Source: a virus
Length of the DNA stretch: 64,000 bases
Reading direction: 5' to 3' (one strand)
IMG/VR virus record: IMGVR_UViG_3300045988_132810
Coordinates: 64,001-128,000 of that record
Shown: one piece after another, positions 1 through 64,000 of the stretch
Layout of the letters: each line of letters starts with the position of its first letter
Numbering within the stretch: position 1 is the stretch's first letter
Notes under the pieces: model-generated
Database searches by the model: none
Seen by the model: only the letters and a program-made list of their open reading frames with translations
What the model was told of the DNA's origin: nothing
Translations under genes and position numbers: made by a program

Positions 1-3000
1 GTTTGAGTGCTGTTCGACTAAACCAACAATATTCTCAAAGTCATCCGCAATATCATTTAGCTGTTCAAGACGTTTAGCGGAAATTTCAGCAATAGATTCT
101 AGATAGCTATTCTCTGCATCTTCTGCTTTTGTAGACCATGTACGATATTCTTCAATGGCATCAGCAATTTCGCCTTCGCTTTCCCCGATAAAGTCTTTAA
201 TTGCGATAGCGCCGTTCTTTGCCATTTCTTGATACTCGGCGGGAACTTTAGACAGTAGCTCCGTTGCCTTCTGGTTGTAAAGCTCTGCTGCAGCAAAATA
301 TGTAGATGCTTTCTGTTTTTCTGCTCCGACTAAGTCATCATATAAGCTGTTCTTATCTCCAATTTGAGAAGTATCGTCAAGGAAATTCTCAATTCTATTG
401 GTCATATGAGTAATTGCCTTCTCGATTTCTTCAAGCTTATATTCAATAAAGTCAATGGTTTGCTCTGCATCATCGGCTGCGTCAGATACATCACTTGCCG
501 CATCAGATAGGTCACTAGCAGCATCACTTAAGTCCCAACCCATTTGAGACCAGTCTTTGTCACTGCCATCTCCCCACGCAGCATTCGCTCCAGTGTCAGT
601 TTTCTTTGTATAAGTACCATAATTCCAGTGAGCATTGCCTTTAGCAAACGACAAGCCGCCAGTGTATGTCCCACGAGACGTGTACCCATTCTTTAATAAC
701 TCTTCTGTCTGCTTGTGGTTATAGATTATTGCACCCTTCGGCAAATCAAGCATTTCCGTGCCATGTTCTCCAACAGTATAATAAACGCCCTTGTTTGCGT
801 CTACTACTAGTTCACGACCAAGCTCGCCTACAATGGCATTGTGCTCATTTGCTTTTAATCCGGGCTTCTTGCCTGAATGCGCATTGCCTTTTGCCAAAGC
901 ATTTCCAAGCGCACTAGACGCACCGTCAGGATTATAGCCACTTCCGCTTTTTGCATCTTCACGACCTTGTGTAAATTTACTCTTCAGGTTGTTCCAAAAA
1001 TTTCTCGCTTGTGTACTAATCCAAGAAGAAACCGATTCCCAAAGACCATTAATGGCACTAGGAACAGTTTCTGTGAAGAATGTAGAAATGCCAGTTTTAA
1101 TATTTTCTAAAGTAGTAGGTACTGTTTCTGTAAGAAATGTCCCGACTCCTTCCCAAAATTCATTCCATTTTGTCGGAAGCGTTGCTGTAAAGAATTCTAA
1201 AATCTTTTCTCCCGCTGTGACCAACGCTGGGCCAATCACTTCATCAACATAAGTGCCGACACTCTCCCAGAAAGAATGCCATTTTTCAGGAACTGTCTCG
1301 GTAAAGAATCCATACACGCTATCCCACGCCGCGCTTAAGGCTGGCGCGATTGTGCCATCAATATATTGGCCAACGCTAGTCCAAAATTCACTCCATTTTG
1401 TAGGAATTGTTGTCGTGAAGAACTCAACAACTTTATCTTTCAAAGCAATAGCGTCTTCTTTTAAATTGTTTAATTCTTCGCCAACACCATCCCAAAATTC
1501 ATCCCATTTTTCTGGAATAGTTTCTGTAAAGAATGTAACTACCGCATCTTTAAGATCGCTTGCCCATTGTTTTACTTTGTCGAAATCTTCACTAACATTA
1601 TCCCAAAACTCTCCCCATTTCTCAGGGACAGTCTCTGTAAAGAATTCTTCCACTTTCGCAGATATATATCCAACTGCGTAAGGGATGTCGCCAAGGAATT
1701 CCCCAACACTTCCCCAAAACTCGTTCCATTTTTCTGGAATCGTTTCGGTAAAGAATGTATTAACGCCTTCTTCTACATTAGCAGCCCAATCTTTTACTCC
1801 GTCAAGACATTCGCCAACACCGTTCCAGAACTCATCCCATTTTTGAGGCAATGTGTCTGTGAAAAATGTATTTATGTCTTCCCATAGTCCTTGCGCCCAT
1901 TCTTCTGCACCAGATAATTTGTCTCCAATACCGCTCCACAAATTGTCCCATACAGTTGGCAATGTTTCTGTAAAGAAAGTAGATATGCCACTCCAAATAT
2001 TGTTGGCGAATTGCTGTACCTCAACAACCACCTCGTCCACTAATGCGTTCCAACCTGCAATTACTTGATCAGGGCTTTGTGCTTCAAATCCCGTAACGTT
2101 GGAAGTAGAAGTTGTGCTTGCACTTTTTTCAGTACTCGTCGAAGTTGTACCAGAGCTTGTTTTTGTTGTATCAGTTGTTTTAGTATCTTGCTTCTTGTTT
2201 TTGTCTGGAGATTGAATGGCATCCAAAATGTTGTCAAGGACTTCTTTGACCTGAGTTATTCCATCAGTTATTGGGTCAACTTCTTGATTAGTTAACACCT
2301 CAAGTTGTTGTTCGTCATTTTTTAAATCAACATATTCTTGAATCTTCTGTTGCTGATCTTCGTCTAATTCAAGCGTTGCCGGGATCTTCCAAACGCCATC
2401 TTTATCTTGCTCTAGCTTTGGAACTACCTCAGTAACTAGAGTTGCATTTTCTTCTTTCCACTGATCAATTTTAGATTGGACATCAGTCAATACAACCTGA
2501 AAATCCATTACGGTTGGCTGTTCTAGACCATATTTAATTTTTAAAGCTTCTGCTAACTGCTCTTTTGCTTTTTCGAGCTCATCCGTCTTTATTTGGATCT
2601 CTTCATCCGAAGCTCCAGCATCTTTTAACTCTTGTAATTCTCTTGTAAGTGTTGATACATTTTCTTTTGCAGTATCAACGGTATTGTTTGCATCGATCCA
2701 AGCTTTTGTATTGTCAACAATTGCCTGCTGCGCATTATTCAACGAATCTGTAGCGCCATCAATTTCTTGCTGAATCGCATTATATTCTTCTGCATTTTCG
2801 CCAAGTGGATCTTTACCAGCCTTGAAAAACTCTTCTTGCTTCGCAAGTGCCTTGTCCAAAGAGTCGGTAGTATCTCTAAGTTTTTTGTCAAGTTCTGTCA
2901 TAGTTAGGTCAGAAACGATATCTCCCCAACTTGCATCATATTTTGACAGCTCTGTCAACATTGCAATAGTTGCGGCCTTTGTTAATCCCATTGCATTTGC

Positions 3001-5850
3001 AAGGTCGTCAACGCTCTTTATACTACTATCAAGAGTAAATGTGCCGTCCGCATTTTCAATAAAAGCACTAGCTTCTTTCGCGTCGGCAATAAATGCTTCT
3101 ATGTTCTTTAAGCCTATTGAAAAATTTCCATCATCATCAATAGTGAAATAGTCTGCAAACTTTGAGTTTTCAAAATAATCATCAATGGCGTCAAGACGTT
3201 CTTCAAAAGTTTTACAGTTTGCAATGACGCTCGGAGGAACTAATGCCTCACATGCCGCCTTAAATGCTTCCGTCCCAACTTTGCCACTCAACAATCCGTC
3301 GCTAATGGTCTCAAGCATTTCAACCATTGAGTCGCCATACGCCATTTCTGAATCTCTGTTTTTGGCATCTTCAAATTCATCATATGCATTGGTAACATCT
3401 GATAATTTCAACTCTAAAATTGAATATTCTTTAACTGCATTCTTGAGTGCTTGTATCTGACTACGCAGCGCGCTAATATTATCATAAGTTGCTTTTGTAA
3501 CATATCCATACGCCTTGTAATCCGCATACATTGCCTTAACAGCCTGTTGTAGTTGTTTTACAACTTTTGTATACTGCGACTGACTTTGTGCTTTCGCCGC
3601 ACTTACTGTTGCCTTTTGTTCTTTTTTCTTCTGTGCAATTAATGCTCTTAATAGACGTGTATTCTTAACGACCTTGCCATTCGTAGTATCAATTGCGTCA
3701 CCGAAGCTCTCTTCGCCAACAGTTACATCTCCAAGATACTCTTGGAGTGCAGTATAATAATCGTCAGAAATCGCTTGCCCGTCAAATGTTATGTCATTAA
3801 CTGTCTGTAACACTGACGCATACGAATCATAAGCAGAAGTAAGGCTTGCTATGTCGCTAACAGCCACAGAAGTGGCTTCACTAGTCTGTTGCATAGCACC
3901 GCTAATGTTCAAGAAATATCTTGCAACATCTTCTGCACTAATTCCAAGAGAGTCTAATTGTACTTTAAACTGTGGATTTTCAGCAATTAAGCTCTCAACC
4001 TCTCCAGTGACTCCTTCAATAGCAGATTCGTAATCTCCGAATTTATCAACGTCAACATTGATCTCTCCAGATTCAATTTTCGCGTTAAATGCTTCTTGGA
4101 ATGCTTGTCCTGCCTCAGAACCACGCTCGCCGAATAAGCGGTCAAGAGCAGACTCTTTTGCTCCAGCAGAACCAAACATGATTTCTGCTCGATCATTGTA
4201 ATTTTGCATCGAACTAAGAAGACCATTTACTGCCTTTTGTGCCTCTGTTAAATTGTCACCATCAAACCATTCCAAGTCGCTGACGCCATATTCTTCTTCT
4301 TTGCCTTTCATAAACTCGTCCCAATTGGACTGTGCGTCGGCATAATCTTCTTGCGCAGACTCTAAATTCTTTTCTAGCTTTTGGAACTTTTTGCTATTGG
4401 TGTCCATACCAGAGTCTAAGACATCCTGTACTTCTGCTTCCGCTTTGTCTAGTTTATCTTTGGCGTTCTTTACTTTACCTAATTCGTCTTCGAAATTGTT
4501 TGTTAAATCAGCCTCGCCAGCCGCTCGCGGCTTAAAATCTTGATCTGTATCTAATGCGCCCTTTACAGCCTCTGCTTGCTTGTTTTTCGCACGCTCTTCT
4601 CTTGCTTCTTCTAACCGAATCTGACGTTCAAGCTCGGCATTTTGCTCTTTTAATTTGTCAAGCTCTTCTTGCTCTGTAAGAGTTAATGGACCTTTAGATT
4701 CGAGCTCTTCTATACGATTCTTTGTAGTTTCTAATTCGGAGTTGAGAGACTCTATATTCGAACGAATATTGTCTAGTTCCTCACTAGTGTCTTTAAGTTC
4801 TTCTACGTAATCTTTATGAGACTTAGTTAATGCACAAATAGTCACAGTCAACGCAGCAATTGCAGCAACGGCCAAAATCGCCCAGCCAACAGGATTTGTT
4901 ACGAGCCAAGCTGCCGCAGTCGCCACTGCCTCCCAGATGCTTGCGGCCAATGCTTTAAAAGACACTATCAGTCCAGTATTCGCAGTAGTTAGCCCCATGG
5001 CAGCAATAATTGCTTCAGCGTCCGCACCAACAATTCCTTGCGTTGCAAGTGCTTCTCTAATCTTCGCTGCAGTATTTAAGTTCGTTGCAACAGTTTCTTC
5101 TCCTGCTTTACCAGTTAGGATTGTCCTTATAGCGGCTTCTTTTGTTGCATCACCAATTTTAGTCGAATTTAAAATCGCTTCTTTTACTTTTGCTCCATTT
5201 AGCGCTTCTATCGCTGCAGTTTCTCCTGCGTATGTGGCTATGTTGCTCTTGATTGCATTAGTTAACTTTGACCATAGGTCTGGCAAGAAAAACTTGCCGA
5301 GTTGGATACCAGCAATTGTAATAAGTGCGCTTTGCAACACGCCAACTTTGTCTATGATATTTACTAATCCAGTGCCAACATCCACAAGGAATTTAACAGC
5401 ATCAGACCTTATAAAATTCATCCACATTGTTTGGACTGCATTTGTAAACTGATCAATCTTTCCTTGAATACTATCCAAGTATTTTTCATTTTCGGCCATT
5501 GCACTGCCAGCAGAATCTGCAGATGTTTGCATCGCATCTTCTACTAAGTCAAAATTCTTAATAACGGCGGATAAAACATTTGCTTGTCTTTTCCCGCCTA
5601 GCAATTCTAGTGCGGCTGCTCGATTTACGTCCGTCATGTCGTCCCATACTTGAGACATTTCACGTAAAATTTCTGTAGTGTTCTTGAATGTATTCTCATC
5701 GAGCATAATGTCAACTTTACCGCCTGTTAAAGCTAACAATTTTTTCTGCAGTTCTGAGACGCTATTGGCCATGCCATCAACGTCCTCACCTGCATCTTCT
5801 AATTCTACCTTGGCTCCGCGAATACGAAGCGATAAGGTTTTCATTGCTGT
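1..5850 (-). CDS. Tail tape measure protein, exon 2 (3' partial; frame still open at base 1, at least 1950 codons)
   Basis: Hand translation of the minus frame from 5850 to base 1 shows no stop: TAMKTLSLRIRGAKVELEDAGEDVDGMANSVSELQKKLLALTGGKVDIMLDENTF...AAALELLGGKRQANVLSAVIKNF... This resumes the TP901-type TMP core (PhageMin_Tail PF10145 / TIGR01760 pattern vG.alKtlslRlRg) exactly where the upstream ORF is cut. It is missing from the ORF track only because it has no stop inside the window. Further in there is a hydrophobic segment (AAWLVTNPVGWAILAVAAIAALTVTIC), coiled coils, nine W/F repeats, and a NAIVGELGRELVV...LPKGAIIYNHKQTEELL motif typical of Firmicute-phage TMPs. Confidence 0.85.
970..1980 (-). 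repeat. Nine in-frame tandem repeats (37-38 aa) FFTEThPxKWxEFWxxVGE inside TMP exon 2
   Basis: The FFT codons start at 1977, 1866, 1755, 1644, 1533, 1422, 1308, 1194 and 1080, giving periods of 111 nt five times and 114 nt three times. The antisense ORFs in the track show the same periodicity (SQNSxHFxGxVSVKN). Trp/Phe-periodic repeats are a known TMP feature. Confidence 0.9.
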
Positions 5851-6163
5851 CGATCTATTACTTTCCCACGAAAACCAAATGGTACTGACCGATTATGTAA
5901 TCGGCGGCAAGGTCTTTCGGCCTTGCTCTACGATTTTATTTTTAGATTATTGTCGTAGTCTAGACTGGATCTTCACCCTCATTCCCGTCATTATACGGAG
6001 TAGGGGAACAGCGGAACCTGTTATGTTACCATAAAAGGTCTTACAGTCGTTACGGATACTTTGCACACTGCAAAGTCTTTCCTCGGTCTTGACCATCTCT
6101 GGCTTTTAACCGATATAGCTGTTTTCTTTCAATATATTACTATATTGTTAGGCTATTATGTTA
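5851..6163 (-). ncRNA. ORF-less group I intron (313 nt) interrupting the tape measure gene
   Basis: The upstream ORF ends ...LITAANSVVQNPESVG followed by TAA (6163..6161), in the middle of the conserved TMP core. The core resumes in frame at 5850 (TAMKTLSLRIRG). P1 helix: exon UAGGU (6168..6164) pairs with intron GCCUA (6153..6149), placing a U.G wobble at the 5' splice site. The last intron nucleotide is G (5851). Structured elements include CUUUGCA-GUG-UGCAAAG, GCAAGG..GAAA..CCUUGC, and CUACGA...UCGUAG. It shares conserved blocks with the second intron at 28644..28916. Confidence 0.8.
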
Positions 6164-9100
6164 ACCTACAGATTCTGGATTTTGCACAACGCTATTGGCG
6201 GCTGTAATTAACCCAATAGACTCATCAAGTGTATTGCCAGCCTCTGCCATAGCACTAGCAGAACGCAATAGCGCTTGTCCAATACCTGATGAACTGATTG
6301 CAAAGTGGTTTCCCACCTCGTTGAATTTATCTACGATTCCCATAGCATGAGACGCTTCAATACCAAATCCGTGCATTGTAGAAATGATACTGTCAGAAGC
6401 CTCACCAATATCGGCTAGGTCATCACCAACGTTATAATAAACGGAAGCGGCCTTTGCCAAGTCAGATGCTTGTTCAATGTTATATCCTAACCTTGCGAAA
6501 TCTGCTGTAGCATTAGTAAAATCTTTAACGGTAGAGCCGATCTGCCCAGCAGTTTTAGACGCATCTTGTAAGAATCTCTTATAACTTTCATCAGTTTCGT
6601 CAGTAACTTTTTTCAGTTCAGTTAACGCTGCGTCAATTTCTCTTACATATGTAATACCTTGCTTAATTTGAGCAACAGTTTTATACACCATATTTGCGCC
6701 AGTAAAGTATGTAAGAATTTCACCAGACTTTTTCTTAACATTGCTAAAGAAAGAGCCAAGCGTACTACTTGCTTTGCCCATATTCTTAGCGGAAGCATTA
6801 ATAGCATTTCCCGCTTGATTAAACGATGCAGTTAGTTTTTCTACTTCGCCATTGCCATTCTTTATTGTAAAAGTAACCTTGGAATAGTTGTCAGCGAACT
6901 GAATAGATTTTTTATCTAACCCATCAAAAGAATTAGCAAATGCTTCTAATTCACTTCTTCTGCTTGCTTCGTCGCCAATATCAAAGCCATCAGAGACTGC
7001 ACGAGTGATATTACCAACTTTGTTTTTCATCTCTTCGGACTTCTTAATGATATTTTCAATTGCTTTGCCATATTTATTAAATGACTCAACTGCACTATCA
7101 AACTCTGCGGCCTTTTGCTTACCCAAATCCGAAGTGATGTCTATGTTTGCAAGCTCTTTTTGAAGTGTAATTATTCTTTGATATGCTTGCTCGTATTGCT
7201 GTAATTGAGTAGTAACCCCGGAGGCATTGGCATAGCCTTTGCTATTAACGCTATTAATTAACCCAGTATGCTTTGTTTCGACTTGTCCGACAACATCTGC
7301 CCCATACAAAGTATTGTTTTGCTTTGCTGAGTCCTTCTTTACCTTTGCGTACTGTTCAAAATCGCTCATGAGCTGCTTTGTCGCAGCACTCAACCTTTGC
7401 ATGTCATCTTCTGACACTTTACCAAAGGCTTCTTCGGACTTTGTTAGATCTTGTATCTCCTTTGATAGAGTTTCATATCTACTCTTTAACTGGCCAAGAT
7501 CACTATCTTTATCTACGAAGACTTCCGTATCAATTTTCCTAAAAGCAGAAGATAGCTTTTGATTTGCATCTATTAATGTTTTATAATTGTCTAGTTCTTT
7601 ATAGCTGTCGTTAGAACTTTTAGAACTACTAGAATGAGAAGTTATCCCTTTTCTTGTGCCCTTGCTGGAATCAGCTTCATTTCCAAGTGATTCAGCAGTT
7701 TTATCCGCGCTATCTTTTACATTTTGGTTTGCATTAGCAAAATCATTTTTCGCTTGAGTGGCTGACGCGAAAGCCTCGCTCGCTTCTCTCGCCTTTTCTA
7801 TTTCTTTTTCTATAGCAACCGCAGAAGCTTCCGCACTTTCCTTAACTCGTGCATTAGCTTCAACAAACTGATTTTTTTGTTCCGTCGCCGCCGCAAATGA
7901 TTCCTGTACACCACTAACGCTGGCTACTTCGGGAGCAGTCGTTGCAGGATCTCCTGTATTTTGACCATTAGCAATCTCACCAGTTGCTGTCTTCGAAACC
8001 TTTGACGCATCGCTCTGATTTTGTTTTTCTTTTTCTTTTGTAATTTGCTGTTGCGTTTCCAATTGTTGCTTTGCTTCTTCATTTTGTTGTTTCTCTACTG
8101 CCAACTCTTGCTCTGCCGCATCGGTGCCTTTTTGCTTTGCTTCTGTCGCACTACCTAATTGTACTTTTGCTTCAGCAAGCTTGGTTTTTAATTCATCAAT
8201 TACAGAAGACAAATTTTCAATTTTTGCTCTATATTCATCTACGACATCATTTGAAGTCATATTATCGACTTCGCTCATCGGGACAGAATTATCTAGAGCA
8301 TTTTGGATGTCGTAATAACTATTCTTCCACGAATCTAAAGCACCTTCCATACGAAGGATTTCTTCTTCCAATTCTTGTACTTGTTTTTGTGCCGCGTCAA
8401 GCTCGGAAGCGTCAACAGGATTTGTCGGAATAGCATTTAATTTTTCTTTAAGAGCGGCAATTTCTTGCATAAGCTCTTTTTCTTTTTCAAGCTGCGCGGT
8501 TTGATTGTCCATTTGATTAGACTGAGTTGAAGGCTGCCCAGACTGAATCTGATTAAGCTTTTCTTGCGCGGTAGTCTCCTCGTTGATAGCCTCAGTAGTT
8601 TTTTGATGTGCTTCTGCTGCTTGCGCTTCGATTTCCTTAATTCTAGCTACGCTTTGATTCCAAGCATTAGTAGAGTCAATTTCTCCACTCTCGAACGAGC
8701 TAAAAATATCTTTAAACTTGTCCCAATCGGCGGTGTGCGATGGATTTAATGTTGCCAATAAACTTTTTAATTTTTCAATTGGTGCAACAGAATTTTCTCC
8801 ATTCTTTTGTATTTCGGCTAAATAAGATGACAACTCTGGTAGCTGTTCCATTGTATATGTCTTAACAGTCGAAGCTAACCCATTGTCTGTAAACGCCTTA
8901 TCTAGGGCTTGATTGACTTTTTCATTAAACGCAGCAATCAACTGTTCATATGAAATGCCCGCTTGCGCCGCTTTTTCTTCTGCTCCTTTTATTAATCCAA
9001 CTTCTCCGTCATTATATTCCATCAGAGGAAATTCTTTTGTAGCTGCTTTTAAATTTTGAGAGTAAGATTCTCCAATTTTGATGGCCATTTCTTTAGAAAT

Positions 9101-10831
9101 GCCAGTAAAATCAATTGTTTTAACAACGCCATCTGCAATGATACCATTAATTTTTGTGCCTTGGTCATAAAACAACTTGGTAAATGAATTAATATCCGAC
9201 GGCGTAAATGCACTCATTCCATCTGGGTGATTGTGCAAAGACATTACGATATTTTCTTTTAGATTGTTGACAAGTTGTGATACTATTGCGTCTGTATCTA
9301 CCTGAAAATCCTTCCCAGAAAAAGAACTTACCACTTTGTCCGCGCCAAAAAGCGTCATAGACTCTTTTGCGTCGCCGCTACCTTTTGAATAACCAACCTC
9401 TTGCCCCGACGCAACATTTAATAATTCTTGTAGCTCGCCAGTTACACCGCTAACTTCTTTTGCGCTTTTTTGTGCAGCCGTAGGAATTTCAACATTAAGT
9501 AGCTCACAGATTTTAGAAAGTGCTTCGGCTCCGGTAATGTCTCCAAAGTCTAAATCTGAAAAGATCTGTTCAATTGCAGTCCCTGCCTCTTTAGACGCCT
9601 GAGAAACTTCTTTAATTTCATCGACAAGTGCCATTAACTTCTCTTCGTTTTGGGCCCCTTCGTCTGTCCCTGACAATAACGAGACATATTCTTTAACTCT
9701 TTTATTTAACTCATCATATAAAGAAATCTTTTTTTCTTCCGAAGTTCCATTTTCTTTTTCTACAAAATCATCTGGATTTTCAATGTTTTTAAGGTTGTCT
9801 ATTTCTAAATTAATATCTGCAATTTTTTGCTTATACTCGCTCTTTATCTTTTCAAGCGTAGCATTCTGCTTTGCTCTAAACTCTTCTAAAAACTCTTCGG
9901 CCCTATCATATTCTCTAGAATTTGCAGCATATGCCGTAGCGTCATCGCTACCATGCTCGAACACATAATCCATTGTGCTCTTTAACTGGCTTGCTGCCTT
10001 TATTTTTCTTACAAAAGCTTCTTCTTTCCCTGACTTGCCAGTTCTCTCTAATTCCGCAAGTTCTTGCTCTGCTTTTTTAAAATCTTCAACAAGGCCAGCT
10101 AGAACAGTAGTATCATTTTTCTTTGTTGTTTTTACTCTTTTGTCTTTGCCATTAAAAATGTCTAATGCTTCTTGATATCTTGCCTTTTGTTTTTCCAGTT
10201 CATCAATTTGTCGTTGAACTTCTTCGGAAATTTTATTACCTGCATCTTTGATATCGCTAGACACTTCATCCCCAGCAGACTTGATATTATCTCCAACTTT
10301 AGATAAATCAATCTCGCCAAATGCGATATTTAATTTACCATTTAACTCGCTGGCATATTGGATTAATGCATTAAACTGTTCTTCAACACTTTTAGTGTTA
10401 AAAAGGTCTAAGTCAATTTGTTTATCAATGCCAACGTTCTTGAGGATTGTATTTAATTGCTCTGCGTAGCTCAGTAATTCTTTCGTCGCACCTTTGTCTT
10501 TTAAATTAACACCACTAAGCCCAGTAAAAACGTTTTTAGACAACTCTGAAATCTGAGACATCTGTTCAACCATTTTATCAAAAGACTTCATATATCCGCT
10601 ATTAAGCTTATCTCCAAGACCTGCTTTGACGGAATCCAAATCTTTCCTAAGTGCCTTAACAGCATCGTCCATAGCGACAAACTGCTTAATAAAATTATTA
10701 AGATTTCCACGCTTGCCAATGTTTGCTAAAACTCCATCCACCTGTTCAGCTTGAGTCTTACATGCAACAAGGCTACTCATAAGATCATCAATACTATATT
10801 TAATTTTCGAAGTATAACTCGCTTCTGCCAA
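6164..10831 (-). CDS. Tail tape measure protein, exon 1 (about 1556 aa)
   Basis: This is track ORF 6161..10840. The C-terminal 330 aa match the TMP core pattern (TAGQIGSTVKDFTNATADFARLGYNIEQASDLAKAASVYYNVGDDL...FNEVGNHFAISSSGIGQALLRSASAMAEAGNTLDESIGLITAANSVVQNPESVG). The N-terminal part is coiled-coil and low complexity. The likely start is TTG 10831, 8 nt after AGGAGG (10845..10840); the listed GTG at 10840 overlaps the Shine-Dalgarno sequence. The terminal TAA belongs to the intron. Confidence 0.85.
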
Positions 10832-10848
10832 AAGAATCACCTCCTACT

Positions 10849-11406
10849 TTATAAATATACTTTTAGCAATTGAGCTATTGTTTTTTGAAAATTATCTTCA
10901 AAATATCTACTGCCGTAATTGTTAATAAAATCTTTTAAAAATTCGTCTGGAATTTCTTTGCCAACAGTTTCACCATACATATATTCTCCGTCTTTAAAAT
11001 ATGTCCATGGGTGTTCGCCTTGTAAGAAATTCTCGAAGACATAATCGCCTTCAACTTGGCCACCACTTTCCCAAGAACCACCGCCTTGGTGTTTACTTGA
11101 GTTACTATGGTATGCACCTTCCAACGGAGCAGAATTCATATCAATATTTGTTGTTAGAGTAAATGTTCTTCCTCTTTTCTTTAAATCAGAATTTACTTTA
11201 TAAATATCATACAAATTATGTTGTCTCCCATACTTTGTATAAGCTCCATTTTTGTATTCATAATATTTGTCTACTGCCGTTTTTGCTGCGTCATTAAAAT
11301 CTTTTTCTGCTTGCATTCTACATATGTTTCCTGCAATTTCACTAACAGTTTCGACATTATCTATTAGTTTTTGTATAGCATCGCCTAATGTTTTTTCTGC
11401 GGCCAT
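10849..11406 (-). CDS. Hypothetical protein directly upstream of TMP (possible tail assembly chaperone-like)
   Basis: 185-aa ORF, tightly packed 8 nt upstream of the TMP. The assignment rests on position only. Confidence 0.4.
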   Translation of the reverse strand: MAAEKTLGDAIQKLIDNVETVSEIAGNICRMQAEKDFNDAAKTAVDKYYEYKNGAYTKYGRQHNLYDIYKVNSDLKKRGRTFTLTTNIDMNSAPLEGAYHSNSSKHQGGGSWESGGQVEGDYVFENFLQGEHPWTYFKDGEYMYGETVGKEIPDEFLKDFINNYGSRYFEDNFQKTIAQLLKVYL

Positions 11407-11430
11407 ATGCCATCAACTCCTATAAAATAA

Positions 11431-11967
11431 TTATTTTAATTTATCAAGTGTGCTTAAAAGCTCATCAATATCTGCACCTTCTGGAAGGATGCTATTGATA
11501 TCGAAACCATCAACCTTCTTAGCAAGAGCATCTGCTAAAGTTGTCAGGCTTGAACTAATTCCATTAGCCATCTGCGCAAACGAAGCCTCAATTGAATTCT
11601 GACGCATTAATTTTTTCTCTTCATAATGCAACACTTCCTCAACATGGTTGTAATCCTTCCTGCACAGTTGCTCAACTGTGTCTAAAATATCATTGCTGCG
11701 TAGCATGTCATACTCCTTTAGCAGCGCTTCGAAATCTTCGCCAATATCTACGCCTGTATAGGCATTGAACGCAAACATAGAAAAATAAATATTTTTTTCA
11801 AAATCGTCCACATAGAAATAGCCATTATTGTCCGCAGAACATTTTTCTAAAGTGCGTAATGCAATATCATGTTTAGTCTGAATTGGAATATACCAAACCT
11901 TAATCATATCTGCTGCATTGTTGAACTGTCCTTCTTTAACTTTCTTAACAAATGTATTAACTTTCAT
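11431..11967 (-). CDS. Hypothetical protein (possible tail assembly chaperone by position)
   Basis: From track ORF 11431..11991. Start moved to ATG 11967 (MKVNTFV), preceded by GGAGGAACAATT. Confidence 0.4.
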   Translation of the reverse strand: MKVNTFVKKVKEGQFNNAADMIKVWYIPIQTKHDIALRTLEKCSADNNGYFYVDDFEKNIYFSMFAFNAYTGVDIGEDFEALLKEYDMLRSNDILDTVEQLCRKDYNHVEEVLHYEEKKLMRQNSIEASFAQMANGISSSLTTLADALAKKVDGFDINSILPEGADIDELLSTLDKLK

Positions 11968-12033
11968 AATTGTTCCTCCATTTTTATTCAAAATTTTATA
12001 TATTAAATAACGTTTTGTTATTAATTTTCGTAT

Positions 12034-12534
12034 TTAATCTTCGCCCCAAACTTCTTCGTTGGCGAAATTATAAATTTTATGCGCCGCAACTCCTATGCAA
12101 ATTGCTTCACATTCATCTTCTGATAGATCAAGACCAAAATTTTCTTTTACATAATCAATACTCTGTTGCTTAAGCTCTTGGCGTTTTACTTTCGCCCCCT
12201 GAGAATATCCTAATGCTTTGCGCCATTGGCTTGGCAACAAAATATGCACATTGACATTATGAGCTTCCGCATAACCAATTATCATACCAGCCAATCTTGC
12301 CAAAATTATCATAGTCGCTGGGTTCGATTGTTGTTGCACATTTTCTAGAACAAGTTTCTCTGGTTTATACTTTTTAATAACCTTCCAAAGTTCTTTCGCC
12401 ATTTCAAAAGATCTTTTATCTGTTTCTAATTTGCTCTTGTTCATATCAACAACGCCAGATTCTATATATTGACCGTTTTCAAATATGGCATAACCAGAAC
12501 GACGTGTGCTTTGATCAAAACTTATGACACGCAT
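12034..12534 (-). CDS. RuvC-like Holliday junction resolvase
   Basis: MRVISFDQSTRRSGYAIFENG... with acidic residues in the RuvC/RNase H-fold pattern (D7, LENVQQ, DECEAICIG). At 166 aa it matches the size of phage RuvC-family resolvases. Confidence 0.75.
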   Translation of the reverse strand: MRVISFDQSTRRSGYAIFENGQYIESGVVDMNKSKLETDKRSFEMAKELWKVIKKYKPEKLVLENVQQQSNPATMIILARLAGMIIGYAEAHNVNVHILLPSQWRKALGYSQGAKVKRQELKQQSIDYVKENFGLDLSEDECEAICIGVAAHKIYNFANEEVWGED

Positions 12535-12579
12535 AACAATTCCTCCTTTCCGAGAGATTCATATTTACACTAATTTTAA

Positions 12580-12610
12580 ATATAAAAAGAAGAAACCATT
12601 TGGCTTCTCC
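12580..12610 (-). terminator. Rho-independent terminator after the GH25 lysin gene
   Basis: The minus strand reads AGAAGCC-AAAU-GGUUUCU followed by UCUUUUUAU. Confidence 0.55.
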
Positions 12611-12639
12611 TTTAAACTACGATATACAATTTTTTGTTA

Positions 12640-13587
12640 TTAACTGTATAGAGCATCTACTCTGTTTTGTACTATTTGATAGTCATATCCCGCTGCTTCA
12701 AGGCGTGCTTGACGTTCTAAACCATTTCCCCATTCGCCTTGATATACCTCCAATACAATTTCATCTAATGTTTTACCTGAAGCAACAACTGATTCCGTAT
12801 TTGGAACAAGAATCTTTTGTCCTATATAAATAACATTAGGATCAGAAATTCCATTGTAGGAAGCAAGTTGTTGATATGTAATGCCATATTTTGTGGCAAT
12901 GTCAGAAAGAGTGTCACCAGATTTTACAGTATAAACTGTTTCTGTTTGACTTTGCGAAAAAGTTAATCCATTTTTACCAGCTTCTCTAATCAATGCAGGA
13001 TAATCAAAATAAGAAATGTTCATATCAACGCACCCAGAAATACCATTGACAATTCCAGAACTAGAATACTGCCAAATTCCATAGTCCTTGTTATACTGAC
13101 ATTCAGAATTATATTGAGCAATCCATCTTGCCTTAGTGTCATACCAAGAATCAGTCAGATATGCCTCATTCCAATATAAATTGGCATAAATACCAACCCA
13201 ATAACCAGCGTCTTCTAAAATGCCAACAAATTTTTTAGACATTTGAAGAATTAAATCTTGACTACATTTCCCAGTAGTATTAACGTCTTCTAAATCATAA
13301 TAAACGGGATATTCAAGTTTACGACCTTTTATCAATCTAAGTACATGTGTTGCTTCCGAAGCAGCTTTTTCTACTGTATCTGCATAACTGTACAAATACA
13401 CACCATAAGGTATACCAACTCTTTCGCATTCTAAAGCATTCCTTTTAAACCAAATATCATCTTGTTCTTCTAAGTTCATTCCATAGCCACAGCGAAGAAT
13501 TGCAAAATCAATTTCATCCTTTTTTACTGCATCCCAATCAATTTGTCCTTGCCATTCGCTCACATCAACACCTTTTAATTTTTTCAT
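12640..13587 (-). CDS. Endolysin: GH25 muramidase + LysM + CW_7 (Cpl-7-like) domains
   Basis: [31 protein letters not shown] matches the GH25 (PF01183) N-terminal signature. [44 protein letters not shown] matches LysM (PF01476). [37 protein letters not shown] is CW_7-like. Confidence 0.88.
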
Positions 13588-13608
13588 ATTATCCCTCCTT
13601 TTTGTCCA

Positions 13609-13645
13609 TAAAAAATGAGGGAGTGTATTGCTACACTCCCTCGCC
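13609..13645 (-). terminator. Rho-independent terminator after the amidase gene
   Basis: The minus strand reads GAGGGAGUGUA-GCAAU-ACACUCCCUC followed by AUUUUUUAU. Confidence 0.8.
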
Positions 13646-13682
13646 CATATAACTACTTCATATAGGCTATTTGTTTATAAAA

Positions 13683-14609
13683 TTAATTCTCTTTATTGTC
13701 CGTACTATGATTAGAATCAAACATTCTCTGACAGACAACCAACATGCGCAGCATATCATATGATATATCTAGTTTGCCATTACCAGTGCCAGCAATTGCA
13801 CCAGTGTCGATTAAATGCTGCACGGTGTCACGCGCCCAAGATGGGATATCTTCGATTGTCTCATAATGCTTATTGCATGCATCAAACATATGCTTCATGA
13901 CATACAGCATACGTATCATATCAGCAGACAAATCAAGATTGCCTCCACCAGTGCCAGAAATTAAACCTTCATCAATCATATCACTAATAGTTTCTCTTGC
14001 CCAGCTAGGGATATCATCAATAGTATTGTATCTCATTACGTCTTCCTCCTCTTCATCATTTCCATTATTTTTGTTCATGGCCTCATATACATCCTGACGG
14101 AACCCGTCCATAGTGTAACCCATGCCATATGTATTCCACAGAAGTTCTGGATCCGCATGGTTGCTGGCCACACCTCTACGATGACCTTCTGCATGACCAA
14201 TAATCACACCGTCTTCCAGTGGATTAAGCCCATAAGTGTTGCAAAGCTGTGCGAATAATTCCACGGCTGTGCGATATGTCCCAGCAATCTGTTCAGCAGC
14301 TTCCGCATAACTCATTCTAGAGCTAGGTTCCGTCATTTCGATGCCGATATGGGTATTATTTGCAGCGCCACCGCAGTGCCATGCTCTCATCCACCAAGGC
14401 AATGTCTGATATACAGAGCCATCTGCCTGTATAAATGCGTGTACGCAAACTGATTGACCACCCGGCTGATACTGGTTGAAGTTGCGAGCAAACACCGCAG
14501 CACTAGGCTGTGGGCATCCAACGCTATGCAACATCAAACCACTTGGAGTAAGTGTCGAACCAATCTTATAACATTTATTTTGTGTCGCAAACGCTTCAAT
14601 AATTTCCAT
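13683..14609 (-). CDS. Endolysin: N-acetylmuramoyl-L-alanine amidase (Amidase_2/PGRP type) with two C-terminal ~50-aa repeats
   Basis: LMLHSVG...VCVHAFIQADGSVYQTLPWWMRAWHCGGAANNTHIGIEMTEP...IIGHAEGH...NHADP matches the Amidase_2 (PF01510) pattern. The C-terminus carries two copies of I(D/E)DIPSWAR(E/D)T..(M/L)ID.G.I.GTG.G.LD(L/I)S.DM(I/L)RML, which resembles SLH repeats. Confidence 0.85.
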   Translation of the reverse strand: MEIIEAFATQNKCYKIGSTLTPSGLMLHSVGCPQPSAAVFARNFNQYQPGGQSVCVHAFIQADGSVYQTLPWWMRAWHCGGAANNTHIGIEMTEPSSRMSYAEAAEQIAGTYRTAVELFAQLCNTYGLNPLEDGVIIGHAEGHRRGVASNHADPELLWNTYGMGYTMDGFRQDVYEAMNKNNGNDEEEEDVMRYNTIDDIPSWARETISDMIDEGLISGTGGGNLDLSADMIRMLYVMKHMFDACNKHYETIEDIPSWARDTVQHLIDTGAIAGTGNGKLDISYDMLRMLVVCQRMFDSNHSTDNKEN

Positions 14610-14627
14610 TTAAATCACCTCAATATA

Positions 14628-14912
14628 TTACTTTCCGCCCTTAACTCTTTCAATAATTTCTGAAACAGCAGAGCTACCAGACATTAAAGCAAGTGCGGTA
14701 ATTACTGTGCCAATCACAGATCCCTCCTGCACAAGACCTAGAGCAAGAATAATATCTACGCCAAAGCCGAAAGAAATGACGAATGCGAACACTGCAGAAA
14801 CAGCCATAGTGATATACTTGCCATACTTTGTGCCTTCCCACATTTCCTTAAAGCGATCAATAATATACCACATAATAATTGATAAAGAGATAATTAGAGT
14901 TAACATTTCCAT
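14628..14912 (-). CDS. Holin
   Basis: 94 aa with multiple hydrophobic segments (LTLIISLSIIMWYII; ITMAVSAVFAFVISFGFGVDIILALGLV; VIGTVITALALMSG) and a charged C-terminus (ERVKGGK). It sits directly upstream of the endolysins. Confidence 0.8.
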   Translation of the reverse strand: MEMLTLIISLSIIMWYIIDRFKEMWEGTKYGKYITMAVSAVFAFVISFGFGVDIILALGLVQEGSVIGTVITALALMSGSSAVSEIIERVKGGK

Positions 14913-14975
14913 AATTTATTCCTCCTATAAATTTAAAATTTTTAATTGCCAAATAGTATTCCAATGATAAAGATA

Positions 14976-16400
14976 TTAGCCACCGTCAGCTCCAGCTTCA
15001 TACTCTTGATGAGTTACTCTTCTCCACATATAAACAGCCAAGTACGGCGGCATGTTATTATGCGCTCCGTCACCGCCAGCAGCGGATGTTTTTGAACCCG
15101 TTGCCCACCACGTTTTGTTGCTGGTGTAGGCGATGTTCGGCCAGCCACTATAACCGCTTGGTGCGCTGTCCGACCCGCCATCGTTGCCCAAGTATTCGTC
15201 GTGGTAGTGGCTAGGGATTTCAGACCTCGTTAACGTGTGCGTAGCCTCGCCACCCATTGTGCCAGCTTTATAGGTATCACCTGCACCAAGCAGGAATCTA
15301 TTGTAAATCGGTAGCCAATATGTCCCAGTGAATCGAGACTGCGGATTTGTAGTATCCGTGCTCATATAAATAGATCCAATCGGATAAAACAAATCAACAA
15401 GAGTTGCCGTATCCACCCCGATATCGCTTTTTAGCTCAGCAAGTGTGCGAGAATACACCCACCCGGAACCATCCAGCACTGCAACCTTGCTCGGTGTGCT
15501 GCCAAGATCGGTCGCGTCCGTCGTTTGCAGCCATGTTCCAGTCAGATACTGACCTGTCAAATTACCGGTCAGCGTGCCGCCACTTGTATTTAATTTGCTG
15601 TCCAAAGCAGCCTTAACCGCCTTATTCTGCACCGGATTAGTCGAGGTCGTACTTAACGCAGAATCAACAGTCGTTTTATTTGCGCCAGTAGCGATCCCGT
15701 TGAGTTTTGTCTTATCAGACGCACTCATCAATCCATTAGCACTCGTAGTCGCAACAGAAGTGGAAGCCTTCCCAGATAAAGCAGTATTGATAACCTTGTT
15801 TTGAACTGGATTGGTAGAAGTGGTGCTTAGAGAAGAATCAATAATCGTTTTGTTGGCTCCATCGGCAATGCCATCTAATTTTGATTTGTCGCTAGAAGAC
15901 ATTAAACCATTAGCACTTGTCGTAGCAACAGCAGTACTTGCTTTGCCACTAAGAGCTGTATTAACCGCCTTGTTCTGAATCGCATTAGTTGAAGTGCTAG
16001 ACAAAGACGAATCCACCGACGGGATCGCCACTGACTTAGCTGCGCTACCATCATAGCTACCAGTAACAGCACCAGTAAAAGTCAAAGCATGCGGATTCTT
16101 AAGCGCCGTAGTCGTGCTAGGCAAGGCTCCTACATCTGAAGCGGTCAGGCTGATATCTGAGCTTAGAGCTTTATTGTTAATCTTTCGTGTAGTTTTAACA
16201 TAGTTTGCTAATGTAGCCGCATCTTGAAATGGAAGTTGAGAATACCTCTTTGTACCATCTCCGACTTTGAACCTTGTTTCACCGCTAGTTGTGTCAACAA
16301 TAGCAATCTCTCCATTTAGCAAAACAGGGTTTTTACTCGTCCAATTGGCCTCTGTATCTCTTTTATTTTTTACGCGCGTATTAAAAATCTTATTTGCCAT
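14976..16400 (-). CDS. Tail fibre: Mtd_N/hyaluronidase-like N-terminal domain, fibre repeats, C-terminal phage tail collar domain
   Basis: Start moved to ATG 16400 (MANKIFNTRVKNKRDTEANWTSKNPVLLNGEIAIV...FKVGDGTKRYSQLPF), 8 nt after AGGAGG. The C-terminus PIGSIYMS...GGEATHTLTRSEIPSHYH...AHNNMPPYLAVYMWRR matches the tail collar pattern (PF07484). Confidence 0.8.
   Translation of the reverse strand: MANKIFNTRVKNKRDTEANWTSKNPVLLNGEIAIVDTTSGETRFKVGDGTKRYSQLPFQDAATLANYVKTTRKINNKALSSDISLTASDVGALPSTTTALKNPHALTFTGAVTGSYDGSAAKSVAIPSVDSSLSSTSTNAIQNKAVNTALSGKASTAVATTSANGLMSSSDKSKLDGIADGANKTIIDSSLSTTSTNPVQNKVINTALSGKASTSVATTSANGLMSASDKTKLNGIATGANKTTVDSALSTTSTNPVQNKAVKAALDSKLNTSGGTLTGNLTGQYLTGTWLQTTDATDLGSTPSKVAVLDGSGWVYSRTLAELKSDIGVDTATLVDLFYPIGSIYMSTDTTNPQSRFTGTYWLPIYNRFLLGAGDTYKAGTMGGEATHTLTRSEIPSHYHDEYLGNDGGSDSAPSGYSGWPNIAYTSNKTWWATGSKTSAAGGDGAHNNMPPYLAVYMWRRVTHQEYEAGADGG
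15585..16013 (-). repeat. About 2.5 tandem 57-aa (171-nt) fibre repeats inside the collar-domain fibre
   Basis: DSSLSSTSTNAIQNKAVNTALSGKASTAVATTSANGLMSSSDKSKLDGIADGANKT is followed by DSSLSTTSTNPVQNKVINTALSGKASTSVATTSANGLMSASDKTKLNGIATGANKT and then the partial DSALSTTSTNPVQNKAVKAALDSK. Confidence 0.85.
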
Positions 16401-16427
16401 CCGTTCAACCTCCTTTAATATATAATA

Positions 16428-16453
16428 AAGGCGCTGGAATAAACCAACGCCTT
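16428..16453 (-). terminator. Hairpin after the 662-aa fibre gene (weak terminator)
   Basis: The minus strand reads AAGGCGUUGG-UUUAUU-CCAGCGCCUU followed by UAUUAUAUAUU. It contains one G.U pair and the U-tract is poor. Confidence 0.4.
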
Positions 16454-16480
16454 CTTTAGACTTTATTTTATTCATTTCAC

Positions 16481-18469
16481 TTAGACACTCCCGCCATACA
16501 CATAGTTGGTGGAGCTTCCACTCGACACATCATTAAACAGGCTTTCAACATCAGTTTGTTCAACCCATGCCCCAGATACTTTCTTGTAAACTTTTGTTGC
16601 GGATTTATATGACCCGTTGACCTTGAAATACAACATGTCGGATCTCCCAGTTGTTGATCGTGCTCGCGCATATAAAGTCAACTCTGACGTCGCTGCCTCG
16701 CCGTCCTGCGGGTCTGCAGAATCCTTATTAACAGAAGGAGTGGCGATAGATAATGGATTATTAGAGCTTATAAAAGTTGTACATCCTTCGTCAGAATACC
16801 AACCTTTGAATGTATATCCTTCTTTAACTATTGCCGTAAACATTGCATCCTTCCCCGCGAATGTGGGTGTAGTTGCATCAGCATATTCAATTCCACCTTT
16901 TGCAATAGCAGTACAAATGCACGCGCTATCTGAATAATAACAAAAATATTCTTTATCCTGTGTCGGAGTAAAAATATAATATGGCCAATATGTCAGCATA
17001 CTCCTTTCGCCAAGACTAATGTCTCCGCTTTCCGCAAAACATGTTACTGGAGCATCTGAGAGTTGACACCATATAGCACACGTAGTATTGGCTGGAACTT
17101 GCAATGATGCTTTAACTGCTGCTATCGTGTCAATTCCAGTTTTTGTTGCTTGCCCAAACACTTTAGATGATTCAATTTTATCAAATTCGCCAGTTTTAAC
17201 ATATTGCTTTTCATTATAAGTTAATTGATCGTAATATAATGCGGCAATTTTCAAGGTCCACGTACCGGATCGTCCCGCAACCCCTTTTAATCCACGTGTT
17301 AATTTAATTGTATACATTATAGCGCCTGATTTTGGGTATAATTTATAATCCGTTGTTGGCGTACAGGTATACGGATTATCTTCACTAACTAGTTGTGTTA
17401 ACCCTTCATCTGCATACCAGCCATACAATTTATAATCATCACTCTCGGGGGTAAATGTAAATATCGCATTGTCGCCATAAGTAATGACAGAAGCATTAAC
17501 GCTTGCCGTTCCATGTTCTGCCCGTCCAACGCTAATATTCAAATTGCTTAGATGAGCCTTTGCATACAGTGTTGTATTCGCGGTAATAGTAACTACATAT
17601 GGATTCGCTGTACTCACTAGATTTGTGCAGTTCTCATCTGAATACCATCCATCAAAAACGCATCCAGTATTAGCTGTCGCAGAGAAAGTGCAACTGCCAT
17701 TTGCTGGAACTGCTGAGTCGCTTACGCTAACAGATGATATATTTGCGCCGGCAACTGCCGCACATGTAAATAATTTTACATCATGTGTATCTTTAGCATA
17801 TAATGTTAAATCCGATGTTGGACTAACTGAATAAATTTGATCTGTGCTTACAAGATTCGTGCAAGCGACGTCACTATACCATCCTTCGAATGTTTCTCCA
17901 TCTGCTACTGTAGCTGTAAAAGTTACAATGTCGCCATCATAAGCTTCAACTTTATCAACAGTAGCCGTTACAGTGTTACTAACAGATTTGGCAGCACAAG
18001 CATACTGCATGAAATACAGTGATAAATTAATCTCCTGAAGTGTTACCGCATTTACTGTATTATTTGCATGTAAATGGAAACGAATAACACTATTTTTAGA
18101 TGATTGCAAGATAGCTTCGTCCTTGAGACCTTTAACATCTGTATAGATGCCACTCGCAGGCGGGACTTGTGAGGCTACTTGAGAATCGTCAAACAGCAGA
18201 CCAACAAGGCAATTTTTATTATTTGTTAGCACAGATGTGAAAAAATTAACGTCTGCCTCTACTGGATGCGCTTTGTCATTCGGGTATAAAATGGCTTTTG
18301 ACGTATCATTCAAAATTGCGTATCCATTTTTTCCACCATTCATATAAAGCCTCGCCAATATATAATTACCAAAAGAAGTAATACCAAGACTTACGCCATC
18401 TGCATTTAAATATGTTTTAGCGTCATCCTTATTGGTTACAAGTAGTGTTCTTTTTACTTTAGTTGGCAT
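16481..18469 (-). CDS. Tail fibre/adhesin with four Listeria-Bacteroides (InlB B-repeat, Flg_new-like) repeats
   Basis: The unit recurs as FEGWYSDVACTNLVSTDQIYSVSPTSDLTLYAK, FDGWYSDENCTNLVSTANPYVVTITANTTLYAK, LYGWYADEGLTQLVSEDNPYTCTPTTDYKLYPK and FKGWYSDEGCTTFISSNNPLSI. Confidence 0.65.
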   Translation of the reverse strand: MPTKVKRTLLVTNKDDAKTYLNADGVSLGITSFGNYILARLYMNGGKNGYAILNDTSKAILYPNDKAHPVEADVNFFTSVLTNNKNCLVGLLFDDSQVASQVPPASGIYTDVKGLKDEAILQSSKNSVIRFHLHANNTVNAVTLQEINLSLYFMQYACAAKSVSNTVTATVDKVEAYDGDIVTFTATVADGETFEGWYSDVACTNLVSTDQIYSVSPTSDLTLYAKDTHDVKLFTCAAVAGANISSVSVSDSAVPANGSCTFSATANTGCVFDGWYSDENCTNLVSTANPYVVTITANTTLYAKAHLSNLNISVGRAEHGTASVNASVITYGDNAIFTFTPESDDYKLYGWYADEGLTQLVSEDNPYTCTPTTDYKLYPKSGAIMYTIKLTRGLKGVAGRSGTWTLKIAALYYDQLTYNEKQYVKTGEFDKIESSKVFGQATKTGIDTIAAVKASLQVPANTTCAIWCQLSDAPVTCFAESGDISLGERSMLTYWPYYIFTPTQDKEYFCYYSDSACICTAIAKGGIEYADATTPTFAGKDAMFTAIVKEGYTFKGWYSDEGCTTFISSNNPLSIATPSVNKDSADPQDGEAATSELTLYARARSTTGRSDMLYFKVNGSYKSATKVYKKVSGAWVEQTDVESLFNDVSSGSSTNYVYGGSV

Positions 18470-18473
18470 TTAA

Positions 18474-18740
18474 TTACTCACCACCATATGTGACAGTAGA
18501 AACACTCCCGTCTGAATTTGAAAAATAAATAGTAAGGCTATTAACCCCATCTTCAAATGCAACGACTAAATGATACACAGTCCCATCGTAATACCACATC
18601 GGTGCATCATTAAGAATAAATCCGATAATATCATTAATAGTTGTTCTCTTATCAAGAATTTGGATGCCGTTAACAACTTGTGCCGTAGAAAGATGATGAA
18701 AAATAAGCTCATTATAAGTTAAATTAGCGTTTTCACTCAT
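18474..18740 (-). CDS. Hypothetical protein (fibre module)
   Basis: 88-aa ORF, tightly packed between fibre genes. Confidence 0.5.
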   Translation of the reverse strand: MSENANLTYNELIFHHLSTAQVVNGIQILDKRTTINDIIGFILNDAPMWYYDGTVYHLVVAFEDGVNSLTIYFSNSDGSVSTVTYGGE

Positions 18741-18743
18741 TTA

Positions 18744-19592
18744 TTATCCCTCCGTTTTCAAGTATAAATCGCCGTCCGCCCCAAGGGTGTTAACTGGATC
18801 TGCAGTGCCAGTATAATATGTCGCAGTTGTGACGGATAGGGTGCCATCAGCGGAGATAGACAAGCCATTGCCGACTTTAATTGCTCCAATAGAAGTTGTA
18901 GTGGCGGTGGAAAGATATTTGGAGTCAAGTTTAACCACATTTTCAGGAAATACTAATTTAGAGGTATAAGTTGTTGCGTTAGACCTTTTTACGAGAGTAA
19001 AATATATGCCTTTATTTTTACATATAAGTGCATTTTCATCGGTCGTCTTACGAATGATAAGAATATATATATCATTAGACGCATCTCCAAATTGAATTGA
19101 GATATCATCTTCACTCTCGCTAATATTACTGCTGGTACAAATCACTTCATCACCGGAGCTAAGAACTATTTTTGCTCCAATAAGCGCACTACTTGAGATG
19201 ACCTCATTAGATACCAATACATAGTCTGTAGAGCCTGTCATCTCTTCTACATGCTGAGATTCTTTATTCCCGATTACGCCATCCCATATAATATCTTCAA
19301 AAGCTTTTTTATTATAGAATGGTCTATTCTTAATATAATCACTTGCAGTTTCATCATTCTGATTCCAATCGCTCTGAACCGGTGTACCAGTTCCGCCACC
19401 AGATGGTAACGTAGCTGGCTCCCATTCCGTGGGTACACCATTACTGTCAACCGCCTTTACCTTCGGTATCTGACCGACAGCCGCAGAAGTAAGACCAAGA
19501 GATTTTGATTCATCCGCCAGTGTCACATCACCAGTTTGTCCATTAACTGAAGTTACAATAGGAGTTACAATTTGTAATTTTTTTGTTGACAT
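18744..19592 (-). CDS. Tail fibre-like protein
   Basis: The N-terminus VTSVNGQTGDVTLADE is a common phage fibre motif. The same SVNGKTG.V.L motif occurs in the 37112..38344 protein. Confidence 0.55.
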   Translation of the reverse strand: MSTKKLQIVTPIVTSVNGQTGDVTLADESKSLGLTSAAVGQIPKVKAVDSNGVPTEWEPATLPSGGGTGTPVQSDWNQNDETASDYIKNRPFYNKKAFEDIIWDGVIGNKESQHVEEMTGSTDYVLVSNEVISSSALIGAKIVLSSGDEVICTSSNISESEDDISIQFGDASNDIYILIIRKTTDENALICKNKGIYFTLVKRSNATTYTSKLVFPENVVKLDSKYLSTATTTSIGAIKVGNGLSISADGTLSVTTATYYTGTADPVNTLGADGDLYLKTEG

Positions 19593-19621
19593 TTTTTACA
19601 TCACCCTCCTTATTCTTAATA

Positions 19622-19655
19622 TTTAAAAGGTGCAGAGTGGTTATCCCTGCACCTC
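19622..19655 (-). terminator. Rho-independent terminator after paralog 1 of the 214-aa triplet
   Basis: The minus strand reads AGGUGCAG-GGAUAACCACU-CUGCACCU followed by UUUAAAU. Confidence 0.65.
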
Positions 19656-19666
19656 ATGTGTTTAAT

Positions 19667-20311
19667 TTATTTAATCTTAACTGCAGACAAGCGGATTGCC
19701 TCTGCCTTAGTTGCTGCAGTGTACTGATGATAAGTTTCATATTTAATGGTAGTTTGTTCTGTCAATTCTACTATTGTAGCAACAACAGCACCACCACCGC
19801 CAATCATATCACTTCTCACAATACAATAAACAACACTATCATCAGATTTAGTTAATCTAGAAATATACATACATCCAGTGCCATTTACTTCCCATTGATG
19901 ATTACCAACAATTGCATAAGTACCTGCTGGCAACGTTAAAGATGCAATCGTTGTCATCTCCATTTTTGCGACAGATTTACTGTTTGGCGTAGCAGAATAC
20001 ACTTTCCCAATATTGCCAATATTAGTTAATATACCATTAACAGTACTTGCCCCAGTACCACCTTTAGATATTGGTAAGATTCCACTTGTGATATCTAACG
20101 CAGAATGCTTATGAGATGTAGTAGCATAATCAGAATGAGTATGACTTATCAGTGCGTACTCAGTATGCACATGACTTAAATTTGCTTTGCCTGTTTGTAA
20201 AGATGAAATGTCCGATTCAATATCTTCCAAATTGTTAGTCAAACAGGAATTCATATCAGTATCTATCCAAATATTGTTACTCGAATACATAGGGTCAAAT
20301 GTTCCATCCAT
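19667..20311 (-). CDS. Fibre-tip / receptor-binding-like protein, paralog 1 of 3
   Basis: The N-terminus MDGTFDPMYSSNNIWIDTDMNSCLTNNLEDIESDISSLQTGKANLSHVH is shared with the next two genes. The C-terminal half is divergent. Confidence 0.55.
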   Translation of the reverse strand: MDGTFDPMYSSNNIWIDTDMNSCLTNNLEDIESDISSLQTGKANLSHVHTEYALISHTHSDYATTSHKHSALDITSGILPISKGGTGASTVNGILTNIGNIGKVYSATPNSKSVAKMEMTTIASLTLPAGTYAIVGNHQWEVNGTGCMYISRLTKSDDSVVYCIVRSDMIGGGGAVVATIVELTEQTTIKYETYHQYTAATKAEAIRLSAVKIK

Positions 20312-20329
20312 GTTGCATACCTCCTAACG

Positions 20330-20977
20330 TTACTTCCATCTACCTATGGCATAGACATCAATATAGAATGGAATGTTGGAACCACCATCAGAACCAATGG
20401 CAGTCCAATTAAATTTAGTTGTTGTGGATAATGCACCACGTGCGGCAATTGCATACCCAGAACCTATATAACAATTATATTGAACACTTGGATTAGCAAT
20501 AAATAATCCAGTCGGCCAATCCGCGCTGCCTGTGAACACATTAAATCCATTCCATGTTGTATAGTGAGTAATATGTCCAGAATCTTGCCGCCAACACTCA
20601 GACATTCCGCTATTCCATTTTCTGTATGTCCATTCTCCAGAAGGGCCAGAAGCTACAACATAATCAGATGGTTCAATTAACCCAGAAATTTGAGACTTAT
20701 TGTGAGTATGAGAACTCACAGCGAAATCACTTGCATGTTTACCATCTAACGTATCTGCATTACCACCATTCGCTGGAAGAGAAGTTGGAATAACTGGTAT
20801 AGATGGCTTGTCAGTTAAATCGTTATAGCTATGAATATGATCTGAGTTTGCCTTGCCAGTTTGTAATGCGTCAATATCAGACTCCATGCCCTCAAGATGT
20901 GTCGTAAGACATCTATCCGCATAAATGTCCATAAAAATGTTGTTTGAACTATACATAGGATCAAATTCACCGTTCAT
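20330..20977 (-). CDS. Fibre-tip / receptor-binding-like protein, paralog 2 of 3
   Basis: MNGEFDPMYSSNNIFMD...LEGMESDIDALQTGKANSDHIH...LPANGGNADTLDGKHASDFA (a fibre motif)...AIGRWK. Confidence 0.55.
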   Translation of the reverse strand: MNGEFDPMYSSNNIFMDIYADRCLTTHLEGMESDIDALQTGKANSDHIHSYNDLTDKPSIPVIPTSLPANGGNADTLDGKHASDFAVSSHTHNKSQISGLIEPSDYVVASGPSGEWTYRKWNSGMSECWRQDSGHITHYTTWNGFNVFTGSADWPTGLFIANPSVQYNCYIGSGYAIAARGALSTTTKFNWTAIGSDGGSNIPFYIDVYAIGRWK

Positions 20978-20994
20978 ATAGAAGCCCCCTTATA

Positions 20995-21639
20995 TTATTT
21001 CCATTTCCCAATAACGTGAATAGAAACGTACCCACCAGAAACAGTTGTAGAGTATGGGCACCAAATACGATATACCATTTTACTCTTAATAGCACTGGCA
21101 ACTTGAAAATTCAAATATGCTGAACCATATATATTTCCAACCGCCGTTGGGATATCAATAAACAACCCATTTGGGAAATTTACAATACGGCCATTATATA
21201 ATGAATTAGACCAAACACCACTTATCATTGACGTAGTTAAAGGTATCTCTCCAAGAACTTCATAATACCACGCTTCTGACACACCACTTTTCCATTTTCG
21301 ATAAGTCAAGTTTCCAGATGTGCCTTTATCAACCACAATATCTGCAGTTCCATTAACTAAAGTTTGAAGTGTAGACACAGAACTTGCTGTAGCAAAACTA
21401 TTAGCATGCTTCCCGTCAACTGTATCTGCATTGCCTCCGTTTGCTGGAAGTGTAGTCGGAATTGTTGGCTTGCCTGTTAAATTATTATAGCTGTGAGTAT
21501 GATTTACATCTGCTTTATTGGATTGCAGAGAAGAAACATCTCCTTCAATGCCCTCTAAATGAGTTGTAAGACATTCATTTAGATTTGTATCCATCCAAAT
21601 CTGATTGGAGCTATATGTTGGATCAAATGTACCGTTCAT
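20995..21639 (-). CDS. Fibre-tip / receptor-binding-like protein, paralog 3 of 3
   Basis: MNGTFDPTYSSNQIWMD...LEGIEGDVSSLQSNKADVNHTH...LPANGGNADTVDGKHANSFA...VIGKWK. Confidence 0.55.
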   Translation of the reverse strand: MNGTFDPTYSSNQIWMDTNLNECLTTHLEGIEGDVSSLQSNKADVNHTHSYNNLTGKPTIPTTLPANGGNADTVDGKHANSFATASSVSTLQTLVNGTADIVVDKGTSGNLTYRKWKSGVSEAWYYEVLGEIPLTTSMISGVWSNSLYNGRIVNFPNGLFIDIPTAVGNIYGSAYLNFQVASAIKSKMVYRIWCPYSTTVSGGYVSIHVIGKWK

Positions 21640-21705
21640 TGGGATTCCTCCTTTAGGTATAAAAAGGTTTCATCATTGGTTAAATTTCATGTCAATAGAT
21701 GCCAA

Positions 21706-21954
21706 TTAAAGTAAAGCACTAGTCCATGGAATAGTTCCTGCACTGTCTTTATACCAACTTCCATCCGTGCATTCATAACTAAACTCTGGATGATTATCAC
21801 AAAGATAATATTTAAAAATATATTCCTCGTCATAAACAGGGATTGGAATTAAATTGTCTGTACCAGAATCGTCAGAAGTTGTAGTTCTAACTTCTAAACA
21901 CATATGTGTAGTCGGATCAATTCTTGCAAAATTATAATAATAATTAACACTCAT
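21706..21954 (-). CDS. Hypothetical protein
   Basis: 82-aa ORF packed in the fibre module. Confidence 0.5.
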   Translation of the reverse strand: MSVNYYYNFARIDPTTHMCLEVRTTTSDDSGTDNLIPIPVYDEEYIFKYYLCDNHPEFSYECTDGSWYKDSAGTIPWTSALL

Positions 21955-21956
21955 AA

Positions 21957-22466
21957 TTAATCAATCTCCTTATATGTGAAGTATCTTAAAACAATAGTAT
22001 CAGAGCTACTATTCGTTATTCCAAGATTTATTGTTTTTGTGTCTGCATTTTTCGAAACATTGGAAATTGCTACTGTACTTCCAACATTATAAAGACAATC
22101 ATTGATGACAACTTTTTCTGCTGAAACGGAATCCAACAAACTAGTATTATATGAACATACTACAACTTGGAGTTTAGTATAATCATATTTGTCCATATTA
22201 GACAATTGTATCTCACAATTATTCCCCGGAAGAATCGCAACACTTCCTTCTGTCGTGTGATAACTTGGAATAACCTTCGTCCCAGTAGACACGCCTTCAT
22301 CTCCAGCATACACTAATCCTGACCTTACATCATTGTCTGTTGCTGTAAAAACAGTCTTTTCTCCAACCACTACTCCAGTCGCAATTTCATTCCCATTCTC
22401 ATCCTCAAGAAGCACAGTATTTAATGCCGATGATGCCATTATTGGATTGCCATATAAACCACTCAT
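21957..22466 (-). CDS. Hypothetical structural protein
   Basis: 169-aa ORF. Its start overlaps the stop of the upstream gene, which suggests translational coupling. Confidence 0.55.
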   Translation of the reverse strand: MSGLYGNPIMASSALNTVLLEDENGNEIATGVVVGEKTVFTATDNDVRSGLVYAGDEGVSTGTKVIPSYHTTEGSVAILPGNNCEIQLSNMDKYDYTKLQVVVCSYNTSLLDSVSAEKVVINDCLYNVGSTVAISNVSKNADTKTINLGITNSSSDTIVLRYFTYKEID

Positions 22467-23353
22467 ACGACAACCACCTCCTGCACTTTAACCTGAATAG
22501 ATATAGAGTCACTAGGCTTACCACCGGCCACATAAACTCGAACGGTTCCATTACCGCTTTGAGTAGTAAATGCTAATCCACTATCCTGCCAAGATGCAAG
22601 CTGTGCGGGAGTTGGCTGGAGGTCAACAACACTCGTTTCTGTAGCACAGCTAAGTGTCACGTCTTGATAATATGGGCTTGCGGTTCCATTCCATCCCGAC
22701 GCCAACGTAATTGTAGTAACTTTCGGAAGCATGTTCTGCAGCATAGCAATTGTTGCATAAGTGTCTGTAATAACATTACCAGATGCGTCTGATGTAGCTT
22801 GAGGCACTGCACCATATACATCTGCACCAACTGGCTTAGGCATACCTTCTACAACCCACGCAGCTCCATCATACACAATTTGGAATGGCTTATTAATAGA
22901 TATCCAAGTATTACTATATCCTGATTGCAAACTTGTTGTAATCGCGCTTAATCTACGTCTAATCTTTTTAGCTCCAAGTCCATTGACATCTATTGTTGGC
23001 TCTTTGCTTGCACTAGTTTTATCTGGAATCATAATAAAACTTGCTCCTGAGCTCAAAGACTCAATTCCCGGAACTGTCGCAATATATGCCACACCATCAG
23101 AACTGGATGCAACAGCAGTATATACTCCTGCATCAATTGCTGCCTTATTATTGATTTCATTCTTTAAAACTTCATCTAAAAATGGCAATTGGATATAGGT
23201 TTTTACACCATCTCCAATCTTGACTCTAGTCTCCCCACTTGCTGTAGTAACAACTATTATTTCGCCATCTAAAATTAGTGGATTCTTTTTCTCCCAATTT
23301 GCTTCAGTATCTCGTTTGTTTCTCAAGCGTATATTAAATATTTTATTCGGCAT
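22463..23353 (-). CDS. Tail fibre with Mtd_N/hyaluronidase-like N-terminal domain
   Basis: MPNKIFNIRLRNKRDTEANWEKKNPLILDGEIIVVTTASGETRVKIGDGVKTYIQLPF. Confidence 0.7.
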   Translation of the reverse strand: MPNKIFNIRLRNKRDTEANWEKKNPLILDGEIIVVTTASGETRVKIGDGVKTYIQLPFLDEVLKNEINNKAAIDAGVYTAVASSSDGVAYIATVPGIESLSSGASFIMIPDKTSASKEPTIDVNGLGAKKIRRRLSAITTSLQSGYSNTWISINKPFQIVYDGAAWVVEGMPKPVGADVYGAVPQATSDASGNVITDTYATIAMLQNMLPKVTTITLASGWNGTASPYYQDVTLSCATETSVVDLQPTPAQLASWQDSGLAFTTQSGNGTVRVYVAGGKPSDSISIQVKVQEVVVV

Positions 23354-23392
23354 AATATTCCATCCATATTATTATTCACCATGCAAAGAATA

Positions 23393-24805
23393 TCAGCTTA
23401 CACGTTGCCACATGTATACAGATAAGTATGGAGGCATATTATTGTGGGCTTGACCACCACCTGCTTCACTTGTTTTTGAACCTTTCGCCCAATATGTGTT
23501 TTTACTTGTAGAAGCAATACTAGTAAATCCATAATATCCTTCTGGCACACTACCATCTCCACCATCATTGCCAACATACTCATCATGATAATGAACAGGA
23601 ATTTCTTTCTCCTTTAACACATGTTCTTCTTCGCCACCAATTTCTCCAGCTTTATGCAACGCACTGTTGGCGAAAAGGAATGCACCATGTATTTCATCCC
23701 AGTTTCCGCCAAACAAAGTTGCCGGACTTGTTGCATTCGTGCTGATGTAAATAGAACCAATTGGATATGCTTCCAAAACAGACAATGGGTCTCCCTTATC
23801 TCCCTTTGGGCCTCTTAATGCCTCAAGCTGTGCTGATGTAAAATCAGCATAAGTAAATGCGTCTCCCTTTGGGCCTTTTATATTAACACTTGCAGGATTG
23901 GTTTTGCCCTTGTCATTTGTCCAACTTAAAACGCCATCTGAAGAAACAGATGGAGTGAACGTTGCACCATCAAGTGCCCCAAAGCCACCAGTTTTTATGG
24001 CATCTACAACGTACTTTTTATTTGCCGCATCATCATCATTAACAGGTGTAGCAACGGCCATTCTTGCCAAATCTGTTTCAGTTTTACCAACAAACTTTCC
24101 TGCATTTTCACCAGTACATAAAGCTGTAATCTCTTTTGATATATCTCCTCGCTGACAAATTGTGACTCCATATTTTGCGTAAAACTTTTGATCCGCAGTC
24201 AATGCACCAGCAACCTCTAAATCTCCAGAAACTTTGCCACCAGCCTTATCTAACTTCTTGTTAAACTCAGCAGAAGTCTCCGTCTTGCTATTTGCAACCG
24301 CAGTATCAGCATATTCTTTTGCAGAAGAAAGAGCTGTACTAGACTGGCCATCTGCATACGTCTTTGCGCTGGATAGTGTAGATGCATCACCAGACTCCAT
24401 GTCGCTTCTTAGCGTTGTGATTTTTCCGTCTAATTCGGTATCTTTCTGTTCAGAACTATTAGTTAGCGTTGTAATCTTTCCGTCAAGCTCTGTGTCTTTT
24501 TCTTTCATATCTGCCGATAACTGTTTAATTTCATTTTCCAATTCTGTATCTTTTTCGTTTACAGAGCTCGTCAAATTAGCAATTTTCGTATCTAACTGAT
24601 TGTCCTGCTCGTTTAATACACGGCCTTGATTTGCCGAAAGTGGTTTGTTCGACTGATAACTATTCAGTTTATCCTCGACATCTCCTTGAAGCAAAAATAC
24701 GCCATTCTGTTTTAGCTCTGGTAAATCAACAACATAATTTCCGTCTGTCAGATTTTCTAAATTATATGTTGTTCCGTTAATGTCCACAGTATTTATGTAA
24801 GGCAT
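23393..24805 (-). CDS. Tail fibre: TYNLENLTDG N-terminal module, coiled-coil repeats, C-terminal tail collar domain
   Basis: Start moved to ATG 24805 (MPYINTVDINGTTYNLENLTDG), preceded by GGAGGTG. Heptad-like DTELxxxI repeats follow. The C-terminus PIGSIYIS...GGEEEHVLKEKEIPVHYH...AHNNMPPYLSVYMWQR is collar-like (PF07484). Confidence 0.8.
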   Translation of the reverse strand: MPYINTVDINGTTYNLENLTDGNYVVDLPELKQNGVFLLQGDVEDKLNSYQSNKPLSANQGRVLNEQDNQLDTKIANLTSSVNEKDTELENEIKQLSADMKEKDTELDGKITTLTNSSEQKDTELDGKITTLRSDMESGDASTLSSAKTYADGQSSTALSSAKEYADTAVANSKTETSAEFNKKLDKAGGKVSGDLEVAGALTADQKFYAKYGVTICQRGDISKEITALCTGENAGKFVGKTETDLARMAVATPVNDDDAANKKYVVDAIKTGGFGALDGATFTPSVSSDGVLSWTNDKGKTNPASVNIKGPKGDAFTYADFTSAQLEALRGPKGDKGDPLSVLEAYPIGSIYISTNATSPATLFGGNWDEIHGAFLFANSALHKAGEIGGEEEHVLKEKEIPVHYHDEYVGNDGGDGSVPEGYYGFTSIASTSKNTYWAKGSKTSEAGGGQAHNNMPPYLSVYMWQRVS

Positions 24806-24839
24806 CGTTTCACCTCCATTATTTTCCATTGTTATAACA

Positions 24840-24868
24840 AGGGGCACTCTATATAACAAGTGCCCCTG
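24840..24868 (-). terminator. Hairpin after the 249-aa gene (possible terminator)
   Basis: The minus strand reads AGGGGCACU-UGUUAUAUAG-AGUGCCCCU followed by UGUUAU. The U-tract is weak. Confidence 0.45.
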
Positions 24869-24875
24869 TTATTAA

Positions 24876-25625
24876 TTACAGTCCTAATTCAGACTTTAAA
24901 GCAATATAAACTTCCGACTGATATTTGCTTGGGATACTCCTGCCATAAGTAATTGCTGCAATTTTTGCCACACTACGTAATGAGCCAATATACGTTTTTA
25001 ACGAATTAAAGTACGCGACATGGTACGTTTTGAAAGCATTTGCCTTGGCAATAATCTTTTCCATATCTTCAGAAGTATAATATTTGCACAATTCCCCATC
25101 TGCATGATAGGGAATAGTTTCTGCTCCGTCTGCAACCATTTGAGACGAAGTAATTAAATTCAATTGGTCTTGTACCGTTAAAGAAAAATGATGCGATTGA
25201 TTGTCACTCAGTTCAACATCAAAACCATTTGTAATCATTTTGTTACATTCTGTTTTCATTTCTTTAACTTTTGCTTCTTTTACATAATCAATTGTGATAT
25301 CAGTGCCATCATTCTCGTTTGTCGCATCTTGTTCAGGCTCTTCTTGTTCGATCTCAATCTGCTTATTAGACCTGATAGCATTATATAAAGCCTCATATTC
25401 TTCCTGCGGAATCTCTGTAATCTGAAGCACAGGGAATTCTTTTGCATTGGAATCTACTGGCAGCATCCAAGTAGCACGATAGATCGCACCATTGCATTGC
25501 ATGTATTGAGCTTCAGACTCGTCGCATACAAGAAAAATGCCATGCTTCTTTTGAAATCGACGCATGTCTAGCGACGTTCCGATACCAACAAATTCATTGT
25601 TATTAATTAGTTTATAATATCTCAT
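24876..25625 (-). CDS. Hypothetical protein, possible fibre assembly/chaperone (DUF4376-like C-terminal half)
   Basis: 249-aa ORF directly downstream of the giant adhesin. The C-terminal region (ECNKMITNGFDVELSDNQSHHFSLTVQDQLNL...) resembles the DUF4376 fibre-associated pattern. This call rests on memory alone. Confidence 0.35.
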   Translation of the reverse strand: MRYYKLINNNEFVGIGTSLDMRRFQKKHGIFLVCDESEAQYMQCNGAIYRATWMLPVDSNAKEFPVLQITEIPQEEYEALYNAIRSNKQIEIEQEEPEQDATNENDGTDITIDYVKEAKVKEMKTECNKMITNGFDVELSDNQSHHFSLTVQDQLNLITSSQMVADGAETIPYHADGELCKYYTSEDMEKIIAKANAFKTYHVAYFNSLKTYIGSLRSVAKIAAITYGRSIPSKYQSEVYIALKSELGL

Positions 25626-25640
25626 GTGTCGTCGCCTCCA

Positions 25641-28600
25641 TTAAATAGAAATACATGGACAAATACCATGAGCTCTGTTAGATGGCATATAGCTACTCAT
25701 ATCACCCTGAATGCCAACCGCTCTAAAGTAAGAATTGTACGCCACTTCTGGTGAACGTAGATAATATATGCTCGCAGTATCCCCAATAGACTTAACTCTA
25801 TCTGCAGATGAACCAAAGAATTCAATTGCTTTACCTTCGGAGCTATATGGCGCTTCGGATGTGTTAAACATTTCCACATACGACGGTAGATATACATAGT
25901 CTTTTGAATAAACAATATCAGATGCCATATTACCAGCGGTTGCAGGAATCTGCACTTGCTTAATAATTGATTTCCACTCTGTTGGGAAAGCCGCATAAAC
26001 TCTACTATTACAGAACGCTCTCATTTTAGAGTCATTCCATCCGCCAAGGTTGGTGTTCGTAGAATTCATATTGTGAGTGAGAGATAGCAAATTCGCCGGA
26101 ATGAACGAAGCTCCAGTAATTTTACTAGAATCTTGCGCACATCTATATCTCTTATCACCATAATATTCATAGCGCCAAGTTTCATGCGGCCATGCAGCAA
26201 GCTGTCTAGCCGCAGTGTCTCCAATATCATCAAGCCATACTTTGGCCCAGTGAATTGTGCCCTTACCTAGCGTTACGCTATCAATTGTTCCATTTGACAG
26301 GAACTTAAATCCACCAAGCATAATTGTCGCCTCAGTATTAGTTGTACGATTGCGCACAAGCTCTGTATAAGCCATTTCGTCAGCATAAACACCAGTTGTA
26401 GAAGCTCCAGAGTTAAACGAGTAGATATAAAGTTTACTTTCTCCCTTGCGGTGACGAAGCACAACGATATCTCTTTGGCCTCCTTTGCCTACTACTTTAC
26501 TAGTATTTCCCCACTGGATTTCTGGATTTGTACCATTATACTTTAGTCTAAATCCTTCAGAGCCATCATATTCAAAGCAAGACAATAGCGTAGCATCAGC
26601 GATATTGTCGCCAAACTCAAAATCTATAGCCATTGTAAATGAACCAGAATCTGCGCCAAATAGCTTAACGCCAGAATCTACTACTTTTGAGGAAGTGCCA
26701 TCAAAAGTAATTTCATCTCCAAGCATATGTTCTTCAACATTTGAGAACGAGAAATCCTGCCCAACACGGACGTCAAAATAGTCTTTCTGCTCGAAATAAT
26801 CATTTGCTCTCCCAGCAGTTGTTACGGCATAAATCTGTACTGGAGTCATATCTTTCAAGTCAGTTCCAGATGCTGGGAGCCCATTTTGTGTCTCCCACTT
26901 AGCATAGACGTCAGTATCTCCAGTGATATAGCCTGTGCTCTTATCCCAGCCAGTGAATAGATTATAAATATAAGAATCCTCATTATCGCTCATAGTTGGG
27001 TTGTCGCCTTCATATTCCGCAACAGCACCATATTCTACGCCAGTTTTAGTCGCAAGAACAACGCCTGCTTGCTGGAACCAACGCACAGTATATGTTCTTA
27101 CTGACTCGCTATATTTTGCTGTCACAGTTACAGGAGCAGTAACATTCACATCAATGCCATCCCAGCCAGAGAAGGTATAATTGTACTGTGCGGTACTTGG
27201 AATTGTCGGAGTGTCAATTTCACCACTTGCGACAGGATCAGTAATCTTGCCGCCTTGGTCAACATACTGAACATAATCATTGCCACTCTTGTCTTTAATA
27301 GCAGTACCATCGGAATTCATAAACGTCACTTTATACTGAGTAATAATACCATTATAAGTGACAGCTAAATCAGGCCATGCTGCCGCATAAGCATCGAGTT
27401 CTCTCTGCCTTGCTTGGCCAGCAATATGAACCTTACCAGCAAGTAAATTGTTATTCATCTTCAAAATAGCATTTAACAATTCAGTGCTTGTCACAGTCCA
27501 GTCAATGCCAGTTAAACGAAGTGTCTGCAACGTGTCAATTGCATCCTCAACAATTGGATAAGCATCAATTACAGAGTTCTCAATAGTTAACGATTCAAGA
27601 TTGTCATATGTCGCCTGTAAATCGGTTAAGTAATTTAGATTCTTAAAGCTTAAGCTATTGATTGTATTTGGTAAGTGAGCAAGTGCAATCTTACCATTTG
27701 CCGCGAATAGCACACCAGTTACAGATGTCCCCTCTGCATAAAGCTTCTCTAAGTTGCCACAGCTTGACAGATTGATCGATCCAGTCAATTTAGGGCAATT
27801 ACGAATGTCAAGTTCTTCAAGTAACGCATTGTTGCCAAGGTTTAGATTGGTTAAGAATGCATTAGAATAACCAGAAGTTTTATTGCCAATTACAAGCGTC
27901 TTAAGCTTTGAAGCCTTACTAAAATCATTATCGTGAATATAGCAAGCAGAAAGATCATTCAATGCCTGAATGCGAGAAGCACAATAAATTAGTACTGCCG
28001 TATCATCCATCTTGGTAAATGGACATTGAATTTCATAAGATTGTCCTGCCTTTGCACGAATCTGCTGTGCACTTGGAGAGTTGCCAAATAGCACAGACAG
28101 ATACATATCTGAATAAGGCACAATGTTTAGAGTGTAATTAGGTGCAACAACTACACCAGAAGGAGTATTGCATCTAAACATAATTTGATCTGCCTTGACA
28201 GTTGTAGACAGATATTTCGTTCCCATATAAGCCGCTTGGTCACGTTCAAATTGTCTACGCTGATATTTCTTACGACCATTCATCATAGACTCTAAGAAAC
28301 GAGGCGTTGGCTCTGGAGTTGCACCAGCATTGAGGCCACCACCTTGATATGTCCTGTAATACTTACGCTCAATATCAAGTCTCCAAAGCTCTTCTGGGAA
28401 TTGTGCTTGCCAATTGTCAAATTCATTAATTAGAGATGTTGCACTAAAGCAACCTTCTCCTTCAAGAGTTTGATACATTACTGCAAGCTCATCGTGGAAT
28501 AAATCACGTATCCTACACCAAAATACATTGTCTGCTGCATTAAATATATAACCCGAAGATTTATCGCCTTCGGTGCGATAGTCAGTGTCTTCCTTGCCAT

Positions 28601-28643
28601 ATGTCATGGTAAGCTCGCCACTGTTGTTAATTCCAAGGGCTGT
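25641..28643 (-). CDS. Giant tail adhesin, exon 2 (1000 aa): end of CotH-like domain, LRRs, B-repeats, LamG-like, DUF6273-like C-terminus
   Basis: The frame of track ORF 25641..28607 stays open 12 codons further upstream (TALGINNSGELT) up to the intron 3' end. LRR segment: LKTLVIGNKT...LTNLNLGNNALLEELDIRNCPKLTGSINLSSCGNLEKLYAEGTSV. B-repeats: YNYTFSGWDG and YNLFTGWDKSTGYITGDTDVYAKWE. C-terminus: GGWNDSKMRAFCNSRVY...YVYLPSYVEMF...IYYLRSP. Confidence 0.8.
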   Translation of the reverse strand, partial: TALGINNSGELTMTYGKEDTDYRTEGDKSSGYIFNAADNVFWCRIRDLFHDELAVMYQTLEGEGCFSATSLINEFDNWQAQFPEELWRLDIERKYYRTYQGGGLNAGATPEPTPRFLESMMNGRKKYQRRQFERDQAAYMGTKYLSTTVKADQIMFRCNTPSGVVVAPNYTLNIVPYSDMYLSVLFGNSPSAQQIRAKAGQSYEIQCPFTKMDDTAVLIYCASRIQALNDLSACYIHDNDFSKASKLKTLVIGNKTSGYSNAFLTNLNLGNNALLEELDIRNCPKLTGSINLSSCGNLEKLYAEGTSVTGVLFAANGKIALAHLPNTINSLSFKNLNYLTDLQATYDNLESLTIENSVIDAYPIVEDAIDTLQTLRLTGIDWTVTSTELLNAILKMNNNLLAGKVHIAGQARQRELDAYAAAWPDLAVTYNGIITQYKVTFMNSDGTAIKDKSGNDYVQYVDQGGKITDPVASGEIDTPTIPSTAQYNYTFSGWDGIDVNVTAPVTVTAKYSESVRTYTVRWFQQAGVVLATKTGVEYGAVAEYEGDNPTMSDNEDSYIYNLFTGWDKSTGYITGDTDVYAKWETQNGLPASGTDLKDMTPVQIYAVTTAGRANDYFEQKDYFDVRVGQDFSFSNVEEHMLGDEITFDGTSSKVVDSGVKLFGADSGSFTMAIDFEFGDNIADATLLSCFEYDGSEGFRLKYNGTNPEIQWGNTSKVVGKGGQRDIVVLRHRKGESKLYIYSFNSGASTTGVYADEMAYTELVRNRTTNTEATIMLGGFKFLSNGTIDSVTLGKGTIHWAKVWLDDIGDTAARQLAAWPHETWRYEYYGDKRYRCAQDSSKITGASFIPANLLSLTHNMNSTNTNLGGWNDSKMRAFCNSRVYAAFPTEWKSIIKQVQIPATAGNMASDIVYSKDYVYLPSYVEMFNTSEAPYSSEGKAIEFFGSSADRVKSIGDTASIYYLRSPEVAYNSYFRAVGIQGDMSSYMPSNRAHGICPCISI

Positions 28644-28916
28644 CGATCTGTTACTATATAGGCTTGGCCCTATATTATGACTTACATTTCTGTAAGCGGA
28701 GCAGGTTCTTCTTTAAGCGGTCTGATTACCGTTGACCCACTCTCTGCAATTTCATTATTAGATTATAGTTGCAGTCCAGACTGTTGCATACTTCATAACT
28801 CGCGTCACAAAGCCCTTTGTACTCAGTCGTTGCAGGCGGAAAATTTCCTTCCTGAGCGTTGCCAATCTCTTGGTTTTCGCCATTAATCAACAAAGGTTTT
28901 ACAACGACAAAATTTT
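28644..28916 (-). ncRNA. ORF-less group I intron (273 nt) interrupting the giant adhesin gene
   Basis: Exon 1 reads ...[10 protein letters not shown]. Read-through gives KILSL followed by a stop, and exon 2 resumes in frame as TALGINNSGELTMTYGKEDTDY. P1 helix: exon AACGAU (28922..28917) pairs with intron GUCGUU (28908..28903), placing a U.G wobble at the splice site, and the helix can extend to 8 bp. The terminal G is at 28644. The 3' end AGUAACAGAUCG matches intron 1 (AGUAAUAGAUCG). Shared core blocks are AACGACUG, CAGUCURGACU and AUAAUCUAA. Confidence 0.8.
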
Positions 28917-31900
28917 ATCGTTATCATAGTCCCACAGCTCAAAACGATATTTACCATCTACACATTTAGCATAATGATAAAAAGAATTTTTCGCTCTGTT
29001 ATCGATCATAGTATATCTCTCAGTGAACACATACCAATAAAGAGCAGAATCTTTGATTACCCAATTATCAAGCTGTGTGACAAACTCTTCATCAGTAGAA
29101 GTAATTACCCATTCATAGAAATCACGCCACACCTGCTTGTTCAATGCTCTTTGTGCCTCTTGCTCTTCTGTAGTGGCAGTTGTCATTCCATCCTTCGTTT
29201 CGCCACCCATTTCATAGCGGAACTCGAATGAACCATCCCAGTCATTGTAAAGAGCGTCATAAGCAGTGTTACCAGCCTTCCACTGTTCTTTCGTGATAGG
29301 ATAAGTCATATTACCATCGCTGTCGGTTACACCAGTTTGGAAAGTACTGTTAGGTAGAGTATTGTCACTTACTTCAATGACAAACTCTTTTAGGTCAGAG
29401 ACATCATTGACTCTGGTAGCATCGGTTTTTTTTGAATCACCAATATTTCCCAGCCCGTAGAAGTGCCAATCATTATCCTTAAATTCCATATGTTTAGAAA
29501 CATCAGGATCGGTTTCTTTAATGAACACTACGCAATTTTGGAACTCCATGCTATTCTTACACTTTGGATCATTTTCCATAGCAACAGTTTTATATGGCAG
29601 ATAGTCATTATAACGCTTCTGGAGCAATGCGTTATTTGCATTTTCAGAGCTTGCGATATTCAGCTTGATGTTCCACCAGTTGTTTGGCACAGAGTTCCTA
29701 GTCAAACTAACCTTACCAGAACCATCAGAATACTTTGTTCCATCTCCAAGAATAAGCTCCGTTACATAACTCGTATCCAAAGGAATCTTGCTGATAATCT
29801 GCTTCTTGCCATCAGCACAAGCAATAATATCAATATTTCTACCAGCGTAACCATATTCGTTAGAAGTCGTTCCCTGTCCAGAAAGATAAGTGTTCATGAA
29901 CTTCCAGTTATCTAGCACCGGGTCTCCACCCTTATAGATGCATTCGACATTTACGCCTTTTACAAAATCTTTTTTGTCCTTAGTAAAACGAGGACACTCA
30001 ATCTTAATAACTCTTAACTGTGGGCATGCATTTGCCACAGATTCAGGAGTTAGCGCATTATTTTCGTTATAAATCTGATTACGATTATATCTTGCAATCA
30101 TCTCATCAGAGTCTCTTGCATCAGCAACGAAGTTTGACAAAATGTTAGAGTCAGTCAGTGAAGCACTATAAGCCTTCATCCTATAGATGTGAACATCACA
30201 ATCTGTAGAACCAATAGTAATAGGCACTGGCTCGTACTGATATAGTCTATGCGTTGAATCGTAAATCATAGGTCTTAGACCAACACCATCTTCATAGCTC
30301 ATAATGACTGCAGTCGCATCTGAATTGTCCTTATCAATTGTATTAATATTGAACTCAAATTCAATAATATCTTCCTCGCTATAAGGAATATATAGACTCT
30401 TAATACTAGACTTCAAATACGCCTCATGAACATTCATTTGCAGGCCCACAACAGTAGAATCTGCTTGGCAAGTCAGGAATGTTGCATTTGCATTACTAAC
30501 ATTCGTAGTTTTAAAAACGCATTTAAATTCAGAACCATAAACACTTGCGTCTCTCTCAAAAAGCTTATAATTGATAGTGGCAGTTGTTCCAGCCTTAACA
30601 CAGAAATACTGGTTGCCATCTTCGTCAATCTGATAGCCGCCATTGCTCCAGTCGAAGTTATTTGAAACTGTCATTGCAACATCAGTGTTTGCGTCTTTCC
30701 ACAGTCTGTCTTCATCGCTATTGGAAAGGCCAGTAGGATTAAAGTCAAATGCCAAATTTGCAGTAATTGGCTCGATAGTAATACCGAGCTCCTCAATATT
30801 CATAATAATTTTAACAGTTGTGTCTCTGCAAGTAATGAGCAAAGTATGTTCACCAACATCAGAAGATTTATATGCCCAGACATCAGAATTGCCACTCATG
30901 ACCTGAGTCGCAACAACTTTGCCGTCAACACTTCTTGTAACAGTCGGAGTTGCCGTCTTCGGGTCATAAACATAGAACTGAATATTCGTTGAATTATACT
31001 GTTTGGCAGTTACTTTACCATAATGGTCATATCTATAAACGCATCCGATAACAGGAGCATCACCATTCTCGTCATACCACATAATGTCCTTGAAGATATG
31101 CTCAGTTTCAATGCTTTTACTATTAATCGTTGCTGTAATATAGCACTCAAATAAATGCGCACCATGGGCCTGAGCTGGAATTGTATAAGACTGCAATGTA
31201 CCAGAGGAACCAGTCGAAACAGTTCCAATTTCAACACCATCAAGCACAAAATGCACAGTTTTATTTACTGCGCCATATGGAGTGTATGTGAAATTGACAA
31301 CACTATTTGCCTGATATGTAATCTTATCATTAAACGAAGATTCGAGTCTTACGTCTACCTTTTGCACAGTCCAAGACTTAACAGCAGTAGTGCCAGCAGC
31401 ATCCACAACAGTCAACGTAAACTTCTGAGTGCCAATATTGGTGTAATCAGACATATCAAACGTATTCACGCCCTGCACTAATGCACCAGTTGATAGAACA
31501 GTGCTACCAGACTTCCAAGTGTAAGTGCCATCCACAGCTTCTCCATCACTATCCACTGAAGAATAATTAAAGCTAATCTCTACCTTATCTGTCGTAGTAA
31601 CAATAACTGGAGATTCAGTAATACGCTCGACTTTAAGAGTAGTAGTAACAGTAGAACCACCGCCACCACCAGTAATTACGAATTGGCTCTTTACTTCTTC
31701 TTTTTCATCTTTAACTTCGTAAAGTGTAAAAACATTCTCTTTCTCTTCGCCAGTTGCTAGAGTAGCATTTCCATATGTAGCATAGTATGTATAACCTTCT
31801 GTGTCGATACCGTCAACGGTTTGTCTTAGCGTATCAATATTTCTACTTAGAGAAGCAATGTTTGTCGTGTTTGCTTCAATGTTTTGTGCGTTTGTGTCTA

Positions 31901-32846
31901 CAGATGCCTTAAGTGTAGAAACCTTGCTGTCAATTTGAGACTTTGTATAATTGTCTCCCCCGATAATGCAGAACTCATCATTAATATAGCGATAATGCAC
32001 GTACAGCCCATCGCCATTTTTCACATAATAATCAGTAAACTCATTTCCCGTTTCAGGTAATGACTCCACTACATTCGCCATAGTTCCTGCAATCATTTTC
32101 CAAGAGTTATCAATCCATTTATAATAAAAACATCCTGCATCTGAATGTAGGATATAATCAGTTTCTACATCACCAGTTTGTGGCAGCTCAGTAACTACAA
32201 GAGTGGAGCTTCCTTTAAATTCATCCCACTTTTGATTGCCATCGTTATCCGTAATCCACCAATACTTTTCATAACCGCTACCAGACGCCTTTGGAACAAG
32301 ATAGAATGTGTAATCTTCGCCTGAATCTGGAAGCTCGTCAACGACTTCAATGCTATAAGAATGAAAATCAGCTAGTGCCGCATCAATATCAGATTTTGCT
32401 GATTTAGTATATAATTTGCCACCTGCATCAACACCAACCTCTTGCGTCATATTGTCTGCTTTTGGAATAGCTTTTACGCCGCCAAGCACGTTTTCTGAGG
32501 CAGTAGGCAGAGTGTAATTTTCTAAATTTTTAAGTTTATCCTTTTCTGCGTCTGTATAATCATTGGTAGACAATCCCTTGCCAGACACCTTGTCTACTTT
32601 ATTGTTATTAATTTGATTTTGTCTGCTTTGAACAACAAATGTGTCATTCTGAGTTAGAGACGGCAAACTGACAGTATAAGTGCCATTTGTAAGTGAAGAA
32701 ACTTTTATTCCTTGTCCAAGCGTCTTTTCTGTCACAAATACGTCGTCGCCATTTAGAGTCGGAAGCTTAACGACGTGCGAACCATCTGTTAAGTTCTCTA
32801 AGTTATATGTTTTGCCTCTAACAGTAACCTTGTTTATGAAAGCCAT
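28917..32846 (-). CDS. Giant tail adhesin, exon 1 (1310 aa): TYNLENLTDG N-terminal module, fibre and Ig-like regions, CotH-like domain start
   Basis: Track ORF 28899..32846 minus the last 5 read-through codons. N-terminus: MAFINKVTVRGKTYNLENLTDGSHVVKLP. The C-terminal part, YWYVFTERYTMIDNRAKNSFYHYAKCVDGKYRFELWDYDND, resembles the CotH (PF08757) core (..NyYlY....kw.fipWDlD..fG). Confidence 0.8.
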
Positions 32847-32872
32847 TAATTTTGTTCCCCCTTTGTGTAGTC

Positions 32873-32908
32873 TTAAAAAAAATAGGAGAGGCGTTTTACC
32901 TCTCCTAT
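32873..32908 (-). terminator. Strong rho-independent terminator
   Basis: The minus strand reads AUAGGAGAGG-UAAAACG-CCUCUCCUAU followed by UUUUUUU. Confidence 0.85.
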
Positions 32909-32944
32909 TAAATAAAACTACTTAATGTTAAGAGGCAATGCCAC

Positions 32945-34456
32945 TCAGATAACGCTAGATGCAGACCCACAATCAAAAATGATATAAGTCTCCTGATCTA
33001 GATCCTCAATCTTGTGATTGTGACCTAGTTTTGAATAAACAGTGTCATGATTGTGACCTGCAGCAGCAAACTCTGATACGTTATGAGAAATAATATCACC
33101 GCAATCAGCAGAATCAACCTTGCCATTAATCTTATTCTTTAGTGCTGCAGCAAGATCTGCTTCTGCAACTTCGTTCTTATCAGCCAGAGCGCCAGTAGGT
33201 ACAGTGATATCAACTGCCTTACCAGAAACTGCAAGTGCAGAGCCATTCACCTTAACGGACTCGATAACGTTGACCTGTGCTGCTGCTGCGATACCGTCTA
33301 ATTTGTCTTTTTCGTCATTGGTGTAATCATTGGTTGACAAGCCCTTGCCAGTTACTTTGTCAACTTTACCATCAATCTTGCCCTGAAGAGTGGACTGAAC
33401 TGAATCAACCGCATCCTTAACAGCCTTTGCAACAGAGCCAGCTTCGGTATCCTTGCCATTTAGAGTTGCAATAGCGTTCTTGTTGGCCTGAACATCACCA
33501 GACAGAGTGCTATATTCACCTTTGTGAGTTGCGGCGTAATCAATTAATTCTTTAAAAGTATTAACTGTCCCGTCGTCGCTAACCTTAGTAGAAAAGTCAT
33601 TAATGGCATCCGCAATTTTCTTATCAACAGAACCAGTCACAGTAGAAGCCCCATTTAAAGTAGCAATGGCATCGGCATTGGACTTAATGGAAGCCTTAAT
33701 AGTAGTATCATCATAAGTTGCAGCACTCTGCGCATCAGCAATCATCTGAACAACAGTCTTGCCTTCAGTAACAGTGCCAACCTTATTTGATAGAGCATCT
33801 ACGGCAGACTGAGCATCAGTACCAGCTTTCTTTGCCGCAGCAATAGCAGAATCCTTGCCATCAGCATAAGACTTGGCAGAAGCTAGTGCTGCGTCAGCCG
33901 CACCAGACTCATCATAGGCATCTGCAGCAGTATAAGCTGCTGAGCCAAGACCATGAACCTTAACATCAGTACCATTAAACTTTACAGTTCCATTAGCAGT
34001 GCCCTCTACTAGAGTATAGACAGTCTCTGGAATTGTAATGGTGCTGACAGGAGTAGAGCCCCAAGAGCCGTTTAGTGGCTTAGAGTATAGATAGAACTTG
34101 TGACCATCGTCCGCGTCTGCCTCTAGTTTATATTGCGTATCGCTATCCTGAATTTCTCCAGAAATGTAATCAGCAAGGCCAGTAATTTCAGAAGCTTGGT
34201 ACGTTGGCTTGGTTGCTGCCTTAGCCCAACTATAAACGTCTGCCGCTTTAGCTCCGGTAAAGTCTAGCTGGCTAAACTTTTTAGTGCCATCGCCAACTTT
34301 AAACAGAGTAACAGGCTCACCCTGCACAGCGCCAGTCTCAGCAGGAATGACAACAATAGCGATTTCACCATTTAGGAGCACAGGATCTTTCTCGACCCAA
34401 TTTGCATAAGTATCAATTTTATTTTTGATACGTGTATTAAAAGTCTTATTTGCCAT
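32945..34456 (-). CDS. Tail fibre with Mtd_N/hyaluronidase-like N-terminal domain
   Basis: Start moved to ATG 34456 (MANKTFNTRIKNKIDTYANWVEKDPVLLNGEIAIV...FKVGDGTKKFSQLDF), 10 nt after AAGGAG. Ala-rich fibre repeats follow, including GKGLSTNDYTNDEKDKLDGI. Confidence 0.75.
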   Translation of the reverse strand: MANKTFNTRIKNKIDTYANWVEKDPVLLNGEIAIVVIPAETGAVQGEPVTLFKVGDGTKKFSQLDFTGAKAADVYSWAKAATKPTYQASEITGLADYISGEIQDSDTQYKLEADADDGHKFYLYSKPLNGSWGSTPVSTITIPETVYTLVEGTANGTVKFNGTDVKVHGLGSAAYTAADAYDESGAADAALASAKSYADGKDSAIAAAKKAGTDAQSAVDALSNKVGTVTEGKTVVQMIADAQSAATYDDTTIKASIKSNADAIATLNGASTVTGSVDKKIADAINDFSTKVSDDGTVNTFKELIDYAATHKGEYSTLSGDVQANKNAIATLNGKDTEAGSVAKAVKDAVDSVQSTLQGKIDGKVDKVTGKGLSTNDYTNDEKDKLDGIAAAAQVNVIESVKVNGSALAVSGKAVDITVPTGALADKNEVAEADLAAALKNKINGKVDSADCGDIISHNVSEFAAAGHNHDTVYSKLGHNHKIEDLDQETYIIFDCGSASSVI

Positions 34457-34489
34457 ATTCATCAATCTCCTTTAATTTGCAAATATAAA

Positions 34490-35797
34490 TTAAGCATTGC
34501 CGCCATCCATAATAAGCGTATCAGAACCCTGAACCAGCTTATCAGTAGAGATAGCATTAACACTAATTACACCTTCGTTGGAAACAATACTATCTCCGTC
34601 AACCTTAACTAGGCCAAGTGCCTCTGCAGTTGCCGCAGGAATGGCAATATTAACGCTCTTGTCCGCAGCAGGAGCAATAGCAGTGCCATTGAGCTTGATA
34701 GACTCAATAACATTAGCCTGAGCTGCATCCCAAGCATCAACCTTTTCCTGAGTAATAGCGTCAAGCACAGTCTTGTTAGCATGTTCGTGTGCTTTTGCTT
34801 CTAGGCCATCAACAGTAGACTGTAGTGTCTCAACATCACTTGCTGCAGCCTTAGCATCAAGAATGGCCTGAAGACCAGTAACATTAGCAATCTCATGAGT
34901 GTGGGAAGCTAGAGCATACTTTTCTTCGCCATCAACCTTGAGAGCACCGTCAATAGCGTCGCTAATTTGAGTAGCGACAGCGGTTTCACCAACAAGGCCC
35001 TGTAGAGCTGTAATTTTACCGTTTGCCGTAGACAGCTCGTCTGCCAGAGCATACTTGTCAGACTCGCCATCCTTAAGAGCAGCAGCAATCTGATCTGCAA
35101 CGGACGTTTCGCCAACCTTTGTTTTAAGGCCAGCAATGTCGTCCTTATTAGTATTAATCTGGCTGTTCATGGTTGCAGCGTCAGTCTTGTGGGTAGTAAT
35201 CCAATCAGCGATCTCCTTCAGAGTATCGAAGCTCTCATCGGCACCAGCGACAACCTGTGCAATCTGATATGCCACAGAACCTTCTACAGTGCTTGCGCCA
35301 TTAAGAGTATCAATTGCAGCCTTGTTGTCGGCAACCTGCTTAACTAGACCACTCTTGTCGTCGCCAACAGTAGCTTTTAGAGATTCAATAGCAGTAGAAA
35401 GACCCTCAACGGTAGTAGTATCCGGCTTAATCCAAGAAACTTTGCCGTCCTCAGTCTTAACTAGTTGGGCACCACCAACTGCGTCAGCAAAACCAAGCAG
35501 ACTTAGCTTACCATCATTGCCCTTAACGAAGGCATTCTCGTCAATAAGGATATTGCCGCCAACCTCTTTTAAAGTCTTGTCAGGCTGAATTACATAAAGA
35601 GTAGCCTTGCCACTCTCAACAACAGCAATTTGTTGACCATAATAATATGTAGTTTCAGAGCTACCAGCCTCCTGTGCAGATGCAGCAGCGGTCTGAGCAG
35701 CTTCTAGGCTTTCAAAATAGCTTTTAGCGTCCAGAGGAAAAGCCGTCTGGCGATTAAAAGCAACAGCGAAATCAAGTGTACCAAAAGTCATTGCCAT
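34490..35797 (-). CDS. Tail fibre protein (Ala-rich repeats; conserved C-terminal DKLVQ...DGGNA tail)
   Basis: Repeated xTLNGASTVEGSV / FDTLKEIADWI modules are shared with neighbouring fibres. The C-terminus VNAISTDKLVQGSDTLIMDGGNA parallels that of 37112..38344. Confidence 0.65.
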   Translation of the reverse strand: MAMTFGTLDFAVAFNRQTAFPLDAKSYFESLEAAQTAAASAQEAGSSETTYYYGQQIAVVESGKATLYVIQPDKTLKEVGGNILIDENAFVKGNDGKLSLLGFADAVGGAQLVKTEDGKVSWIKPDTTTVEGLSTAIESLKATVGDDKSGLVKQVADNKAAIDTLNGASTVEGSVAYQIAQVVAGADESFDTLKEIADWITTHKTDAATMNSQINTNKDDIAGLKTKVGETSVADQIAAALKDGESDKYALADELSTANGKITALQGLVGETAVATQISDAIDGALKVDGEEKYALASHTHEIANVTGLQAILDAKAAASDVETLQSTVDGLEAKAHEHANKTVLDAITQEKVDAWDAAQANVIESIKLNGTAIAPAADKSVNIAIPAATAEALGLVKVDGDSIVSNEGVISVNAISTDKLVQGSDTLIMDGGNA

Positions 35798-35816
35798 AAT
35801 TGTCTTCCTCCTTCAA

Positions 35817-37088
35817 TTAAATTTGCACAGTATAGGAGTTTGCCTTTGCTACAGGGTCAGCAAAATCCGTAGTATAAACTTTATACTCAATACCAGCATC
35901 AGCACCAGCACCAGCAACAGTTAGAGTTGACTTAGTGAAAGCACTCTTAATCTCTGCGTTTAGACCATTAACGTCCTTAACAGAATTGACATCACGTAGA
36001 GTTGCAGGATAAGCAAAGATAACACGCTTCGCGCCAACAGGAATGCTAACCGTGAAAGAATTCCCATTAGTAAGAGCCTTATTGGACTTGGTAAGACCAC
36101 GAATAATTGTGCTAGTTAGTTCGGCCTTCTCTGTCACAGAACCATAGAAAGTATTACGATAACCAGTAATCGCGCCAGAAGTCTTGGTTGCTGTACCAGC
36201 AGCAATCTTTACAACTGGGCTAGAATCAGAACCAAGGTTGTCCTTCGCAACAGCACCTTCGCCATAGGTAGCCTTAGCAGTAATCTTGTAATTGGTGCCG
36301 TCAGCAACAACAACATCAGCAAAGCTGCCAGAAGCAGTGGTTGCAGAGTTGCCAGCAGTATCAGTAACTTCCCAGCTCGTGGCAGTGATACCAGTTGCAG
36401 GGCCATAGGTGTAAGAACCAGCGCTTAGAGAAGCAGAATAAGTAGGAGATACGGTAGTACCAACCTCATATGCCTTAGCCTGACCGAAAGTAAGAGTCAC
36501 AGCAGGAGCGGTAGGAGTACCGGGCTGTAGACGCTTGGAGAAAATCTCAGTTAGTGCGTCGGAGACAGATTTGCCCTTCGTCGCAAAGGTAGCAGTACCA
36601 TTCTGAGACTTAGTCATATTGCCAACCTGAGTGTAGTTACCAGCCATAACAATGTCGTCCTGTAGAATAACCTTGTCAGCGCCAACATTGCCAGTCATTG
36701 CTGCCCACTGAGTGCCATCATACATAAATGCACTTTGCTCGTAAGCGTTGCCTTCAACAGTAGTTGTAATCACGACAATATCGCCCTGCACGGCAGCGTT
36801 AGAACCTAGAGCTGCGGCAATTGCTGCATCATCAGACTGAGAAGCATCAGTACGAGTATACTTATAAAGACTGTCCCTATTCTGTGCAATAATATTTTCG
36901 ATTGCGGCCTCATCAGCGCCAGCATAATCAAGATCTGCCCACGCCTTGTTGCCATCACCAATTTTAAATTTGTTCGTGTCCGTTTCGACACCGAACTCAC
37001 CCTTGAGCAGAACTGGATTCTTTGTAGTCCAATTCTCTGCGGTGTCGTTTCTCATGACAATTCTTGTGCTTAGTGTTTTAGTTGCCAT
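35817..37088 (-). CDS. Tail fibre with Mtd_N/hyaluronidase-like N-terminal domain
   Basis: Start moved to ATG 37088 (MATKTLSTRIVMRNDTAENWTTKNPVLLKGEFGVETDTNKFKIGDGNKAWADLDY), 10 nt after AGGAGG. Confidence 0.75.
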   Translation of the reverse strand: MATKTLSTRIVMRNDTAENWTTKNPVLLKGEFGVETDTNKFKIGDGNKAWADLDYAGADEAAIENIIAQNRDSLYKYTRTDASQSDDAAIAAALGSNAAVQGDIVVITTTVEGNAYEQSAFMYDGTQWAAMTGNVGADKVILQDDIVMAGNYTQVGNMTKSQNGTATFATKGKSVSDALTEIFSKRLQPGTPTAPAVTLTFGQAKAYEVGTTVSPTYSASLSAGSYTYGPATGITATSWEVTDTAGNSATTASGSFADVVVADGTNYKITAKATYGEGAVAKDNLGSDSSPVVKIAAGTATKTSGAITGYRNTFYGSVTEKAELTSTIIRGLTKSNKALTNGNSFTVSIPVGAKRVIFAYPATLRDVNSVKDVNGLNAEIKSAFTKSTLTVAGAGADAGIEYKVYTTDFADPVAKANSYTVQI

Positions 37089-37111
37089 ATTCAAAAAACC
37101 TCCTTTAAAAA

Positions 37112-38344
37112 TTAGGCGTTTCCGCCATCAATAACAAGTTCATTGGTTTCTTCTTGTACAAGTTTATCTATAGTAATTGAATTAACTTCCAACGTGCCGT
37201 CAGAAGAAATAGAAATCTTATTTTTATCTGTAGAATTCTTGATAATATCATAAGCTTCAAGAACAACAGTCCCCGTCTTTCCATTAACCGAAGTTACGGA
37301 CAAAGACCCAGTGCTGCTTGGAGTTAAATCACAAATAGAAGAAAGTTTTACCCCATAAACGGAAACATTTCCATCATCATCTGTTGTTACAAATCCATCA
37401 ACTATTGCCTCACAAAAATATGACCACACACCTTCGGCATCTTCTGCATTTGTAATTAAAAGATTCGCCTTTTCTCCAATGGCTGCAGCACGGCTAAAAT
37501 CTTTTGCATCTACAGCATATGCCCGCCCAGTTTCGGGTCGATCATGAAATTTTTGCGCAGCAATAAATAGCGGGTCTTTTCCAGAAGAAATATTGTTGAC
37601 CTTCTCATTAAGATTAGCAATATCACTCTCCATTTTTGCAGCACCAGTAGTATCATTCTTAATCCAATCCGCAACTTCTTTTAGAGTATCAAAATCTTCT
37701 GGCGCACCATTAACAACCTCAGCAATAGCATTGGCCACAGTTTCTTTTACAGAACCTTCTCCATCACCAGACAAAGCCTCAATGGATTTTTCATTCGCAG
37801 AAATACGATTTTTAATATCTGTATCATCATACTTTTCAATTCCAGACTTTACTTTTTCTATCTCACTACCAACATAGTCAGTCGTAGCATAACCAGACAA
37901 GTCTGGAGTATTTTGAATCTCCTCATATGTATACGTCGGCTTTTCTGCTTGCTTCGCCCATGCAGGAACTGTTGGATCTGTTTCCTCTGTCAAATAATCT
38001 CCAACTGGCTGATATACACCATCGTGATTATGATCTTTATCCGCCTTTTGCTCTAGCTTTTTATCTATATAACTAGCATCTGGAATATCTAAATCATTCT
38101 CAAACTGACTGAGCTTCGTCGGCGCGTTAATAATCTGATCCCAATTAATATCTCCAGAAACGCCACCACTGCCTTCTGCATATGGGAGCTCACTCCACTT
38201 GCTTTTCCCATCACCAATTTTGTGTTTCTTGGCTGTAATATCATATGCTGGCTCGCCTTCTCTTAAAATAGGATTAACAATCTCCCATTCGTCTGTCGTT
38301 GCCCTTCTGAACTGGAATACAGTTTTTACAACACTTGTTGCCAT
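37112..38344 (-). CDS. Tail fibre with Mtd_N/hyaluronidase-like N-terminal domain
   Basis: FQFRRATTDEWEIVNPILREGEPAYDITAKKHKIGDGKSKWSELPY, plus VPAWAKQAEKPTYTYEEI and FDTLKEVADWI modules and SVNGKTGTVVL. The C-terminus is ITIDKLVQEETNELVIDGGNA. Confidence 0.7.
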   Translation of the reverse strand: MATSVVKTVFQFRRATTDEWEIVNPILREGEPAYDITAKKHKIGDGKSKWSELPYAEGSGGVSGDINWDQIINAPTKLSQFENDLDIPDASYIDKKLEQKADKDHNHDGVYQPVGDYLTEETDPTVPAWAKQAEKPTYTYEEIQNTPDLSGYATTDYVGSEIEKVKSGIEKYDDTDIKNRISANEKSIEALSGDGEGSVKETVANAIAEVVNGAPEDFDTLKEVADWIKNDTTGAAKMESDIANLNEKVNNISSGKDPLFIAAQKFHDRPETGRAYAVDAKDFSRAAAIGEKANLLITNAEDAEGVWSYFCEAIVDGFVTTDDDGNVSVYGVKLSSICDLTPSSTGSLSVTSVNGKTGTVVLEAYDIIKNSTDKNKISISSDGTLEVNSITIDKLVQEETNELVIDGGNA

Positions 38345-38361
38345 TCACTCACCCCCTTCTT

Positions 38362-38790
38362 TTAATAACCATATACACCGCCACCATCATATATGATTAA
38401 ACGATCAGGATCATCAGAACCTCCCGGTTCGTCAGACCCACCAGATGCCCCTGAGAGTACTCCACCATAAGTGCCTTCTCCAACATGAAATGCAAGCTTG
38501 TTCGTTGCCATACGGATAGTATCATTAACACCATATAGCCCCACTTCAAATTCTCCGGGAGTGGCTAAAACTTCTGGCGGAATATCACATACTAGTCTTT
38601 CATTGAGACTTCTAACATAATAATTGTTAAATACTGCTTTTAAGTCTTCACAAGCCAGCCAGTCATCTGTTCTTAGCGCAAATTCAATAAAAATAGAATT
38701 ACAATTTCCAGCAGCTAGTGGCTGATCTTTTACAAGAATTAATTGATTGTGATTTGCAGCTAATTTAATTCTCGCGTAAATATTAGACAT
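38362..38790 (-). CDS. Hypothetical structural protein (possibly BppU_N-like baseplate/fibre anchor)
   Basis: 142-aa ORF, the first gene of the fibre block. It has a beta-rich pattern (NSIFIEFALRTDDW...FEVGLYGVNDT...LAFHVGEG). The family assignment rests on memory alone. Confidence 0.35.
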   Translation of the reverse strand: MSNIYARIKLAANHNQLILVKDQPLAAGNCNSIFIEFALRTDDWLACEDLKAVFNNYYVRSLNERLVCDIPPEVLATPGEFEVGLYGVNDTIRMATNKLAFHVGEGTYGGVLSGASGGSDEPGGSDDPDRLIIYDGGGVYGY

Positions 38791-38823
38791 TTTAACGCCT
38801 CACACTCCTTTCTTTGTATGGAG

Positions 38824-39231
38824 TCACCATAAAGTTTCGTCTATAGACATAAAATAATCTATTGGCGCTGTGTCTATAATATGTTCTATTTCTTTTTCTT
38901 TCCATTTATCTAATAATGGATTATAATATGAATAAAATTTTGGTTCAGGAAGATATAAATGAGGAGAAATCTCATCATGTGCCTTGTCATCTCTATTAAT
39001 ACGAGGCTTATATTTGTTTATCAAATAAATCTCCAATAAAAACATATCTGCCTCTGAATCACACACAGTGTATTCTATACGTGTCGTAGCAATAATATCT
39101 AACTTCTTCACCATTGGCTTTCCAAAAAAATGCAGTCTCAAACGATCAATCAAATTCTGTGAGGTTCTGCCTATGTATGCGAGCTCATTCCCATAATAAA
39201 TCTTATAAAGTATATAGTTTTTATAGCTCAT
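38824..39231 (-). CDS. GIY-YIG nuclease (free-standing homing-endonuclease-like)
   Basis: YILYKIYYGNELAYIGRTSQNLIDRLRLH...EIYLINKYKPRIN fits the GIY..YIG..R..H..E..N pattern. The protein is 135 aa. Confidence 0.7.
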   Translation of the reverse strand: MSYKNYILYKIYYGNELAYIGRTSQNLIDRLRLHFFGKPMVKKLDIIATTRIEYTVCDSEADMFLLEIYLINKYKPRINRDDKAHDEISPHLYLPEPKFYSYYNPLLDKWKEKEIEHIIDTAPIDYFMSIDETLW

Positions 39232-39445
39232 GATTATTCCATAACTCGTATAAATGCTTTACCTTGTTTGACTTCTTAAATACAAAAACTAGACAATTAT
39301 TCCTAGTATTTGTGTATAAAATGTCCACTAAATCATCTTCCGCACCGGCACATAAATATTTATATATCTGCTGAAAATTACTCAGATAAACAACTGAGCT
39401 GTTGTCAGGATTGTATTGTTTCCCTGTAATTGTGCTCTTAACCAT
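39221..39445 (-). CDS. Hypothetical small protein
   Basis: From track ORF 39221..39502. Start moved to ATG 39445 (MVKSTITG), preceded by AAAGGAGAAAAG. The listed upstream start has no ribosome-binding site and abuts a terminator. Confidence 0.5.
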   Translation of the reverse strand: MVKSTITGKQYNPDNSSVVYLSNFQQIYKYLCAGAEDDLVDILYTNTRNNCLVFVFKKSNKVKHLYELWNNHEL

Positions 39446-39514
39446 TTGTTTCTTTTCTCCTTTTATTCCAAATAAAAGCCACCAGATACATCCACGTGTC
39501 ATGTACCTAGCGGC

Positions 39515-39562
39515 TAAAAAAAATAGGATATTAACATCTTTTAAAGTAGTTAATATCCTATA
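39515..39562 (-). terminator. Strong rho-independent terminator
   Basis: The minus strand has a 13-bp stem AUAGGAUAUUAAC...GUUAAUAUCCUAU followed by UUUUUUUU. Confidence 0.85.
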
Positions 39563-39593
39563 GAATTATATTTTATTTTAACTACTTTATGTG

Positions 39594-39914
39594 TCAAGCC
39601 TGTGCCTTCTTGAACTGCTGCTGTGGAGCAACCTTCTCTTCGGGCTCGGCCATAATCTTTTCAATATCTTTCTTGACAATCTCATTGAAAGAGTCAAGCT
39701 CAGATAGATCGCATGCCTTTAGCTTTTTCTGAGCTTCTTCCTTGGAAATGTGCCCAAAATTAAATTCGTTTGCTGCGGAAAATGCATCATGGCAATTCTC
39801 GCTGCAATAAAGTGCAAAATATGTTGGCTTATAGCGATCCTTGGCACAATTGCCACAGTAGCTATATTCTTTGCCGCAACAGATGCACTTACGAGCTTTT
39901 CTAACGTTCTGCAT
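39594..39914 (-). CDS. Cys-rich (zinc-binding-like) small protein
   Basis: CICCGKEYSYCGNC...YCSENCH. The protein is 106 aa. The conserved 14-mer lies 30 nt upstream of its ATG. Confidence 0.55.
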   Translation of the reverse strand: MQNVRKARKCICCGKEYSYCGNCAKDRYKPTYFALYCSENCHDAFSAANEFNFGHISKEEAQKKLKACDLSELDSFNEIVKKDIEKIMAEPEEKVAPQQQFKKAQA

Positions 39915-39916
39915 TT

Positions 39917-41047
39917 TTATTTTTCCTCCTTTGCAGGTGGTAATAATTTTGTATTGTTTGAGGAAATAAAGAGTATTTCATAAACCTTGGAGTCAATCAT
40001 GATTTTATATGATTCATCTTTCTCTGCTGTGTATGGAATCGCCAAATAATGATATCCATGAGCTAACGCATATTGTCTTTTATATTCGTCCTTCCATTGA
40101 ATATACTCTAATGATTCTTCTGGAGTCATCTTCATCTTTATGGCATCTTGTTTCACAAAATTCGTTATCTTGAAATGCTGTTCTCCCATTGTCTCAATAA
40201 TCAAATGTAAACCATTAATCAAAATATCATTATCATACGGCATTGGAAAATTAGTTTTTGGATTCTTTGGCAACAAAGAACAATTTCTTTCATGGGCAAT
40301 AGCATATTTGTATTTTTCTGAAATGTACTTTCTTATCTTCTCTTGTAGCCTACTTTCATTCCTTCTTCTAGAGCATTCTGGACATCCATGCCCTCTACTT
40401 CTAGTGTTCGGAGACGATTCCCACTTATGTCCACACGCAGAGCATTTCCACCAATATTTCATGTTAGAACACATAGGAACACTATTTATATCAATCCCGA
40501 CATTCTTTTTATAATCCCATTCATTGATATATTCATGCCCAGAATCTACAATAGAACCCTTTGTAGAAACAATAGTTTTTCTAAGAGAATTTTGTCTAAC
40601 TTTTTTTGCACATTCTGGGCACATAGCCCCGTTAGACCTGTTACTTATTTTTGAATTCCATTTGTGTCCACAAATATGGCACAACCAATTTGCTGCCTGT
40701 CCGGATTTTGCAGTAAAATCTTTTGGAGTCAACCCATTGTTGTTATCATAATCCCAGTCTAGGCAAACCGTTGGATTTATCGTTTGTAAATCATTAAACC
40801 CGACTAGCACCTTCTTCCCGGTACAATATGGACATGAACGTCCACGAGTTTTATCAGCAATTTTCATTTTATATTGATGTCCATAATTACAAACCCAATT
40901 AATCACCTTTCCGGATTTTGGAGCAAAGTCCGATGGCAACATCCCTACATTATTTTCACAATCCCATTCAGAAAGAATATTTTTCTTTTTATTCTGTTCA
41001 CACCATTCATGCAAATTAACTCCAAGTGTCACTACCATTATCTCCAT
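39917..41047 (-). CDS. Triple treble-clef zinc-ribbon protein with C-terminal Vsr/DUF559-like PD-(D/E)xK nuclease module (homing-endonuclease-like)
   Basis: Three copies of the zinc-ribbon unit: INWVCNYGHQYKMKIADKTRGRSCPYCTGKK, ANWLCHICGHKWNSKISNRSNGAMCPECAKK and YWWKCSACGHKWESSPNTRSRGHGCPECSRRR. The C-terminal LIIETMGEQHF resembles the E.dG..H motif of Vsr-like nucleases. Confidence 0.5.
   Translation of the reverse strand: MEIMVVTLGVNLHEWCEQNKKKNILSEWDCENNVGMLPSDFAPKSGKVINWVCNYGHQYKMKIADKTRGRSCPYCTGKKVLVGFNDLQTINPTVCLDWDYDNNNGLTPKDFTAKSGQAANWLCHICGHKWNSKISNRSNGAMCPECAKKVRQNSLRKTIVSTKGSIVDSGHEYINEWDYKKNVGIDINSVPMCSNMKYWWKCSACGHKWESSPNTRSRGHGCPECSRRRNESRLQEKIRKYISEKYKYAIAHERNCSLLPKNPKTNFPMPYDNDILINGLHLIIETMGEQHFKITNFVKQDAIKMKMTPEESLEYIQWKDEYKRQYALAHGYHYLAIPYTAEKDESYKIMIDSKVYEILFISSNNTKLLPPAKEEK
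39945..39958 (-). promoter_or_regulatory. Conserved 14-mer CAATACAAAATTAT (minus strand), copy 1
   Basis: Exact plus-strand ATAATTTTGTATTG. It lies 30 nt upstream of ATG 39914. Confidence 0.5.
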
Positions 41048-41078
41048 TCATTTTAATATAATCTCCACTATTGCTAAG

Positions 41079-41115
41079 TAAAAATAGAGCCGGGAGGGTG
41101 GAGATTCCCTCCCGT
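41079..41115 (-). terminator. Hairpin plus U-tract between a consensus promoter and the zinc-ribbon nuclease gene (terminator or attenuator)
   Basis: The minus strand reads CGGGAGGG-AAUCUCCA-CCCUCCCG followed by GCUCUAUUUUUAC. It lies about 30 nt downstream of the predicted transcription start of the promoter at 41154..41182. Confidence 0.6.
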
Positions 41116-41153
41116 TTTAACAAAGGTCATGACTCCCTGTTCTCTACATATAC

Positions 41154-41182
41154 ATTATATCACAATAATTTTGTTTTGTCAA
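41154..41182 (-). promoter_or_regulatory. Consensus sigma-A/sigma-70 promoter with extended -10
   Basis: The minus strand reads TTGACA-N17-TATAAT, with TG in the extended -10 position (TTGTGATATAATGT). The spacer contains a 13/14 match to the conserved 14-mer (CAAAACAAAATTAT). Confidence 0.75.
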
Positions 41183-41201
41183 GCAAACAAGTTATACAAA
41201 A

Positions 41202-41990
41202 TTATTCATCACCGGGAATGATAATCTGGAATAATTTCTTGTCCTTGTTGCAATATTCCTGCATGGCCTTACCAGAAAATGGGTGCGTACCGTCAGTCTG
41301 GATATTCCAATCGAAATCAGGGCTAAGCTTAAAGTTGGGGAAGATAATATATGCGAACACGAGTTTGGTTTGGTCGCAGACATCACATCCAAGCACCTCA
41401 AGAACTAGCTTGCAAGCAGTTGGGAAGTTGTTAGCAGAGTTCATGACAGAAACTGCCTGAGCTGCCTCATACTCATAAATCACGAATAGCTGATCACCCT
41501 TCTTAAGACCAGTGGGAGGAGTAAGGGTGCTACCGGTCATTGCAAATGAAGAAGCAGAAGCGGAAGTGCTCTTAGTAAAGACTGTACCAAGAGTACCATC
41601 ACCATTTAGAGCATAAATATTCTTAACATCCTCAGTAGGAACATGCTTGAGAGTGTAAGTGGCTGAAGTGCCATCAATATCAATGGTTTCAAATGCAGGA
41701 GTAATAATCTTGTCAGAATCAGAAGCAACCTGTTTGACAGTACCAACTTGGGTTGCCATTAAGTTCATATCAAAAATTGCATTCTCTGCGGAGAACTCTG
41801 CATTTTTTGCACGGTAAAATGTACTGATGGGAACACCTAATGCATCGACTGCATCAGTGCTCTCAGAGCTGCAAGATAAACTTGGGTTAGTAATCTGGTT
41901 TAGTGCGAACATAACAGAGTCATCAGTCTGAGAAAGAGCAACGCCTCTCACGACTCTATCAATTACGAAGTTATTCATATCAAAAGCCAT
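41202..41990 (-). CDS. Major tail (tube) protein candidate
   Basis: 262-aa ORF with a strong ribosome-binding site (GGAGGTAATTTATTATG), preceded and followed by terminators, which suggests high expression. It sits downstream of the connector genes. No sheath gene is seen. The assignment rests on position and composition. Confidence 0.5.
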   Translation of the reverse strand: MAFDMNNFVIDRVVRGVALSQTDDSVMFALNQITNPSLSCSSESTDAVDALGVPISTFYRAKNAEFSAENAIFDMNLMATQVGTVKQVASDSDKIITPAFETIDIDGTSATYTLKHVPTEDVKNIYALNGDGTLGTVFTKSTSASASSFAMTGSTLTPPTGLKKGDQLFVIYEYEAAQAVSVMNSANNFPTACKLVLEVLGCDVCDQTKLVFAYIIFPNFKLSPDFDWNIQTDGTHPFSGKAMQEYCNKDKKLFQIIIPGDE

Positions 41991-42033
41991 AATAAATTAC
42001 CTCCATTAAAATAATAAATTTAAATTTCAATAT

Positions 42034-42062
42034 AATAAAAGAGCTAGTCTTTATCTAGCTCT
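42034..42062 (-). terminator. Hairpin plus U-tract overlapping the stop of the 247-aa gene
   Basis: The minus strand reads GAGCUAG-AUAAAGA-CUAGCUC followed by UUUUAUUAU. Confidence 0.55.
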
Positions 42063-42787
42063 CTCATCCAATTTAATTCTGATTTTTTAATTTTCTTAGT
42101 ATCAATCATTCCTGAATACATCCCTCTTAACAGTGCATCAGAATTGTTGATAACATTCAATCTCGCAATATCATCAAAAAATTCATAAACTTGCATATTG
42201 CGAACGTAATCTTTTGTATATCCCATACGACATTTTACAGAAGAAACAAGTGGAGTAAGAAACGATTTGTAAGGTTTATTTTTATTAATCTCAATTTGCT
42301 TTCTGTCTTCATCAATAAGAATTCTCTTTGTATATTTATTCCCCGCATGTTCCACTTTCTTCTTCAATCCATGGACTTTGCGCAAATAATTTACAATACG
42401 CTCATAAATAAGCATATCTATAACAAGCCCAGTTTCTCTATCCGCAAGAACAATCTGATCATTTTGATTGTTCTTATATGGTTTAAGTTTGGACAAGTCA
42501 ATATCACCTAAAACAATTCTAGTTGTTTCAACATTAAGCGTAGACGCAAGCATCATAAACAGATCAAAATCAGAAATTTCTTCCCAATCAATACCAAGAT
42601 CCCAAAGTTGACTTTTCATATCACTAGGGATTGCAGTTATTGTATGAATAACGCTAAAATACTTGCGCTCTCCATATTGAGCAATTTCACCAATACTTGG
42701 TTGCAACACAGATATATTATCATTAATTACATATGGATCTCCAAAATAAAGACCTAACTCATCAATTTCTAATAAATCCATGTTCAT
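42044..42787 (-). CDS. Hypothetical protein (head-tail/tail module)
   Basis: 247-aa ORF in the packed structural operon. Confidence 0.55.
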   Translation of the reverse strand: MNMDLLEIDELGLYFGDPYVINDNISVLQPSIGEIAQYGERKYFSVIHTITAIPSDMKSQLWDLGIDWEEISDFDLFMMLASTLNVETTRIVLGDIDLSKLKPYKNNQNDQIVLADRETGLVIDMLIYERIVNYLRKVHGLKKKVEHAGNKYTKRILIDEDRKQIEINKNKPYKSFLTPLVSSVKCRMGYTKDYVRNMQVYEFFDDIARLNVINNSDALLRGMYSGMIDTKKIKKSELNWMRELDKD

Positions 42788-43331
42788 CCACCTCGTCGCT
42801 CCTTCTTGGCTGTGGCTTTAAGTATCCACTATTGAGTCTCATATTTGGTTTAACAGCTTCAAACTTTAATGTACGACAATAATAATCATTGTCCATAATG
42901 CTTTCTCTATTATAGACAAGTTTAAGCTTTAGACCGAGTAAATTACTAAAGTTGAAATCATCTTTTACAAAATAACTTAAGAGATCATGACGGGAAATCC
43001 CAATGCCCGTATCAACATCATCGCCATGGCAAAACACAACAAATTGAATATATTGCATTTTCATTACTTCATTATATTTCATATCCTCAATATCATCCAC
43101 AGAAAAACAGATAAAGTTTTTGACTTTATCCTGCGTTTCTGGGATTCTAATAAAAGGGTATATATTGCAATTGAAATAATCTTCTGGCTCTGCATTAACT
43201 CTTTCTAATTCAGTATTATGCAGATATTTAATAATATCTAAATCTTTACAAAGCTTTTCCTTAATCTGACGCTTTGCATAAAGAATATCATCATCAAGAT
43301 TCTGCAAATCACGACCCATAGATGTCATCAT
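42762..43331 (-). CDS. Hypothetical protein (head-tail/tail module)
   Basis: 189-aa ORF. Its start overlaps the upstream stop. Confidence 0.55.
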   Translation of the reverse strand: MMTSMGRDLQNLDDDILYAKRQIKEKLCKDLDIIKYLHNTELERVNAEPEDYFNCNIYPFIRIPETQDKVKNFICFSVDDIEDMKYNEVMKMQYIQFVVFCHGDDVDTGIGISRHDLLSYFVKDDFNFSNLLGLKLKLVYNRESIMDNDYYCRTLKFEAVKPNMRLNSGYLKPQPRRSDEVDEHGFIRN

Positions 43332-44695
43332 AATCCTTCCACCTCCACAGCCAAAGTAGCAGAAGGAGTTTGTATTTCTGTTGGATCATCATCAACACTA
43401 ATAATTATACTTCCGCCAATCATATTTAAAATCTGCAAACATTTCAGTTTCAGATCCATTGGCTTCTCAATATTATAGTCATATTGAATACCAAATAATT
43501 GCTCATTATTTTCTTTATAAACAATCTTATTCTTATCAACAACAAACTCACCATTACTGTTATCGCAAACAAGTTGATCATTTATATAAATAAATCCTAC
43601 AACACACACAAGAGAGTCATTATTATAATACTCAATGCGCCAATAAGGTCTATCAGTAACAAATTCTCCATTCTTGTATAGATTTGCAGTAAAAGTTTTA
43701 TAACTTCCTCCAGCCTTCATACTTGGAGCAACTCCAGTATAAGAAATTACACTAGTTTCTACATCCCAAGCATCAGAAGGTGAATGGATGTTGTTGTCAT
43801 TAGTTCTCTCTTTGTAATAGTCGTACTCAACTCCAGTATTTTTGTCTGAGAAATTATTACTCTGGAAATTAATCCAAGAAACATTATCTACGACATCAAA
43901 TTCGAGCTCCTGTGTAAAAGTTAATTTAGTCAGCCCAAAAGTAGTAGTATTCTCTACCTTAGAAACTTCCCACGCAATCCTGCGAAGAGGATTATCACTA
44001 ATAACAAAATGCTCATTATAAGTTATCGTATTTGTATCTACATTGGTTGGCAAAACTGCTTTCAGTTGGTTCTCTACAGATTGGACATAGTAATCCATCC
44101 AAACACCTGAGTTATAACTGCTCTGTGTTCTTTGCACAGCCCATGAAAAATATGTACCAACATCAACATGTTTTCCTTCATACAATGGCCAGTCTTTTTC
44201 TTCAATTTCCCATTTTAACAAAAGATTGCATTTTAAAATATAAAATTGTGGAAATTGTGGTCTATCATCACGAGCGACAATTAACCACAAATTATATATA
44301 CCAAGATCATCTGGTACAAACACAAATGAGCCAACTCTCACATTTGGATTCCTTCCATGTTCAAGTGGTCGAAATTGCAGGTAATAATCTACCTGATCTC
44401 CCGAAACACTATAATATGCATGCACCAGATACTTGGCATCTATAGGCTCAAAGCCCATAATTTTTTGTGGATTATATTTTTCCGCACCATGAAATACCGC
44501 CTTAGCTTTCTTATAACCAGCAAGTGTTTGTTCTGGGAAAATAACATCTTTATCCTGAATATAACATTTACGATATGCCACATCATTCGTAAAAGTAGCA
44601 TCCATAATCTTATCAGATTGGTGCTTAAACACTTCTCCCACATTACGACCTTGAAGCCTCATCCGATTATTAAATAAATCATACATCGGAATCAA
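43328..44695 (-). CDS. Hypothetical structural protein (455 aa)
   Basis: Long ORF in the connector region. I did not recognise any motif. Confidence 0.55.
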   Translation of the reverse strand: MIPMYDLFNNRMRLQGRNVGEVFKHQSDKIMDATFTNDVAYRKCYIQDKDVIFPEQTLAGYKKAKAVFHGAEKYNPQKIMGFEPIDAKYLVHAYYSVSGDQVDYYLQFRPLEHGRNPNVRVGSFVFVPDDLGIYNLWLIVARDDRPQFPQFYILKCNLLLKWEIEEKDWPLYEGKHVDVGTYFSWAVQRTQSSYNSGVWMDYYVQSVENQLKAVLPTNVDTNTITYNEHFVISDNPLRRIAWEVSKVENTTTFGLTKLTFTQELEFDVVDNVSWINFQSNNFSDKNTGVEYDYYKERTNDNNIHSPSDAWDVETSVISYTGVAPSMKAGGSYKTFTANLYKNGEFVTDRPYWRIEYYNNDSLVCVVGFIYINDQLVCDNSNGEFVVDKNKIVYKENNEQLFGIQYDYNIEKPMDLKLKCLQILNMIGGSIIISVDDDPTEIQTPSATLAVEVEGL

Positions 44696-44987
44696 CCTCC
44701 TTTATTTCATTTACAAGAGAACATGCATCTAAAATATCTTTTCTATACTTAAGAAAATCAGTTTCATAACGTGCTGATTCTAAAATACTCATTAAAGTTA
44801 TAATTTTAGGCTGTTCCATAAATAAACTATTTAGCCCACTAATGCGCTGTAAAAGAGTTTGAAAATATTTATCCAACAGTTCATATCCATCTTCTTTATA
44901 TGGTAGCAGCTTATAAATTGCACCCTGAAGACGTATTTTTTCTTCATGGATTTGGTTTTGAGGCAATACCCCGTATTTAAAATTCAT
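44679..44987 (-). CDS. Hypothetical protein (connector region)
   Basis: From track ORF 44679..44999. Start moved to ATG 44987 (MNFKYG), 8 nt after GGGTGG. Confidence 0.5.
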   Translation of the reverse strand: MNFKYGVLPQNQIHEEKIRLQGAIYKLLPYKEDGYELLDKYFQTLLQRISGLNSLFMEQPKIITLMSILESARYETDFLKYRKDILDACSLVNEIKEVDSDV

Positions 44988-45001
44988 ACGCAACACCACC
45001 C

Positions 45002-45421
45002 TTAACCAAAATAATCATTTGTTACATAACTATAGTCACGTGGTAGTTTTCTAGCTTCGGTAAACGTAGCGTCCCTGAGAGCTTTTAATGTTTCTAGCTG
45101 ATTCGCTTGACTAAAAAACTTCTCTTCTTTACCACCGATAAACTGATTTGTAAGCAATACACTATTAATCCTTTGATCAAGCCATGCACAAACCATATAC
45201 AATGATAAAACTTCAATCTCATAATTAGTTAAATCAGCATTAAATGTCTTACTTTCATCATCTCTATTAGATAAATCAGACTTACATCTAGTAAAATTCG
45301 CAATCGCGCTTGTTAACCAACCACACATCATCTCATCCAAATCTTCTTCTGGAAGAAGAGGAAGATCGTAATCTGTAATTCGGTTAAGAAAACGCTTAAA
45401 AATTGTTTCGTAGGAAGTCAT
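45002..45421 (-). CDS. Head-tail connector/adaptor-like protein
   Basis: 139 aa, helical. Its position and size resemble gp6/gp15-type adaptors. The call rests on position. Confidence 0.4.
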   Translation of the reverse strand: MTSYETIFKRFLNRITDYDLPLLPEEDLDEMMCGWLTSAIANFTRCKSDLSNRDDESKTFNADLTNYEIEVLSLYMVCAWLDQRINSVLLTNQFIGGKEEKFFSQANQLETLKALRDATFTEARKLPRDYSYVTNDYFG

Positions 45422-45440
45422 TCCCTAACCTCCTTACTTA

Positions 45441-45995
45441 TTACTGAATTAGCAACTTCAATTCTGTTCCCAAAATCTCATCGAGCGCATTAATCTTTGC
45501 AAGACTGTCTAAAGAGCCATTACGAATTTTATCACCCGCGATATTCTTTACAGAGTCTTTAAAGCCAACTGGGATTTCACGAAGTCTCTTCTTAAATTGA
45601 TTAATTGGAAGATTAAATAAACTATCCACATCAACGGCTGCAACTTTGTCATACAACGTCTTAAATTCAGGCCATTGTTCAAGAAGCTCTTCATCTTCAA
45701 TTACAAAATATGGTGCGTTTAAATATGCTGACCTTGTAGATCTCAACGCTTGAAGGTCTTGAAATTCAACTTCAGTTGTATCCCCATAATTAGCCCACGT
45801 ATAAAGAAGCTGAGACTTCTTACCCGGTAGCAATAATTCTCCAAAAGTCACAGACTTACAAAGAATAGGATCATCCATAGCAAACTTGCGAGGCGCCTTA
45901 TTTTGAGTTGCTTTAACTGCTTCATTTTCAACAGAAGCACTTACATCTTCTACAGAGGCGGATGCCTCTGGCTTTTTATTTCTTGTACCTGCCAT
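45441..45995 (-). CDS. Hypothetical protein downstream of the capsid gene
   Basis: 184-aa ORF. The conserved 14-mer lies 26 nt upstream of its ATG. Confidence 0.55.
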   Translation of the reverse strand: MAGTRNKKPEASASVEDVSASVENEAVKATQNKAPRKFAMDDPILCKSVTFGELLLPGKKSQLLYTWANYGDTTEVEFQDLQALRSTRSAYLNAPYFVIEDEELLEQWPEFKTLYDKVAAVDVDSLFNLPINQFKKRLREIPVGFKDSVKNIAGDKIRNGSLDSLAKINALDEILGTELKLLIQ

Positions 45996-46021
45996 TAAAA
46001 TTTCTCCTTTTATTCCTTAAA

Positions 46022-46035
46022 ATAATTTTGTATTG
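46022..46035 (-). promoter_or_regulatory. Conserved 14-mer CAATACAAAATTAT, copy 2
   Basis: Exact plus-strand ATAATTTTGTATTG, in the intergenic region 26 nt upstream of ATG 45995. Confidence 0.5.
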
Positions 46036-46042
46036 TTAATTA

Positions 46043-47131
46043 TTACTTAATAATCTTCCAGTAGCCAAACTTCTGATTGAGCATAACACCAATGCCCATC
46101 TTGGTTTGTACCTCATAATCATATGTCATATCCATATGAGTGCCTGCATCCTGCACCTGATACATACGAGTATCACCCTCGTAAACAAGCTTTAGCATTG
46201 GCTCAACACCAACAGGCATAATGAATAGAACATCATTAGCAACTAGATACTGAGTGGTATCATTAAGCTTGAAGCCCTGCTTTAGCTCAACTAGACGAAT
46301 TCCTTCCCAATAGCCAAAACGACCAGTGGTATACATCTCGTTCTTCATGTCGCCAGAAGCCCAAGAGACATCATTAAGAGCAAACACACTAGCAAGAGCT
46401 GCACGAGTACCCATAATTACAACTTCGGAATCAGATGCCATGCCGACATCCATGCATAGAGTGCGTAGAGTCTCCTTGGTAGAAGCATCAATAGCAGAAG
46501 ACTTGTACCACTGAGCACCTAGAGTAGTGCCAACACCAATTAGGGCCTCATAAAGGGCCTGATTGACATAACGATCAAAAGCCTCAGTAATCTTACTAAC
46601 TAGAGTAGCAAAATCCTCAACGCCAGTAAGTAGACGCTCAAATTCTGCATAAACCTTCACGGCGTACCAGCTAGTCTCAACAGAGAAGACCTTGCCAGCA
46701 CCTAGTCTCTGACGGATAATATCGTGATGGTTGCCTGAAACCTTCATAACAGAAAGAACACTGTTGTCAGGAACATAGAACTCGTTCTTGTCGCCAAGAG
46801 CAAGATTCTTGACATCAACATACTCTCTAAAGAAAGGATTCTCTTGCCAGCCGCTAACTAGAGCGTCATCAATAGTCTCCTCAATAATATCAAATAGAAC
46901 TGCCTGATTCTTACGAATACCACGTCTAATCTCAGCCTTTGTAGAATGCTCATCGCAACCAATCACCTGACGGAAAACTTCTACAATCTTATCATTAGCT
47001 TCCTTAACAGAATAGCCATCAACAGTGCCACGAGCGGCATCAAGCATTAGCTTATTAAAAGCAACATAATCATTCACATCATCATTAAATGCATGCTGAA
47101 CCTTTGCATCAAAATTCATAAACTTAGACAT
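46043..47131 (-). CDS. Major capsid protein candidate
   Basis: 362 aa, a size compatible with the HK97 fold. It sits downstream of the portal and scaffold-like genes and is followed by connector genes. Confidence 0.6.
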   Translation of the reverse strand: MSKFMNFDAKVQHAFNDDVNDYVAFNKLMLDAARGTVDGYSVKEANDKIVEVFRQVIGCDEHSTKAEIRRGIRKNQAVLFDIIEETIDDALVSGWQENPFFREYVDVKNLALGDKNEFYVPDNSVLSVMKVSGNHHDIIRQRLGAGKVFSVETSWYAVKVYAEFERLLTGVEDFATLVSKITEAFDRYVNQALYEALIGVGTTLGAQWYKSSAIDASTKETLRTLCMDVGMASDSEVVIMGTRAALASVFALNDVSWASGDMKNEMYTTGRFGYWEGIRLVELKQGFKLNDTTQYLVANDVLFIMPVGVEPMLKLVYEGDTRMYQVQDAGTHMDMTYDYEVQTKMGIGVMLNQKFGYWKIIK

Positions 47132-47162
47132 AATTAATTTCCCCCTTCCTTAAATTCCTATA

Positions 47163-47678
47163 TTACATACCAAGACTCTCAACGTGGAGTCTGTAAGAAA
47201 CACCATTGGTGTAATTAACCTTCTCAATGATCTTTAGAGCAATACCAGACTTAGGAGCTGCTGCAGCTTCCTTATAAAGACCATTCTCAATCTCTACATA
47301 ATTACCAACAACTGGAGCGGTAGCTAGGGCAGTGATTGCATCATCAGACACCTCAAAGATGTCGTTAACATAAAGCTCATAAGCACGAGCAATCTCACCG
47401 GCAGCATTATAGAAATACTTTTCCTCCTGATAATACTTACGATCACTGTTGTAACCAATTGGAGTCGTAAGCACTAGATATGGCTTCTTACCAGCGGCAT
47501 AATCAGCACTATCGAAAACCTGTGCCTCAACCCATGCGCCACGAGTAATAATAGAACCATTATCTAGATCCTTATGGCACTTAACAGATAGGATATGACC
47601 TACTTCAGTACCCTTGAGCAAACTTGAGCTGCAAACTACATGTGCATCTCCAACAATCTTGTCATAAACATTTGCCAT
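47163..47678 (-). CDS. Hypothetical head protein (decoration or scaffold-like by position)
   Basis: From track ORF 47163..47720. Start moved to ATG 47678 (MANVYDK), preceded by AAAGGA. Confidence 0.4.
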   Translation of the reverse strand: MANVYDKIVGDAHVVCSSSLLKGTEVGHILSVKCHKDLDNGSIITRGAWVEAQVFDSADYAAGKKPYLVLTTPIGYNSDRKYYQEEKYFYNAAGEIARAYELYVNDIFEVSDDAITALATAPVVGNYVEIENGLYKEAAAAPKSGIALKIIEKVNYTNGVSYRLHVESLGM

Positions 47679-47720
47679 AATTATTTTCATCCTTTCATAA
47701 TTAAAAATTTGTTTTAACAT

Positions 47721-47749
47721 AACAAAAAGCTATTTATACAATAGCTTTA
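47721..47749 (-). terminator. Hairpin plus U-tract after the 585-aa gene
   Basis: The minus strand reads AAAGCUAUU-GUAUAA-AUAGCUUU followed by UUGUUAU. Confidence 0.5.
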
Positions 47750-47775
47750 AGTCTAAATAAGAGATTTATTATTTA

Positions 47776-49533
47776 TTAATCATTAAATAGATTTCCATAA
47801 GCCTTTTTCTTTGTAGGCTTGTTGAAATTAATACCAACCTTGCTAATAGGTTTCTTTTCTCCCTTATTCTCAAAAGAGAACTGACCTTTCTTAACAACAT
47901 AATCAGCAAAAATAACTTTTGCCTTCTCTTCAATCTCATCAATAGAATATTTATCAGCGTTTGCCTTTAACTCAGCAAATGTCTCGTCATCACCAAGCAC
48001 TGCATATTCTTCACGAGCAAAGATTTCATCTTTCTTTGCTTTAAGCTCAGAAGCGTCGAAACTATCCTTAAATTCTTTAAGTTTAGCATAATCTGCCTTT
48101 AGAGCTGCAATAGCATCTTTCTCTTCCTGAGTTAGCCATTCACTAAACACTTGAACCTTGTCTTCACCTAGTGCGACATTATCACCGTCAATAGAGTAGC
48201 CACGCTTATAGAATCTACCATCTTCGCCATCCTGATAAATAAAACTATCATTATAAGTCTCAATAATCCAATTCCACCATTCACTCTCAGCGCACATCAG
48301 GTTATAAATGCTATTACGGATATCTTCATGAGACAGCTCCCATGTGAGTGTCATATTACCATTCTCATCAACAGAATACTTTCTTTTGCTTTTAGAAGAT
48401 TCATCGTCATCAATTTCGGTGTCATCATCTTCTCCGTCGTCACCCTTATCATCATCGCCGCCTTCAGAAGGATTTGGGCCTGTAGGATTTTCTTCAGGAT
48501 TTCCGTCGCCACCATCAGGATTCGTTTCACCTTCACTGCCGCTAGCTTCATCACCAGTGTTATCATCGCCACTTCCATCAGAAGTGTCATCAGTACCATC
48601 TTCACCATCAAAATCTTTATTACCAAAATGTTCTGCAAATGCAGCAACAAGATCATCATCACTTAAACCTTCAACTTCAAAATCAATATCATCCATAGTA
48701 ACTTTATACTCTTCCATCAGAGTTTCTAGCTTGTTCATTTCTTCGTTCACTCCTTTCTGATTAAAGTCTTTATTTTGAAACGTAGAAAGCGTATTATTAA
48801 GCTTTTCCAACGCATCAATCAATTTTTCTTGATAATTCTGTGAAAACATACTGTTCTTTTCTCCAAAATCCTCAATTGTAATCTTAGAGCCTTGCATACC
48901 TTCCTCAATAGGAGTTTTGCCATCTTGCTCATAGCCAAGAATTGTCACTCCACGGAAGCCAAACTTGTCAATAGAAAGATAATTCTCTTCCGCATTCCAA
49001 CTCATTTCATCAACCGCAATTTCAACAGAGCACTTGCAAGTTTTATGTCTCTGAAGAATCTCTGCCGCCTTAGAATAATCTTCAAAAACATGACCTTCGA
49101 CCATTAAATAAGTCTTGTCATTTTTCTCGTCGTATTCTAAATATGGCTCCTTTAATTGACTGATAACACCAACTGGCTGCTCAATATACTCTAAATTGCC
49201 ATCTTCATCTATATCAATATCATGTGAATGAAATTCATATTCTCCATTGTCTGCTTTAAAAATTGACCCAAGAATTGGACGCCCTTTGAAAGAATCCATA
49301 TATTGTTTCATTGTATCTTCAGAAATTGAAGAGCCATTACGATTAACACCTATATGACATGCCTTAAGCTTTACATCAAGTAAACCATCTTTGCTAGTAT
49401 CATTAGATTCAAACGATTCAATAGACTGCACAATTAAAGGTTTATTATCATATTCTTTGGAGCTAAACTTAGAAAAATTGTTCTCTTTACAGAATTTATA
49501 TAAATCATCAACTGTATAAAACGTTCTCGGCAT
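47776..49533 (-). CDS. Prohead protease/scaffold-like protein with long acidic low-complexity linker
   Basis: 585 aa, located after the portal. The N-terminal about 200 aa loosely resemble prohead protease architecture (FHSHD...PVGVI...LMVEGHVFED...CSVEI). The central region (about 48340..48670) is rich in D, E and G. The C-terminus is coiled-coil. Confidence 0.4.
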   Translation of the reverse strand: MPRTFYTVDDLYKFCKENNFSKFSSKEYDNKPLIVQSIESFESNDTSKDGLLDVKLKACHIGVNRNGSSISEDTMKQYMDSFKGRPILGSIFKADNGEYEFHSHDIDIDEDGNLEYIEQPVGVISQLKEPYLEYDEKNDKTYLMVEGHVFEDYSKAAEILQRHKTCKCSVEIAVDEMSWNAEENYLSIDKFGFRGVTILGYEQDGKTPIEEGMQGSKITIEDFGEKNSMFSQNYQEKLIDALEKLNNTLSTFQNKDFNQKGVNEEMNKLETLMEEYKVTMDDIDFEVEGLSDDDLVAAFAEHFGNKDFDGEDGTDDTSDGSGDDNTGDEASGSEGETNPDGGDGNPEENPTGPNPSEGGDDDKGDDGEDDDTEIDDDESSKSKRKYSVDENGNMTLTWELSHEDIRNSIYNLMCAESEWWNWIIETYNDSFIYQDGEDGRFYKRGYSIDGDNVALGEDKVQVFSEWLTQEEKDAIAALKADYAKLKEFKDSFDASELKAKKDEIFAREEYAVLGDDETFAELKANADKYSIDEIEEKAKVIFADYVVKKGQFSFENKGEKKPISKVGINFNKPTKKKAYGNLFND

Positions 49534-49584
49534 ATATTCTCCCTCCTTTCATTAAAAGATATCTATGTAATGCTCGGAAGGAGC

Positions 49585-49776
49585 CTACATGCTTAAAATA
49601 TTACTAAAACAATACTTACTTTTATCAATCACGCTAAAATTAAAATGTTTTGGTGGTTGATTTAAAAAAGTGTAAGTATCTCCAATTTGAGATACAAGCT
49701 TAAATTCAGAGGCAATCAAAGATGTCGCTGTTGCTTTATCTTTAGTAACAATAAATTTTTGACTATTGTCTGACAT
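49585..49776 (-). CDS. Hypothetical small protein
   Basis: 63-aa ORF between the portal and the 585-aa gene. Confidence 0.45.
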   Translation of the reverse strand: MSDNSQKFIVTKDKATATSLIASEFKLVSQIGDTYTFLNQPPKHFNFSVIDKSKYCFSNILSM

Positions 49777-49789
49777 ATATATACCTCCT

Positions 49790-51349
49790 TTAATTGGCCT
49801 TATCTCGTTTATCTATACTGGCCTCACCATCGTCTGTCAAATCACCAAGATCCTTAGTCGGAGCTCCACCAGTATCAGAACTACCAGTTTGAGTATAAGT
49901 GCTTTGTAGTGGTACCATCTTTTCATGAAGCTGCAAAATTTCATTTTCAAGATGCAACATTGAATTCATGTCTAACGGACTAACCCCCATTAAAGCAGCA
50001 AGTTGCGTCTTCATGGGAAGTCCTAATGTACAAGCTTCCTTTACATTTTTAATAACTTCATCTTTCAAATAAGGGCTCACTTGCATATACTTTAAACGCA
50101 TACCATTGTCTGGCAAAACATAATCTAAAAACATATTAACTCTTGCCTCTATTTGCCACAATAGAGGTTTTTGTATGAACAATGCATCAAATCTCATTGC
50201 TGCAGTGACAGCGGTAGAACCAGTCAATTTTGAATTGTCCATAATTTGACTCACGCCCGCAGACTCCCACAAATTCTTATTTGCCTTTGAGATACTATTT
50301 GTCTCATCAGTTGCATCTTTATCAAAAGTAATTGGCTCAATTTTCATAGGAGACAACGCGAGACCAATTTCTTCTGGAAGTATTTGATTGATTTTATTAT
50401 AAAAATCTACTGCCAAATCAAGACTTACTGCAAAATCATCTGGATTGGTAGTGTTGGATAGAGTATCAATCTCCGCAACAAGCAATTTATAAATAGAAAG
50501 TTTATCTTTAACACTTGTAATACCACGAAGGTCAATCAAATCAATAATGTCTTCAAATAGACTAGCAAATGGAGGAATAACCCTATCCAATTGATCATAA
50601 TCCATTTTAAAAACAACTGTTCTTTCTGGATCAAGCTCTGCCCATCTTTGCTTGCTGTCCTTTTGATACGCATTATAACCAGTTGTAAATTCTTTGTCCC
50701 AATAATCAAGATATACTTTATTGGCAGAACTATCAAAATATGAAAAGTCAAATGCACAATTAAGAGTTCCATTATAATTAACAGAACTTATTTTACAATA
50801 ATCTGCATTCAAAGGAACAATTATAAAAGAGTTCCTATCTTGTTCCTCTCCATCTTCATAATAAATATATCCATAGAAGCAATCTTCTCTAAGGCATGCA
50901 GTCAAAATGCCATGAATTTGTCCTTGCATATTCATTTTTTCAATCCACTTTAAAGTAGACTCATAATTCTGAAGAATCTTTTCATCGTCATTGTCCTCTG
51001 TCATAGAGACATTAGGAATCACATTATATGCAGTTAAATCAATATGCGTAGCAAAATATGCAATAATTCTTCTATATTGCGCACTCAAAACGTATAAAAA
51101 TTGGCTTAACTGTCTTAGATTTTTCTGGTTTGTATCAGTAAGTGGGTTCTTTAAATATGTTCTAAGTGAATCCTTAGAATATACTGTATATGTTTTACTC
51201 GGAGGATTTTGTAAATCCAATAATTGCAATGCTGCCTTTGCAGCCTGTTTAAACTGCTCAATTTGCTGTTGTTTAGCGGTGAAATCCGCTATTTCTTTAA
51301 TTGAATGTTCTGTTCCATGAGAAACTGTGTTCTTCTGTTCTGTTGGCAA
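49790..51349 (-). CDS. Portal protein candidate
   Basis: 519-aa ORF immediately downstream of TerL. Size and position are typical of a portal. Confidence 0.65.
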   Translation of the reverse strand: MPTEQKNTVSHGTEHSIKEIADFTAKQQQIEQFKQAAKAALQLLDLQNPPSKTYTVYSKDSLRTYLKNPLTDTNQKNLRQLSQFLYVLSAQYRRIIAYFATHIDLTAYNVIPNVSMTEDNDDEKILQNYESTLKWIEKMNMQGQIHGILTACLREDCFYGYIYYEDGEEQDRNSFIIVPLNADYCKISSVNYNGTLNCAFDFSYFDSSANKVYLDYWDKEFTTGYNAYQKDSKQRWAELDPERTVVFKMDYDQLDRVIPPFASLFEDIIDLIDLRGITSVKDKLSIYKLLVAEIDTLSNTTNPDDFAVSLDLAVDFYNKINQILPEEIGLALSPMKIEPITFDKDATDETNSISKANKNLWESAGVSQIMDNSKLTGSTAVTAAMRFDALFIQKPLLWQIEARVNMFLDYVLPDNGMRLKYMQVSPYLKDEVIKNVKEACTLGLPMKTQLAALMGVSPLDMNSMLHLENEILQLHEKMVPLQSTYTQTGSSDTGGAPTKDLGDLTDDGEASIDKRDKAN

Positions 51350-51366
51350 TTATTTCACCGCCTTTC

Positions 51367-53406
51367 TTAATTAAATAAGCTGCCGGGTTTTTGAGGTGCT
51401 CGAATCTTAAATTGATCAAGCATATTTGCGCTACTAGGGCGCTTCTTATTAACGAGATGATCTCTTCTAAGCAATTGAAGCAAATATGCAGCCATAGCAC
51501 AGACATATGCTCGGTCATCATTAAGTTTTGAGCCCGGTGGGAGATCAAATCTATCACCGCCAGAAGATTGTTTAAACCTATAAATATTAACAAGCTCAGT
51601 TTTCATTGCATCGATTTGCTTCAATGCGATCTCTTCATCTTGATCTAAATTATATTGTTCTCTGACAATTTGAATGCCAGATTTCTCTAATGATTTTACT
51701 TCTTTATCAGTTGGCTCTTTATATCTTGGGATTTTTTCTCCTGTCTTTGTATTTAAATCATACATAACAGTAATGTAACCTCTATTGTCATATTCCATTG
51801 GCCACTCAATCAAATTCATATCCATCATTTCAATAAGAGCTCTAAACATCTCAACTTTATATTTAGTAGGTTGAATAAGTCTCATCTTGTTAGGAATTGC
51901 ATTAGGGTATAGCCTTACTTCCTCTGGACTATATTCTTTATCAATCATCCCCCTATGCATAATGCCATTATCATCTTCCCAGTCTTCCCAAAAAAAGTCA
52001 CTAATGTTAACACCTGCTCCTCCTGAACCCGCATCAATCCAAAATCCTAAAATATTCTCGTAATCGGCAACGCCTTCACCATTATAAGCAAGTAGAAGTT
52101 TTTTTACTTCTTTTATCTGATTTGGCGTGGTCATAGGAGTCTTATGTTTTTTCATGACATTTAATAAGTTAACAACATTTTGTATTTTCATTTTCCAGCC
52201 AACCACTGGATCATCAATATACTCTGCACACAATACGACAGAGTTATCTTTTGCTCTGGCACTATCGAAGAGAAGAGCCCATTTGCTATTTACATCATCA
52301 CTTCTTAATTTTGGAGGACGAGGCACAGAGTTCCTAATAATAGTAGCTCTTTTAATTGCCTGCCCATCTCCGCCTTCAGAAGTAAAAATATTTTTATATT
52401 CTCTTAAAGCAGCTTCCTTATCTTCCCGCATGGCTTGGTCTACCTTTTCTTGTGTCAGAAGAGGAACTGGCCAAATTTTACCATGCATTGTTGCTCCAAT
52501 AACTACATCACTAGAGATGTCTGCACAAAAATATCTTTTATCTCCAGCAAACATTTTAATAGAGAACTCTCTATACTTCTTAAAGAAATATTGGTCTGTA
52601 CGACCTGCTGAAGAACAATATAATAGCTGGTTAGGAAATGGCGTCGGCTCTGCTAATAAATCTTCCGCACTAAACCCCCTACCAGCTTTAAACTCTGAGT
52701 TCTGTGTAGTAAACGGCTCTGATGTATGAAATAATTCATCCGGTGCATTCATCGCCTCATCATATACGTTCAAATTTGAACGCTTAGATCTGTTATTGTC
52801 AAAATTACCATTCAAAGTAAAACATTGAGCTCCACCATAAGTCCTTACCGTATATGAAGCAGGATTATGAACCCATCCATTTGAATTTGCCTGAGATCTT
52901 ACTACATTACTTTGAAAAATATCATTTAAGTTTGTGAATGACGATATGTTTTTCAAAGCAAACGCTTCCATTTTTAGAAACATCTCAATACTTTGCGAAC
53001 CAACGCCTGCAAGGATATATGCCTTAAAATTGGGTATAAGCATCATCTTATCCATAACAAACAAAGATGCTAGAATGCTTTTACCACCATTTCTCGAACA
53101 TGCCCAGACAGAGAATGGAGTAGTCCATGTGGAATCAAAGCAATATCTTTGATAATCTAACAACTGAACATTAAATATCTCCTCAGCAAACCTCGTTGGA
53201 TTTCTTCTTCCCCATTGTAAAAATTCTGCAAGCTCAAGTTTTTCGTTATATTTTTTTGTCGTCATTTCATATAGATTTGGACGAACAAATGGATGGTCAT
53301 ATCCATAGTCTTCAATGATATCATCAAAAGTTTTATAATCTTTAATCAAATCTTCATTATAAAGCAAAATATCACTCATCTTCGACCACCCGACCATTTT
53401 CATCAA
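51367..53406 (-). CDS. terL: Terminase large subunit
   Basis: Walker A-like WACSRNGGKS, Walker B-like LNVYDEA, and a C-terminal nuclease-like region. The protein is 679 aa. The true start may be ATG 53379 (MSDILLY). Confidence 0.85.
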   Translation of the reverse strand: MMKMVGWSKMSDILLYNEDLIKDYKTFDDIIEDYGYDHPFVRPNLYEMTTKKYNEKLELAEFLQWGRRNPTRFAEEIFNVQLLDYQRYCFDSTWTTPFSVWACSRNGGKSILASLFVMDKMMLIPNFKAYILAGVGSQSIEMFLKMEAFALKNISSFTNLNDIFQSNVVRSQANSNGWVHNPASYTVRTYGGAQCFTLNGNFDNNRSKRSNLNVYDEAMNAPDELFHTSEPFTTQNSEFKAGRGFSAEDLLAEPTPFPNQLLYCSSAGRTDQYFFKKYREFSIKMFAGDKRYFCADISSDVVIGATMHGKIWPVPLLTQEKVDQAMREDKEAALREYKNIFTSEGGDGQAIKRATIIRNSVPRPPKLRSDDVNSKWALLFDSARAKDNSVVLCAEYIDDPVVGWKMKIQNVVNLLNVMKKHKTPMTTPNQIKEVKKLLLAYNGEGVADYENILGFWIDAGSGGAGVNISDFFWEDWEDDNGIMHRGMIDKEYSPEEVRLYPNAIPNKMRLIQPTKYKVEMFRALIEMMDMNLIEWPMEYDNRGYITVMYDLNTKTGEKIPRYKEPTDKEVKSLEKSGIQIVREQYNLDQDEEIALKQIDAMKTELVNIYRFKQSSGGDRFDLPPGSKLNDDRAYVCAMAAYLLQLLRRDHLVNKKRPSSANMLDQFKIRAPQKPGSLFN

Positions 53407-54568
53407 TTAAACCTTTTTCTTTTAAAAAGTCTTTTAAATCTTTATTCTCAACAAGCAGCACTCTTGCTCTTTCTACAGCTTTATCTCTTTCTTTTTGTAG
53501 ACTGTCTACTAAGTCTCTTCTAATTCCTTGTATCTCATCCATAACATTTTCATCAAATCCAATTTGGTCAATCTGCGCTTTTGCACTAATTTCCGCAACT
53601 TGTTGCATGCCCCTGCAATAATCAATATCATATGTATTAATTTTTGCATCTCTAAAACCTATTAAGTCTAACTCCCTCATCTTTCCAGTAAGAGTATTTT
53701 GCCCTTTGCTTTTAGAGTTGTTAAAGTTAACGGATATACCATTATCCTTTGCTAATGAATTAGCGCCACTTAATAATTTTGATATTGTGTCTGCATGTTG
53801 CTTAATAATACCATTATTGTTGTTTAATTTTGAAACATTAGAAGAAAGACCATCAATAGCGTCGTTTATTTTTTGTATCTGATTAAAAGCTTTCACTATT
53901 TGAATAACAGCATTCATTTTCATGCCATCATTTTTGGTTTCATCATCAATAAAACTAATTAGCTGCGCATAAAGAACTGGCTTGTCCTCTTCAATTGGGT
54001 AGTTTGCAAACGGATCATATCCAATCATTCTAATTGCATCTTTACGATTAATTGCATACTCTTGCTCAATTTCTCGTTTGCGGTCATCAGTAATAGTATA
54101 TGTATCAGATTTGTCTGATGACAAATCTACCTTTTTTCCTATATCCCCATCATGCCACCTTAACGTCTTATACTGAGGTAATGAACAAATATTTTTAATA
54201 TATGCTTCCCATGTATCTGAATGAAGACTTTTATTGCTAGGGTCATTACTTTCTACATAACTTGAATTAAACAGCCTCTCAAGAAATGGTTTGTCTAAGC
54301 GTTCAAGCGCTTCAACAATTGACTCTTTAGTGCAATCTCCATATCGACCAGTTTTTGCATCATAATTCCTTGCAATTTTTTTTGCGCATTCCTTACACAT
54401 GCTTGTAACACCAGTTTTTACTAACGGATCTGTACTCACATAGTATTCAGACCTTTTCTTCATCGTATTACAATAAGGACAAAGGTAGCTAGGTTCTTCA
54501 ACAATTGGCTTACCAGCTTTTTTTGCCGCAGTCGGTTTTCTTCCAGATTTCTTTGCAGTAGTTGCCAT
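53372..54568 (-). CDS. Basic zinc-ribbon protein upstream of TerL (possible small terminase/DNA-recognition subunit)
   Basis: The N-terminus is Lys-rich (KKSGRKPTAAKKAGKP), followed by CPYC...CKEC. The gene overlaps the terL start. The call rests on position. Confidence 0.35.
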   Translation of the reverse strand: MATTAKKSGRKPTAAKKAGKPIVEEPSYLCPYCNTMKKRSEYYVSTDPLVKTGVTSMCKECAKKIARNYDAKTGRYGDCTKESIVEALERLDKPFLERLFNSSYVESNDPSNKSLHSDTWEAYIKNICSLPQYKTLRWHDGDIGKKVDLSSDKSDTYTITDDRKREIEQEYAINRKDAIRMIGYDPFANYPIEEDKPVLYAQLISFIDDETKNDGMKMNAVIQIVKAFNQIQKINDAIDGLSSNVSKLNNNNGIIKQHADTISKLLSGANSLAKDNGISVNFNNSKSKGQNTLTGKMRELDLIGFRDAKINTYDIDYCRGMQQVAEISAKAQIDQIGFDENVMDEIQGIRRDLVDSLQKERDKAVERARVLLVENKDLKDFLKEKGLIDENGRVVEDE

Positions 54569-54608
54569 CCCATTCTCACTTCCTTTGTATCTTATTGAGC
54601 AGAATTAA

Positions 54609-54833
54609 TTATTCTACTGCTGTATTTTTAGCTGCCTTAATTTGTTCATTGATTTCTGACATCGCCTCGTTAAATTTTTCATCTTTAACAAATACGAATA
54701 CCGTCTTGTCCTTTGGGTTCTCCTTTGACGGCTTTAAATCACAAATAGTACATCCTATTTTAAGAAGATGTCTGGCTATTCCTGCATTAAATACTAATTT
54801 GCAATCATGTTTAATTATTTCTTTGTTTTCCAT
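54609..54833 (-). CDS. Hypothetical small protein (DUF5659-like)
   Basis: 74-aa ORF. The resemblance to the DUF5659 family rests on memory alone. Confidence 0.4.
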   Translation of the reverse strand: MENKEIIKHDCKLVFNAGIARHLLKIGCTICDLKPSKENPKDKTVFVFVKDEKFNEAMSEINEQIKAAKNTAVE

Positions 54834-54919
54834 ATTTTAATTGTCCTTTCCAATTATTTTCTAAATCTTTCCAATAGTTTGTTCATTTTGTACCTCTTAT
54901 AACTATAACTTTGCATTAC

Positions 54920-56116
54920 TTAAAGCTTGATATTATAAGTACAAATTTTACCGTCTTCTTTGTCAAAAATACACAAAGTTTGAGCAGGATTTGCATATAA
55001 TCTTTTATTATTCGCATAATCGTCAGTTCCGCATAAAGAACTCACCATTACGTTATCAATTCCATAAGAATCAATTGTTTCCGAATGATGTTTATCACCA
55101 GAAAATACATACTCAACATCAAGTCCATATTTTTTTCCAAACAATGTGTGCATATCCACGCCAAGCTTCCCAAAGCGTTCTAGATCTCCATGAACCGCAA
55201 CAACATCGTGGTCAAGCACATTAAATGAAATAAACTCATTAATATTGTTGTCTAAAACATAAACTTTCTCATTTTGTGAAAGCCTTTGATTGATCCACCA
55301 TTGAATGATTTTCTCCATATTATCAGAATGAATGCTATCATTCTTGTTTTGAACAGATCTTGCATGATTCCCATATGTAGAATAGACATACACACAATTT
55401 ACGTATTGTGATAATGAGCTAATAAGCTCTGCAAGAAGTTCAGAAACCTCCATTAATTGGTCGCATGTATCCTCTTCTGACGCAACACGTGCACCAGTAT
55501 GTATACACCCATGGATAAAGTCTCCTAAAAGCACAATATGAAGCTTATTAATATTATTTACCCTCAAATACTTAATTGCCTTATTAAATAAAATATTAAC
55601 ACGCTCTACACATGTTTCGACGTCATATTTGTTCCAAATATTATTAGTAACCATGCCATAATGCCAATCTGTTAAAACTAAAACCGCTTCATTCTTTGCT
55701 TCAACAAATGACTCGTTATTAGAATTTAATAATTTACTTGAATTTAAATTGTCTGCTGCTTCAATTAATTTCTCGGTCAGATGTTCAGCTCTTGCATCAC
55801 TCGTTAGCAGCTTATTATATTCTCTTCTTTGATCTTGAAATTGTTTTTTTGCCTTATAAAGTTCATCAGTTTGTCTCTGAATCTCCTTAAGATATTCATC
55901 ATCAGAGAAAACCTGTTTTTCACACGCCTTCAATCCATGTTGAAACATCTGATATTTCTTACGATAAGCACTCTCACCAAAATTTTGGTTTAATGCGGTA
56001 TTAATAATGTCGGCAATTTGCTGCCATGTCATCCCAGAAGACTGCTTCATCGAACAAATTCTATAGATATATTGTTCTTCGCTTTCTTTTTCAGGATTAA
56101 AATTAATTATCTCCAT
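54920..56116 (-). CDS. Calcineurin-like metallophosphoesterase with N-terminal helical domain
   Basis: The ordered motifs LTDWHYG, LLGDFIHG, YGNHAR, VHGD and SGDKHH match the Metallophos signature. Confidence 0.75.
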   Translation of the reverse strand: MEIINFNPEKESEEQYIYRICSMKQSSGMTWQQIADIINTALNQNFGESAYRKKYQMFQHGLKACEKQVFSDDEYLKEIQRQTDELYKAKKQFQDQRREYNKLLTSDARAEHLTEKLIEAADNLNSSKLLNSNNESFVEAKNEAVLVLTDWHYGMVTNNIWNKYDVETCVERVNILFNKAIKYLRVNNINKLHIVLLGDFIHGCIHTGARVASEEDTCDQLMEVSELLAELISSLSQYVNCVYVYSTYGNHARSVQNKNDSIHSDNMEKIIQWWINQRLSQNEKVYVLDNNINEFISFNVLDHDVVAVHGDLERFGKLGVDMHTLFGKKYGLDVEYVFSGDKHHSETIDSYGIDNVMVSSLCGTDDYANNKRLYANPAQTLCIFDKEDGKICTYNIKL

Positions 56117-56128
56117 CTGCTTCGTCCT

Positions 56129-56156
56129 TTCTCTTATATAAAAAAGACGAGGATTA
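56129..56156 (-). terminator. Rho-independent terminator overlapping the HU gene stop
   Basis: The minus strand reads CGAGGA-AUAA-UCCUCG followed by UCUUUUUUAU. Confidence 0.65.
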
Positions 56157-56474
56157 TTCCTCGCCTTCTCTATTACATAATTCTCTAATTTTTAGTTGAT
56201 ATGCCTGTGTAAACTTGGCACGTGGATAAATGTGGTCTTCACTAACTGTCTTTTCGCCAGTTCTTGGCTTAACAGTTTCCTTCCCACCATAAAACTTCGC
56301 CTCAATATTAAGCCCCTCAAATAGTTTAATAACTGGCAAATCATCTGGCGTCGCATGCGATAAAATATCTGTAATTACTGCAAAAGTACCTCTATAAATA
56401 TCCTTTACTGCACCTTGGTAATATCCAGACTCCTTTGCAACCATTTTAACTAGATCATTCTGTTTATAAATCAT
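56154..56474 (-). CDS. HU/IHF-family DNA-binding protein
   Basis: NDLVKMVAKESG...AVKDIYRGTFAVITDIL...IKLFEGLNIEAKF...KPRTGEKTVSEDHIYPRAKF fits the HU fold pattern (beta-arm R..TGE). The protein is 106 aa. Confidence 0.7.
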   Translation of the reverse strand: MIYKQNDLVKMVAKESGYYQGAVKDIYRGTFAVITDILSHATPDDLPVIKLFEGLNIEAKFYGGKETVKPRTGEKTVSEDHIYPRAKFTQAYQLKIRELCNREGEE

Positions 56475-56498
56475 TGTAATCTTCCTTTCTCGTATTTT

Positions 56499-56678
56499 TT
56501 ATCTGATGTCAATAGTTCTTGTAACGGTTAAAGTAATTAATTCACCATCAAGTTCTTTTAATAATTCTGATAGCGAAGCAGTCTTCCCGTCACTAAGAAA
56601 TTCTATCTGTGTATCATTTTTATTAATGTCTAAATAACCACACAATTTAATTTCTGTAGTCTTTAAAGCATCATTCAT
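56499..56678 (-). CDS. Unlisted 59-aa ORF, paralog of the adjacent 62-aa gene
   Basis: Hand translation: MNDALKTTEIKLCGYLDINKNDTQIEFLSDGKTASLSELLKELDGELITLTVTRTIDIR. Its ATG overlaps the upstream TGA (ATGA). It falls below the 60-aa cutoff of the track. It shares the (V/A)SLSEL(F/L) core with 56675..56863. Confidence 0.55.
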   Translation of the reverse strand: MNDALKTTEIKLCGYLDINKNDTQIEFLSDGKTASLSELLKELDGELITLTVTRTIDIR

Positions 56679-56863
56679 GAAAGTTCCTCGCCATATGCAA
56701 TGCTAAGTTTAACATCTTTATCTGCAAAATCTACAAAGAGCTCTGATAGTGATACGACATCTCCCGTATCATCATTTTCAACAAAAACTTCGTCATTATT
56801 AATACGAAGGATCCCACTTGCCTGAATTGTATACTTACTCTGAATCTTAGCTGCCATAATCAT
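56675..56863 (-). CDS. Hypothetical small protein
   Basis: 62-aa ORF with the ribosome-binding site AAAGGAGAAAAATG. Confidence 0.55.
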   Translation of the reverse strand: MIMAAKIQSKYTIQASGILRINNDEVFVENDDTGDVVSLSELFVDFADKDVKLSIAYGEELS

Positions 56864-56887
56864 TTTTCTCCTTTATTGCTTTTATTT

Positions 56888-57601
56888 TTATCCTTGAAGC
56901 TCATCAGCCCAAGAGCTGACAATACCTCTATGATTAGTATTTAGCTCACAAATTTGTGCATAGTCTTTGTCCTTAAAATGCTCAATATATTTTACAAATC
57001 CGCTATTTTCTGGATGATGGTACAAATCACATTGTCCACTATGCCCAATTACGATTGTCTTAGATGTATCAGAAATTCTGGTTAATACTTTTTTTAACTC
57101 ATCAACATACATGTTTTGAGTTTCTTCAATAATAACCACTTTATTTTCTAGGTTGCATCCTCTTAAATAGACGTGAGAGATACAATCAATATATCCAGTG
57201 CCATTCTTTTGGTTTTCTACACCCTCCTGAATGACTGCAGTATATGGGTTAATCCCTAACTTTATCAAAGCATCATATAGTGGAGCGGTATAAATAGAAA
57301 TTTTTTCATCAGCACTGCCGGGAAGAAATCCAAGTTTTTCTTCCTGTACAGGACTAACTATATAAACGATTCCATCATAAACATTATGCTGAACCAAAAG
57401 ATTTGCTGTAGCAACTGCCATTAAAGTCTTACCAGTACCTGCTTTTGCATTTGCAAAAATAATTAACTTTTCTGGATTTAAAATGGCATTTACAAATTCT
57501 TTCTGTTCCTCGTCTAATAAAATACCATAAAATGGATGACCATCAATGTTCTTTGGAACGTCCCCATATTCATTTACAACATTCTTTCTCTTAGTTGCCA
57601 T
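56888..57601 (-). CDS. phoH: PhoH-like ATPase
   Basis: Walker A AKAGTGKT, and VVIIEETQNMYVDELKKVLTRISDTSKTIVIGHSGQCD matches the PhoH (PF02562) core. Start moved to ATG 57601 (MATKRKN), preceded by GGAGG. Confidence 0.85.
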   Translation of the reverse strand: MATKRKNVVNEYGDVPKNIDGHPFYGILLDEEQKEFVNAILNPEKLIIFANAKAGTGKTLMAVATANLLVQHNVYDGIVYIVSPVQEEKLGFLPGSADEKISIYTAPLYDALIKLGINPYTAVIQEGVENQKNGTGYIDCISHVYLRGCNLENKVVIIEETQNMYVDELKKVLTRISDTSKTIVIGHSGQCDLYHHPENSGFVKYIEHFKDKDYAQICELNTNHRGIVSSWADELQG

Positions 57602-57615
57602 ATAGACCTCCAAAT

Positions 57616-58233
57616 TTAAAACAGAACATCTAAATCTGTAATAATCTCGTCAATAATTCCGTTTGCTAGTGCTTCTTCTTCGTCGAGATACCAATCAGAC
57701 GGAGCTTTTCTCTTATATACCTTCGGATCAATCTTTGTATGACCAAGGAAGTATTCAGTGACTCTCTTAGTAAGCTTATCACCAAACTTTTTCATTGATT
57801 CTGCTTGTTCTTGTGTTCCGCCATAATAACAAGATCCAGAATGAACCAGAACAGAAGTGCCCGGAAGTGCATAACGCTTGTGGCCAGCAGACAGGATGTC
57901 TGCAGCAGCAGAGTAGGCACAACATAGATTGATTGTCCAAATAGGCGTTTTGCTAATTTCCATAAGCTTAATAAAACTCCATGTAGCAGACACGTCACCG
58001 CCCGGTGAATCTATCACAATCTTGATTGGTAGACGCTGCTCAATTGGTACGTCTTTATCTTCTCTATTCCAACGAATAATCTCCTTAGACAATTCGAAAA
58101 GATTTTCATCAATCTGCTCGTCAATATAGAGTACACGATGTTCAATGTCTCTATAATAATTTCTTAATTCCGGTGAAGGTAGGTGCAAATTTGCTACTGT
58201 TTCAGGAATTGCTACTAATAGTTCTTGTTCCAT
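57616..58233 (-). CDS. clpP: ClpP-family serine protease
   Basis: IDSPGGDVSATWSFIKLM...INLCCAYSAAADILSAGHKRYALPGTSVLVHSGS matches the CLP_protease (PF00574) pattern. Start moved to ATG 58233 (MEQELL), preceded by GGAGGAATACC. Confidence 0.85.
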   Translation of the reverse strand: MEQELLVAIPETVANLHLPSPELRNYYRDIEHRVLYIDEQIDENLFELSKEIIRWNREDKDVPIEQRLPIKIVIDSPGGDVSATWSFIKLMEISKTPIWTINLCCAYSAAADILSAGHKRYALPGTSVLVHSGSCYYGGTQEQAESMKKFGDKLTKRVTEYFLGHTKIDPKVYKRKAPSDWYLDEEEALANGIIDEIITDLDVLF

Positions 58234-58363
58234 GGTATTCCTCCGTTTCGTTTCGTAGAATTTATATATACATGTGCTGGCATATATATACCATATAGTT
58301 AAAGCTCGACCCAACTTTTTTAGTAGTGGAGTATATAAATGCGTATAATTTTTGTATAAAGCT

Positions 58364-58377
58364 ATAATTTTGTATTG
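58364..58377 (-). promoter_or_regulatory. Conserved 14-mer CAATACAAAATTAT, copy 3 (plus a degenerate copy at 58345..58358)
   Basis: Exact plus-strand ATAATTTTGTATTG in the 160-nt intergenic region upstream of clpP. An imperfect second copy, ATAATTTTTGTATA, lies adjacent. Confidence 0.5.
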
Positions 58378-58395
58378 TTAAAAATGTTGATACGG

Positions 58396-59292
58396 TCATG
58401 ATTTTTCTCTAACTCTCGCCCTATAATTTATATTTTTCTTTACATTCCTATCTCGTTGATGTTGTTTATTACAAGTCGGGCATCTACAAGTATGTGTATC
58501 TTTTATAGGTATTTCAACCTCATCGCCACAATCAATACACCATATGAGTTGTGGGAGAGAAGAAGAGAGTGAACAGGCAGTGCATATGTCATCGCTGGCT
58601 TTGCTTTTCATGAGCCTACCGCAACGAGTACATCTCTTGAATTTTTCTTTTCCCTTCCAATTAAGATATACATACGCAAGCTCTTGACAATCAATCTCAT
58701 TCAAACGAAATACTTCTTCTCCATCTTTATCAATAAAATTAACCCACAAGCATTTTGTATCATTTCGTTTAGGACAACTAATAAGACCTTGAGTAAGAAT
58801 GTAATGTAAAATATATTCTCTATCGTCTGCTGGGACAGAAACTCTAGCAATTTTACACAGCTCTGTAACAGTATACCTTACAAGACCTTCTGTGAAATTG
58901 GCTGAAGTCCCATAGCACTCCATGATTTTTGCTTGTTGCTTTGCCATGCATAAAAGAACAAACAATATTTTTTCAGCTCGTATGTTGTCTAATGATTGTA
59001 TCTTTTCAAGTTCAGTTTTAGTAATAACAACATCATCTATTTTATACAACTTTCTCTTCTTTGCACTTTTAATCGCCTTCGATATAACATTTGAATAACT
59101 AGATTCATCAAAATTATCTTGATGCTTAGTCATCCATGCAACAGTAGAGTTGTAATTTTTACTTTCATCTTTCCCTAAGACTTGTGCATTGTATCTTGTG
59201 ATATATCCAATTTTTTTAATAGCAGACTTTATATCTTTATTTTTGCCTAACAACAAACTTTTGACATATTTTTCTTCATCAAATATCATCAT
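58396..59292 (-). CDS. Hypothetical protein with C-terminal double zinc ribbon, translationally coupled to the RNAP-like gene
   Basis: 298 aa. Zinc-ribbon cysteines: CTRCGRLM...CTACS and CIDCG...CRCPTCNKQ. The start overlaps the 3' end of 59279..62155 by 14 nt. Confidence 0.55.
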   Translation of the reverse strand: MMIFDEEKYVKSLLLGKNKDIKSAIKKIGYITRYNAQVLGKDESKNYNSTVAWMTKHQDNFDESSYSNVISKAIKSAKKRKLYKIDDVVITKTELEKIQSLDNIRAEKILFVLLCMAKQQAKIMECYGTSANFTEGLVRYTVTELCKIARVSVPADDREYILHYILTQGLISCPKRNDTKCLWVNFIDKDGEEVFRLNEIDCQELAYVYLNWKGKEKFKRCTRCGRLMKSKASDDICTACSLSSSLPQLIWCIDCGDEVEIPIKDTHTCRCPTCNKQHQRDRNVKKNINYRARVREKS

Positions 59293-62155
59293 TTACATCA
59301 CCAACTTCCTTAGTACATAAAGAAAATGTCTTTCCGCAAAATTCTATATCACCATTTTCGTCTTTAATGGGGAACTGAATTTTATTACCATTTTTTTGTG
59401 CCACATTACGAAAAATTTGTTCTCCAGCTATATCCCAAGCAAAAGACTTATTTTTACTAGAAGTATAACAAATATCTACTAAAATATTTGCAAGGATTTC
59501 CTCATTTGGACAAATTAAATGACTAGCCATTATAAAATTTTCTTTAATCCCAATTGCGATAATTTCCGCATCCTCATTATTAGTTTCTGTTTTTGACCTT
59601 CCTTTAGACAAAATTAACATTTGCTTTCCATACTCAATATACAAATCATTAATTAAATCAAATTCTTCTTGAGAATACTGTGCATTACTCTTTAAAATAG
59701 ATGCATCAAACTCCACATTAGGTAGAACATTAGTTGTTTGAAACTCATTTTCAATTTTCCAACAAATCCTATTCATTGTACCCGTAGCTCTACTTACAGG
59801 CATATACTTCTCATAATTGTAAATAAAAGCTTCTTCTTCTTCAGTCCTATCATCAGAAGCACATAAATCTTCTAAAGTTTTTCCAAATCTTATCTTACAA
59901 TTTGATTTTACAGACTTCATATATTTATCAAGTTCAGCCTTTAGCTGAGAATACCTATAAATAAAGAACCATGGCTTAATATTTGAAGCGATTCTGGTAT
60001 CAATCTCTTTATCATGTATAACTTCCAGAGAATCACCTGATTTTGACTTATGCATTCTTGCCTCTAGCCATTCTTTTGGCACAGGTTTTGCAATAACCCC
60101 CTTAATGCGATCTATGGCATTTTGCTGATAATTCATCATCGTACTAATACGATAAGTTAATCTCTTATATTCTTCACTGTCTGGATCAAATTTTTCTCTT
60201 AGAGAAATCATATTAGTTGCCTTGTTAGTCACACTACCAATAGAATCTCCAAACCCATTAATATCCGATGTAACGAAATCCTCTTCCGTAGGAACTTTCT
60301 TTGGCATCTTGTCTTGTTCGCACATTAATGTTGGCTTATATTCAAATGCATCAAGAAGCACGTGATTGTTGCTTGTAAAAAAAGTATCAGAGTCGTAATC
60401 AGCCCCATTGCATCTAATAGCAGTAGTGTCCCAGCTATTTAAGAACATGCATGTTTTAACATATCCATACCATTTTTCCATTTCAGGACTAGAAACAACA
60501 TTTAGTTTACAAACATTTTCTATGGATGTCATTGGAGCACGAAATGCACATATCTCTTTTACTCCTTTATCGCTCCAATACTTGTGATAACATTCACCTG
60601 CGTGAAGCAGTCCAGAGATCTCTATCCCGAACATATTTTGAAGCAATGAATATGGATCATTTCCTATAATTGCATAGTCTCCCTCAACATCTAATACACC
60701 TATTTTAGCGGTTCTGATGCGCTTTTGTATCATCCTACTAACTTTAGACCGTACATAAGGATCTTTAATTAATTCAGGATTTGCCATAATTGCCTTACAC
60801 ATTGGATCCATACTATCAACATTTTTGTCATCCAGTCCAGTTCCACACATGTATAAAATTAGTTTTCTCCAATCTAAACCAAGACATTCTTTAATTTTCG
60901 TTACTGTTGGGGCAACCAATTCATTAATTTGTTCATCTGTAAACCTAAAATCTTGTAAATATTGATAGTTTGTAGTGTGAACATTACGCAATTCACGTGG
61001 AGCGCTCTTTGCTATACAAAAATCATAGTCATTTTCCTTACAATTGCGCAAATAATCTTCACATCCTGCATAAGAGTCCCATAATTTTAACATCGAAGTT
61101 GTTAAAATAACATCTGCATTACGAATATCTTGTTTATCTCCCCATGCGTCAGTTATTTCATATGTATGTGCTACTTCCTCCGCAAATTGTACAAAAGGGA
61201 CAGTAAACACCATGCCCTTTAAAAATGCACATCTAGTATTATAACCAGAGAGCGGCTCAGTACCTTCTCCTAACCATTCAGCCCATTTTGAACTCATTTC
61301 TGGAGAAATAAACCCCATTCCGTCAGAAACATTATAGTCAATCTTTTCTTCATGAGGCTCACTAACACTTGGCCAATCAGGATTCTTGTCATTGCCAGTA
61401 TCCTTTACTATTCTTACAGGATAATTAAAATGAGTTTCTGCATCTTTAACTACAATAACTCTTGGCCAAGGTCTTTCAGGATCTGTGAATGAGCCTACTG
61501 TAATACTAGCAGAGCACTGTAGTGCAAAATATGCAGATAATTTTGCTGGGATAAACTTATAATTAAGTTCCATTCCATTGTAAGTTTTAACAGACTCCAG
61601 AAGATTGTTGTTATTATCAACTTTTGGCCCCAAATAACGTCCATTATTAATACGGCGCATAATCTCATCATGCATGTCTTCATTTATGAACATGATTGTG
61701 CTCTTCTTTATAGATCCCGCCGTACCAAGAAGACGAACATAGGTTACTGTTTCTTCTTTCCCATTGCCATAATCAATAGTGATACTAAATTTGTTTTGGC
61801 ATACATACCTATAATCACCCGGAGAGTCCATAACAAGCATCACATAATCCTGCTGAAATTGCTTTTGATACAATTCATTATATAGGGAACAAATCTTCGT
61901 TTTATTTTCATAATTGTTCTCCATTTTCTTTGCGTTTTTAATCTCTGCTTTAATCTCAGTAGCTCTCGCGTCATCTTTTTCTCTATGTTGCAACTTTGTA
62001 AGCCATCTAAGAACCTGAGAAGACCCTAGACTAACGACCATCTGTGGTTGCTTTCTAATCTCACTTAACTTAAAGTCTAAATGCCAATTGTGTTTTGATA
62101 GATACCCACTATGTATTTTTAGCACATAAGTTTGGTTTTTTTGCTGCTTTGCCAA
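59279..62155 (-). CDS. Candidate single-subunit two-barrel RNA polymerase (YonO / cellular RdRP-like)
   Basis: 958 aa with a TTG start. ICAFRAPMTSIENVCKLNVV...AIRCNGADYDSDTFFTSNN (DYDSD at 60386..60400) resembles the universal NADFDGD / DxDGD metal-binding loop, preceded by the RxP...v.vv strand seen in YonO and QDE-1-type polymerases. The gene is followed by HU and packaging genes, as yonO and yonN are in SPbeta. Confidence 0.5.
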   Translation of the reverse strand: MAKQQKNQTYVLKIHSGYLSKHNWHLDFKLSEIRKQPQMVVSLGSSQVLRWLTKLQHREKDDARATEIKAEIKNAKKMENNYENKTKICSLYNELYQKQFQQDYVMLVMDSPGDYRYVCQNKFSITIDYGNGKEETVTYVRLLGTAGSIKKSTIMFINEDMHDEIMRRINNGRYLGPKVDNNNNLLESVKTYNGMELNYKFIPAKLSAYFALQCSASITVGSFTDPERPWPRVIVVKDAETHFNYPVRIVKDTGNDKNPDWPSVSEPHEEKIDYNVSDGMGFISPEMSSKWAEWLGEGTEPLSGYNTRCAFLKGMVFTVPFVQFAEEVAHTYEITDAWGDKQDIRNADVILTTSMLKLWDSYAGCEDYLRNCKENDYDFCIAKSAPRELRNVHTTNYQYLQDFRFTDEQINELVAPTVTKIKECLGLDWRKLILYMCGTGLDDKNVDSMDPMCKAIMANPELIKDPYVRSKVSRMIQKRIRTAKIGVLDVEGDYAIIGNDPYSLLQNMFGIEISGLLHAGECYHKYWSDKGVKEICAFRAPMTSIENVCKLNVVSSPEMEKWYGYVKTCMFLNSWDTTAIRCNGADYDSDTFFTSNNHVLLDAFEYKPTLMCEQDKMPKKVPTEEDFVTSDINGFGDSIGSVTNKATNMISLREKFDPDSEEYKRLTYRISTMMNYQQNAIDRIKGVIAKPVPKEWLEARMHKSKSGDSLEVIHDKEIDTRIASNIKPWFFIYRYSQLKAELDKYMKSVKSNCKIRFGKTLEDLCASDDRTEEEEAFIYNYEKYMPVSRATGTMNRICWKIENEFQTTNVLPNVEFDASILKSNAQYSQEEFDLINDLYIEYGKQMLILSKGRSKTETNNEDAEIIAIGIKENFIMASHLICPNEEILANILVDICYTSSKNKSFAWDIAGEQIFRNVAQKNGNKIQFPIKDENGDIEFCGKTFSLCTKEVGDVNDDI

Positions 62156-62175
62156 TAAATATCACCGCCCTTACT

Positions 62176-62189
62176 ATAATTTTGTATTG
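62176..62189 (-). promoter_or_regulatory. Conserved 14-mer CAATACAAAATTAT, copy 4
   Basis: Exact plus-strand ATAATTTTGTATTG. It lies 20 nt upstream of the TTG start at 62155 and 17 nt downstream of the -10 box of the sigma-A promoter. Confidence 0.5.
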
Positions 62190-62206
62190 CCCTATCGAAC
62201 AAACAC

Positions 62207-62234
62207 ATTATATCACAAAACTTACAAATGTCAA
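62207..62234 (-). promoter_or_regulatory. Consensus sigma-A/sigma-70 promoter with extended -10 upstream of the RNAP-like gene
   Basis: The minus strand reads TTGACA-N16-TATAAT. It shares TTGTGATATAATGT with the promoter at 41154..41182. Confidence 0.75.
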
Positions 62235-62240
62235 GTGCAT

Positions 62241-62897
62241 TTAATCAACAAATGTGTAAACAACCCTCACATCTTCATAATTGCCGCCCTGCGGAACAAG
62301 TTTCACCAGCAGTGGGAGAGAAGTGTCACAAAAAAAGTTACAATATTCCCTACAAGTCTTTGGATCATATTCAACAACAACATAATATTTAATACCTTCG
62401 TCCCTTGGAATGCTCTCATCCAAAATGCCATTCATAACAAAAGAAGTAATTATCTTTTTGTCTTCTCCTGAAATGCTCCTATCCCAACGAGTCGGGGCGA
62501 CACCATCTCTCTTCCAATGCACATAAGCCTTCTCAGGAATACGACCCACATGAGAAATTGTTGCATCCCAATTGTAATTAAGTATTTCATCAAGAGTTAC
62601 ATATGAAGCAAAGCCTCCAAAACGAAAATAATGATTACTCGAAATTGCATCAGATGCATCATCTGGCAAGCCTCGCAACTCACTAATTGGATTAATTACT
62701 GTATAACCATTTAGTTGATTTGTGACCCAACCAAATAACTCATATAAGAAAATATTTCTTTCATCACAAACCCTATCAGTTAATTTATCATTCATTTCAA
62801 TAAATGCGCTTGGAAAAATATTACCAACCTTTTTCCACGCACCATTTTCTCTTACCTCAGCATACATTATCATTTGCATATATTTATCACATCCCAT
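62241..62897 (-). CDS. Hypothetical protein (218 aa)
   Basis: ORF in the packed early operon. The start is uncertain (several in-frame Met codons) and I did not recognise any motif. Confidence 0.55.
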   Translation of the reverse strand: MGCDKYMQMIMYAEVRENGAWKKVGNIFPSAFIEMNDKLTDRVCDERNIFLYELFGWVTNQLNGYTVINPISELRGLPDDASDAISSNHYFRFGGFASYVTLDEILNYNWDATISHVGRIPEKAYVHWKRDGVAPTRWDRSISGEDKKIITSFVMNGILDESIPRDEGIKYYVVVEYDPKTCREYCNFFCDTSLPLLVKLVPQGGNYEDVRVVYTFVD

Positions 62898-63201
62898 ACA
62901 TTTCTTTATACTTATACATTTCTTTTATAAGATCATGAAGACTTGGCATATCTTCTGGTTTAAGATATACAGATTCTGTTAAAGGCACATACGATTGCAT
63001 CACACAAGCATATTGGCACTTATTTGAATCAATACGCATTTTAAAACGCCTGTCTTCAGGAATATGCATATCTTTACCACACCCCGGACAATACGCAAAA
63101 TCTACAACTGATAATGTACCACATTGTGGACACTCTAATAGTTGTGCATTGCCGCACAGAATATTAAACTGCTTTCTTTCAACTGTTTTCCATTCGCTCA
63201 T
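62887..63201 (-). CDS. Zinc-ribbon small protein
   Basis: Start moved to ATG 63201 (MSEWKTVERKQ), which overlaps the upstream TGA (ATGA). Cysteines: CPQCG...CPGCGKDM. Confidence 0.55.
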   Translation of the reverse strand: MSEWKTVERKQFNILCGNAQLLECPQCGTLSVVDFAYCPGCGKDMHIPEDRRFKMRIDSNKCQYACVMQSYVPLTESVYLKPEDMPSLHDLIKEMYKYKEMYGM

Positions 63202-63482
63202 TGTAACGCCTCCAAATCCATTTTTGAACCGCAATTTGGACAATAGTTATGTGGGTCGTGTTTCCACATATCAAACCCGCACTTACATACAGAACAAATT
63301 AGTGTATCTGGCCTGTCTGAATTAGTTTCCCATCTCCCATGCACCACCGGAACCGCATCCACAGTCTGTGCCGCCTCTATTTCAGCCAAACAGTCTTCTT
63401 TTGCCCAGCGCGCTTCCTCGTATGGGGTTGGAACATTGTTCCATATGGCTTCGGACAACTGATCTGCGTTAATCAAACGCAT
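63198..63482 (-). CDS. Zinc-ribbon small protein, paralog A
   Basis: Start moved to ATG 63482 (MRLINADQL). DAVPVVHGRWE...CSVCKCG...YCPNCGSKMD. Confidence 0.6.
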   Translation of the reverse strand: MRLINADQLSEAIWNNVPTPYEEARWAKEDCLAEIEAAQTVDAVPVVHGRWETNSDRPDTLICSVCKCGFDMWKHDPHNYCPNCGSKMDLEALQ

Positions 63483-63765
63483 TACTATCACCGTCCATTT
63501 TCGCTCCACAGTCAGGGCAGAAACTATGTCTATCATCGAATGGATGGCCATCCACATACCCGCACCTTGAACAAACAAACGCCCATTTGTAACCGCTATC
63601 TCCGTTATCAATCCAATGCCCATGTACTACCGGCGCAACATCGGCAAATGGGATACCCAGCAAAGCAGCTTCAAGTTTGTCTGCGGACAAATTTATATCC
63701 GGTGTATCATAGTAAACGTCATTGATGGCATCAATAGCCGTTTTCAGTTCGACATATTTAGTCAT
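63469..63765 (-). CDS. Zinc-ribbon small protein, paralog B
   Basis: DVAPVVHGHWID...CSRCGYV...FCPDCGAKMDG. The ribbon architecture matches paralog A. The ribosome-binding site GGAGGG lies inside the GNAT gene end. Confidence 0.6.
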   Translation of the reverse strand: MTKYVELKTAIDAINDVYYDTPDINLSADKLEAALLGIPFADVAPVVHGHWIDNGDSGYKWAFVCSRCGYVDGHPFDDRHSFCPDCGAKMDGDSNAFD

Positions 63766-63767
63766 TG

Positions 63768-64000
63768 TTAACCCTCCTGCTCAATACTTCTATTACCTGT
63801 CCAATTGCAGTCCACTAACGACATATAATAATATGCATTATCTTCATCTACGACTTGAAATCCGTACTTATCATAAACATGTTTTGCTATAGTGTTACTT
63901 TTCTTTACAGCTAAATTTCTAGCACCACATCGTTTTGTAGCATAATCTAAAAGTTGATAAGATAATCCAAGCCCTTTATAATTTTCACTAATCTCAAGAT
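63768..64000 (-). CDS. GNAT-family acetyltransferase, C-terminal fragment (5' end outside the window)
   Basis: Hand translation: LEISENYKGLGLSYQLLDYATKRCGARNLAVKKSNTIAKHVYDKYGFQVVDEDNAYYYMSL...QEG followed by a stop (TAA 63770..63768). This fits the GNAT motif A/B pattern (..yrG.Gig..Ll......g...l.l.v...N..A...Y.k.GF). Confidence 0.6.
   Translation of the reverse strand, partial: LEISENYKGLGLSYQLLDYATKRCGARNLAVKKSNTIAKHVYDKYGFQVVDEDNAYYYMSLVDCNWTGNRSIEQEG

What the first reader, a model, noticed from the sequence alone, without database searches (positions are those of the whole stretch)
5851..6163. Group I intron hidden inside the tape measure gene, shown as a false gene end in the ORF track
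The 1559-aa ORF stops at TAA in the middle of the most conserved part of the TMP core (...AANSVVQNPESVG). The missing continuation (TAMKTLSLRIRGAKVELEDAGED...) resumes in frame 313 nt later and stays open to base 1.

The interval has the hallmarks of a group I intron:
- The 5' exon ends in U.
- A 5-bp P1 helix (exon UAGGU with intron GCCUA, 10 nt downstream) places the U.G wobble at the junction.
- The last intron nucleotide is G.
- There are several strong hairpins, including a GAAA-capped stem.
- There is no internal ORF.

I know phage group I introns mainly from polymerase, nucleotide-metabolism, terminase and lysin genes. I am not aware of a described one in a tape measure gene.
Basis: partly seen in the sequence, partly recalled or inferred. 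Interest (0 to 1): 0.85.

Follow-up and report, generated by a model that had tools for sequence, protein, structure and literature searches.

The report
Self-splicing intron in phage tail gene
A 313-base group I (self-splicing RNA) intron without its own gene interrupts the tape measure gene of a large uncultured phage; the call is sound, but introns in this gene have been described since 2008, so this is a new member of a known kind.

Summary
The minus-strand ORF 6161..10840 stops at a TAA that begins a 313-nt insert (5851..6163). Removing the insert joins the two halves in frame and restores one continuous tape-measure domain. Phages 86-98% identical in protein read ...GTAGGT|ACAGC... with no insert; six sequences carry the same insert.

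The insert folds as a group I intron: a 5-bp P1 with U.G at the splice site, a terminal G, and the P3/P7 pseudoknot enclosing P4-P6, with P8 and P9-P9.3. I collected about 20 divergent relatives. Across them 91.8% of cells pair, against 31-38% when partners are slid, and 48 of 66 pairs show compensatory changes. The guide sequence co-varies with the exon in 18 of 18 members. A model built from this family detects the experimentally proven Twort introns (43 bits).

Rfam RF00028 gives nothing for this family, so that test is a false negative. Splicing itself is inferred.

The novelty claim fails. Group I introns in tape measure genes were described in Bacillus cereus-group prophages in 2008. Splicing of an interrupted tape measure gene was shown in Vibrio phage ICP1 in 2023.

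The model also found a second, 273-nt intron at 28644..28916.

The parts
6164..10840 (-). Exon 1 of the tape measure gene (1559 codons as listed; the true start codon was not determined). The last 5 nt, UAGGU (6164..6168), form the 5' strand of P1.
5851..6163 (-). Group I intron, 313 nt, with no ORF. It begins with an in-frame UAA stop and ends in G.
1..5850 (-). Exon 2 of the tape measure gene (1950 codons, still open at the window edge). It starts TAMKTLSLRIRG.
6149..6153 (-). Internal guide sequence GCCUA, the 3' strand of P1. It pairs with exon UAGGU, with U.G at the splice site.
   Evidence: 18 of 18 family members keep at least 5 pairs, and positions -4 and -5 co-vary
6130..6147 (-). P2 hairpin CAAUAUA(GUAA)UAUAUUG, with a GNRA loop. 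It is optional in the family.
6118..6122 (-). P3 5' strand ACAGC. It pairs with GCUGU at 6008..6012.
   Evidence: all 5 pairs show changes on both sides, 94.7% paired
6083..6113 (-). P4-P5 domain: P4 UCGGUU/GACCGA, J4/5 AAAA, P5 GCCA(GAGA)UGGU, J5/4 CAA.
   Evidence: 99% paired; compensatory changes in L052 and L061
6054..6082 (-). P6/P6a hairpin. Its terminal loop is where sibling introns carry a homing-endonuclease ORF.
6044..6053 (-). J6/7 GUAAC followed by the P7 5' strand GACUG. P7 is the presumed guanosine-binding helix.
   Evidence: P7 100% paired; G-C to A-U switch in 4 members; the same AACGACU motif occurs in T4 td and Twort
6015..6040 (-). P7.1/P7.1a hairpin between P7 and P3', with a GUAA loop. 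This is an IA-type extra element.
   Evidence: 9 of 10 pairs with changes on both sides; absent in L052 and L061
6008..6012 (-). P3 3' strand GCUGU.
5976..6005 (-). P8 hairpin.
5963..5975 (-). J8/7 UGAAGAUC followed by the P7 3' strand CAGUC.
   Evidence: matches the RF00028 consensus gAAGAUAUAGUC shown
5866..5958 (-). Peripheral 3' domain: P9 (5928..5958, conserved loop AAUAAUCUAAAAAUAAAA), P9.1 with GAAA loop (5908..5925), P9.2 (5889..5904), P9.3 (5866..5882).
   Evidence: all four helices co-vary
5851..5865 (-). Conserved 3' tail GAAAGUAAUAGAUCG, ending in the terminal G (omega G) at 5851.

Best explanation
Window 5851..6163 (minus strand) is an ORF-less group I intron of the IA type that interrupts the conserved core of a giant tape measure gene of more than 3,509 codons.

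Proposed mechanism. The gene is transcribed as one pre-mRNA. The intron RNA folds into the group I core: P1 holds the 5' splice site as a U.G wobble, and the P4-P6 and P3-P8 domains are joined by the P3/P7 pseudoknot. A free guanosine bound in P7 attacks after the exon U. The terminal G then takes the guanosine's place, the freed exon attacks the 3' splice site, and the exons are ligated to read ...NPESVG-TAMKTL.... Ribosomes that reach unspliced RNA stop at the UAA that forms the first three intron bases.

Origin. The element is a homing-endonuclease-less member of a mobile intron lineage. Siblings at the same site in other phages carry a nuclease ORF in the P6a loop. The window copy probably arrived, or persists, by homing in trans or by recombination.

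What is shown: the exact boundaries, the restoration of the reading frame and protein domain, presence/absence among near-identical phages, the covariation-supported group I structure, and homology to proven group I introns. What is inferred: actual (self-)splicing, its chemistry, and the mode of mobility.
For: 1. Junction. Removing exactly 313 nt gives one PF10145 match (residues 218-435 of a 700-aa piece whose junction lies at 350/351; E 6.6e-22) and one TIGR01760 match (181-496; E 1.6e-29).

2. Presence/absence. L007 and L024 (98% aa), L001-L006 (86-92%) and L008 (65%) read GTAGGT|ACAGC without the insert. L016, L018, L021 and L023 carry an insert identical to the window's, and L014 differs at 1 nt.

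3. Structure. In 20 distinct relatives, 91.8% of 1250 cells pair, against 72% when shuffled and 31-38% when slid. 48 of 66 pairs change on both sides. The covariation score is 0.487 against 0.147, reached by 0 of 500 shuffles. Both arms of the P3/P7 pseudoknot are supported.

4. P1. In 18 of 18 members the last 5 exon bases pair with the guide sequence, with U.G at the site. Eight different 5-nt exon ends are each matched by their guide. All members end in G.

5. Homology. Model R1, built from the family core, scores the Twort orf142 introns at 43.4 bits (E about 1e-9) and 29.2 bits, and an RF00028-positive intron in L041 at 29.6 bits. The J6/7-P7 and J8/7-P7' motifs match T4 td, Twort and the RF00028 consensus.

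6. Mobile-element context. Sibling introns at this and other tape-measure sites carry ORFs that match PHROGs annotated as homing, HNH or intron-encoded nucleases. Intron-plus alleles share a block of exon differences from -157 to +63 relative to the intron-less L007.

7. Folding. MFE z = -4.5.
Against: Rfam RF00028 gives no match at the gathering score or at E<=10. By contrast, Twort introns score 64-101 bits and T4 td and nrdB score 40 and 36 bits.

No RNA data exist, so splicing is not demonstrated. I found no convincing P10 pairing for the window copy. The copies of this exact intron are nearly identical, so selection on the window copy itself cannot be measured. The alignment for the covariation count was MAFFT-made, with the structure projected from the window sequence, which favours the unslid register somewhat.
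Confidence: 0.9

Rival explanations
1. It is a group I intron in structure but is not autonomously self-splicing. It would need a protein helper (a host or phage factor, or a maturase-like nuclease from a sibling intron) to splice in vivo.
For: Some family members lack P8 (L040, L069, L079) or P7.1 (L052, L061), which shows that the periphery is plastic. No P10 is evident in the window copy. The family lies outside RF00028.
Against: The window copy has a complete core with every helix of the family consensus. The related Twort and T4 introns self-splice; this rests on established knowledge, not on a test here.
Confidence: 0.1
2. It is a decayed, non-splicing insertion. The tape measure gene would be broken, or expressed as two separate polypeptides (1559 aa plus a product that restarts at the AUG two codons into exon 2).
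For: An AUG lies at codon 3 of exon 2 (ACA GCA AUG). The intron has no endonuclease gene. No RNA evidence is available.
Against: The break falls in the middle of one conserved domain that is continuous in all intron-less relatives. The same insert sits in six otherwise intact large phage contigs. No Shine-Dalgarno-like sequence precedes that AUG. All core helices are intact.
Confidence: 0.04
3. It is another kind of intervening element: an intein, a group II intron, a MITE or IS, or a translational bypass.
For: Only the bare fact that an insertion interrupts an ORF.
Against: Stops occur in all three sense frames, so it is not an intein. At 313 nt, and beginning UAACA rather than GUGYG, it does not look like a group II intron (from established knowledge of group II introns). 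The boundaries show no target-site duplication or terminal inverted repeats. 313 nt is far beyond any known translational hop. The covariation fits group I topology.
Confidence: 0.01

Closest known systems
Group I introns TMP-IVS1, IVS2 and IVS3 in the tape measure gene of Bacillus cereus, B. anthracis and B. weihenstephanensis lambdaBa01-like prophages (Tourasse and Kolsto 2008, PMC2504315)
   Same: They are group I introns of the IA classes inside the conserved part of a tape measure gene of Firmicutes phages. There are several insertion sites per gene. Some copies lack a complete endonuclease gene. Related introns are retargeted to different sites through changes in P1.
   Different: There is no detectable DNA similarity: blastn of the window intron against plasmids, a collection I expect to include pBWB404 with TMP-IVS3b, found only a chance hit. 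The host phage group is different (large uncultured phages). I could not compare the insertion sites residue by residue.
HEG-containing intron in the tape measure gene of Vibrio phage ICP1 (Barth et al. 2023, PMC10448857)
   Same: A tape measure gene is interrupted and restored by splicing. The paper reports RNA-seq and RT-PCR evidence and calls the tape measure gene a frequently interrupted gene.
   Different: ICP1's intron carries an HNH endonuclease gene and sits in a phage of a Gram-negative host. The window intron has no ORF. The sequence relationship was not tested.
Staphylococcus phage Twort orf142 introns (AF132670) and the T4 td intron (IA2, experimentally self-splicing)
   Same: The core layout is the same: P1 with a ...GGU|/GCC guide as in td, a GNRA-capped P2, P3, P4-J4/5-P5-J5/4-P4', an ORF site in P6a, AACGACU at J6/7-P7, and GAnAUnnAGUC at J8/7-P7'. 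The family model R1 detects two Twort introns (43.4 and 29.2 bits).
   Different: The window family has one long P7.1/P7.1a hairpin where td and Twort have two short hairpins (P7.1 and P7.2). It also has a different P9 domain with a conserved AUAAUCUAAnAAUGAAA loop and a conserved tail GAAAGUAACAGAUUG. RF00028 scores Twort at 64-101 bits but this family at nothing.

Membership tests
Group I intron | P1 helix formed by an internal guide sequence and the 5' exon end, with a U.G wobble at the splice site | tested here: met
   The window has UAGGU/GCCUA. 18 of 18 family members keep U.G plus at least 4 further pairs, and exon positions -4 and -5 co-vary with the guide.
Group I intron | Terminal G (omega G) at the 3' end of the intron | tested here: met
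   G at 5851. Boundaries are fixed by intron-less alleles. All compact and ORF-bearing relatives end in G.
Group I intron | Conserved core: P4-P6 domain and P3-P8 domain joined by the P3/P7 pseudoknot | tested here: met
   P3 has 5 of 5 pairs with changes on both sides. P7 is 100% paired with one G-C/A-U switch. P4, P5, P6 and P8 are all supported. Overall 91.8% of cells pair, against 31-38% when slid.
Group I intron | Guanosine-binding P7 and conserved J6/7 and J8/7 sequence | tested here: met
   GUAAC-GACUG and UGAAGAUC-CAGUC align with AACGACU and GAnAUAUAGUC of T4 td, of Twort and of the RF00028 consensus. This is sequence resemblance only; binding was not tested.
Group I intron | Statistical homology to experimentally proven group I introns | tested here: met
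   Model R1, built from this family, hits the Twort orf142 introns at 43.4 bits (E about 1e-9) and 29.2 bits.
Group I intron | Score at or above the gathering threshold of Rfam RF00028 | tested here: not met
   No hit at the gathering score or at E<=10 on 801 nt. No family intron in seven further loci is hit at E<=1. Controls: Twort 64-101 bits, L041 63-79 bits, T4 td 40.3 and nrdB 35.7 bits, the T4 scores being below the cut-off of 50.
Group I intron | Precise excision restores the host gene | tested here: met
   In silico only: continuous PF10145 and TIGR01760 matches, and the spliced sequence is colinear with uninterrupted homologues.
Group I intron | Guanosine-dependent self-splicing | not testable with these tools
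   Needs an in vitro transcript with GTP and Mg2+, or RT-PCR.
Subgroup IA (IA1/IA2) of group I introns | Extra helices (P7.1 with P7.1a or P7.2) between P7 and P3' | tested here: inconclusive
   One long co-varying hairpin with an internal loop is present (window 6015..6040). There is no separate P7.2 as in td and Twort. Two family members lack the hairpin altogether. The subgroup definitions are from my memory of Michel and Westhof 1990 and were not checked here.
Mobile intron with its own homing endonuclease | Endonuclease ORF inside the intron | tested here: not met
   No ORF in the window copy. Siblings at the same tape-measure site (L040, L065), and L045 a few codons away, carry ORFs in P6a. 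The L045 ORF was scanned and matches a PHROG annotated as HNH endonuclease.
Intein | In-frame coding insert removed at the protein level | tested here: not met
   The length is 3n+1, and stops occur in all three sense frames.

The most novel reading that the evidence does not exclude
The window intron belongs to a distinct lineage of IA-type group I introns that RF00028, Rfam's group I intron model, does not detect. Its marks are a conserved P4-P5 sequence, a single P7.1 hairpin, a conserved P9 loop and a conserved 3' tail. The lineage has spread, by changing its guide sequence, over at least seven sites in the tape measure domain and into other late genes of large uncultured phages and prophage-like contigs of Clostridia-type genomes. 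If so, standard annotation pipelines systematically miss these introns and report split tape measure genes.
Probability: 0.5. Interest if true: 0.45.

Novelty: new member of a known kind. Interest (0 to 1): 0.35.

Why it matters
For annotation, the two ORFs (6161..10840, and 1..5850 continuing beyond the window) are one gene. It encodes a tape measure protein of more than 3,509 aa, and gene callers will report it as two genes with a false end.

For RNA-family resources, this intron family is invisible to RF00028 even at permissive thresholds. The alignment made here (about 20 diverse members, with strong covariation) could seed a new model and recover many split phage genes in metagenomes. It already found a second intron in this window.

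For biology, the finding adds to published evidence that the tape measure core is a favoured landing site for homing introns. It does not open a new question.

Tried and rejected
- Rfam at the gathering score and at E<=10 found nothing. I treat this as a false negative after controls.
- blastn of the intron against GenBank phages gave only a 47-nt match to Microcystis phage MaeS, which turned out to be the P3-P6 region of a related, unannotated intron. Against plasmids it gave only a chance hit.
- R1 cannot span the ORF-containing T4 td and nrdB introns, so T4 gave no R1 hit. This says nothing about relatedness.
- Pfam scans of the sibling-intron ORFs gave only weak matches (Vsr, E 0.002). PHROGs gave clear matches to families annotated as homing or HNH nucleases.
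- I looked for a P10 pairing between the guide region and the 3' exon. It is convincing in L053 and L055 but absent in the window copy, so I do not claim it.
- I considered a pairing between the conserved P9 loop (AAUCU) and the 3' tail (AGAUU). It does not hold across members, so I dropped it.
- Intein, group II intron, transposon and translational bypass were considered and excluded (see the rival explanations).

Full report
**Observation**

On the minus strand, the ORF 6161..10840 (1559 aa) ends ...AANSVVQNPESVG and then TAA. Translation from 5850 downward begins TAMKTLSLRIRGAKVELEDAGED and stays open to base 1, 1950 codons in all. The interval 5851..6163 is 313 nt (3n+1). The two halves therefore lie in different genomic frames and come into frame only when exactly 313 nt are removed. 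All three sense frames of the interval hold several stops. The longest ORF in the insert plus 30 nt of flank on each side is 51 aa, on the other strand. The interval folds much better than shuffled versions: -91.9 against -70.0 +/- 4.8 kcal/mol, z = -4.5.

**One gene, interrupted**

A 700-aa piece of the spliced product, with the junction at residues 350/351, gives a single PF10145 match (residues 218-435, profile 4-200 of 201, E 6.6e-22). It also gives a single TIGR01760 match (181-496, E 1.6e-29), so the domain runs straight across the junction.

A scan of viral contigs with the junction protein found 46 related loci, and tblastn on these shows which carry an insert.
- Phages 86-92% identical in protein (L001-L006), 98% identical (L007, L024) and 65% identical (L008) have no insertion here.
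- Five contigs (L014, L016, L018, L021, L023) carry the same 313-nt insert.

At DNA level the uninterrupted alleles read ...GAATCTGTAGGT|ACAGC.... The boundaries GGT|TAAC...ATCG|ACAG cannot be shifted by even one base. There is no target-site duplication.

**It has group I structure**

By hand I assigned these elements (coordinates):
- P1: UAGGU/GCCUA
- P2: CAAUAUA(GUAA)UAUAUUG
- P3: ACAGC/GCUGU
- P4: UCGGUU/GACCGA
- J4/5: AAAA
- P5: GCCA(GAGA)UGGU
- P6/P6a
- J6/7: GUAAC
- P7: GACUG/CAGUC
- an extra P7.1 hairpin between P7 and P3'
- P8
- J8/7: UGAAGAUC
- P9, P9.1 (GAAA loop), P9.2 and P9.3

To test this I searched public collections for the P4-P5 motif (ATCGGNNAAAANCCAGAGNTGGNCAANNCCGAGG). It occurs in 13 viral stretches, 5 genome contigs (Ruminococcus, Eubacteriales, Saccharibacteria, Colivicinus and Aminipila MAGs) and 21 metagenome contigs. 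The blastn search had already found it in Microcystis phage MaeS.

Twenty distinct members were aligned. ORF-bearing members had their P6a loop cut out first. I then counted pairs on this MAFFT alignment, with the structure projected from the window sequence:
- 91.8% of 1250 cells form standard pairs, against 72.2% after shuffling and 30.6-37.8% when partners are slid by 1-3 columns.
- 48 of 66 pairs show changes on both sides.
- The covariation score is 0.487 against 0.147, reached by 0 of 500 shuffles.

Both arms of the P3/P7 pseudoknot are supported. P3 has changes on both sides at all 5 pairs. P7 is 100% paired, with a G-C to A-U switch in four members. P7.1, P8, P9, P9.1, P9.2 and P9.3 also co-vary.

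P1 was analysed separately. In 18 of 18 members the last five exon bases pair with the guide sequence, with U.G at the splice site. Eight different 5-nt exon ends (UAGGU, UGGGU, CAGGU, UCGGU, UUGGU, AAGGU, GAGGU, and so on) are each matched by their own guide. Every member ends in G.

**Link to proven group I introns, and the Rfam negative**

RF00028 finds nothing in the window at its gathering score or at E<=10 on 5600..6400. It also misses the family introns in seven further loci at E<=1.

Controls show that the tool works and where it is weak:
- Three other introns in the tape measure gene of L041 score 63-79 bits.
- Twort orf142 introns score 64-101 bits.
- The textbook T4 td and nrdB introns reach only 40.3 and 35.7 bits, below the cut-off of 50.

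I built a covariance model (R1, 153 positions, 40 pairs) from the family core. It scores the window intron at 149.6 bits, which is expected because the window sequence is in the seed. Informatively, it scores two Twort introns at 43.4 bits (E about 1e-9) and 29.2 bits, and an RF00028-positive L041 intron at 29.6 bits.

The T4 td intron, read from the T4 record, shows the same order of elements and the same AACGACU and GAnAUAUAGUC core motifs. It even has a GGU|/GCC P1.

The RF00028 negative is therefore a false negative for a divergent IA-type lineage. It is not evidence against a catalytic core.

**How it most likely works**

Shown:
- the boundaries;
- restoration of the frame and the domain;
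- presence/absence polymorphism;
- the group I fold;
- homology to self-splicing introns.

Inferred, from established knowledge of group I introns:
- guanosine-initiated two-step transesterification;
- exon ligation to ...PESVG-TAMK...;
- termination of ribosomes on unspliced RNA at the UAA that opens the intron.

On mobility, the window copy has no endonuclease gene. Sibling introns at the same tape-measure site (L040 and L065, VG|TA), and L045 a few codons away, carry ORFs of about 130 to about 310 aa in the P6a loop. Introns at other tape-measure sites carry related ORFs. The ORFs scanned (from L045, L007, L041 and L035) match PHROGs annotated as homing, HNH or intron-encoded nucleases.

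Relative to the 98%-identical intron-less L007, all intron-plus alleles share a dense block of exon substitutions. There are 26 differences between -157 and -16, and 6 between +6 and +63. Only 1 difference lies between +64 and +320 in the window and L016 (up to 7 in the other intron-plus contigs), and none lies within -15..+5. This looks like a co-conversion tract and a conserved target site. It is an inference from few lineages.

**Wider picture in relatives**

The same roughly 320-aa tape measure domain carries insertions at at least seven positions in different phages:
- residues 42/43 of my query (about 1.2 kb with ORF);
- 83/84;
- 101/102 (475 nt and 1.2 kb);
- 150/151 (this site);
- 155/156;
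- 211/212;
- 228/229.

Most belong to the same intron superfamily; some are RF00028-type. The closest relative of the window phage (L016) has two introns in this domain, whereas the window has one.

**Comparison with what is known, and novelty**

[quoted passage not shown] They included copies without an endonuclease gene and copies retargeted through P1. Barth et al. (2023, PMC10448857) call the tape measure gene frequently interrupted, and report RNA-seq and RT-PCR analysis of splicing of the ICP1 gene.

The nearest cultured phages by tape measure protein are Brevibacillus phage Sundance (40% aa) and Enterocloster phages (32-34%). Both are uninterrupted in this domain. The window element is therefore a new member of a known kind. 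What is new is modest: a coherent intron lineage that RF00028 does not detect, and its spread over many tape-measure sites in large uncultured phages.

**Context**

All large ORFs of the window lie on the minus strand. Upstream of the tape measure gene are two small ORFs with no match, a Holliday-junction resolvase, two endolysins and tail or tail-fibre proteins. This is a phage late-gene region.

**By-product: a second intron**

R1 gave a second hit in the window at 28757..28895 (29.2 bits). It lies between ORFs 28899..32846 and 25641..28607, which match successive parts of one 2,494-position PHROG profile.

I placed the intron at 28644..28916 (273 nt), with P1 AACGAU/GUCGUU, a terminal G, and the junction ...ELWDYDND|TALGINNSG.... 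The boundaries are ambiguous by 1 nt on sequence alone; the U(-1) and terminal-G rule selects this placement. At least 27 close relatives (86-95% aa) have a contiguous 684-nt match across this junction. One (L130) carries the 273-nt insert, differing from the window copy at 18 positions.

**Verdict**

The category is already known, so interest is about 0.35.

Noticed in passing
window 28644..28916 (-): A second group I intron (273 nt, no ORF) splits one large gene into ORFs 28899..32846 and 25641..28607. It has P1 AACGAU/GUCGUU with U.G at the site and ends ...UAGUAACAGAUCG. The spliced junction reads ...ELWDYDND|TALGINNSG.... R1 scores it at 29.2 bits and Rfam misses it. At least 27 close relatives are uninterrupted here, and L130 carries the same insert.
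   Followed up: partly
L007, L009, L011, L012, L016, L031-L035, L040, L041, L045 (tape measure loci of related viral contigs): The same roughly 320-aa tape measure domain carries introns at at least seven different positions. There are up to three per gene. Many carry nuclease ORFs in P6a.
   Followed up: partly
L056, about 5000-5610: Two introns are separated by a 21-nt exon (ACAGCTATGAAAACACTGACT). The first is of the window family and sits at the same VG|TA site. The second is an RF00028-type intron scoring 93.9 bits.
   Followed up: no
L052 = Microcystis phage MaeS MT362618.1, about 36.3-37.6 kb: An unannotated intron of the same family follows CDS QJT70405, with P1 GAGGU/GCCUC and compensatory P4 and P5 changes. 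It seems to contain the small annotated CDSs as an ORF in P6a, and its 3' end reads ...GAAAGUAACAGAAUG.
   Followed up: partly
L040, L069, L079 (family members at the same tape-measure site): These copies have no P8 hairpin between P3' and J8/7 (GCUAC-UGUUA-GAAGAUA-CAGUC). It is unclear whether they still splice.
   Followed up: no
window 9194..9235 (-) and about 1080..1977 (-): The tape measure protein is very large, more than 3,509 aa and still open at the window edge. Its N-terminal part holds a JAMM/MPN-like motif (HNHPDGMSAFTPSD). Exon 2 holds nine tandem repeats of about 37 aa (FFTETxPxKWxEFW).
   Followed up: no
L053 about 6760-7050 and L061 about 7000-7300 (-): The same intron family also sits in genes other than the tape measure gene. 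In L053 the gene starts MAFMLG|DIIVDRV. In L061 the intron lies in a ribonucleotide-reductase-like gene, with an HNH-like ORF just upstream.
   Followed up: no

Follow-up and report, generated by a model that had tools for sequence, protein, structure and literature searches.

Two open reading frames follow one another on the minus strand of a viral metagenome sequence, and the locus raises the question of whether these are neighbouring genes or the two parts of a single gene with something lodged between them. The window, the whole stretch of DNA that we analysed, comprises 64,000 nt and corresponds to positions 64,001-128,000 of the IMG/VR record IMGVR_UViG_3300045988_132810. The minus-strand frame 28899..32846 takes its last 18 nt from the insert (KILSL-TAA, with the stop at 28899..28901), and the apparent product of this unspliced frame, ending in KILSL, has 1315 aa. 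After the insert the same frame resumes as TALGINNSGELTMTYGKEDTDY and closes at 25641, the reopened stretch upstream of this stop reading ...STALGINNSGELTMTYGKEDTDY. When 28644..28916 is deleted (273 nt, a multiple of three), a single 2310-aa reading frame with zero internal stops is left, in agreement with the in-frame joining that the first-pass annotation of this DNA had stated from a reading of the letters. Based on the sequence comparisons set out below, we consider it very likely, with a probability of roughly 0.92, that 28644..28916 on the minus strand is an ORF-less group I intron within one gene, which would encode a 2310-aa CotH-domain tail protein of a phage of ~150 kb.

The predicted spliced junction is WDYDND/TALGINN (here and below a slash within a junction marks the splice point), the peptide across it being WDYDNDTALGINN and the ligated exon DNA GATAACGAT/ACAGCCCTT. 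The 5' exon would occupy 28917..32846 (minus strand; 1310 codons, ending ...WDYDND) and the 3' exon 25641..28643 (minus strand; 1000 codons plus the stop, starting TALGINN, with DUF6273 at the C-terminus of the product). An A follows both junctions, leaving the boundaries ambiguous by one base, and this ambiguity is resolved by the rule that the exon ends in U and the intron in G; the U at 28917 and the G at 28644, both named in the earlier annotation, are read directly from the sequence.

The continuity of the host gene is observed at the protein level as well. With a 368-aa segment of the spliced product as query, the Pfam CotH model (PF08757) matches at 27.1 bits against a cut-off of 23.8, in one stretch covering residues 121-333, with the splice junction at 207/208. 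Neither frame alone gives a CotH match in Pfam at E<=0.01 or E<=1. The alignment therefore bridges the junction, an outcome that the first-pass annotation had put forward as a check on its reading. The 2494-position profile phrog_14959 is likewise matched collinearly, by exon 1 at positions 464-1154 and by exon 2 at 1543-1993. The labels that had been given to the downstream half fared less evenly: at E<=1 Pfam returns DUF6273, which stands, and nothing else, leaving the LRR, B-repeat and LamG assignments without a match in the regions that resemble them. Taken together, these comparisons support the view that the insert splits a single gene for a CotH-containing tail protein rather than separating two genes.

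The insert itself has the anatomy of a group I intron. Intron positions p convert to window coordinates as 28917-p, such that position 1 is 28916 and position 273 is 28644, and all elements lie on the minus strand; the whole 273-nt element matches the profile of its family (described below) at E 3.6e-59. P1 spans 28901..28924 and is seen both in the sequence and in the minimum free energy (MFE) fold, pairing exon positions -8 to -1 (AUAACGAU, 28917..28924) with intron positions 9-16 (the guide GUCGUUGU, 28901..28908) in 8 bp closed by the loop AAAAUUUU. The wobble U28917.G28908 sits at the 5' splice site, and the helix agrees with the pairing of AACGAU and GUCGUU, extending to 8 bp, that had been proposed for it. 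P1 is followed by J1/3 (AAAA, positions 17-20) with no P2, and then by P3 (28814..28896; positions 21-27 with 97-103), in which CCUUUGU (28890..28896) pairs with ACAAAGG (28814..28820). P4 and P5 occupy 28855..28881. P4 (GGCG with CGCU) joins positions 36-39 to 59-62, J4/5 is AAAA (positions 40-43), P5 (CCAA with UUGG, around a GAGA loop) joins 44-47 to 52-55, and J5/4 is CAA. The P6/P6a hairpin lies at 28833..28854 (positions 63-84), its loop, which is the site of the ORF in relatives, being reduced to GGAAAUUUUCC; J6/7 is CAA (positions 85-87).

P7 (28777..28829; positions 88-93 with 134-140) pairs CGACUG (28824..28829) with CAGUC-U-G (28777..28783), leaving U139 bulged, and its pair G89-C138 is presumed to bind the guanosine. 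The P8 hairpin (28791..28812; positions 105-126), with a GCGA loop, lies between the two P7 strands. P4-P6 and the 5' strand of P7 lie inside P3 and the 3' strand of P7 lies outside it, which gives the P3/P7 pseudoknot and the canonical group I order. A 3' domain of P9-P9.3 (28657..28774) comprises P9 (28744..28774; positions 143-173), P9.1 with P9.1a (28699..28742; positions 175-218), P9.2 with its GAAA loop (28681..28696; positions 221-236) and P9.3 (28657..28674; positions 243-260), which only some relatives have. The intron finishes ...GAUCG, with the terminal G (omega-G, G273 at 28644) ending the conserved tail GUAACAGAUCG; across the family this 3' end is conserved as AGUAACA, a short spacer and G. 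Only the AAAA separates P1 from P3 in the window and only one base separates the 3' strand of P3 from P8; with P2 and P7.1/P7.2 thus absent, the intron stands outside the classic phage IA2 layout. Two small frames lie wholly inside the intron, at 28677..28886 (plus strand, 69 aa) and 28726..28893 (minus strand, 55 aa). Both are probably spurious, because they have no homology support and overlap the conserved RNA helices.

This structure was assessed on an alignment (A1) of 36 family members made with MAFFT L-INS-i after removal of the ORF-bearing P6 loops. Across the P3-P9.2 model 98.8% of 1858 cells form standard pairs, compared with 75.0% when columns are shuffled and 35-49% when pairing partners are slid by 1-3 columns, and 39 of the 52 pairs show changes on both sides; none of 500 shuffles attained any of the observed measures, and a separate pair count on 50 sequences agrees. 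Compensatory changes are spread over most helices: all seven pairs of P3 (99.6% of cells paired), three of four in P5, all four in P6 (100% paired), all five tested in P8, four of six in P9, all seven in P9.1, four of five in P9.1a and three of four in P9.2. P4 is 100% paired. In P7 five pairs are invariant and one switches from G-C to A-U, all cells being paired in this alignment and in the 50-member count. A single-sequence MFE fold of the window copy, computed with no structural input, has an energy of -79.3 kcal/mol (z-score -3.4) and recovers P1, P4, P5, P6/P6a, P7, P8, P9, P9.1/P9.1a, P9.2 and P9.3; P3 is missing from it because of the pseudoknot.

Furthermore, the guide covaries with the exon that it faces. 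At least 12 different P1 helices occur over the insertion sites of the family and the U.G is kept in all of them, the exon and guide sets including AACGAU with GUCGUU, AUGGAU with GUCCAU, CUUGGAU with GUCCAAG, UUGGCAU with GUGCCAA, CUCGGCAU with GUGCCGAG, GUGGAU with GUCCAC, GUGGGU with GCCCAC, and UUGGGU with GCUCAA. A 6-bp P10 can be picked out by eye in two relatives, L068 (UGCUGU with ACAGCA) and L097 (AACAUU with AAUGUU), where the loop bases directly 5' of the guide complement the first six bases of the 3' exon exactly. The window copy has no P10, its loop AAAAUUUU and the 3' exon ACAGCC being unable to pair. Many group I introns can do without a P10. The first-pass annotation's identification of the 273 nt as a group I intron is thus borne out by the U.G pair of P1, the P3-P9 helices, the P3/P7 pseudoknot, the terminal G and the covariation.

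The absence of a P10, the absence of an endonuclease ORF and a single mismatch in P9.1a (A185.C200, where relatives have A-U) could be taken as signs that the window copy is a decayed relic, dead for splicing, in which case the locus would yield the truncated 1315-aa N-terminal protein and maybe a separate C-terminal product from the ATG at 28607, which does open a 988-aa downstream frame (25641..28607). However, the CotH domain would be severed by such a split. Moreover, P1 and P3-P9.2 retain all of their core pairs in this copy, which also keeps all 70 columns that are invariant in A1, and it is because of this preservation that we regard a relic as unlikely. A near-identical copy, L057, is a 273-nt element at the same site with 94% identity, and the differences between its P8 and that of the window compensate one another, implying that the fold is under selection. 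We accordingly consider decay improbable, and retain the reading of an intact group I intron.

Comparison with other alleles shows what the locus looks like when empty. A protein search returned 120 homologues, of which P0001 (94% identity), P0002, P0004, P0006-P0010, P0016 and P0037 read uninterrupted through WDYDND-T(A/S/G)LGINN. The closest IMG/VR relatives (L001-L026), with 83-97% amino acid identity on contigs of ~100-165 kb, show a continuous match of 1104 nt where the window has 1104+273 nt, so that exactly the 273 nt are missing, and intron-minus alleles of the insertion site are common. In the six intron-less relatives that were checked an open frame of at least 2206 aa runs over the junction and ends ~1000 codons beyond it, as in the window; the DNA at the junction reads GAT/AC. 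These uninterrupted homologues and intron-less alleles agree with the earlier claim that a CotH tail gene of about 2310 aa has been split. Elsewhere in the protein databases many entries end in ...DND-(K/R)x(L/M)SL-stop, as results when the guide of this intron is translated, and others end in ...TALGI-KC-stop, marking a second insertion site 15 nt downstream.

Several further observations were made on these alleles. Where the window reads GATAACGAT/ACAGCC, L001-L003 and L010 (locus ~3610-3630) have GATAATGAC/ACGAGT, with synonymous changes exactly at the insertion site, a pattern as would be expected if the site had escaped a homing endonuclease or the P1 pairing. The intron-less L002, L003 and L026 have an in-frame stop ~250-320 codons upstream of the site, where other relatives are open, and either a further intron or a boundary between genes could account for it. 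Breaks in the protein alignments at query residues 191/192 were considered as a third intron site and rejected, because L072 and the protein sequences show a variable insertion of ~25 aa there in many homologues.

That a short, ORF-less element is found in some alleles and not in others would also fit a small piece of mobile DNA of another kind, such as a MITE or an IS fragment, that had disrupted the gene. Yet the boundaries of the insert show neither a target-site duplication nor a terminal inverted repeat, a finding on which a MITE or IS was rejected, and the element carries conserved RNA pairings on one strand, with compensatory changes. Its 5' end, furthermore, pairs with whichever exon hosts it, and the order of the core together with the P3/P7 pseudoknot is specific to group I introns, making a non-intron insertion extremely improbable. 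Scarcely any weight can be given either to translational joining by ribosome hopping or bypassing, or to independent neighbour genes whose frames align by chance: both ORFs do share one frame across a gap that is a multiple of three, but known bypass distances (50 nt in T4 gene 60) fall far short of 273 nt with several stops in frame, the intron-less alleles show one gene, and the CotH domain spans the gap. An intein was rejected on the in-frame stops, and a group II intron on size and structure.

For the group I intron we infer both splicing activity and the use of guanosine as cofactor from the modelled structure, which points to the following course of events. In the pre-mRNA, the guide GUCGUUGU and the exon end AUAACGAU would form P1, with its U.G at the splice site, and the P3-P9 core would fold around it. 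Free exogenous guanosine, held in P7, would attack after U28917, the 5' splice site, whereupon the terminal G28644 would take over the guanosine site and the freed 3'-OH of the exon would attack after G28644. The ensuing exon ligation (...GAU/ACA...) would restore WDYDND/TALGINN inside the CotH domain. A TAA five codons into the intron, overlapping the guide and J1/3 segment, is conserved in the family, and it would stop ribosomes on unspliced RNA before they reach the ribozyme core; by analogy with the T4 introns, this early stop codon may serve as a ribosome block.

The intron belongs to a sizeable family. An IMG/VR scan for the R/S motif pair, with the pattern CAACGACTRA-N(20-50)-ATGYAAYAGTCTGRACT, returned 83 stretches representing 66 distinct elements, and wherever the sequence upstream of an element is available a matching 5' half is present, located 12-60 nt upstream in ORF-less elements or 500-1200 nt upstream where an ORF occupies the loop. 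Same-site relatives with P6-loop ORFs include L053 and L060 (1102 nt), L061 (1050 nt), L072 and L074, and L070-L074 are similar. In L053, L060 and L061 the 5' and 3' parts are as in the window, with the ORF inserted in one hairpin loop. The ORFs of L053 and L060 both encode an I-HmuI NUMOD-like domain (PF22083; L053 scores 29.9 bits, the cut-off being 27) and weakly match the GIY-YIG of I-TevI, the alignment in L053 being between its N-terminus and the GIY-YIG catalytic domain (PDB 1LN0, E 0.024). L061, L072 and L074 carry a different type of ORF, the L061 type having only a sub-threshold match to DUF2726. The window copy has no ORF, hence no homing endonuclease gene in a peripheral loop, and in consequence cannot home by itself; since its relatives carry P6-loop endonuclease genes and it has none, it appears to be a mobility-defective derivative, one that may persist because it splices.

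Within homologous CotH genes the family occupies at least three sites, each guide matching the local exon: site 1 after DND, site 2 after LGI, 15 nt downstream (L054, L059, L065), and site 3 after NNWH, ~170 codons upstream (L124). In one sequence (L068; IMGVR_UViG_3300035501_000578, 3001-4410) two family introns lie 15 nt apart in the same CotH motif, the first ORF-less and the second with a GIY-YIG-like ORF, and the 15-nt micro-exon between them, ACAGCACTTGGCAT plus one base, encodes TALGI. Shorter family members interrupt other genes (L080, L096, L099, L102, L104, L117, L128 and L148). The 3'-exon translations of L080, L096 and L102 match major head protein PHROGs (phrog_9953, phrog_267, phrog_283), and L080 has two introns ~1 kb apart. 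Long insertions with other types of ORF are located in the 3' domain, beyond P9, rather than in P6 in L086, L087, L106, L111, L122 and L127.

A second, diverged member lies within the window itself, at 5851..6163 on the minus strand (313 nt), where the 3' half is matched by the profile at E 1.5e-6. The gene that it interrupts is the tape measure gene: ORF 6161..10840 terminates in ...SVG-stop, and no stop breaks the 1950 codons of the exon-2 frame (TAMKTLSLRIRGAK...) as far as the window start. UAGGU in the exon would pair with the guide GCCUA as P1, and the last letters of the element are ...GUAAUAGAUCG; presumably it is what the first-pass annotation had called intron 1.

As to the host, 12 more matches were found in contigs of gut metagenome-assembled genomes, binned mostly as Clostridia, Lachnospiraceae or Faecalimonas, and the portal and head-region proteins of the window are only distantly related to SPbeta-like, Sundance and Bacillus phage proteins. 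The host is therefore probably a gut Firmicute, and more narrowly probably a Clostridia bacterium.

The usual detection routes failed to pick up this intron. The first-pass annotation had suggested a search with the Rfam model RF00028 (Intron_gpI), and this found no match in the whole window at the gathering score, in the 751-nt slice 28400..29150 at E<=10, or in the loci of 14 relatives at the gathering score; the Rfam runs on the window and relatives gave chance snoRNA-like matches only. Because this search fails, the identification of the intron rests on comparative structure and not on the Rfam model. Nucleotide searches were similarly empty: blastn of a 1-kb region against 50,697 deposited phage genomes found nothing, and blastn of the intron alone at E<=1 against the 50,697 phage records gave no convincing match, a 35-nt match in Clostridium phage HM2 (E=0.9) being treated as chance. 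Bias in the Rfam and GISSD models, which may leave phage variants undetected, has been pointed out in a 2025 survey of Bastillevirinae introns (PMC11878797).

The intron shares several features with known phage introns. Like it, the td intron of T4 (subgroup IA2, carrying I-TevI) lies in a phage protein-coding gene, has the U.G of P1 at the splice site and a terminal G, and meets a stop codon in frame soon after the 5' splice site. The P7 strands AACGACU and AGUCUG are identical in the two (cuAACGACUau and auAGUCUGcu in td, gcAACGACUga and acAGUCUGga in the window), with CUGCA opening P9 directly afterwards in both; the strands match the consensus elements classically termed R and S. The td intron contains its endonuclease ORF, annotated as GIY-YIG, ahead of the P7 strand in the P6 loop, and relatives of the window intron have GIY-YIG-like ORFs in P6. 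Unlike td, however, the window intron lacks P2, lacks P7.1/P7.2 between the 3' strand of P3 and P8, has a large P9.1-P9.3 domain, and interrupts a tail protein gene rather than that of a nucleotide-metabolism enzyme. Sequence-level similarity does not extend beyond P7: the family nhmmer profile gave no significant match at the T4 td locus, so that what ties the family to td is its topology together with the short stretches of identity in P7.

Introns of Firmicutes phages, such as those in Twort orf142 and nrdE and in the DNA polymerase, rNDP reductase and terminase genes of SPO1 and Bastillevirinae, offer a second comparison. They too occur in phages of Gram-positive bacteria, in which genomes and single genes often contain several introns, and carry homing-endonuclease ORFs in peripheral loops, as in the window family. 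Phage group I introns, found via Rfam and GISSD models, lie mostly in genes of DNA and nucleotide metabolism, with the Twort tail tube gene orf142 as a precedent for a structural-gene host (PMC11878797). In contrast, the window family is missed by RF00028, although the intron has the same overall core topology (P3-P8) as that model describes, and it sits in late structural genes, namely those for the CotH tail protein and the tape measure and, in relatives, the major head protein.

The element is thus of a known kind, a group I intron, and its family is a sizeable one that goes undetected by the Rfam model and targets late structural genes; at least 66 distinct copies exist in IMG/VR, and their placement in structural genes stands against the DNA-metabolism bias of the recent survey (PMC11878797). 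Overlooking the intron has a practical cost: gene callers then report the 2310-aa tail protein as two "hypothetical" ORFs with no apparent relation to each other, and the CotH domain is lost. Truncated fragments of this sort, with ...DND-KxLSL or ...LGI-KC at their ends, are already numerous in public protein databases. The A1 alignment could seed a covariance model with which the annotation of tail and capsid genes in gut phages could be corrected.

A bolder proposal, which we regard as doubtful, is that these introns form an uncatalogued structural subgroup specialised on the late structural genes of gut Clostridia phages, in which splicing would act as a guanosine-dependent gate or as a device against competitors. 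The features proposed for such a subgroup are the absence of P2 and of P7.1/P7.2, the elaborate P9.1-P9.3 and the invisibility to RF00028; its targets would be the CotH tail protein, the tape measure and the major head protein, with introns piling up at neighbouring sites of one conserved motif, down to the 15-nt micro-exon of L068. If the gate or anti-competitor role were true, splicing would control the making of the receptor-binding half of the tail protein, and the intron would not be neutral baggage.

Follow-up and report, generated by a model that had tools for sequence, protein, structure and literature searches.

A conserved, gene-oriented intergenic motif as a candidate promoter for a YonO-type RNA polymerase in related phages of 130-170 kb

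Introduction

The YonO RNA polymerase of phage SPβ transcribes a 37-gene late block, which carries several annotated stem-loops. A single late start, P_YonO, has been reported for this enzyme, with no promoter sequence defined (Forrest et al. 2017, PMC5467207). The yonO-yonN genes precede the YonO-dependent start, and yonK-yonJ, terminase, and portal follow it. SPβ also carries SPBRE, the operator of its master repressor MrpR (YopR) (Kohm et al. 2023, PMC10516654). The SPBRE consensus that we derived, cAAATACAAAwAATATGTATAtA, has an inverted-repeat character (ATACA...TGTAT). SPBRE sites are always co-oriented with the downstream gene, and every one is tied to a promoter outside the late block, either in the sigma-A spacer (TAGACA-17-TATAAT, including the yonP-yonO promoter) or just past the -10 hexamer, abutting the Shine-Dalgarno sequence (yopV, yopM).

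Promoters of the T7, T3, and SP6 type are asymmetric conserved sequences of 15-23 nt that occur in several intergenic, gene-co-oriented copies, some of them within the late region. From one related phage to another they change together with the polymerase, whose gene relies on the host enzyme for its initial expression, and they do not overlap host promoters. The late promoters of Bacillus phage AR9 are read by a non-virion multisubunit polymerase with the specificity subunit gp226. Their leaders are short, and a short A/C-rich motif (AACA) precedes the start by about 8-11 nt. To our knowledge, the promoter of a YonO-type RNA polymerase has never been defined. Here, we describe a short repeated element that may serve as one.

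Results

We analyzed a 64-kb stretch of viral DNA (IMG/VR record IMGVR_UViG_3300045988_132810, positions 64,001 to 128,000; hereafter the window), which is AT-rich (32-45% G+C). The 14-mer CAATACAAAATTAT, which reads ATAATTTTGTATTG on the plus strand, is present in four exact copies, all on the minus (gene) strand (Table 1). This recount agrees with a preliminary description of the window, as does the finding that the copy number is beyond chance: no exact copy arose in any of 100 dinucleotide-preserving shuffles, and CAATACAAAATTAT tops the repeat counts of the window among both 12-mers and 14-mers. With up to two mismatches allowed, there are 6 matches in the window versus 2.5 expected.

Several coordinates required revision. 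The first exact copy starts at 39943 and not at 39945, which places it 28 nt rather than 30 nt from the ATG of a 106-aa Cys-rich ORF; the distances of 26, 130, and 20 nt given for the other three are correct. A 13/14 copy indeed fills the 17-nt spacer of a sigma-A-type promoter matching the consensus at 12/12 positions, and lies at 41165-41178, and the degenerate copy reported at 58345..58358 exists but ends at 58357 and contains one extra A (ATACAAAAATTAT). An upstream AA extension of the consensus holds for three exact copies and fails for the one before the polymerase gene, which reads GGCAATAC in the window compared to GACAATAC in all close relatives.

Table 1. Positions of the motif copies and associated features in the window
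Feature	Coordinates	Strand	Context
Exact motif copy	62176..62189	-	17 nt 3′ of the -10 of a consensus sigma-A-type promoter; 20 nt upstream of the polymerase TTG start
Exact motif copy	58364..58377	-	19 nt past the 298-aa gene stop; 130 nt upstream of clpP; heads the structural (late) block
Exact motif copy	46022..46035	-	8 nt past the stop of a 362-aa gene; next ATG 26 nt on
Exact motif copy	39943..39956	-	within the final 40 nt of a 376-aa HNH/DUF4379 endonuclease-like ORF
13/14 motif copy	41165..41178	-	fills the spacer of the sigma-A-type promoter 41154..41182
Degenerate second copy, one inserted A	58345..58357	-	6 nt 3′ of the 58364..58377 copy
Inverted 12/14 copy	41192..41205	+	just 5′ of the -35 of the 41154..41182 promoter
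Sigma-A-type promoter TTGACA-16-TATAAT (12/12, TG-extended)	62207..62234	-	upstream of the polymerase gene
Sigma-A-type promoter TTGACA-17-TATAAT (12/12, TG-extended)	41154..41182	-	motif in spacer
Terminator-like hairpin and T-run	41091..41114	-	about 40 nt 3′ of the 41154..41182 promoter, ahead of the 376-aa gene
YonO-family single-subunit two-barrel RNA polymerase gene, 958 aa	59279..62155	-	Pfam PF05183, tblastn
p298, 298-aa partner protein	58396..59292	-	start overlaps the polymerase gene end by 14 nt
Second conserved late-leader element GGTCGAGCTTTAACTATATGGTATATA (GGTCGAGATTTTCCTAATGGATATA in other clades)	58285..58312	-	once per genome
ClpP-family prohead protease gene	57616..58233	-	first gene past the late leader; start ATG 58233-58231, GGAGG upstream

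No sigma-A element was found near the late-operon-head copy (58364..58377), and no convincing one was found near 46022..46035. The block that follows the late-operon-head copy comprises clpP, phoH, an HU-like gene, a yonJ-like exonuclease gene, and a portal gene. The motif is not palindromic and is usually single, and the copies at 41192..41205 (plus strand) and 41165..41178 (minus strand) constitute an inverted pair. We note that the 362-aa gene, taken for a capsid gene in the preliminary description, belongs to a PHROG family without assigned function.

The gene labeled there as RNAP-like is, by homology, that of a YonO-family two-barrel RNA polymerase. The 958-aa ORF matches PF05183 with 46.1 bits (cut-off 23.8, E = 4e-12) and contains a metal-binding motif of the DxDxD type, GADYDSD. 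By tblastn, it is 38% identical to a sequence of Clostridium phage c-st, 35% to Enterocloster phages, and 24% to SPβ YonO (SPBc2 yonO, E = 3e-11; E down to 3e-26 in the reverse search). The adjacent 298-aa zinc-ribbon protein, also labeled correctly, is a conserved partner of the polymerase encoded in an overlapping reading frame. Its N-terminal domain is helical and is followed by a winged-helix-like domain, a pair of zinc ribbons, and a helix at the C-terminus. p298 lies directly 3′ of the polymerase gene in all motif-bearing clades, and its homolog in Enterocloster phage PMBT24 (hhalign probability 94%, E = 1e-7) is placed in the same way, with the genes overlapping. The clades of L167, L174, and SPβ have neither p298 nor the motif and carry an HU-like gene in p298's place (yonN in SPβ). 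We regard p298 as a candidate reader of the motif.

We compared the window with 54 related loci, taken from phage contigs of 130-170 kb; these represent a family of about 150-kb gut phages whose hosts are probably Lachnospiraceae. Across this set, the full element is asymmetric and about 16 nt long, with the 14-mer as its core. It takes the form wACAATACAAAATTATw in the clade of the window and more generally ACAnwACAAAAT + T/G + A + T/A; for counting, we used ACAnnACAAA[AG]T[GTA]A. In the related loci, 104 unique copies of the generalized motif are co-oriented with the polymerase gene versus 5 in the opposite orientation, and each opposite-strand copy inspected faces a start codon or hairpin downstream on its own strand. 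ORF interiors hold 15 of 120 unique copies (12.5%) versus 79% of the bases (nominal binomial p = 5e-55).

A YonO-type polymerase gene is present on every contig with several motif copies. Dozens of diverged genomes keep copies at orthologous positions while the flanks are not conserved: before the polymerase gene, just past the 298-aa gene where the structural operon begins, and behind the presumed capsid gene. The first of these is kept in all relatives with a polymerase at least 82% identical. The late-operon-head copy is the best conserved, with an ortholog in every clade having the 298-aa gene, each with its clade-specific 3′ end; its degenerate neighbor is loosely kept in relatives. Orthologs of the 46022..46035 copy are present in L045 (TTAT) and L106 (TTAA), and the 13/14 spacer copy is an exact 14/14 match in L045 and L088.

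The 3′ end of the motif changes in concert at orthologous sites, by clade. It is TTAT where polymerase identity is at least 82%, TTAA at 77-81%, TGATT at 68-70%, GTGATT in the L131/L155 group, and TAAT or TAAC at 44%. These variants track the polymerase/p298 module, whereas clpP, phoH, and the exonuclease gene are mosaic, suggesting that the reader is encoded by the phage and not by the host. Among the clades compared, no recombinant separates the polymerase from p298 or excludes an unseen regulator, and the co-variation is confounded by shared ancestry.

The unique copies in the related loci fall into two groups by their relation to host-type promoters. Seventy-two of 149 overlap or follow sigma-A-type elements, 17 of these by a -10-like hexamer alone, and the remaining 77 have no -35/-10 nearby. 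The -10 hexamer starts at discrete offsets, 10, 7, or 22 nt before the motif or 18-20 nt after the motif start. Promoter-overlapping copies lie within the spacer (18 unique copies) or 1-4 nt past the -10, in which case the motif would contain the sigma-A start. In the exact spacer copies, the initial ACA of the motif forms the end of TTGACA; the 41165..41178 copy has AAA there. Conversely, the motif core is found in 47 of the 89 sigma-A promoters that are near consensus.

Some promoterless copies are abutted by a Shine-Dalgarno sequence, as in CAATACAAAATTATAGGAGG, leaving no room for a separate core promoter downstream. In 41 promoterless copies with unrelated flanks, sequence information is limited to about 17 nt, and the motif alone is conserved. 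We rejected the hypothesis that the motif is itself a host sigma-A promoter, as it contains neither a -35 nor a -10 hexamer and promoterless copies conserve nothing outside it. At several copies, a terminator-like hairpin lies between the motif and the next gene.

Discussion

With moderate confidence, we read the motif as a promoter for the phage's own YonO-type polymerase machinery, possibly recognized by p298; this proposal is based on sequence comparison. The motif would mark the starts of transcription units in this phage family. The host sigma-A polymerase would make the phage polymerase first, from the consensus promoter at 62234, and the phage polymerase would then initiate inside the motif or just 3′ of it, producing leaders that are short before the ribosome-binding site or, for the late operon, a structured leader of 130 nt. 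It would go on to transcribe the structural genes, passing hairpins at which the host enzyme terminates. At early genes and at the polymerase gene, the motif lies within or adjoins a sigma-A promoter, and such genes could pass from host to phage polymerase.

The motif resembles T7-type promoters in size, conservation, asymmetry, multiple copies, placement, and orientation, and perhaps in varying with the polymerase, a pattern that shared ancestry confounds; the host enzyme would likewise express the polymerase gene first. However, this two-barrel, YonO/RdRP-like polymerase has no relationship to T7 RNAP, a conserved accessory protein is encoded with it, and half of the copies overlap host promoters. 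P_YonO belongs to the same polymerase family, and the late-operon-head copy is syntenic with it, lying past the polymerase module and before the exonuclease/terminase/portal block with a non-coding leader next. In the SPβ YonO start region, which is not conserved among SPβ-like phages, no clear match to the motif was found.

This lack of a clear match in SPβ counts against the promoter reading, as do the confounded co-variation and the existence of SPBRE. For about half of the copies there is also an overlap with a host-type promoter, the classic signature of an operator; there are only four to five copies in 64 kb; and one copy lies just past the presumed capsid gene, an unusual site for a promoter. 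It was because some copies overlap host-type promoters that the preliminary description, which offered a polymerase promoter and an operator as its two readings, favored the operator. Both readings survive our analysis. In its operator form, the motif would be bound by a phage repressor or early shut-off protein, either p298 itself or an MrpR-like protein whose gene lies beyond the window, and would block host sigma-A polymerase at early promoters and the polymerase gene. We consider this, the main rival, possible but somewhat unlikely. SPBRE of SPβ, a distant relative, now supplies a precedent: it is repeated, is about 15-20 bp long, and has the same AATACAAA core and similar placement and orientation. 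The discrete offsets of the 72 promoter-associated copies, the frequency of the core among near-consensus promoters, the inverted partner at 41192-41205, and the winged-helix-like domain of p298 all fit an operator. Yet the element lacks the inverted-repeat character of SPBRE and is usually single, and the 77 copies without sigma-A elements, among them the late-operon-head and post-capsid copies and 41 in which the motif alone is conserved, have no explanation under a pure repressor. Motif copies here occur both at the head of the late operon and inside it (58377, 46035, 41178, and 39956 are all in the structural block), whereas the SPβ late block has no SPBRE, and late-side copies in relatives are mostly without host promoters. 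With YopR as the tblastn query, no MrpR/YopR homolog was found either in the window or in the related loci, which amount to about 1.1 Mb and cover part of each genome. There is also no sign of lysogeny; in genome collections, the sole match is to a free contig of 162 kb belonging to a Faecalimonas MAG.

An action in RNA appears improbable. The motif would then be a 5′-leader or intercistronic element just 5′ of the ribosome-binding site, controlling translation or mRNA stability through a phage RNA-binding protein, a nuclease (as a processing site), or a small RNA. The strand-specific, intergenic placement is consistent with this, as are the Shine-Dalgarno sequence and start codon that follow most copies at a distance of 0-30 nt, and early mRNAs would begin with the motif where the sigma-A start falls inside it. 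However, the 18 spacer copies are upstream of the start site of their promoter and so are absent from its mRNA, and the best-conserved copy is separated from the next start codon by about 130 nt and several hairpins; on these two grounds, a translational operator or enhancer in the 5′ leader does not fit. The concerted change by clade rules out the host ribosome as reader, and an Rfam search matched no family. That the motif is a functionless compositional repeat of AT-rich DNA, or the remnant of a short mobile repeat, is barely credible: base composition and the number of two-mismatch matches would allow it, but the absence of exact copies from the shuffles and the extreme strand bias and ORF depletion speak against it, and conservation at orthologous positions amid unconserved flanks effectively refutes it.

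A fuller version of the promoter reading, which we regard as unlikely though worth stating, assigns p298 the roles of motif reader and unrecognized initiation (specificity) factor for YonO-type polymerases, loosely analogous to TFE or TFB. On copies inside or just past sigma-A promoters, p298 would also shut out the host enzyme, such that a single protein-DNA contact would hand each gene over from the host enzyme to that of the phage. SPBRE would then be the same cis element, diverged and captured by a different binder. AR9 differs in its split β/β′-like subunits, uracil-containing DNA, and template-strand recognition; it shares with the phages described here a short A/C-rich motif, a phage polymerase, the short leaders predicted here, and, if p298 acts as suggested, a phage-encoded specificity protein.

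A strand-biased element recurs upstream of genes

On the minus strand, where nearly all long ORFs are encoded, the 14-mer ATAATTTTGTATTG reads CAATACAAAATTAT. With four exact copies, it is repeated more than any other 12-mer or 14-mer of the window. The preliminary description had judged this number to be beyond chance, and indeed no copy arose in 100 dinucleotide-preserving shuffles of the window. Its coordinates and start-codon distances hold for the copies at 46022, 58364 and 62176; the first copy starts at 39943, two nucleotides from where it had been placed, and lies 28 rather than 30 nt from its start codon. We also recovered the 13/14 near-copy that had been reported within a sigma-A promoter spacer and the degenerate copy near 58345, the latter carrying a single inserted base. 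The gene strand has only two perfect host-type promoters, and the motif is associated with both. Searching the entire window against Rfam gave no match at gathering scores.

Coordinates of the motif copies and associated features (window positions unless L120, the SPBc2 locus, is named)
Feature	Position	Description
Exact motif copy	39943	28 nt to start codon
Exact motif copy	46022	26 nt to start codon
Exact motif copy	58364	130 nt to start codon
Exact motif copy	62176	20 nt to start codon
13/14 motif copy	41165-41178	Fills spacer of 12/12 TTGACA-17-TATAAT promoter
Inverted 12/14 motif copy		Just upstream of 41182 promoter
Degenerate motif copy	58345-58357	One base inserted
Perfect host-type promoter	62234	Before polymerase gene
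Perfect host-type promoter	41182	Within endonuclease-island promoter-hairpin unit
Promoter-hairpin unit	41050-41182, minus	TG-extended sigma-A-type promoter and CGGGAGGGAATCTCCACCCTCCCG hairpin
Endonuclease island	38824-41047	Homing-endonuclease-like genes
Polymerase gene	59279-62155	958-aa ORF
Small zinc-ribbon ORFs	62241-63765	118, 141 and 98 aa
Late-operon leader	58234-58363	Carries second conserved element, GGTCGAGATTTTCCTAATGGATATA
SPbeta YonO start, bracketed by primers	L120 6355-6573, minus	Contains gattAAACAATAtctac
DUF3800-VIII RNA	L120 5410-5475, minus	yonN-yonK spacer; RF03075, 47.5 bits
12/14 motif match	L120 5167-5180, minus	AAATAGAAAATTATtggagg, just upstream of yonK

The polymerase module

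Single-chain enzymes of the YonO type are related to the multisubunit RNA polymerases of cells, and a resemblance to the ancestral polymerase has been proposed. The gene previously called RNAP-like matches the Pfam RdRP family (PF05183, 46 bits against a cut-off of 23.8), has homologues in the polymerases of Clostridium phage c-st (38%), Enterocloster phages (35%) and SPbeta (YonO, 24%), and contains GADYDSD. On these grounds its product is, by sequence, a single-subunit two-barrel RNA polymerase of the YonO family.

Its stop codon overlaps by 14 nt the start of the gene for p298, a 298-aa partner protein. Downstream lie genes for a ClpP-family protease, PhoH, an HU-like protein, a yonJ-like exonuclease and the portal, then a 362-aa gene and those of virion and tail proteins; this is the gene order of the SPbeta late block after yonO-yonN. 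The 362-aa ORF had been described as a capsid gene; this identity is presumed, its PHROG family carrying no assigned function. Several small ORFs upstream of the polymerase gene each encode zinc-ribbon CxxC...CxxC motifs. In several clades (L155-L157, L158, L160, L161, L168 and L171 among the related polymerase loci), the polymerase gene is split by a 0.4-1 kb insertion, which in L158, L161, L168 and L171 holds an ORF with its own upstream motif copy (ACAATACAAAATTAAttatgaaaggagg...ATG), suggesting an intron or a free-standing endonuclease gene.

Conservation of the motif among related phages

Scanning viral contigs returned several of 130-156 kb with multiple copies of the 14-mer, all of which were also recovered by a search with the polymerase. 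We compared 54 loci from contigs of 130-170 kb, with polymerase identities from 99% down to 38%; for each relative the comparison covered about 20 kb, and for the genome of the window 64 kb. Across 1.04 Mb of loci, exact matches number 50 on the polymerase strand and 1 on the other, and matches with at most one mismatch 98 and 9. A generalised pattern gave 149 unique copies. The enrichment analysis proposed in the preliminary description, run on these related loci, confirmed the bias: the strand ratio is 104:5, and ORF interiors hold 12.5% of 120 unique copies compared to 79% of bases, although p-values are nominal because the copies are related by descent and lack phylogenetic independence. 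Of the five copies on the opposite strand, those inspected each have, on that strand, a start codon or a hairpin downstream. When 94 copies with dissimilar flanks are compared, only about 17 nt carry sequence information. The depletion of the motif from ORFs led us to reject a Chi-like, packaging or replication site.

Megablast of positions 56-64 kb against a phage collection gave no match. The sole match in a species-representative genome collection was L179 (JAZRQP010000051.1, 162,567 bp), a contig of phage-genome size with a 70% identical polymerase, binned in a Faecalimonas sp. MAG and showing no evidence of integration. This binning hints at a Lachnospiraceae host.

Orthologues were found for three of the four window copies. 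Every relative of at least 82% identity carries the one before the polymerase gene, and in the 62-73% clades variant forms adjoin the ribosome-binding site there; the copy after p298 occurs in every clade with p298, and the copy after the presumed capsid gene also in L045 and L106. The 3′ end of the motif differs by clade (TTAT, TTAA, TGATT, GTGATT or TAAT/TAAC), and the change affects all sites of one genome together, sites before the same orthologous genes included. These variants track the polymerase/p298 module, with clpP, phoH and the exonuclease being mosaic. Since the concerted 3′-end change follows this module, sequence comparison points to a phage-encoded reader and would rule out a host component.

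Downstream of the late-operon copy, conserved leader elements are accompanied in several clades by a terminator-like hairpin. Comparing the leader after the p298 gene in the window, L132, L134, L135, L142, L144, L173, L151, L160 and others, we found TAGGAAAA with two alternative TTTTCCTA partners, suggesting a structured or switching RNA. In RNAalifold the TAGGAAAA-TTTTCCTA pairs were invariant and no covariation was found, and an Rfam search of the leader at E values up to 10 returned only noise. The second conserved leader element occurs once per genome.

Promoter contexts of the copies

Most numerous are the 77 unique copies with no -35 or -10 nearby, which often directly follow the preceding stop codon and in some cases adjoin a Shine-Dalgarno sequence. 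Another 46 (17 with only a -10-like hexamer) lie 1-4 nt past a -10 hexamer, so that a sigma-A start would be within the motif. In 18 the motif occupies the spacer, its first ACA being the end of TTGACA, and 8, mostly the copy before the polymerase gene, lie about 17 nt past a promoter. Host-promoter-tied copies prevail upstream of the polymerase gene, and copies without a host promoter on the structural-gene side. The motif core is found in 47 of 89 near-consensus sigma-A promoters, with degenerate copies in several others. Terminator-like hairpins follow 10 and precede 9 of 103 copies compared to 2% of random windows; we rejected an enrichment, as these rates are no more than expected of intergenic DNA. 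A MotA-type or Q-type site for the host polymerase was likewise rejected because copies without a host promoter element have no -10.

p298 as a candidate reader

The p298 gene lies directly 3′ of the polymerase gene down to the 44% clade, and the protein has 861 database homologues. Enterocloster phage PMBT24 has a homologue (hhalign probability 94%, E = 1e-7) whose gene likewise overlaps the polymerase gene end. In both 38% clades and SPbeta an HU-like gene replaces it, and there the motif is absent. In the predicted structure (mean pLDDT 85.7), an N-terminal helical domain and a long C-terminal helix flank two zinc ribbons and a helix-strand-helix-helix-strand-strand unit, the latter being typical of the winged-helix fold. 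A Foldseek search of the PDB returned nothing significant (best E = 0.05), with weak matches recurring to winged-helix DNA binders (CRP/FNR, PerR/Fur, ORC and PCI domains), and sequence searches retrieved nothing beyond weak similarity to the zinc ribbon of RNAP subunit P/Rpb12. Given its model, position and co-occurrence with the motif, p298 is a plausible reader. The polymerase and p298 trees agree, and recombinants separate neither as the reader.

Comparison with SPbeta and distant relatives

YonO of SPbeta transcribes 37 late genes as a single unit, which spans several annotated stem-loops; the YonO paper left the promoter and any need for a factor open (Forrest et al. 2017, PMC5467207), and we found no later definition of either in full-text literature searches. 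The SPbeta YonO start, position 2225998 in B. subtilis 168 coordinates, is located in L120 only by bracketing primer-extension primers. The bracketed stretch could not be linked to the motif; its gattAAACAATAtctac is not kept among SPbeta-like phages and is deleted in SPbetaL7. At up to three mismatches, L120 holds 4 motif matches compared to 5.7 expected. The AAATAGAAAATTATtggagg site lies directly against the ribosome-binding site of yonK; the peaks reported for MrpR, the SPbeta repressor, do not include it. The DUF3800-VIII RNA sits in a 1.7-kb unannotated stretch of SPBc2 downstream of the YonO start, and a 'skipping-rope' RNA is annotated in the corresponding region of the Goe14 record. 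A search of distant relatives for an analogous motif yielded no candidate: the repeated k-mers of phage PMBT24 are coding words, the repeat of L167 belongs to the AT-rich upstream segment of host-type promoters on the opposite strand, and L174 has no such repeat.

Possible functions of the motif

We favor a promoter of the phage's own polymerase, which explains every copy context and to which, judging from sequence, we give an even chance. Copies without a host promoter would act alone as promoters of the late operon, of late genes and of endonuclease genes. At host-promoter-tied copies, the host and phage promoters would stand in tandem or overlap, serving genes that are required in both the early and the late phase. 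TTGACA-motif-TATAAT-agaaaaGGAG sites also yield very short leaders, which are evidently tolerated. A polymerase that ignores hairpins would fit the layouts of the late operon and of the 41182 promoter. An operator is possible but rather unlikely, despite the strong precedent of SPBRE, the MrpR operator of SPbeta (PMC10516654). The SPBRE consensus that we derived, cAAATACAAAwAATATGTATAtA, shares with the motif the AATACAAA core, gene-wise orientation and placement in spacers and after the -10, and one copy lies at the yonP-yonO promoter. However, all SPBRE sites are promoter-tied and outside the late block, whereas half of the motif copies have no host promoter; furthermore, no MrpR homologue was found in the window or the related loci covered, and there is no sign of lysogeny. 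Action of the motif at the RNA level is improbable, as it would account neither for the spacer copies nor for the one located 130 nt ahead of clpP.

Promoter and operator functions may also be combined, with p298 both recruiting the phage polymerase and shutting out the host enzyme. Promoters of phage polymerases are an established type of element, as are repeated operators; what would be new is a consensus for two-barrel single-subunit polymerases, perhaps together with a factor. This phage family supplies a testable consensus, natural specificity variants (TTAT, TTAA, TGATT and GTGATT), dozens of orthologous sites and a conserved candidate factor, which together open the YonO promoter question to in vitro transcription and swaps. 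If the promoter reading is true, polymerases of this class would gain their first promoter and possibly their first initiation factor, and a new orthogonal system for transcription could follow; through the link with SPBRE, lysogeny control would be tied to late transcription in SPbeta-like phages.

An endonuclease island with candidate promoters of its own

Between the virion-structural and tail-fibre genes (41.0-38.8 kb), homing-endonuclease-like genes lie amid structural genes; they include those of a 376-aa HNH/DUF4379 treble-clef protein and a 135-aa endonuclease-like protein. The island has candidate promoters of its own: the one at 41182, the motif at 39956 and TTGACA-16-TAAAAT at 39597. 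About 40 nt on from the 41182 promoter is a strong terminator-like hairpin (CGGGAGGGAATCTCCACCCTCCCG and a T-run), which precedes the 376-aa gene, and this layout is kept in L045 and L106. The unit could produce a small RNA or be an attenuator passed only by a terminator-insensitive polymerase.

Follow-up and report, generated by a model that had tools for sequence, protein, structure and literature searches.

Organization of the polymerase locus

The window analyzed here is a 64,000-nucleotide stretch of viral DNA, corresponding to positions 64,001 to 128,000 of IMG/VR record IMGVR_UViG_3300045988_132810. Its minus strand carries a gene for a YonO-family single-subunit two-barrel RNA polymerase of 958 aa (59279..62155(-)), recognized by means of Pfam, tblastn, AF2 and Foldseek. 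The ORF listing gives exactly these bounds with a TTG start; both a strong SD, AAGGGCGGTGAT, and the N-terminal MAKQQKNQ that homologs conserve support this start. The protein includes ICAFRAPMTSIENV and CNGADYDSDTFF, and its length, position and FRAPM and NGADYDSD motifs agree with the ORF description in the original prediction.

The consensus host promoter that had been proposed ahead of this gene was located at 62207..62234(-) as a sigma-A-type TTGACA-16-TG-n-TATAAT, in which the TTGACA box, 16-nt spacer, TATAAT box and extended -10 TG match 12/12 consensus positions. This is the sole perfect sigma-A consensus match in the 9.5 kb between 54500 and 64000, and we infer that 62234..62207(-) acts as the promoter of the polymerase gene. 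If the locus works like that of SPbeta YonO, the gene would be transcribed from 62234-62207 by host RNAP once the phage is active.

A partner gene of 298 aa (58396..59292(-), phrog_30716) starts 14 nt ahead of the polymerase stop codon, which it overlaps. It is followed by TCGAGCTTTAACTATATGGTATA (58287..58309(-)), a conserved AT-rich, TATG-containing element that occurs once in the window and is a candidate phage-polymerase promoter. Additionally, the stretch of 5' leader that separates the -10 box from the polymerase RBS contains a 16-mer, CAATACAAAATTATAG (62174..62189(-)), and a second exact copy lies 19 nt past the partner stop codon (58362..58377(-)).

Further downstream, a ClpP-like protease gene (57616..58233(-); Pfam CLP_protease, E 2e-22; phrog_94, head maturation protease) begins with an ATG at 58233 that has an RBS, and is probably the first gene of a downstream, late, transcription unit. 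It is followed by genes for a PhoH-like ATPase (56888..57613(-); Pfam PhoH, E 1.9e-36), a small protein of the YonK family (56675..56863(-); phrog_8651, E 3.3e-5), an HU-like DNA-binding protein that is the counterpart of YonN (56154..56474(-); scoring 24.2 bits with Pfam Bac_DNA_binding, whose cutoff is 22.4) and a YonJ-like metallophosphoesterase/exonuclease (54920..56116(-); phrog_284, E 6.9e-66). SPbeta YonK and YonJ match the same two phrogs, with E 3e-32 and E 4.8e-75, respectively, and the HU gene is syntenic in SPbeta, c-st, PMBT24, BUCT082, TR-TP1 and Perkons. This HU, YonK and YonJ module lies downstream on the polymerase strand here, and the same arrangement is seen in some 65-70 of the 80 related loci. 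Thus, the context resembling SPbeta yonO-yonN that the original prediction described is real and wider than stated, as it extends to the YonK-like and YonJ-like genes. The packaging genes expected after HU were found in part: a portal gene is present (49790..51349; phrog_2739, E 2.5e-104), while a terminase could not be confirmed, as Pfam and NCBIfam gave no match and E was 0.18 in BLASTP against the terminase of PMBT24.

Family membership, active-site residues and predicted fold

The polymerase matched the Pfam family PF05183 (RdRP) over residues 259-680 with 46.1 bits (E 4e-12), above the gathering cutoff of 23.8 bits, and tblastn aligned it to SPbeta yonO with 24% identity over the catalytic core (E 3e-11). 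At the level of sequence, this likeness to RdRP and YonO is far above chance. The family phrog_8308 is common to both proteins (E 4.8e-77 for the window polymerase and 1220 bits for SPbeta YonO), and annotated relatives occur in c-st, PMBT24, BUCT082, TR-TP1, Perkons and 0305phi8-36. The gene, which comes from a large gut phage, is a new member of the YonO family, itself already known.

The eight two-barrel invariants, described in QDE-1 as D709, R738, K743, R962, P964, D1007, D1009 and D1011 (Ruprich-Robert & Thuriaux 2010; PMC2919709), are all present. The beta-like barrel motif SDGMG ... RCAFLKG (61217..61324(-), codons D278 to K313) supplies D278, R308 and K313, which correspond to QDE-1 D709, R738 and K743; in an alignment of 106 sequences D278 and K313 were invariant and R308 nearly so, and the same segment aligns to sDGiG...iRygGyKGv of RDR2. 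The beta-prime-like barrel contributes the R-x-P motif of FRAPM (codons R539-A-P541, 60533..60541(-)), corresponding to R962 and P964, and the metal loop NGADYDSD (codons N583 to D590, 60386..60409(-)) holds the catalytic triad D586/D588/D590. R539, P541 and the triad were invariant as well. The spacing of the invariants is 30/5/2/47 in the window polymerase vs 29/5/2/45 in QDE-1. When the family profile was compared to PDB sequences, RDR2 and QDE-1 were retrieved at E 1e-5 to 8e-4, with the DG, R..KG and DxDGD motifs matched residue by residue.

The AF2 model (pLDDT 92.6, pTM 0.90) places the catalytic motifs in beta-rich cores at residues ~268-352 and ~489-612, and its best Foldseek matches were RDR2 and QDE-1 (E 4e-16 to 5e-12, ~900 columns), followed by the Thermus-phage gp64/gp62 RNAPs and then by weak beta-prime/Rpb1 matches; a BFVD search added P23-45 gp64 and crAss-like RNAPs. 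The model thus predicts a two-barrel fold with high confidence, as the structural check suggested in the original prediction had sought. Primase-polymerases and other DxD enzymes had been named there as the competing identity; QDE-1 and RDR2 rank first instead, and no AEP primase, primase-polymerase or other DxD enzyme was among the matches in Pfam, PHROG, NCBIfam, PDB sequence or Foldseek searches.

Pfam RdRP, the invariants, the AF2 fold and YonO homology support the claim of a phage single-subunit two-barrel RNA polymerase. The Asp triad of YonO equivalent to D586/D588/D590 is essential for catalysis (PMC5467207). The 958-aa protein is probably a catalytically competent, single-chain polymerase of this family. 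Two double-psi beta-barrels would flank its active site, an arrangement shared by the beta and beta-prime subunits of cellular RNAP and by the eukaryotic QDE-1/RDR enzymes, and by analogy with SPbeta YonO the D586-x-D588-x-D590 loop would bind the catalytic Mg2+.

Comparison with known systems

SPbeta YonO (Forrest et al. 2017, PMC5467207) is likewise a single-chain two-barrel RNAP with the same eight invariants, is expressed from a host-type promoter, and belongs to a module in which polymerase, HU/YonN, YonK, YonJ and then structural genes lie on one strand. It differs in its length (839 aa vs 958 aa) and in its loop (QFDNDGD vs NGADYDSD). SPbeta also has a yonP-like upstream ORF and a 1.7-kb non-coding RNA region before yonK, neither of which is found in the window, whereas the window has ClpP-like and PhoH-like genes inserted in the module. 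The coupling to a zinc-ribbon protein noted in the original prediction was upheld by the 14-nt overlap and the two Cys4 ribbons of the partner, but the likeness to SPbeta drawn for it was not: SPbeta lacks a stand-alone zinc-ribbon protein, the ribbon being part of YonO itself as a C-terminal fusion, while the window polymerase has no C-terminal ribbon and the ribbon resides on a separate, translationally coupled 298-aa protein with extra domains.

The closest cultured relatives are those of Clostridium phage c-st (CST179/CST178), Enterocloster phage PMBT24 (annotated 'RdRP') and Bacillus phage BUCT082, with 38%, 35% and 28% identity. They align over the full length and share the order polymerase, partner and HU, although they infect other hosts and their loops read DMDGD, DFDGD and DFDYD. 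In c-st, unlike in the window, the polymerase gene is split by a 317-nt group-I-like intron within the loop. Homing introns interrupt the catalytic loop of the polymerase gene in relatives.

Among solved structures, Neurospora QDE-1 and plant RDR2 (PF05183) are the best matches (TM 0.4-0.5) and share the equally spaced motifs DG / R-x4-KG / R-x-P / DxDxD, although their sequence identity to the window polymerase is ~10-14%. The Thermus phage P23-45 gp64 family (PDB 8f72, 8f5m) and the crAss-like virion RNAPs share the one-polypeptide two-barrel architecture and a role in phage transcription. Their structural match is, however, much weaker (E 4e-5 to 1e-4, TM 0.2-0.4) and their sequence similarity undetectable, and they represent separate lineages.

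The partner protein and a candidate late promoter

The partner combines a helical N-domain, a winged-helix-like unit, two strictly conserved Cys4 zinc ribbons and a basic C-terminal helix (AF2 model pLDDT 87.4), with the winged-helix-like assignment based on the order of secondary structure and on weak matches. No Pfam or NCBIfam family was matched and a Foldseek search of the model returned nothing significant (best E 0.11), with TFIIE (7o72_W) and sigma-B (8x6g_H) appearing among the non-significant winged-helix matches. A TFE/TFIIE-, TFB- or sigma-like factor was considered, but the resemblance is one of architecture only.

In 78 of the 80 related loci the gene right after the polymerase encodes a partner homolog, and in 76 of these 78 it overlaps the polymerase stop. 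phrog_30716 is common to the window partner, CST177 of c-st and the partner in BUCT082, and the two families are of similar size (2597 vs 3073 matches). Additionally, the partner ribbon is homologous to the fused C-terminal tail of YonO (hhalign probability 92%, E 7e-7). We regard it as plausible, if somewhat short of probable, that the partner is a dedicated cofactor of the polymerase, with promoter recognition or initiation as its most plausible predicted task.

The TATG motif was recovered across 63 non-redundant post-partner regions with a log-likelihood of 205, vs 65-77 for shuffles, and in most loci it is not an ORF start. At the SPbeta locus, its best PWM match falls in the yonN-yonK gap, where P_YonO has been mapped. 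Because the motif is AT-rich and partly like a -10 box, with an RBS-like 3' half, its strand bias in the window is confounded. That the element, a candidate late promoter, is the promoter of the phage polymerase is a suggestion we make with considerable reserve. With similar reserve, the YonO-type polymerases outside the SPbeta lineage could be two-protein holoenzymes, in which the partner would be the initiation or promoter-specificity factor and transcription would start at a T-rich...TATG(G/A)A...ATA element heading the late operon. The partner ribbon would then dock on the polymerase, having become fused to it in SPbeta.

Alternatively, the partner may be unrelated to polymerase function, namely a co-transcribed, independent DNA-binding regulator, and the downstream element an ordinary host sigma-A promoter, a reading that we judge somewhat unlikely. 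No significant structural or family match links the partner to any transcription factor, its N-terminal domains are missing from SPbeta YonO, and certain clades have TGCTATAAT as the element, which is a textbook extended -10. Against this, polymerase and partner are invariably adjacent, with overlapping genes, even where polymerase identity falls to 37%, SPbeta and Perkons have the ribbon module fused onto the polymerase itself, and the element is conserved past its -10-like part with no conserved -35 at proper spacing.

The 16-mer of the leader may serve a different purpose. Besides the two exact copies, four degenerate copies were found, all on the coding strand. Close relatives carry it in the same place (28 copies on the coding strand vs 3 on the other), and its sequence is clade-specific, co-varying between clades together with the post-partner copy. 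In SPbeta, the MrpR repressor binds the yonP-yonO promoter region, and the ~15-bp SPBRE element is repeated intergenically, including in that region (PMC10516654), which parallels the leader 16-mer by description. By this analogy, the 16-mer is a possible, tentatively proposed lysogeny-repressor operator. Unlike SPBRE, all copies in the window lie on one strand. Most copies have no recognizable sigma-A promoter beside them, which weakens the operator reading.

Template and role of the enzyme

Experiments have shown SPbeta YonO to be a processive RNAP that uses DNA templates and on which the late genes of SPbeta depend (PMC5467207). By the SPbeta analogy, the window polymerase would be a DNA-dependent RNAP that transcribes the late operon on its own strand, from the ClpP-like gene through PhoH, YonK, HU, YonJ and the portal to the tail genes.

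Were it an RNA-dependent RNA polymerase, it would make copies of RNA or amplify it, for instance in RNA-based regulation or to evade defences, and phage DNA would not be its template. Its appeal comes from the Pfam family name, from the RNA-templated QDE-1 and RDR2 being the nearest solved structures, from the RdRP annotation of the homolog in PMBT24, TR-TP1 and Perkons, and from the window polymerase outscoring YonO against the eukaryotic RdRP profile. These labels, however, derive from the Pfam name rather than from experiments. Eukaryotic RdRPs copy RNA for silencing, whereas YonO, the sole characterized phage member, transcribes DNA for the late genes (PMC5467207), and the window gene, in a phage with dsDNA, stands at the start of a long series of late genes within an SPbeta-type module. 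We consider RNA templating very improbable.

A role in DNA replication or repair, such as primase-like synthesis of RNA primers on single-stranded phage DNA, seems very improbable as well. QDE-1 is able to use ssDNA templates (PDB 7y7r, 7y7t), and the HU-like protein, the PhoH-like ATPase and the YonJ-like exonuclease are encoded nearby; yet no search returned any primase or primase-polymerase likeness, structural genes come directly after the module, and an SPbeta YonO knockout loses late transcription (PMC5467207).

Serine in the metal loop

The published loop signature is DXDXD (PMC7824862), and loop position 4 (residue 589) is outside the set of invariant residues. Among 135 family representatives this position holds Gly in 97, Ser in 13, Phe in 8, Tyr in 8 and Ala in 3, with Leu, Met and Thr also seen, so that 38 of the 135 lack Gly. 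Ser and Gly forms are interspersed, and 12 of the 13 Ser-type clusters have a Gly or Ala nearest neighbour. The original prediction had treated the Ser-for-Gly exchange as a notable variant, which does not hold for a residue found in ~10% of family clusters; at the sequence level, Ser589 is a common, tolerated substitute for the usual Gly. DYDSD is kept in 119 of 120 close homologs, the remaining one having DYDAD, which together with the eight intact invariants indicates purifying selection. That the change cripples or re-tunes catalysis, leaving a degenerate or functionally shifted enzyme, is hardly credible: although most representatives (72%) have Gly, and cellular RNAPs (NADFDGD) and QDE-1 (DYDGD) have it without exception, Ser recurs in divergent clusters, six other residues occur at the position, and the homing-endonuclease introns of relatives sit within the metal loop, such elements typically persisting in functionally constrained genes. 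As the Ser variant is ordinary, the window polymerase brings nothing new on catalysis.

Significance for YonO-type polymerases

Among the known relatives of cellular RNA polymerases, the YonO-type enzymes are the simplest, and how they find promoters was a question posed explicitly by the founding study. The window polymerase belongs to a very large clade of ~3,000 protein clusters, mostly from gut phages, that is poorly annotated or mislabelled 'RdRP'. Throughout this clade the polymerase is tied to its partner and to the conserved DNA element downstream. The undescribed partner may account for promoter finding by these enzymes, and the two offer concrete, testable candidates, the partner for the specificity factor and the element for the promoter that are still missing. 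If true, the RdRP/YonO branch of two-barrel polymerases would have an initiation factor and a promoter class defined for the first time.

Identity and fold of the polymerase

The 958-aa protein was correctly recognised in the original prediction as a single-subunit two-barrel RNA polymerase of the YonO type, and belongs to a family that is already known. Its residues 259-680 matched the Pfam family PF05183 (RdRP) at 46.1 bits against a cutoff of 23.8. A tblastn search of 50,697 phage records returned 43 relatives, among them Clostridium phage c-st (38% identity), Enterocloster phage PMBT24 (35%, annotated 'RdRP') and Bacillus phage BUCT082 (28%); SPbeta yonO was matched at 24% identity (E 3e-11). 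The family comprised 1,651 clusters at 50% identity in an exhaustive search and 3,073 clusters at 90% identity in a word-indexed search, most of them on metagenomic contigs of up to ~165 kb.

Two-barrel RNA polymerases share eight invariant residues, which in QDE-1 are D709, R738, K743, R962, P964, D1007, D1009 and D1011 (Ruprich-Robert and Thuriaux, PMC2919709). The counterparts in the window protein are D278, R308, K313, R539, P541, D586, D588 and D590; their spacing is nearly identical to that in QDE-1, and all eight were invariant or nearly so in a 106-sequence alignment. Searched against the PDB, the family profile reached plant RDR2 and QDE-1 (E 1e-5 to 8e-4), and its motifs sDGqG, iRnaFiKGm and aGaDfDgDl lined up with their counterparts in these enzymes; no YonO-family structure was present in the PDB copy searched. 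The sole single-sequence phmmer match in the PDB, OTULIN, was spurious.

NCBIfam held no model for the polymerase, for the protein encoded next to it or for YonO. At E <= 0.001, the Pfam RdRP model left the YonO, PMBT24 and BUCT082 proteins undetected, whereas the window protein passed (46 bits). Because of this contrast, the gut-phage clade of the window provides a better sequence bridge from YonO-like enzymes to the eukaryotic RdRPs than YonO itself. The 'RNA-dependent' labels on some records of relatives derive from the Pfam name.

An AlphaFold2 model built from a diverse alignment (mean pLDDT 92.6, pTM 0.90) predicted two beta-rich cores, each carrying one of the motif sets. Foldseek matched this model to maize RDR2, QDE-1 and Arabidopsis RDR2 (E 4e-16 to 5e-12, TM 0.35-0.48 over ~750-980 aligned columns), to the single-subunit RNA polymerases of Thermus phages P32 (gp64) and P74 (gp62) at E 4e-5 to 1e-4 and, weakly, to beta-prime/Rpb1 of cellular RNA polymerases (E 0.02-0.3). 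Matches in a viral model library were phage 'RdRP' models, P23-45 gp64 and crAss-like polymerases. Primase-polymerases and other DxD enzymes were absent from all sequence and structure searches, and the two-barrel reading withstood each of the three in-silico observations that might have contradicted it.

Variability of the metal loop

The serine in the metal loop had been singled out as a notable variant, and this part of the prediction did not hold. All three loop aspartates are invariant, but not the residue that separates the last two. The loop reads DNDGD in SPbeta YonO and Perkons, DFDGD in PMBT24 and TR-TP1, DTDGD in 0305phi8-36, DFDYD in BUCT082, DYDSD in the window and 119 of 120 close homologs, and DYDAD in the remaining one. 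Amongst 135 representatives with an intact triad, loop position 4 was Gly in 97, Ser in 13, Phe in 8, Tyr in 8, Ala in 3, and Leu, Met and Thr in 2 each. The nearest neighbour bears Gly or Ala for 12 of the 13 Ser-bearing clusters, which argues that the switch at this position has recurred repeatedly. Given this variability, the repeated switches and the published family signature DXDXD (PMC7824862), Ser589 is, as judged from sequence comparison, a tolerated polymorphism and no distinguishing mark.

Insertions in the polymerase genes of relatives

The loop is uninterrupted in the window allele (60386-60409). In the c-st gene, a 317-nt insert devoid of ORFs separates DMD from GD (c-st locus L002, 7672-7988), and its excision restores DMDGD. 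The insert aligned to the full length of the Rfam Intron_gpI model, with a score under the gathering threshold (25.4 bits, E 1.6e-4); U is the last nucleotide of the 5' exon and G that of the insert. Close relatives (73-81% identical) carry insertions as well. In three of their loci (L025, L027 and L045), ~995 nt are inserted exactly between D586 and Y587 (NGAD|YDSD), and the insertions of L027 and L045, as read, encode a 221-aa HNH endonuclease. In a fourth (L024), an HNH-encoding insertion of ~965 nt lies between I681 and D682 (QQNAI|DRIKG), beside the invariant D682/K685 motif. The insertions in c-st and in these relatives are candidate mobile introns. Gene calls of six family representatives break off at one of the first two catalytic Asp residues of the loop. 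In the c-st annotation, the YonO homolog is divided into an N-terminal and a C-terminal protein, and CST177, annotated 'YonO C-ter', is actually a homolog of the protein encoded downstream of the window polymerase.

Gene organization and likely role

The polymerase ORF was found as predicted at 59279..62155(-), with a TTG start, and contains ICAFRAPMTSIENV and CNGADYDSDTFF. The TTG start is credible because it is preceded by a strong Shine-Dalgarno sequence and because homologs share the N-terminus MAKQQKNQ. The proposed consensus host promoter was likewise confirmed upstream of the gene (TTGACA-16 nt-TATAAT with an extended -10 TG, 62234..62207), and was the sole 12/12 sigma-A-type match in a 9.5-kb scan. 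Further 5' lie three small ORFs that overlap or adjoin one another (62887-63243, 63198-63623 and 63469-63765, all (-)); all end in CPxCG zinc-ribbon motifs, and a VVHG(R/H)W motif common to two of them points to a small paralogous family.

The predicted resemblance of the gene context to SPbeta was supported, as the whole SPbeta module is present on one strand. It includes an HU-like counterpart of YonN (56154..56474(-)), a YonK-family protein (56675..56863(-), phrog_8651) and a YonJ-family exonuclease/metallophosphoesterase (54920..56116(-), phrog_284); unlike in SPbeta, ClpP-like and PhoH-like genes are inserted. Of the HU and packaging genes expected downstream, the HU-like gene and a portal gene (49790..51349(-)) were found, with tail genes also following on the same strand, but a terminase was not confirmed. 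A 679-aa ORF (51367-53406(-)) lies where synteny would place the large terminase. It had no match in Pfam or NCBIfam, and its similarity to the PMBT24 terminase was non-significant (E 0.18), with Walker-like segments aligning.

SPbeta YonO is a processive DNA-dependent RNA polymerase whose Asp triad is essential; in its absence 37 late genes are silent, and its transcription begins upstream of yonK (PMC5467207). On the basis of homology and synteny, the window polymerase most likely has this role too. The sigma-A-type promoter would be used by host RNA polymerase to express the gene, and transcription of the late-gene array by the phage enzyme would follow.

Rfam searches gave no RNA family match in the window. 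The 1.7-kb non-coding yonN-yonK stretch of SPbeta-type phages holds a DUF3800-VIII RNA motif (SPbeta locus L001, 9982-10047; BUCT082 locus L004, 8632-8697), and in c-st a RAGATH-18 RNA lies just 5' of the HU gene (L002, 11965-12025).

A conserved partner protein

Translational coupling to a zinc-ribbon ORF had also been proposed and was borne out by the gene layout: the 298-aa partner ORF (58396..59292(-)) starts 14 nt ahead of the polymerase stop codon, and it carries two C-terminal Cys4 ribbons, invariant among its homologs. The partner falls in phrog_30716 together with CST177 and the BUCT082 downstream ORF, and is 20-27% identical to the equivalent ORFs of PMBT24 and TR-TP1. A closer 13-sequence alignment retrieved 80 IMG/VR loci with polymerases 37-93% identical to that of the window. 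A partner homolog lies directly 3' of the polymerase on the same strand in 78 of these, and the remaining two stop at a contig edge. Judged by longest-ORF starts, the partner reading frame begins within the end of the polymerase gene in 76 of the 78 loci, most commonly with a 4-nt overlap. One Cys4 ribbon was counted in 47 partners and two in 29; sampled C-termini also finish in a basic stretch. The two families are close in size (2,597 partner hits versus 3,073 for the polymerase), and a protein search with the partner profile recovered mostly the same gut clade.

In contrast, SPbeta has no separate partner, and the ribbon sits in the C-terminal 40 residues of YonO (CCICGK...YCQSCGKK). These residues belong to phrog_32573, as do the c-st and BUCT082 partners, and matched the partner profile with an hhalign probability of 92% (E 7e-7). 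The occurrence of the ribbon module as part of the polymerase in one lineage and on its own protein in another speaks for a link, physical or functional, between partner and polymerase.

The AlphaFold model of the partner (pLDDT 87.4) predicted, in order, a helical N-domain, a unit (~137-197) with the beta-alpha-alpha-beta-beta order that is typical of winged helices, the two ribbons and a basic helix. Foldseek gave no significant match to this model, and the weak ones were nearly all winged-helix proteins. We propose that the partner may act as a DNA-binding cofactor of the polymerase. An nr record 82% identical to it (P0277) is titled 'MAG TPA: DNA-directed RNA polymerase' despite lacking a polymerase domain; this name was probably assigned automatically because of the zinc ribbon, and was given no weight.

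Candidate promoter and operator elements

The SPbeta study (PMC5467207) did not define the YonO promoter sequence or any cofactors. In most loci, the partner gene is followed by a GC hairpin and then an AT-rich TATG element, for example TTGATGAGGTGCTATAATGAAAGGAAATATA or TCGAGATTTTCCTAATGGATAGTATAC. The window copy, TCGAGCTTTAACTATATGGTATA (58309-58287(-)), occurs once in the window. Expectation-maximisation on 63 non-redundant regions yielded the consensus gAtTTtTTAtTATGAAaGGAAA with a log-likelihood of 205, versus 65-77 in shuffled sets. The weight matrix of this motif, trained without SPbeta, found its best match in the 13-kb SPbeta locus within the yonN-yonK gap (13.6 bits, L001 8848), where TATG-bearing sites are TTCATTTATGAAGG (L001 ~8862) and GTCATTTATGAGGG (L001 ~9015). 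The published SPbeta start site is position 2225998 of strain 168 (NC_000964). The P_YonO mapping primers bracket L001 ~8884-9125, and the amplicon midpoint coincides with the second core copy, GTCATTTATGAGGG.

The element might instead supply the ribosome-binding site and start codon of a small ORF. This reading was rejected for most loci, where the following ORF has a ribosome-binding site of its own and starts 40-80 nt further on; BUCT082 is arranged in the same way. The motif is partly similar to a -10 box, and its 3' half resembles a ribosome-binding site, which confounds its strand bias in the window. Altogether, these observations fit, without proving, a candidate YonO-class promoter.

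A 16-mer, CAATACAAAATTATAG, has two exact copies in the window, one in the polymerase leader (62189-62174) and one 19 nt past the partner stop (58377-58362), and degenerate copies at 54903-54918, 46020-46035, 41163-41178 and 39941-39956 (all (-)). All six lie on the coding strand, between genes or at gene ends, and often shortly before a ribosome-binding site. Close relatives carry the 16-mer at the same positions, with 28 coding-strand versus 3 opposite-strand copies. In clades slightly further away, a change in the leader copy is accompanied by a change in the post-partner copy (ACAAAGTGATT, CAAAATGATTGGA, GAAAATGCTA), a pattern suggestive of a fast-evolving phage factor that recognises the sequence.

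A repressor operator, a promoter and an RNA signal are the candidate functions of the 16-mer. A T7-like promoter, suggested by the ending ...TATAG, was set aside as a superficial resemblance without support. The 15-bp SPBRE is the binding site of MrpR, the SPbeta master repressor, in several promoter regions; one of these belongs to yonP, which lies directly upstream of yonO (PMC10516654). From this best analogy, the leader copy would be a candidate operator, but an evident sigma-A promoter is absent beside most of the other copies. Separately, a promoter-like site (TTGACA-17-TGnTATAAT) overlapping a degenerate 16-mer copy precedes a free-standing HNH/homing-endonuclease-like ORF located amid structural genes (39917-41047(-), phrog_559, E 8e-24).

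The window enzyme is a further member of the YonO family, its Ser589 is ordinary, and its partner is strictly conserved beside it. The value beyond family identification lies in three leads, namely the conserved partner and the two elements proposed as promoter and operator, which together make promoter recognition by YonO-type polymerases experimentally approachable.
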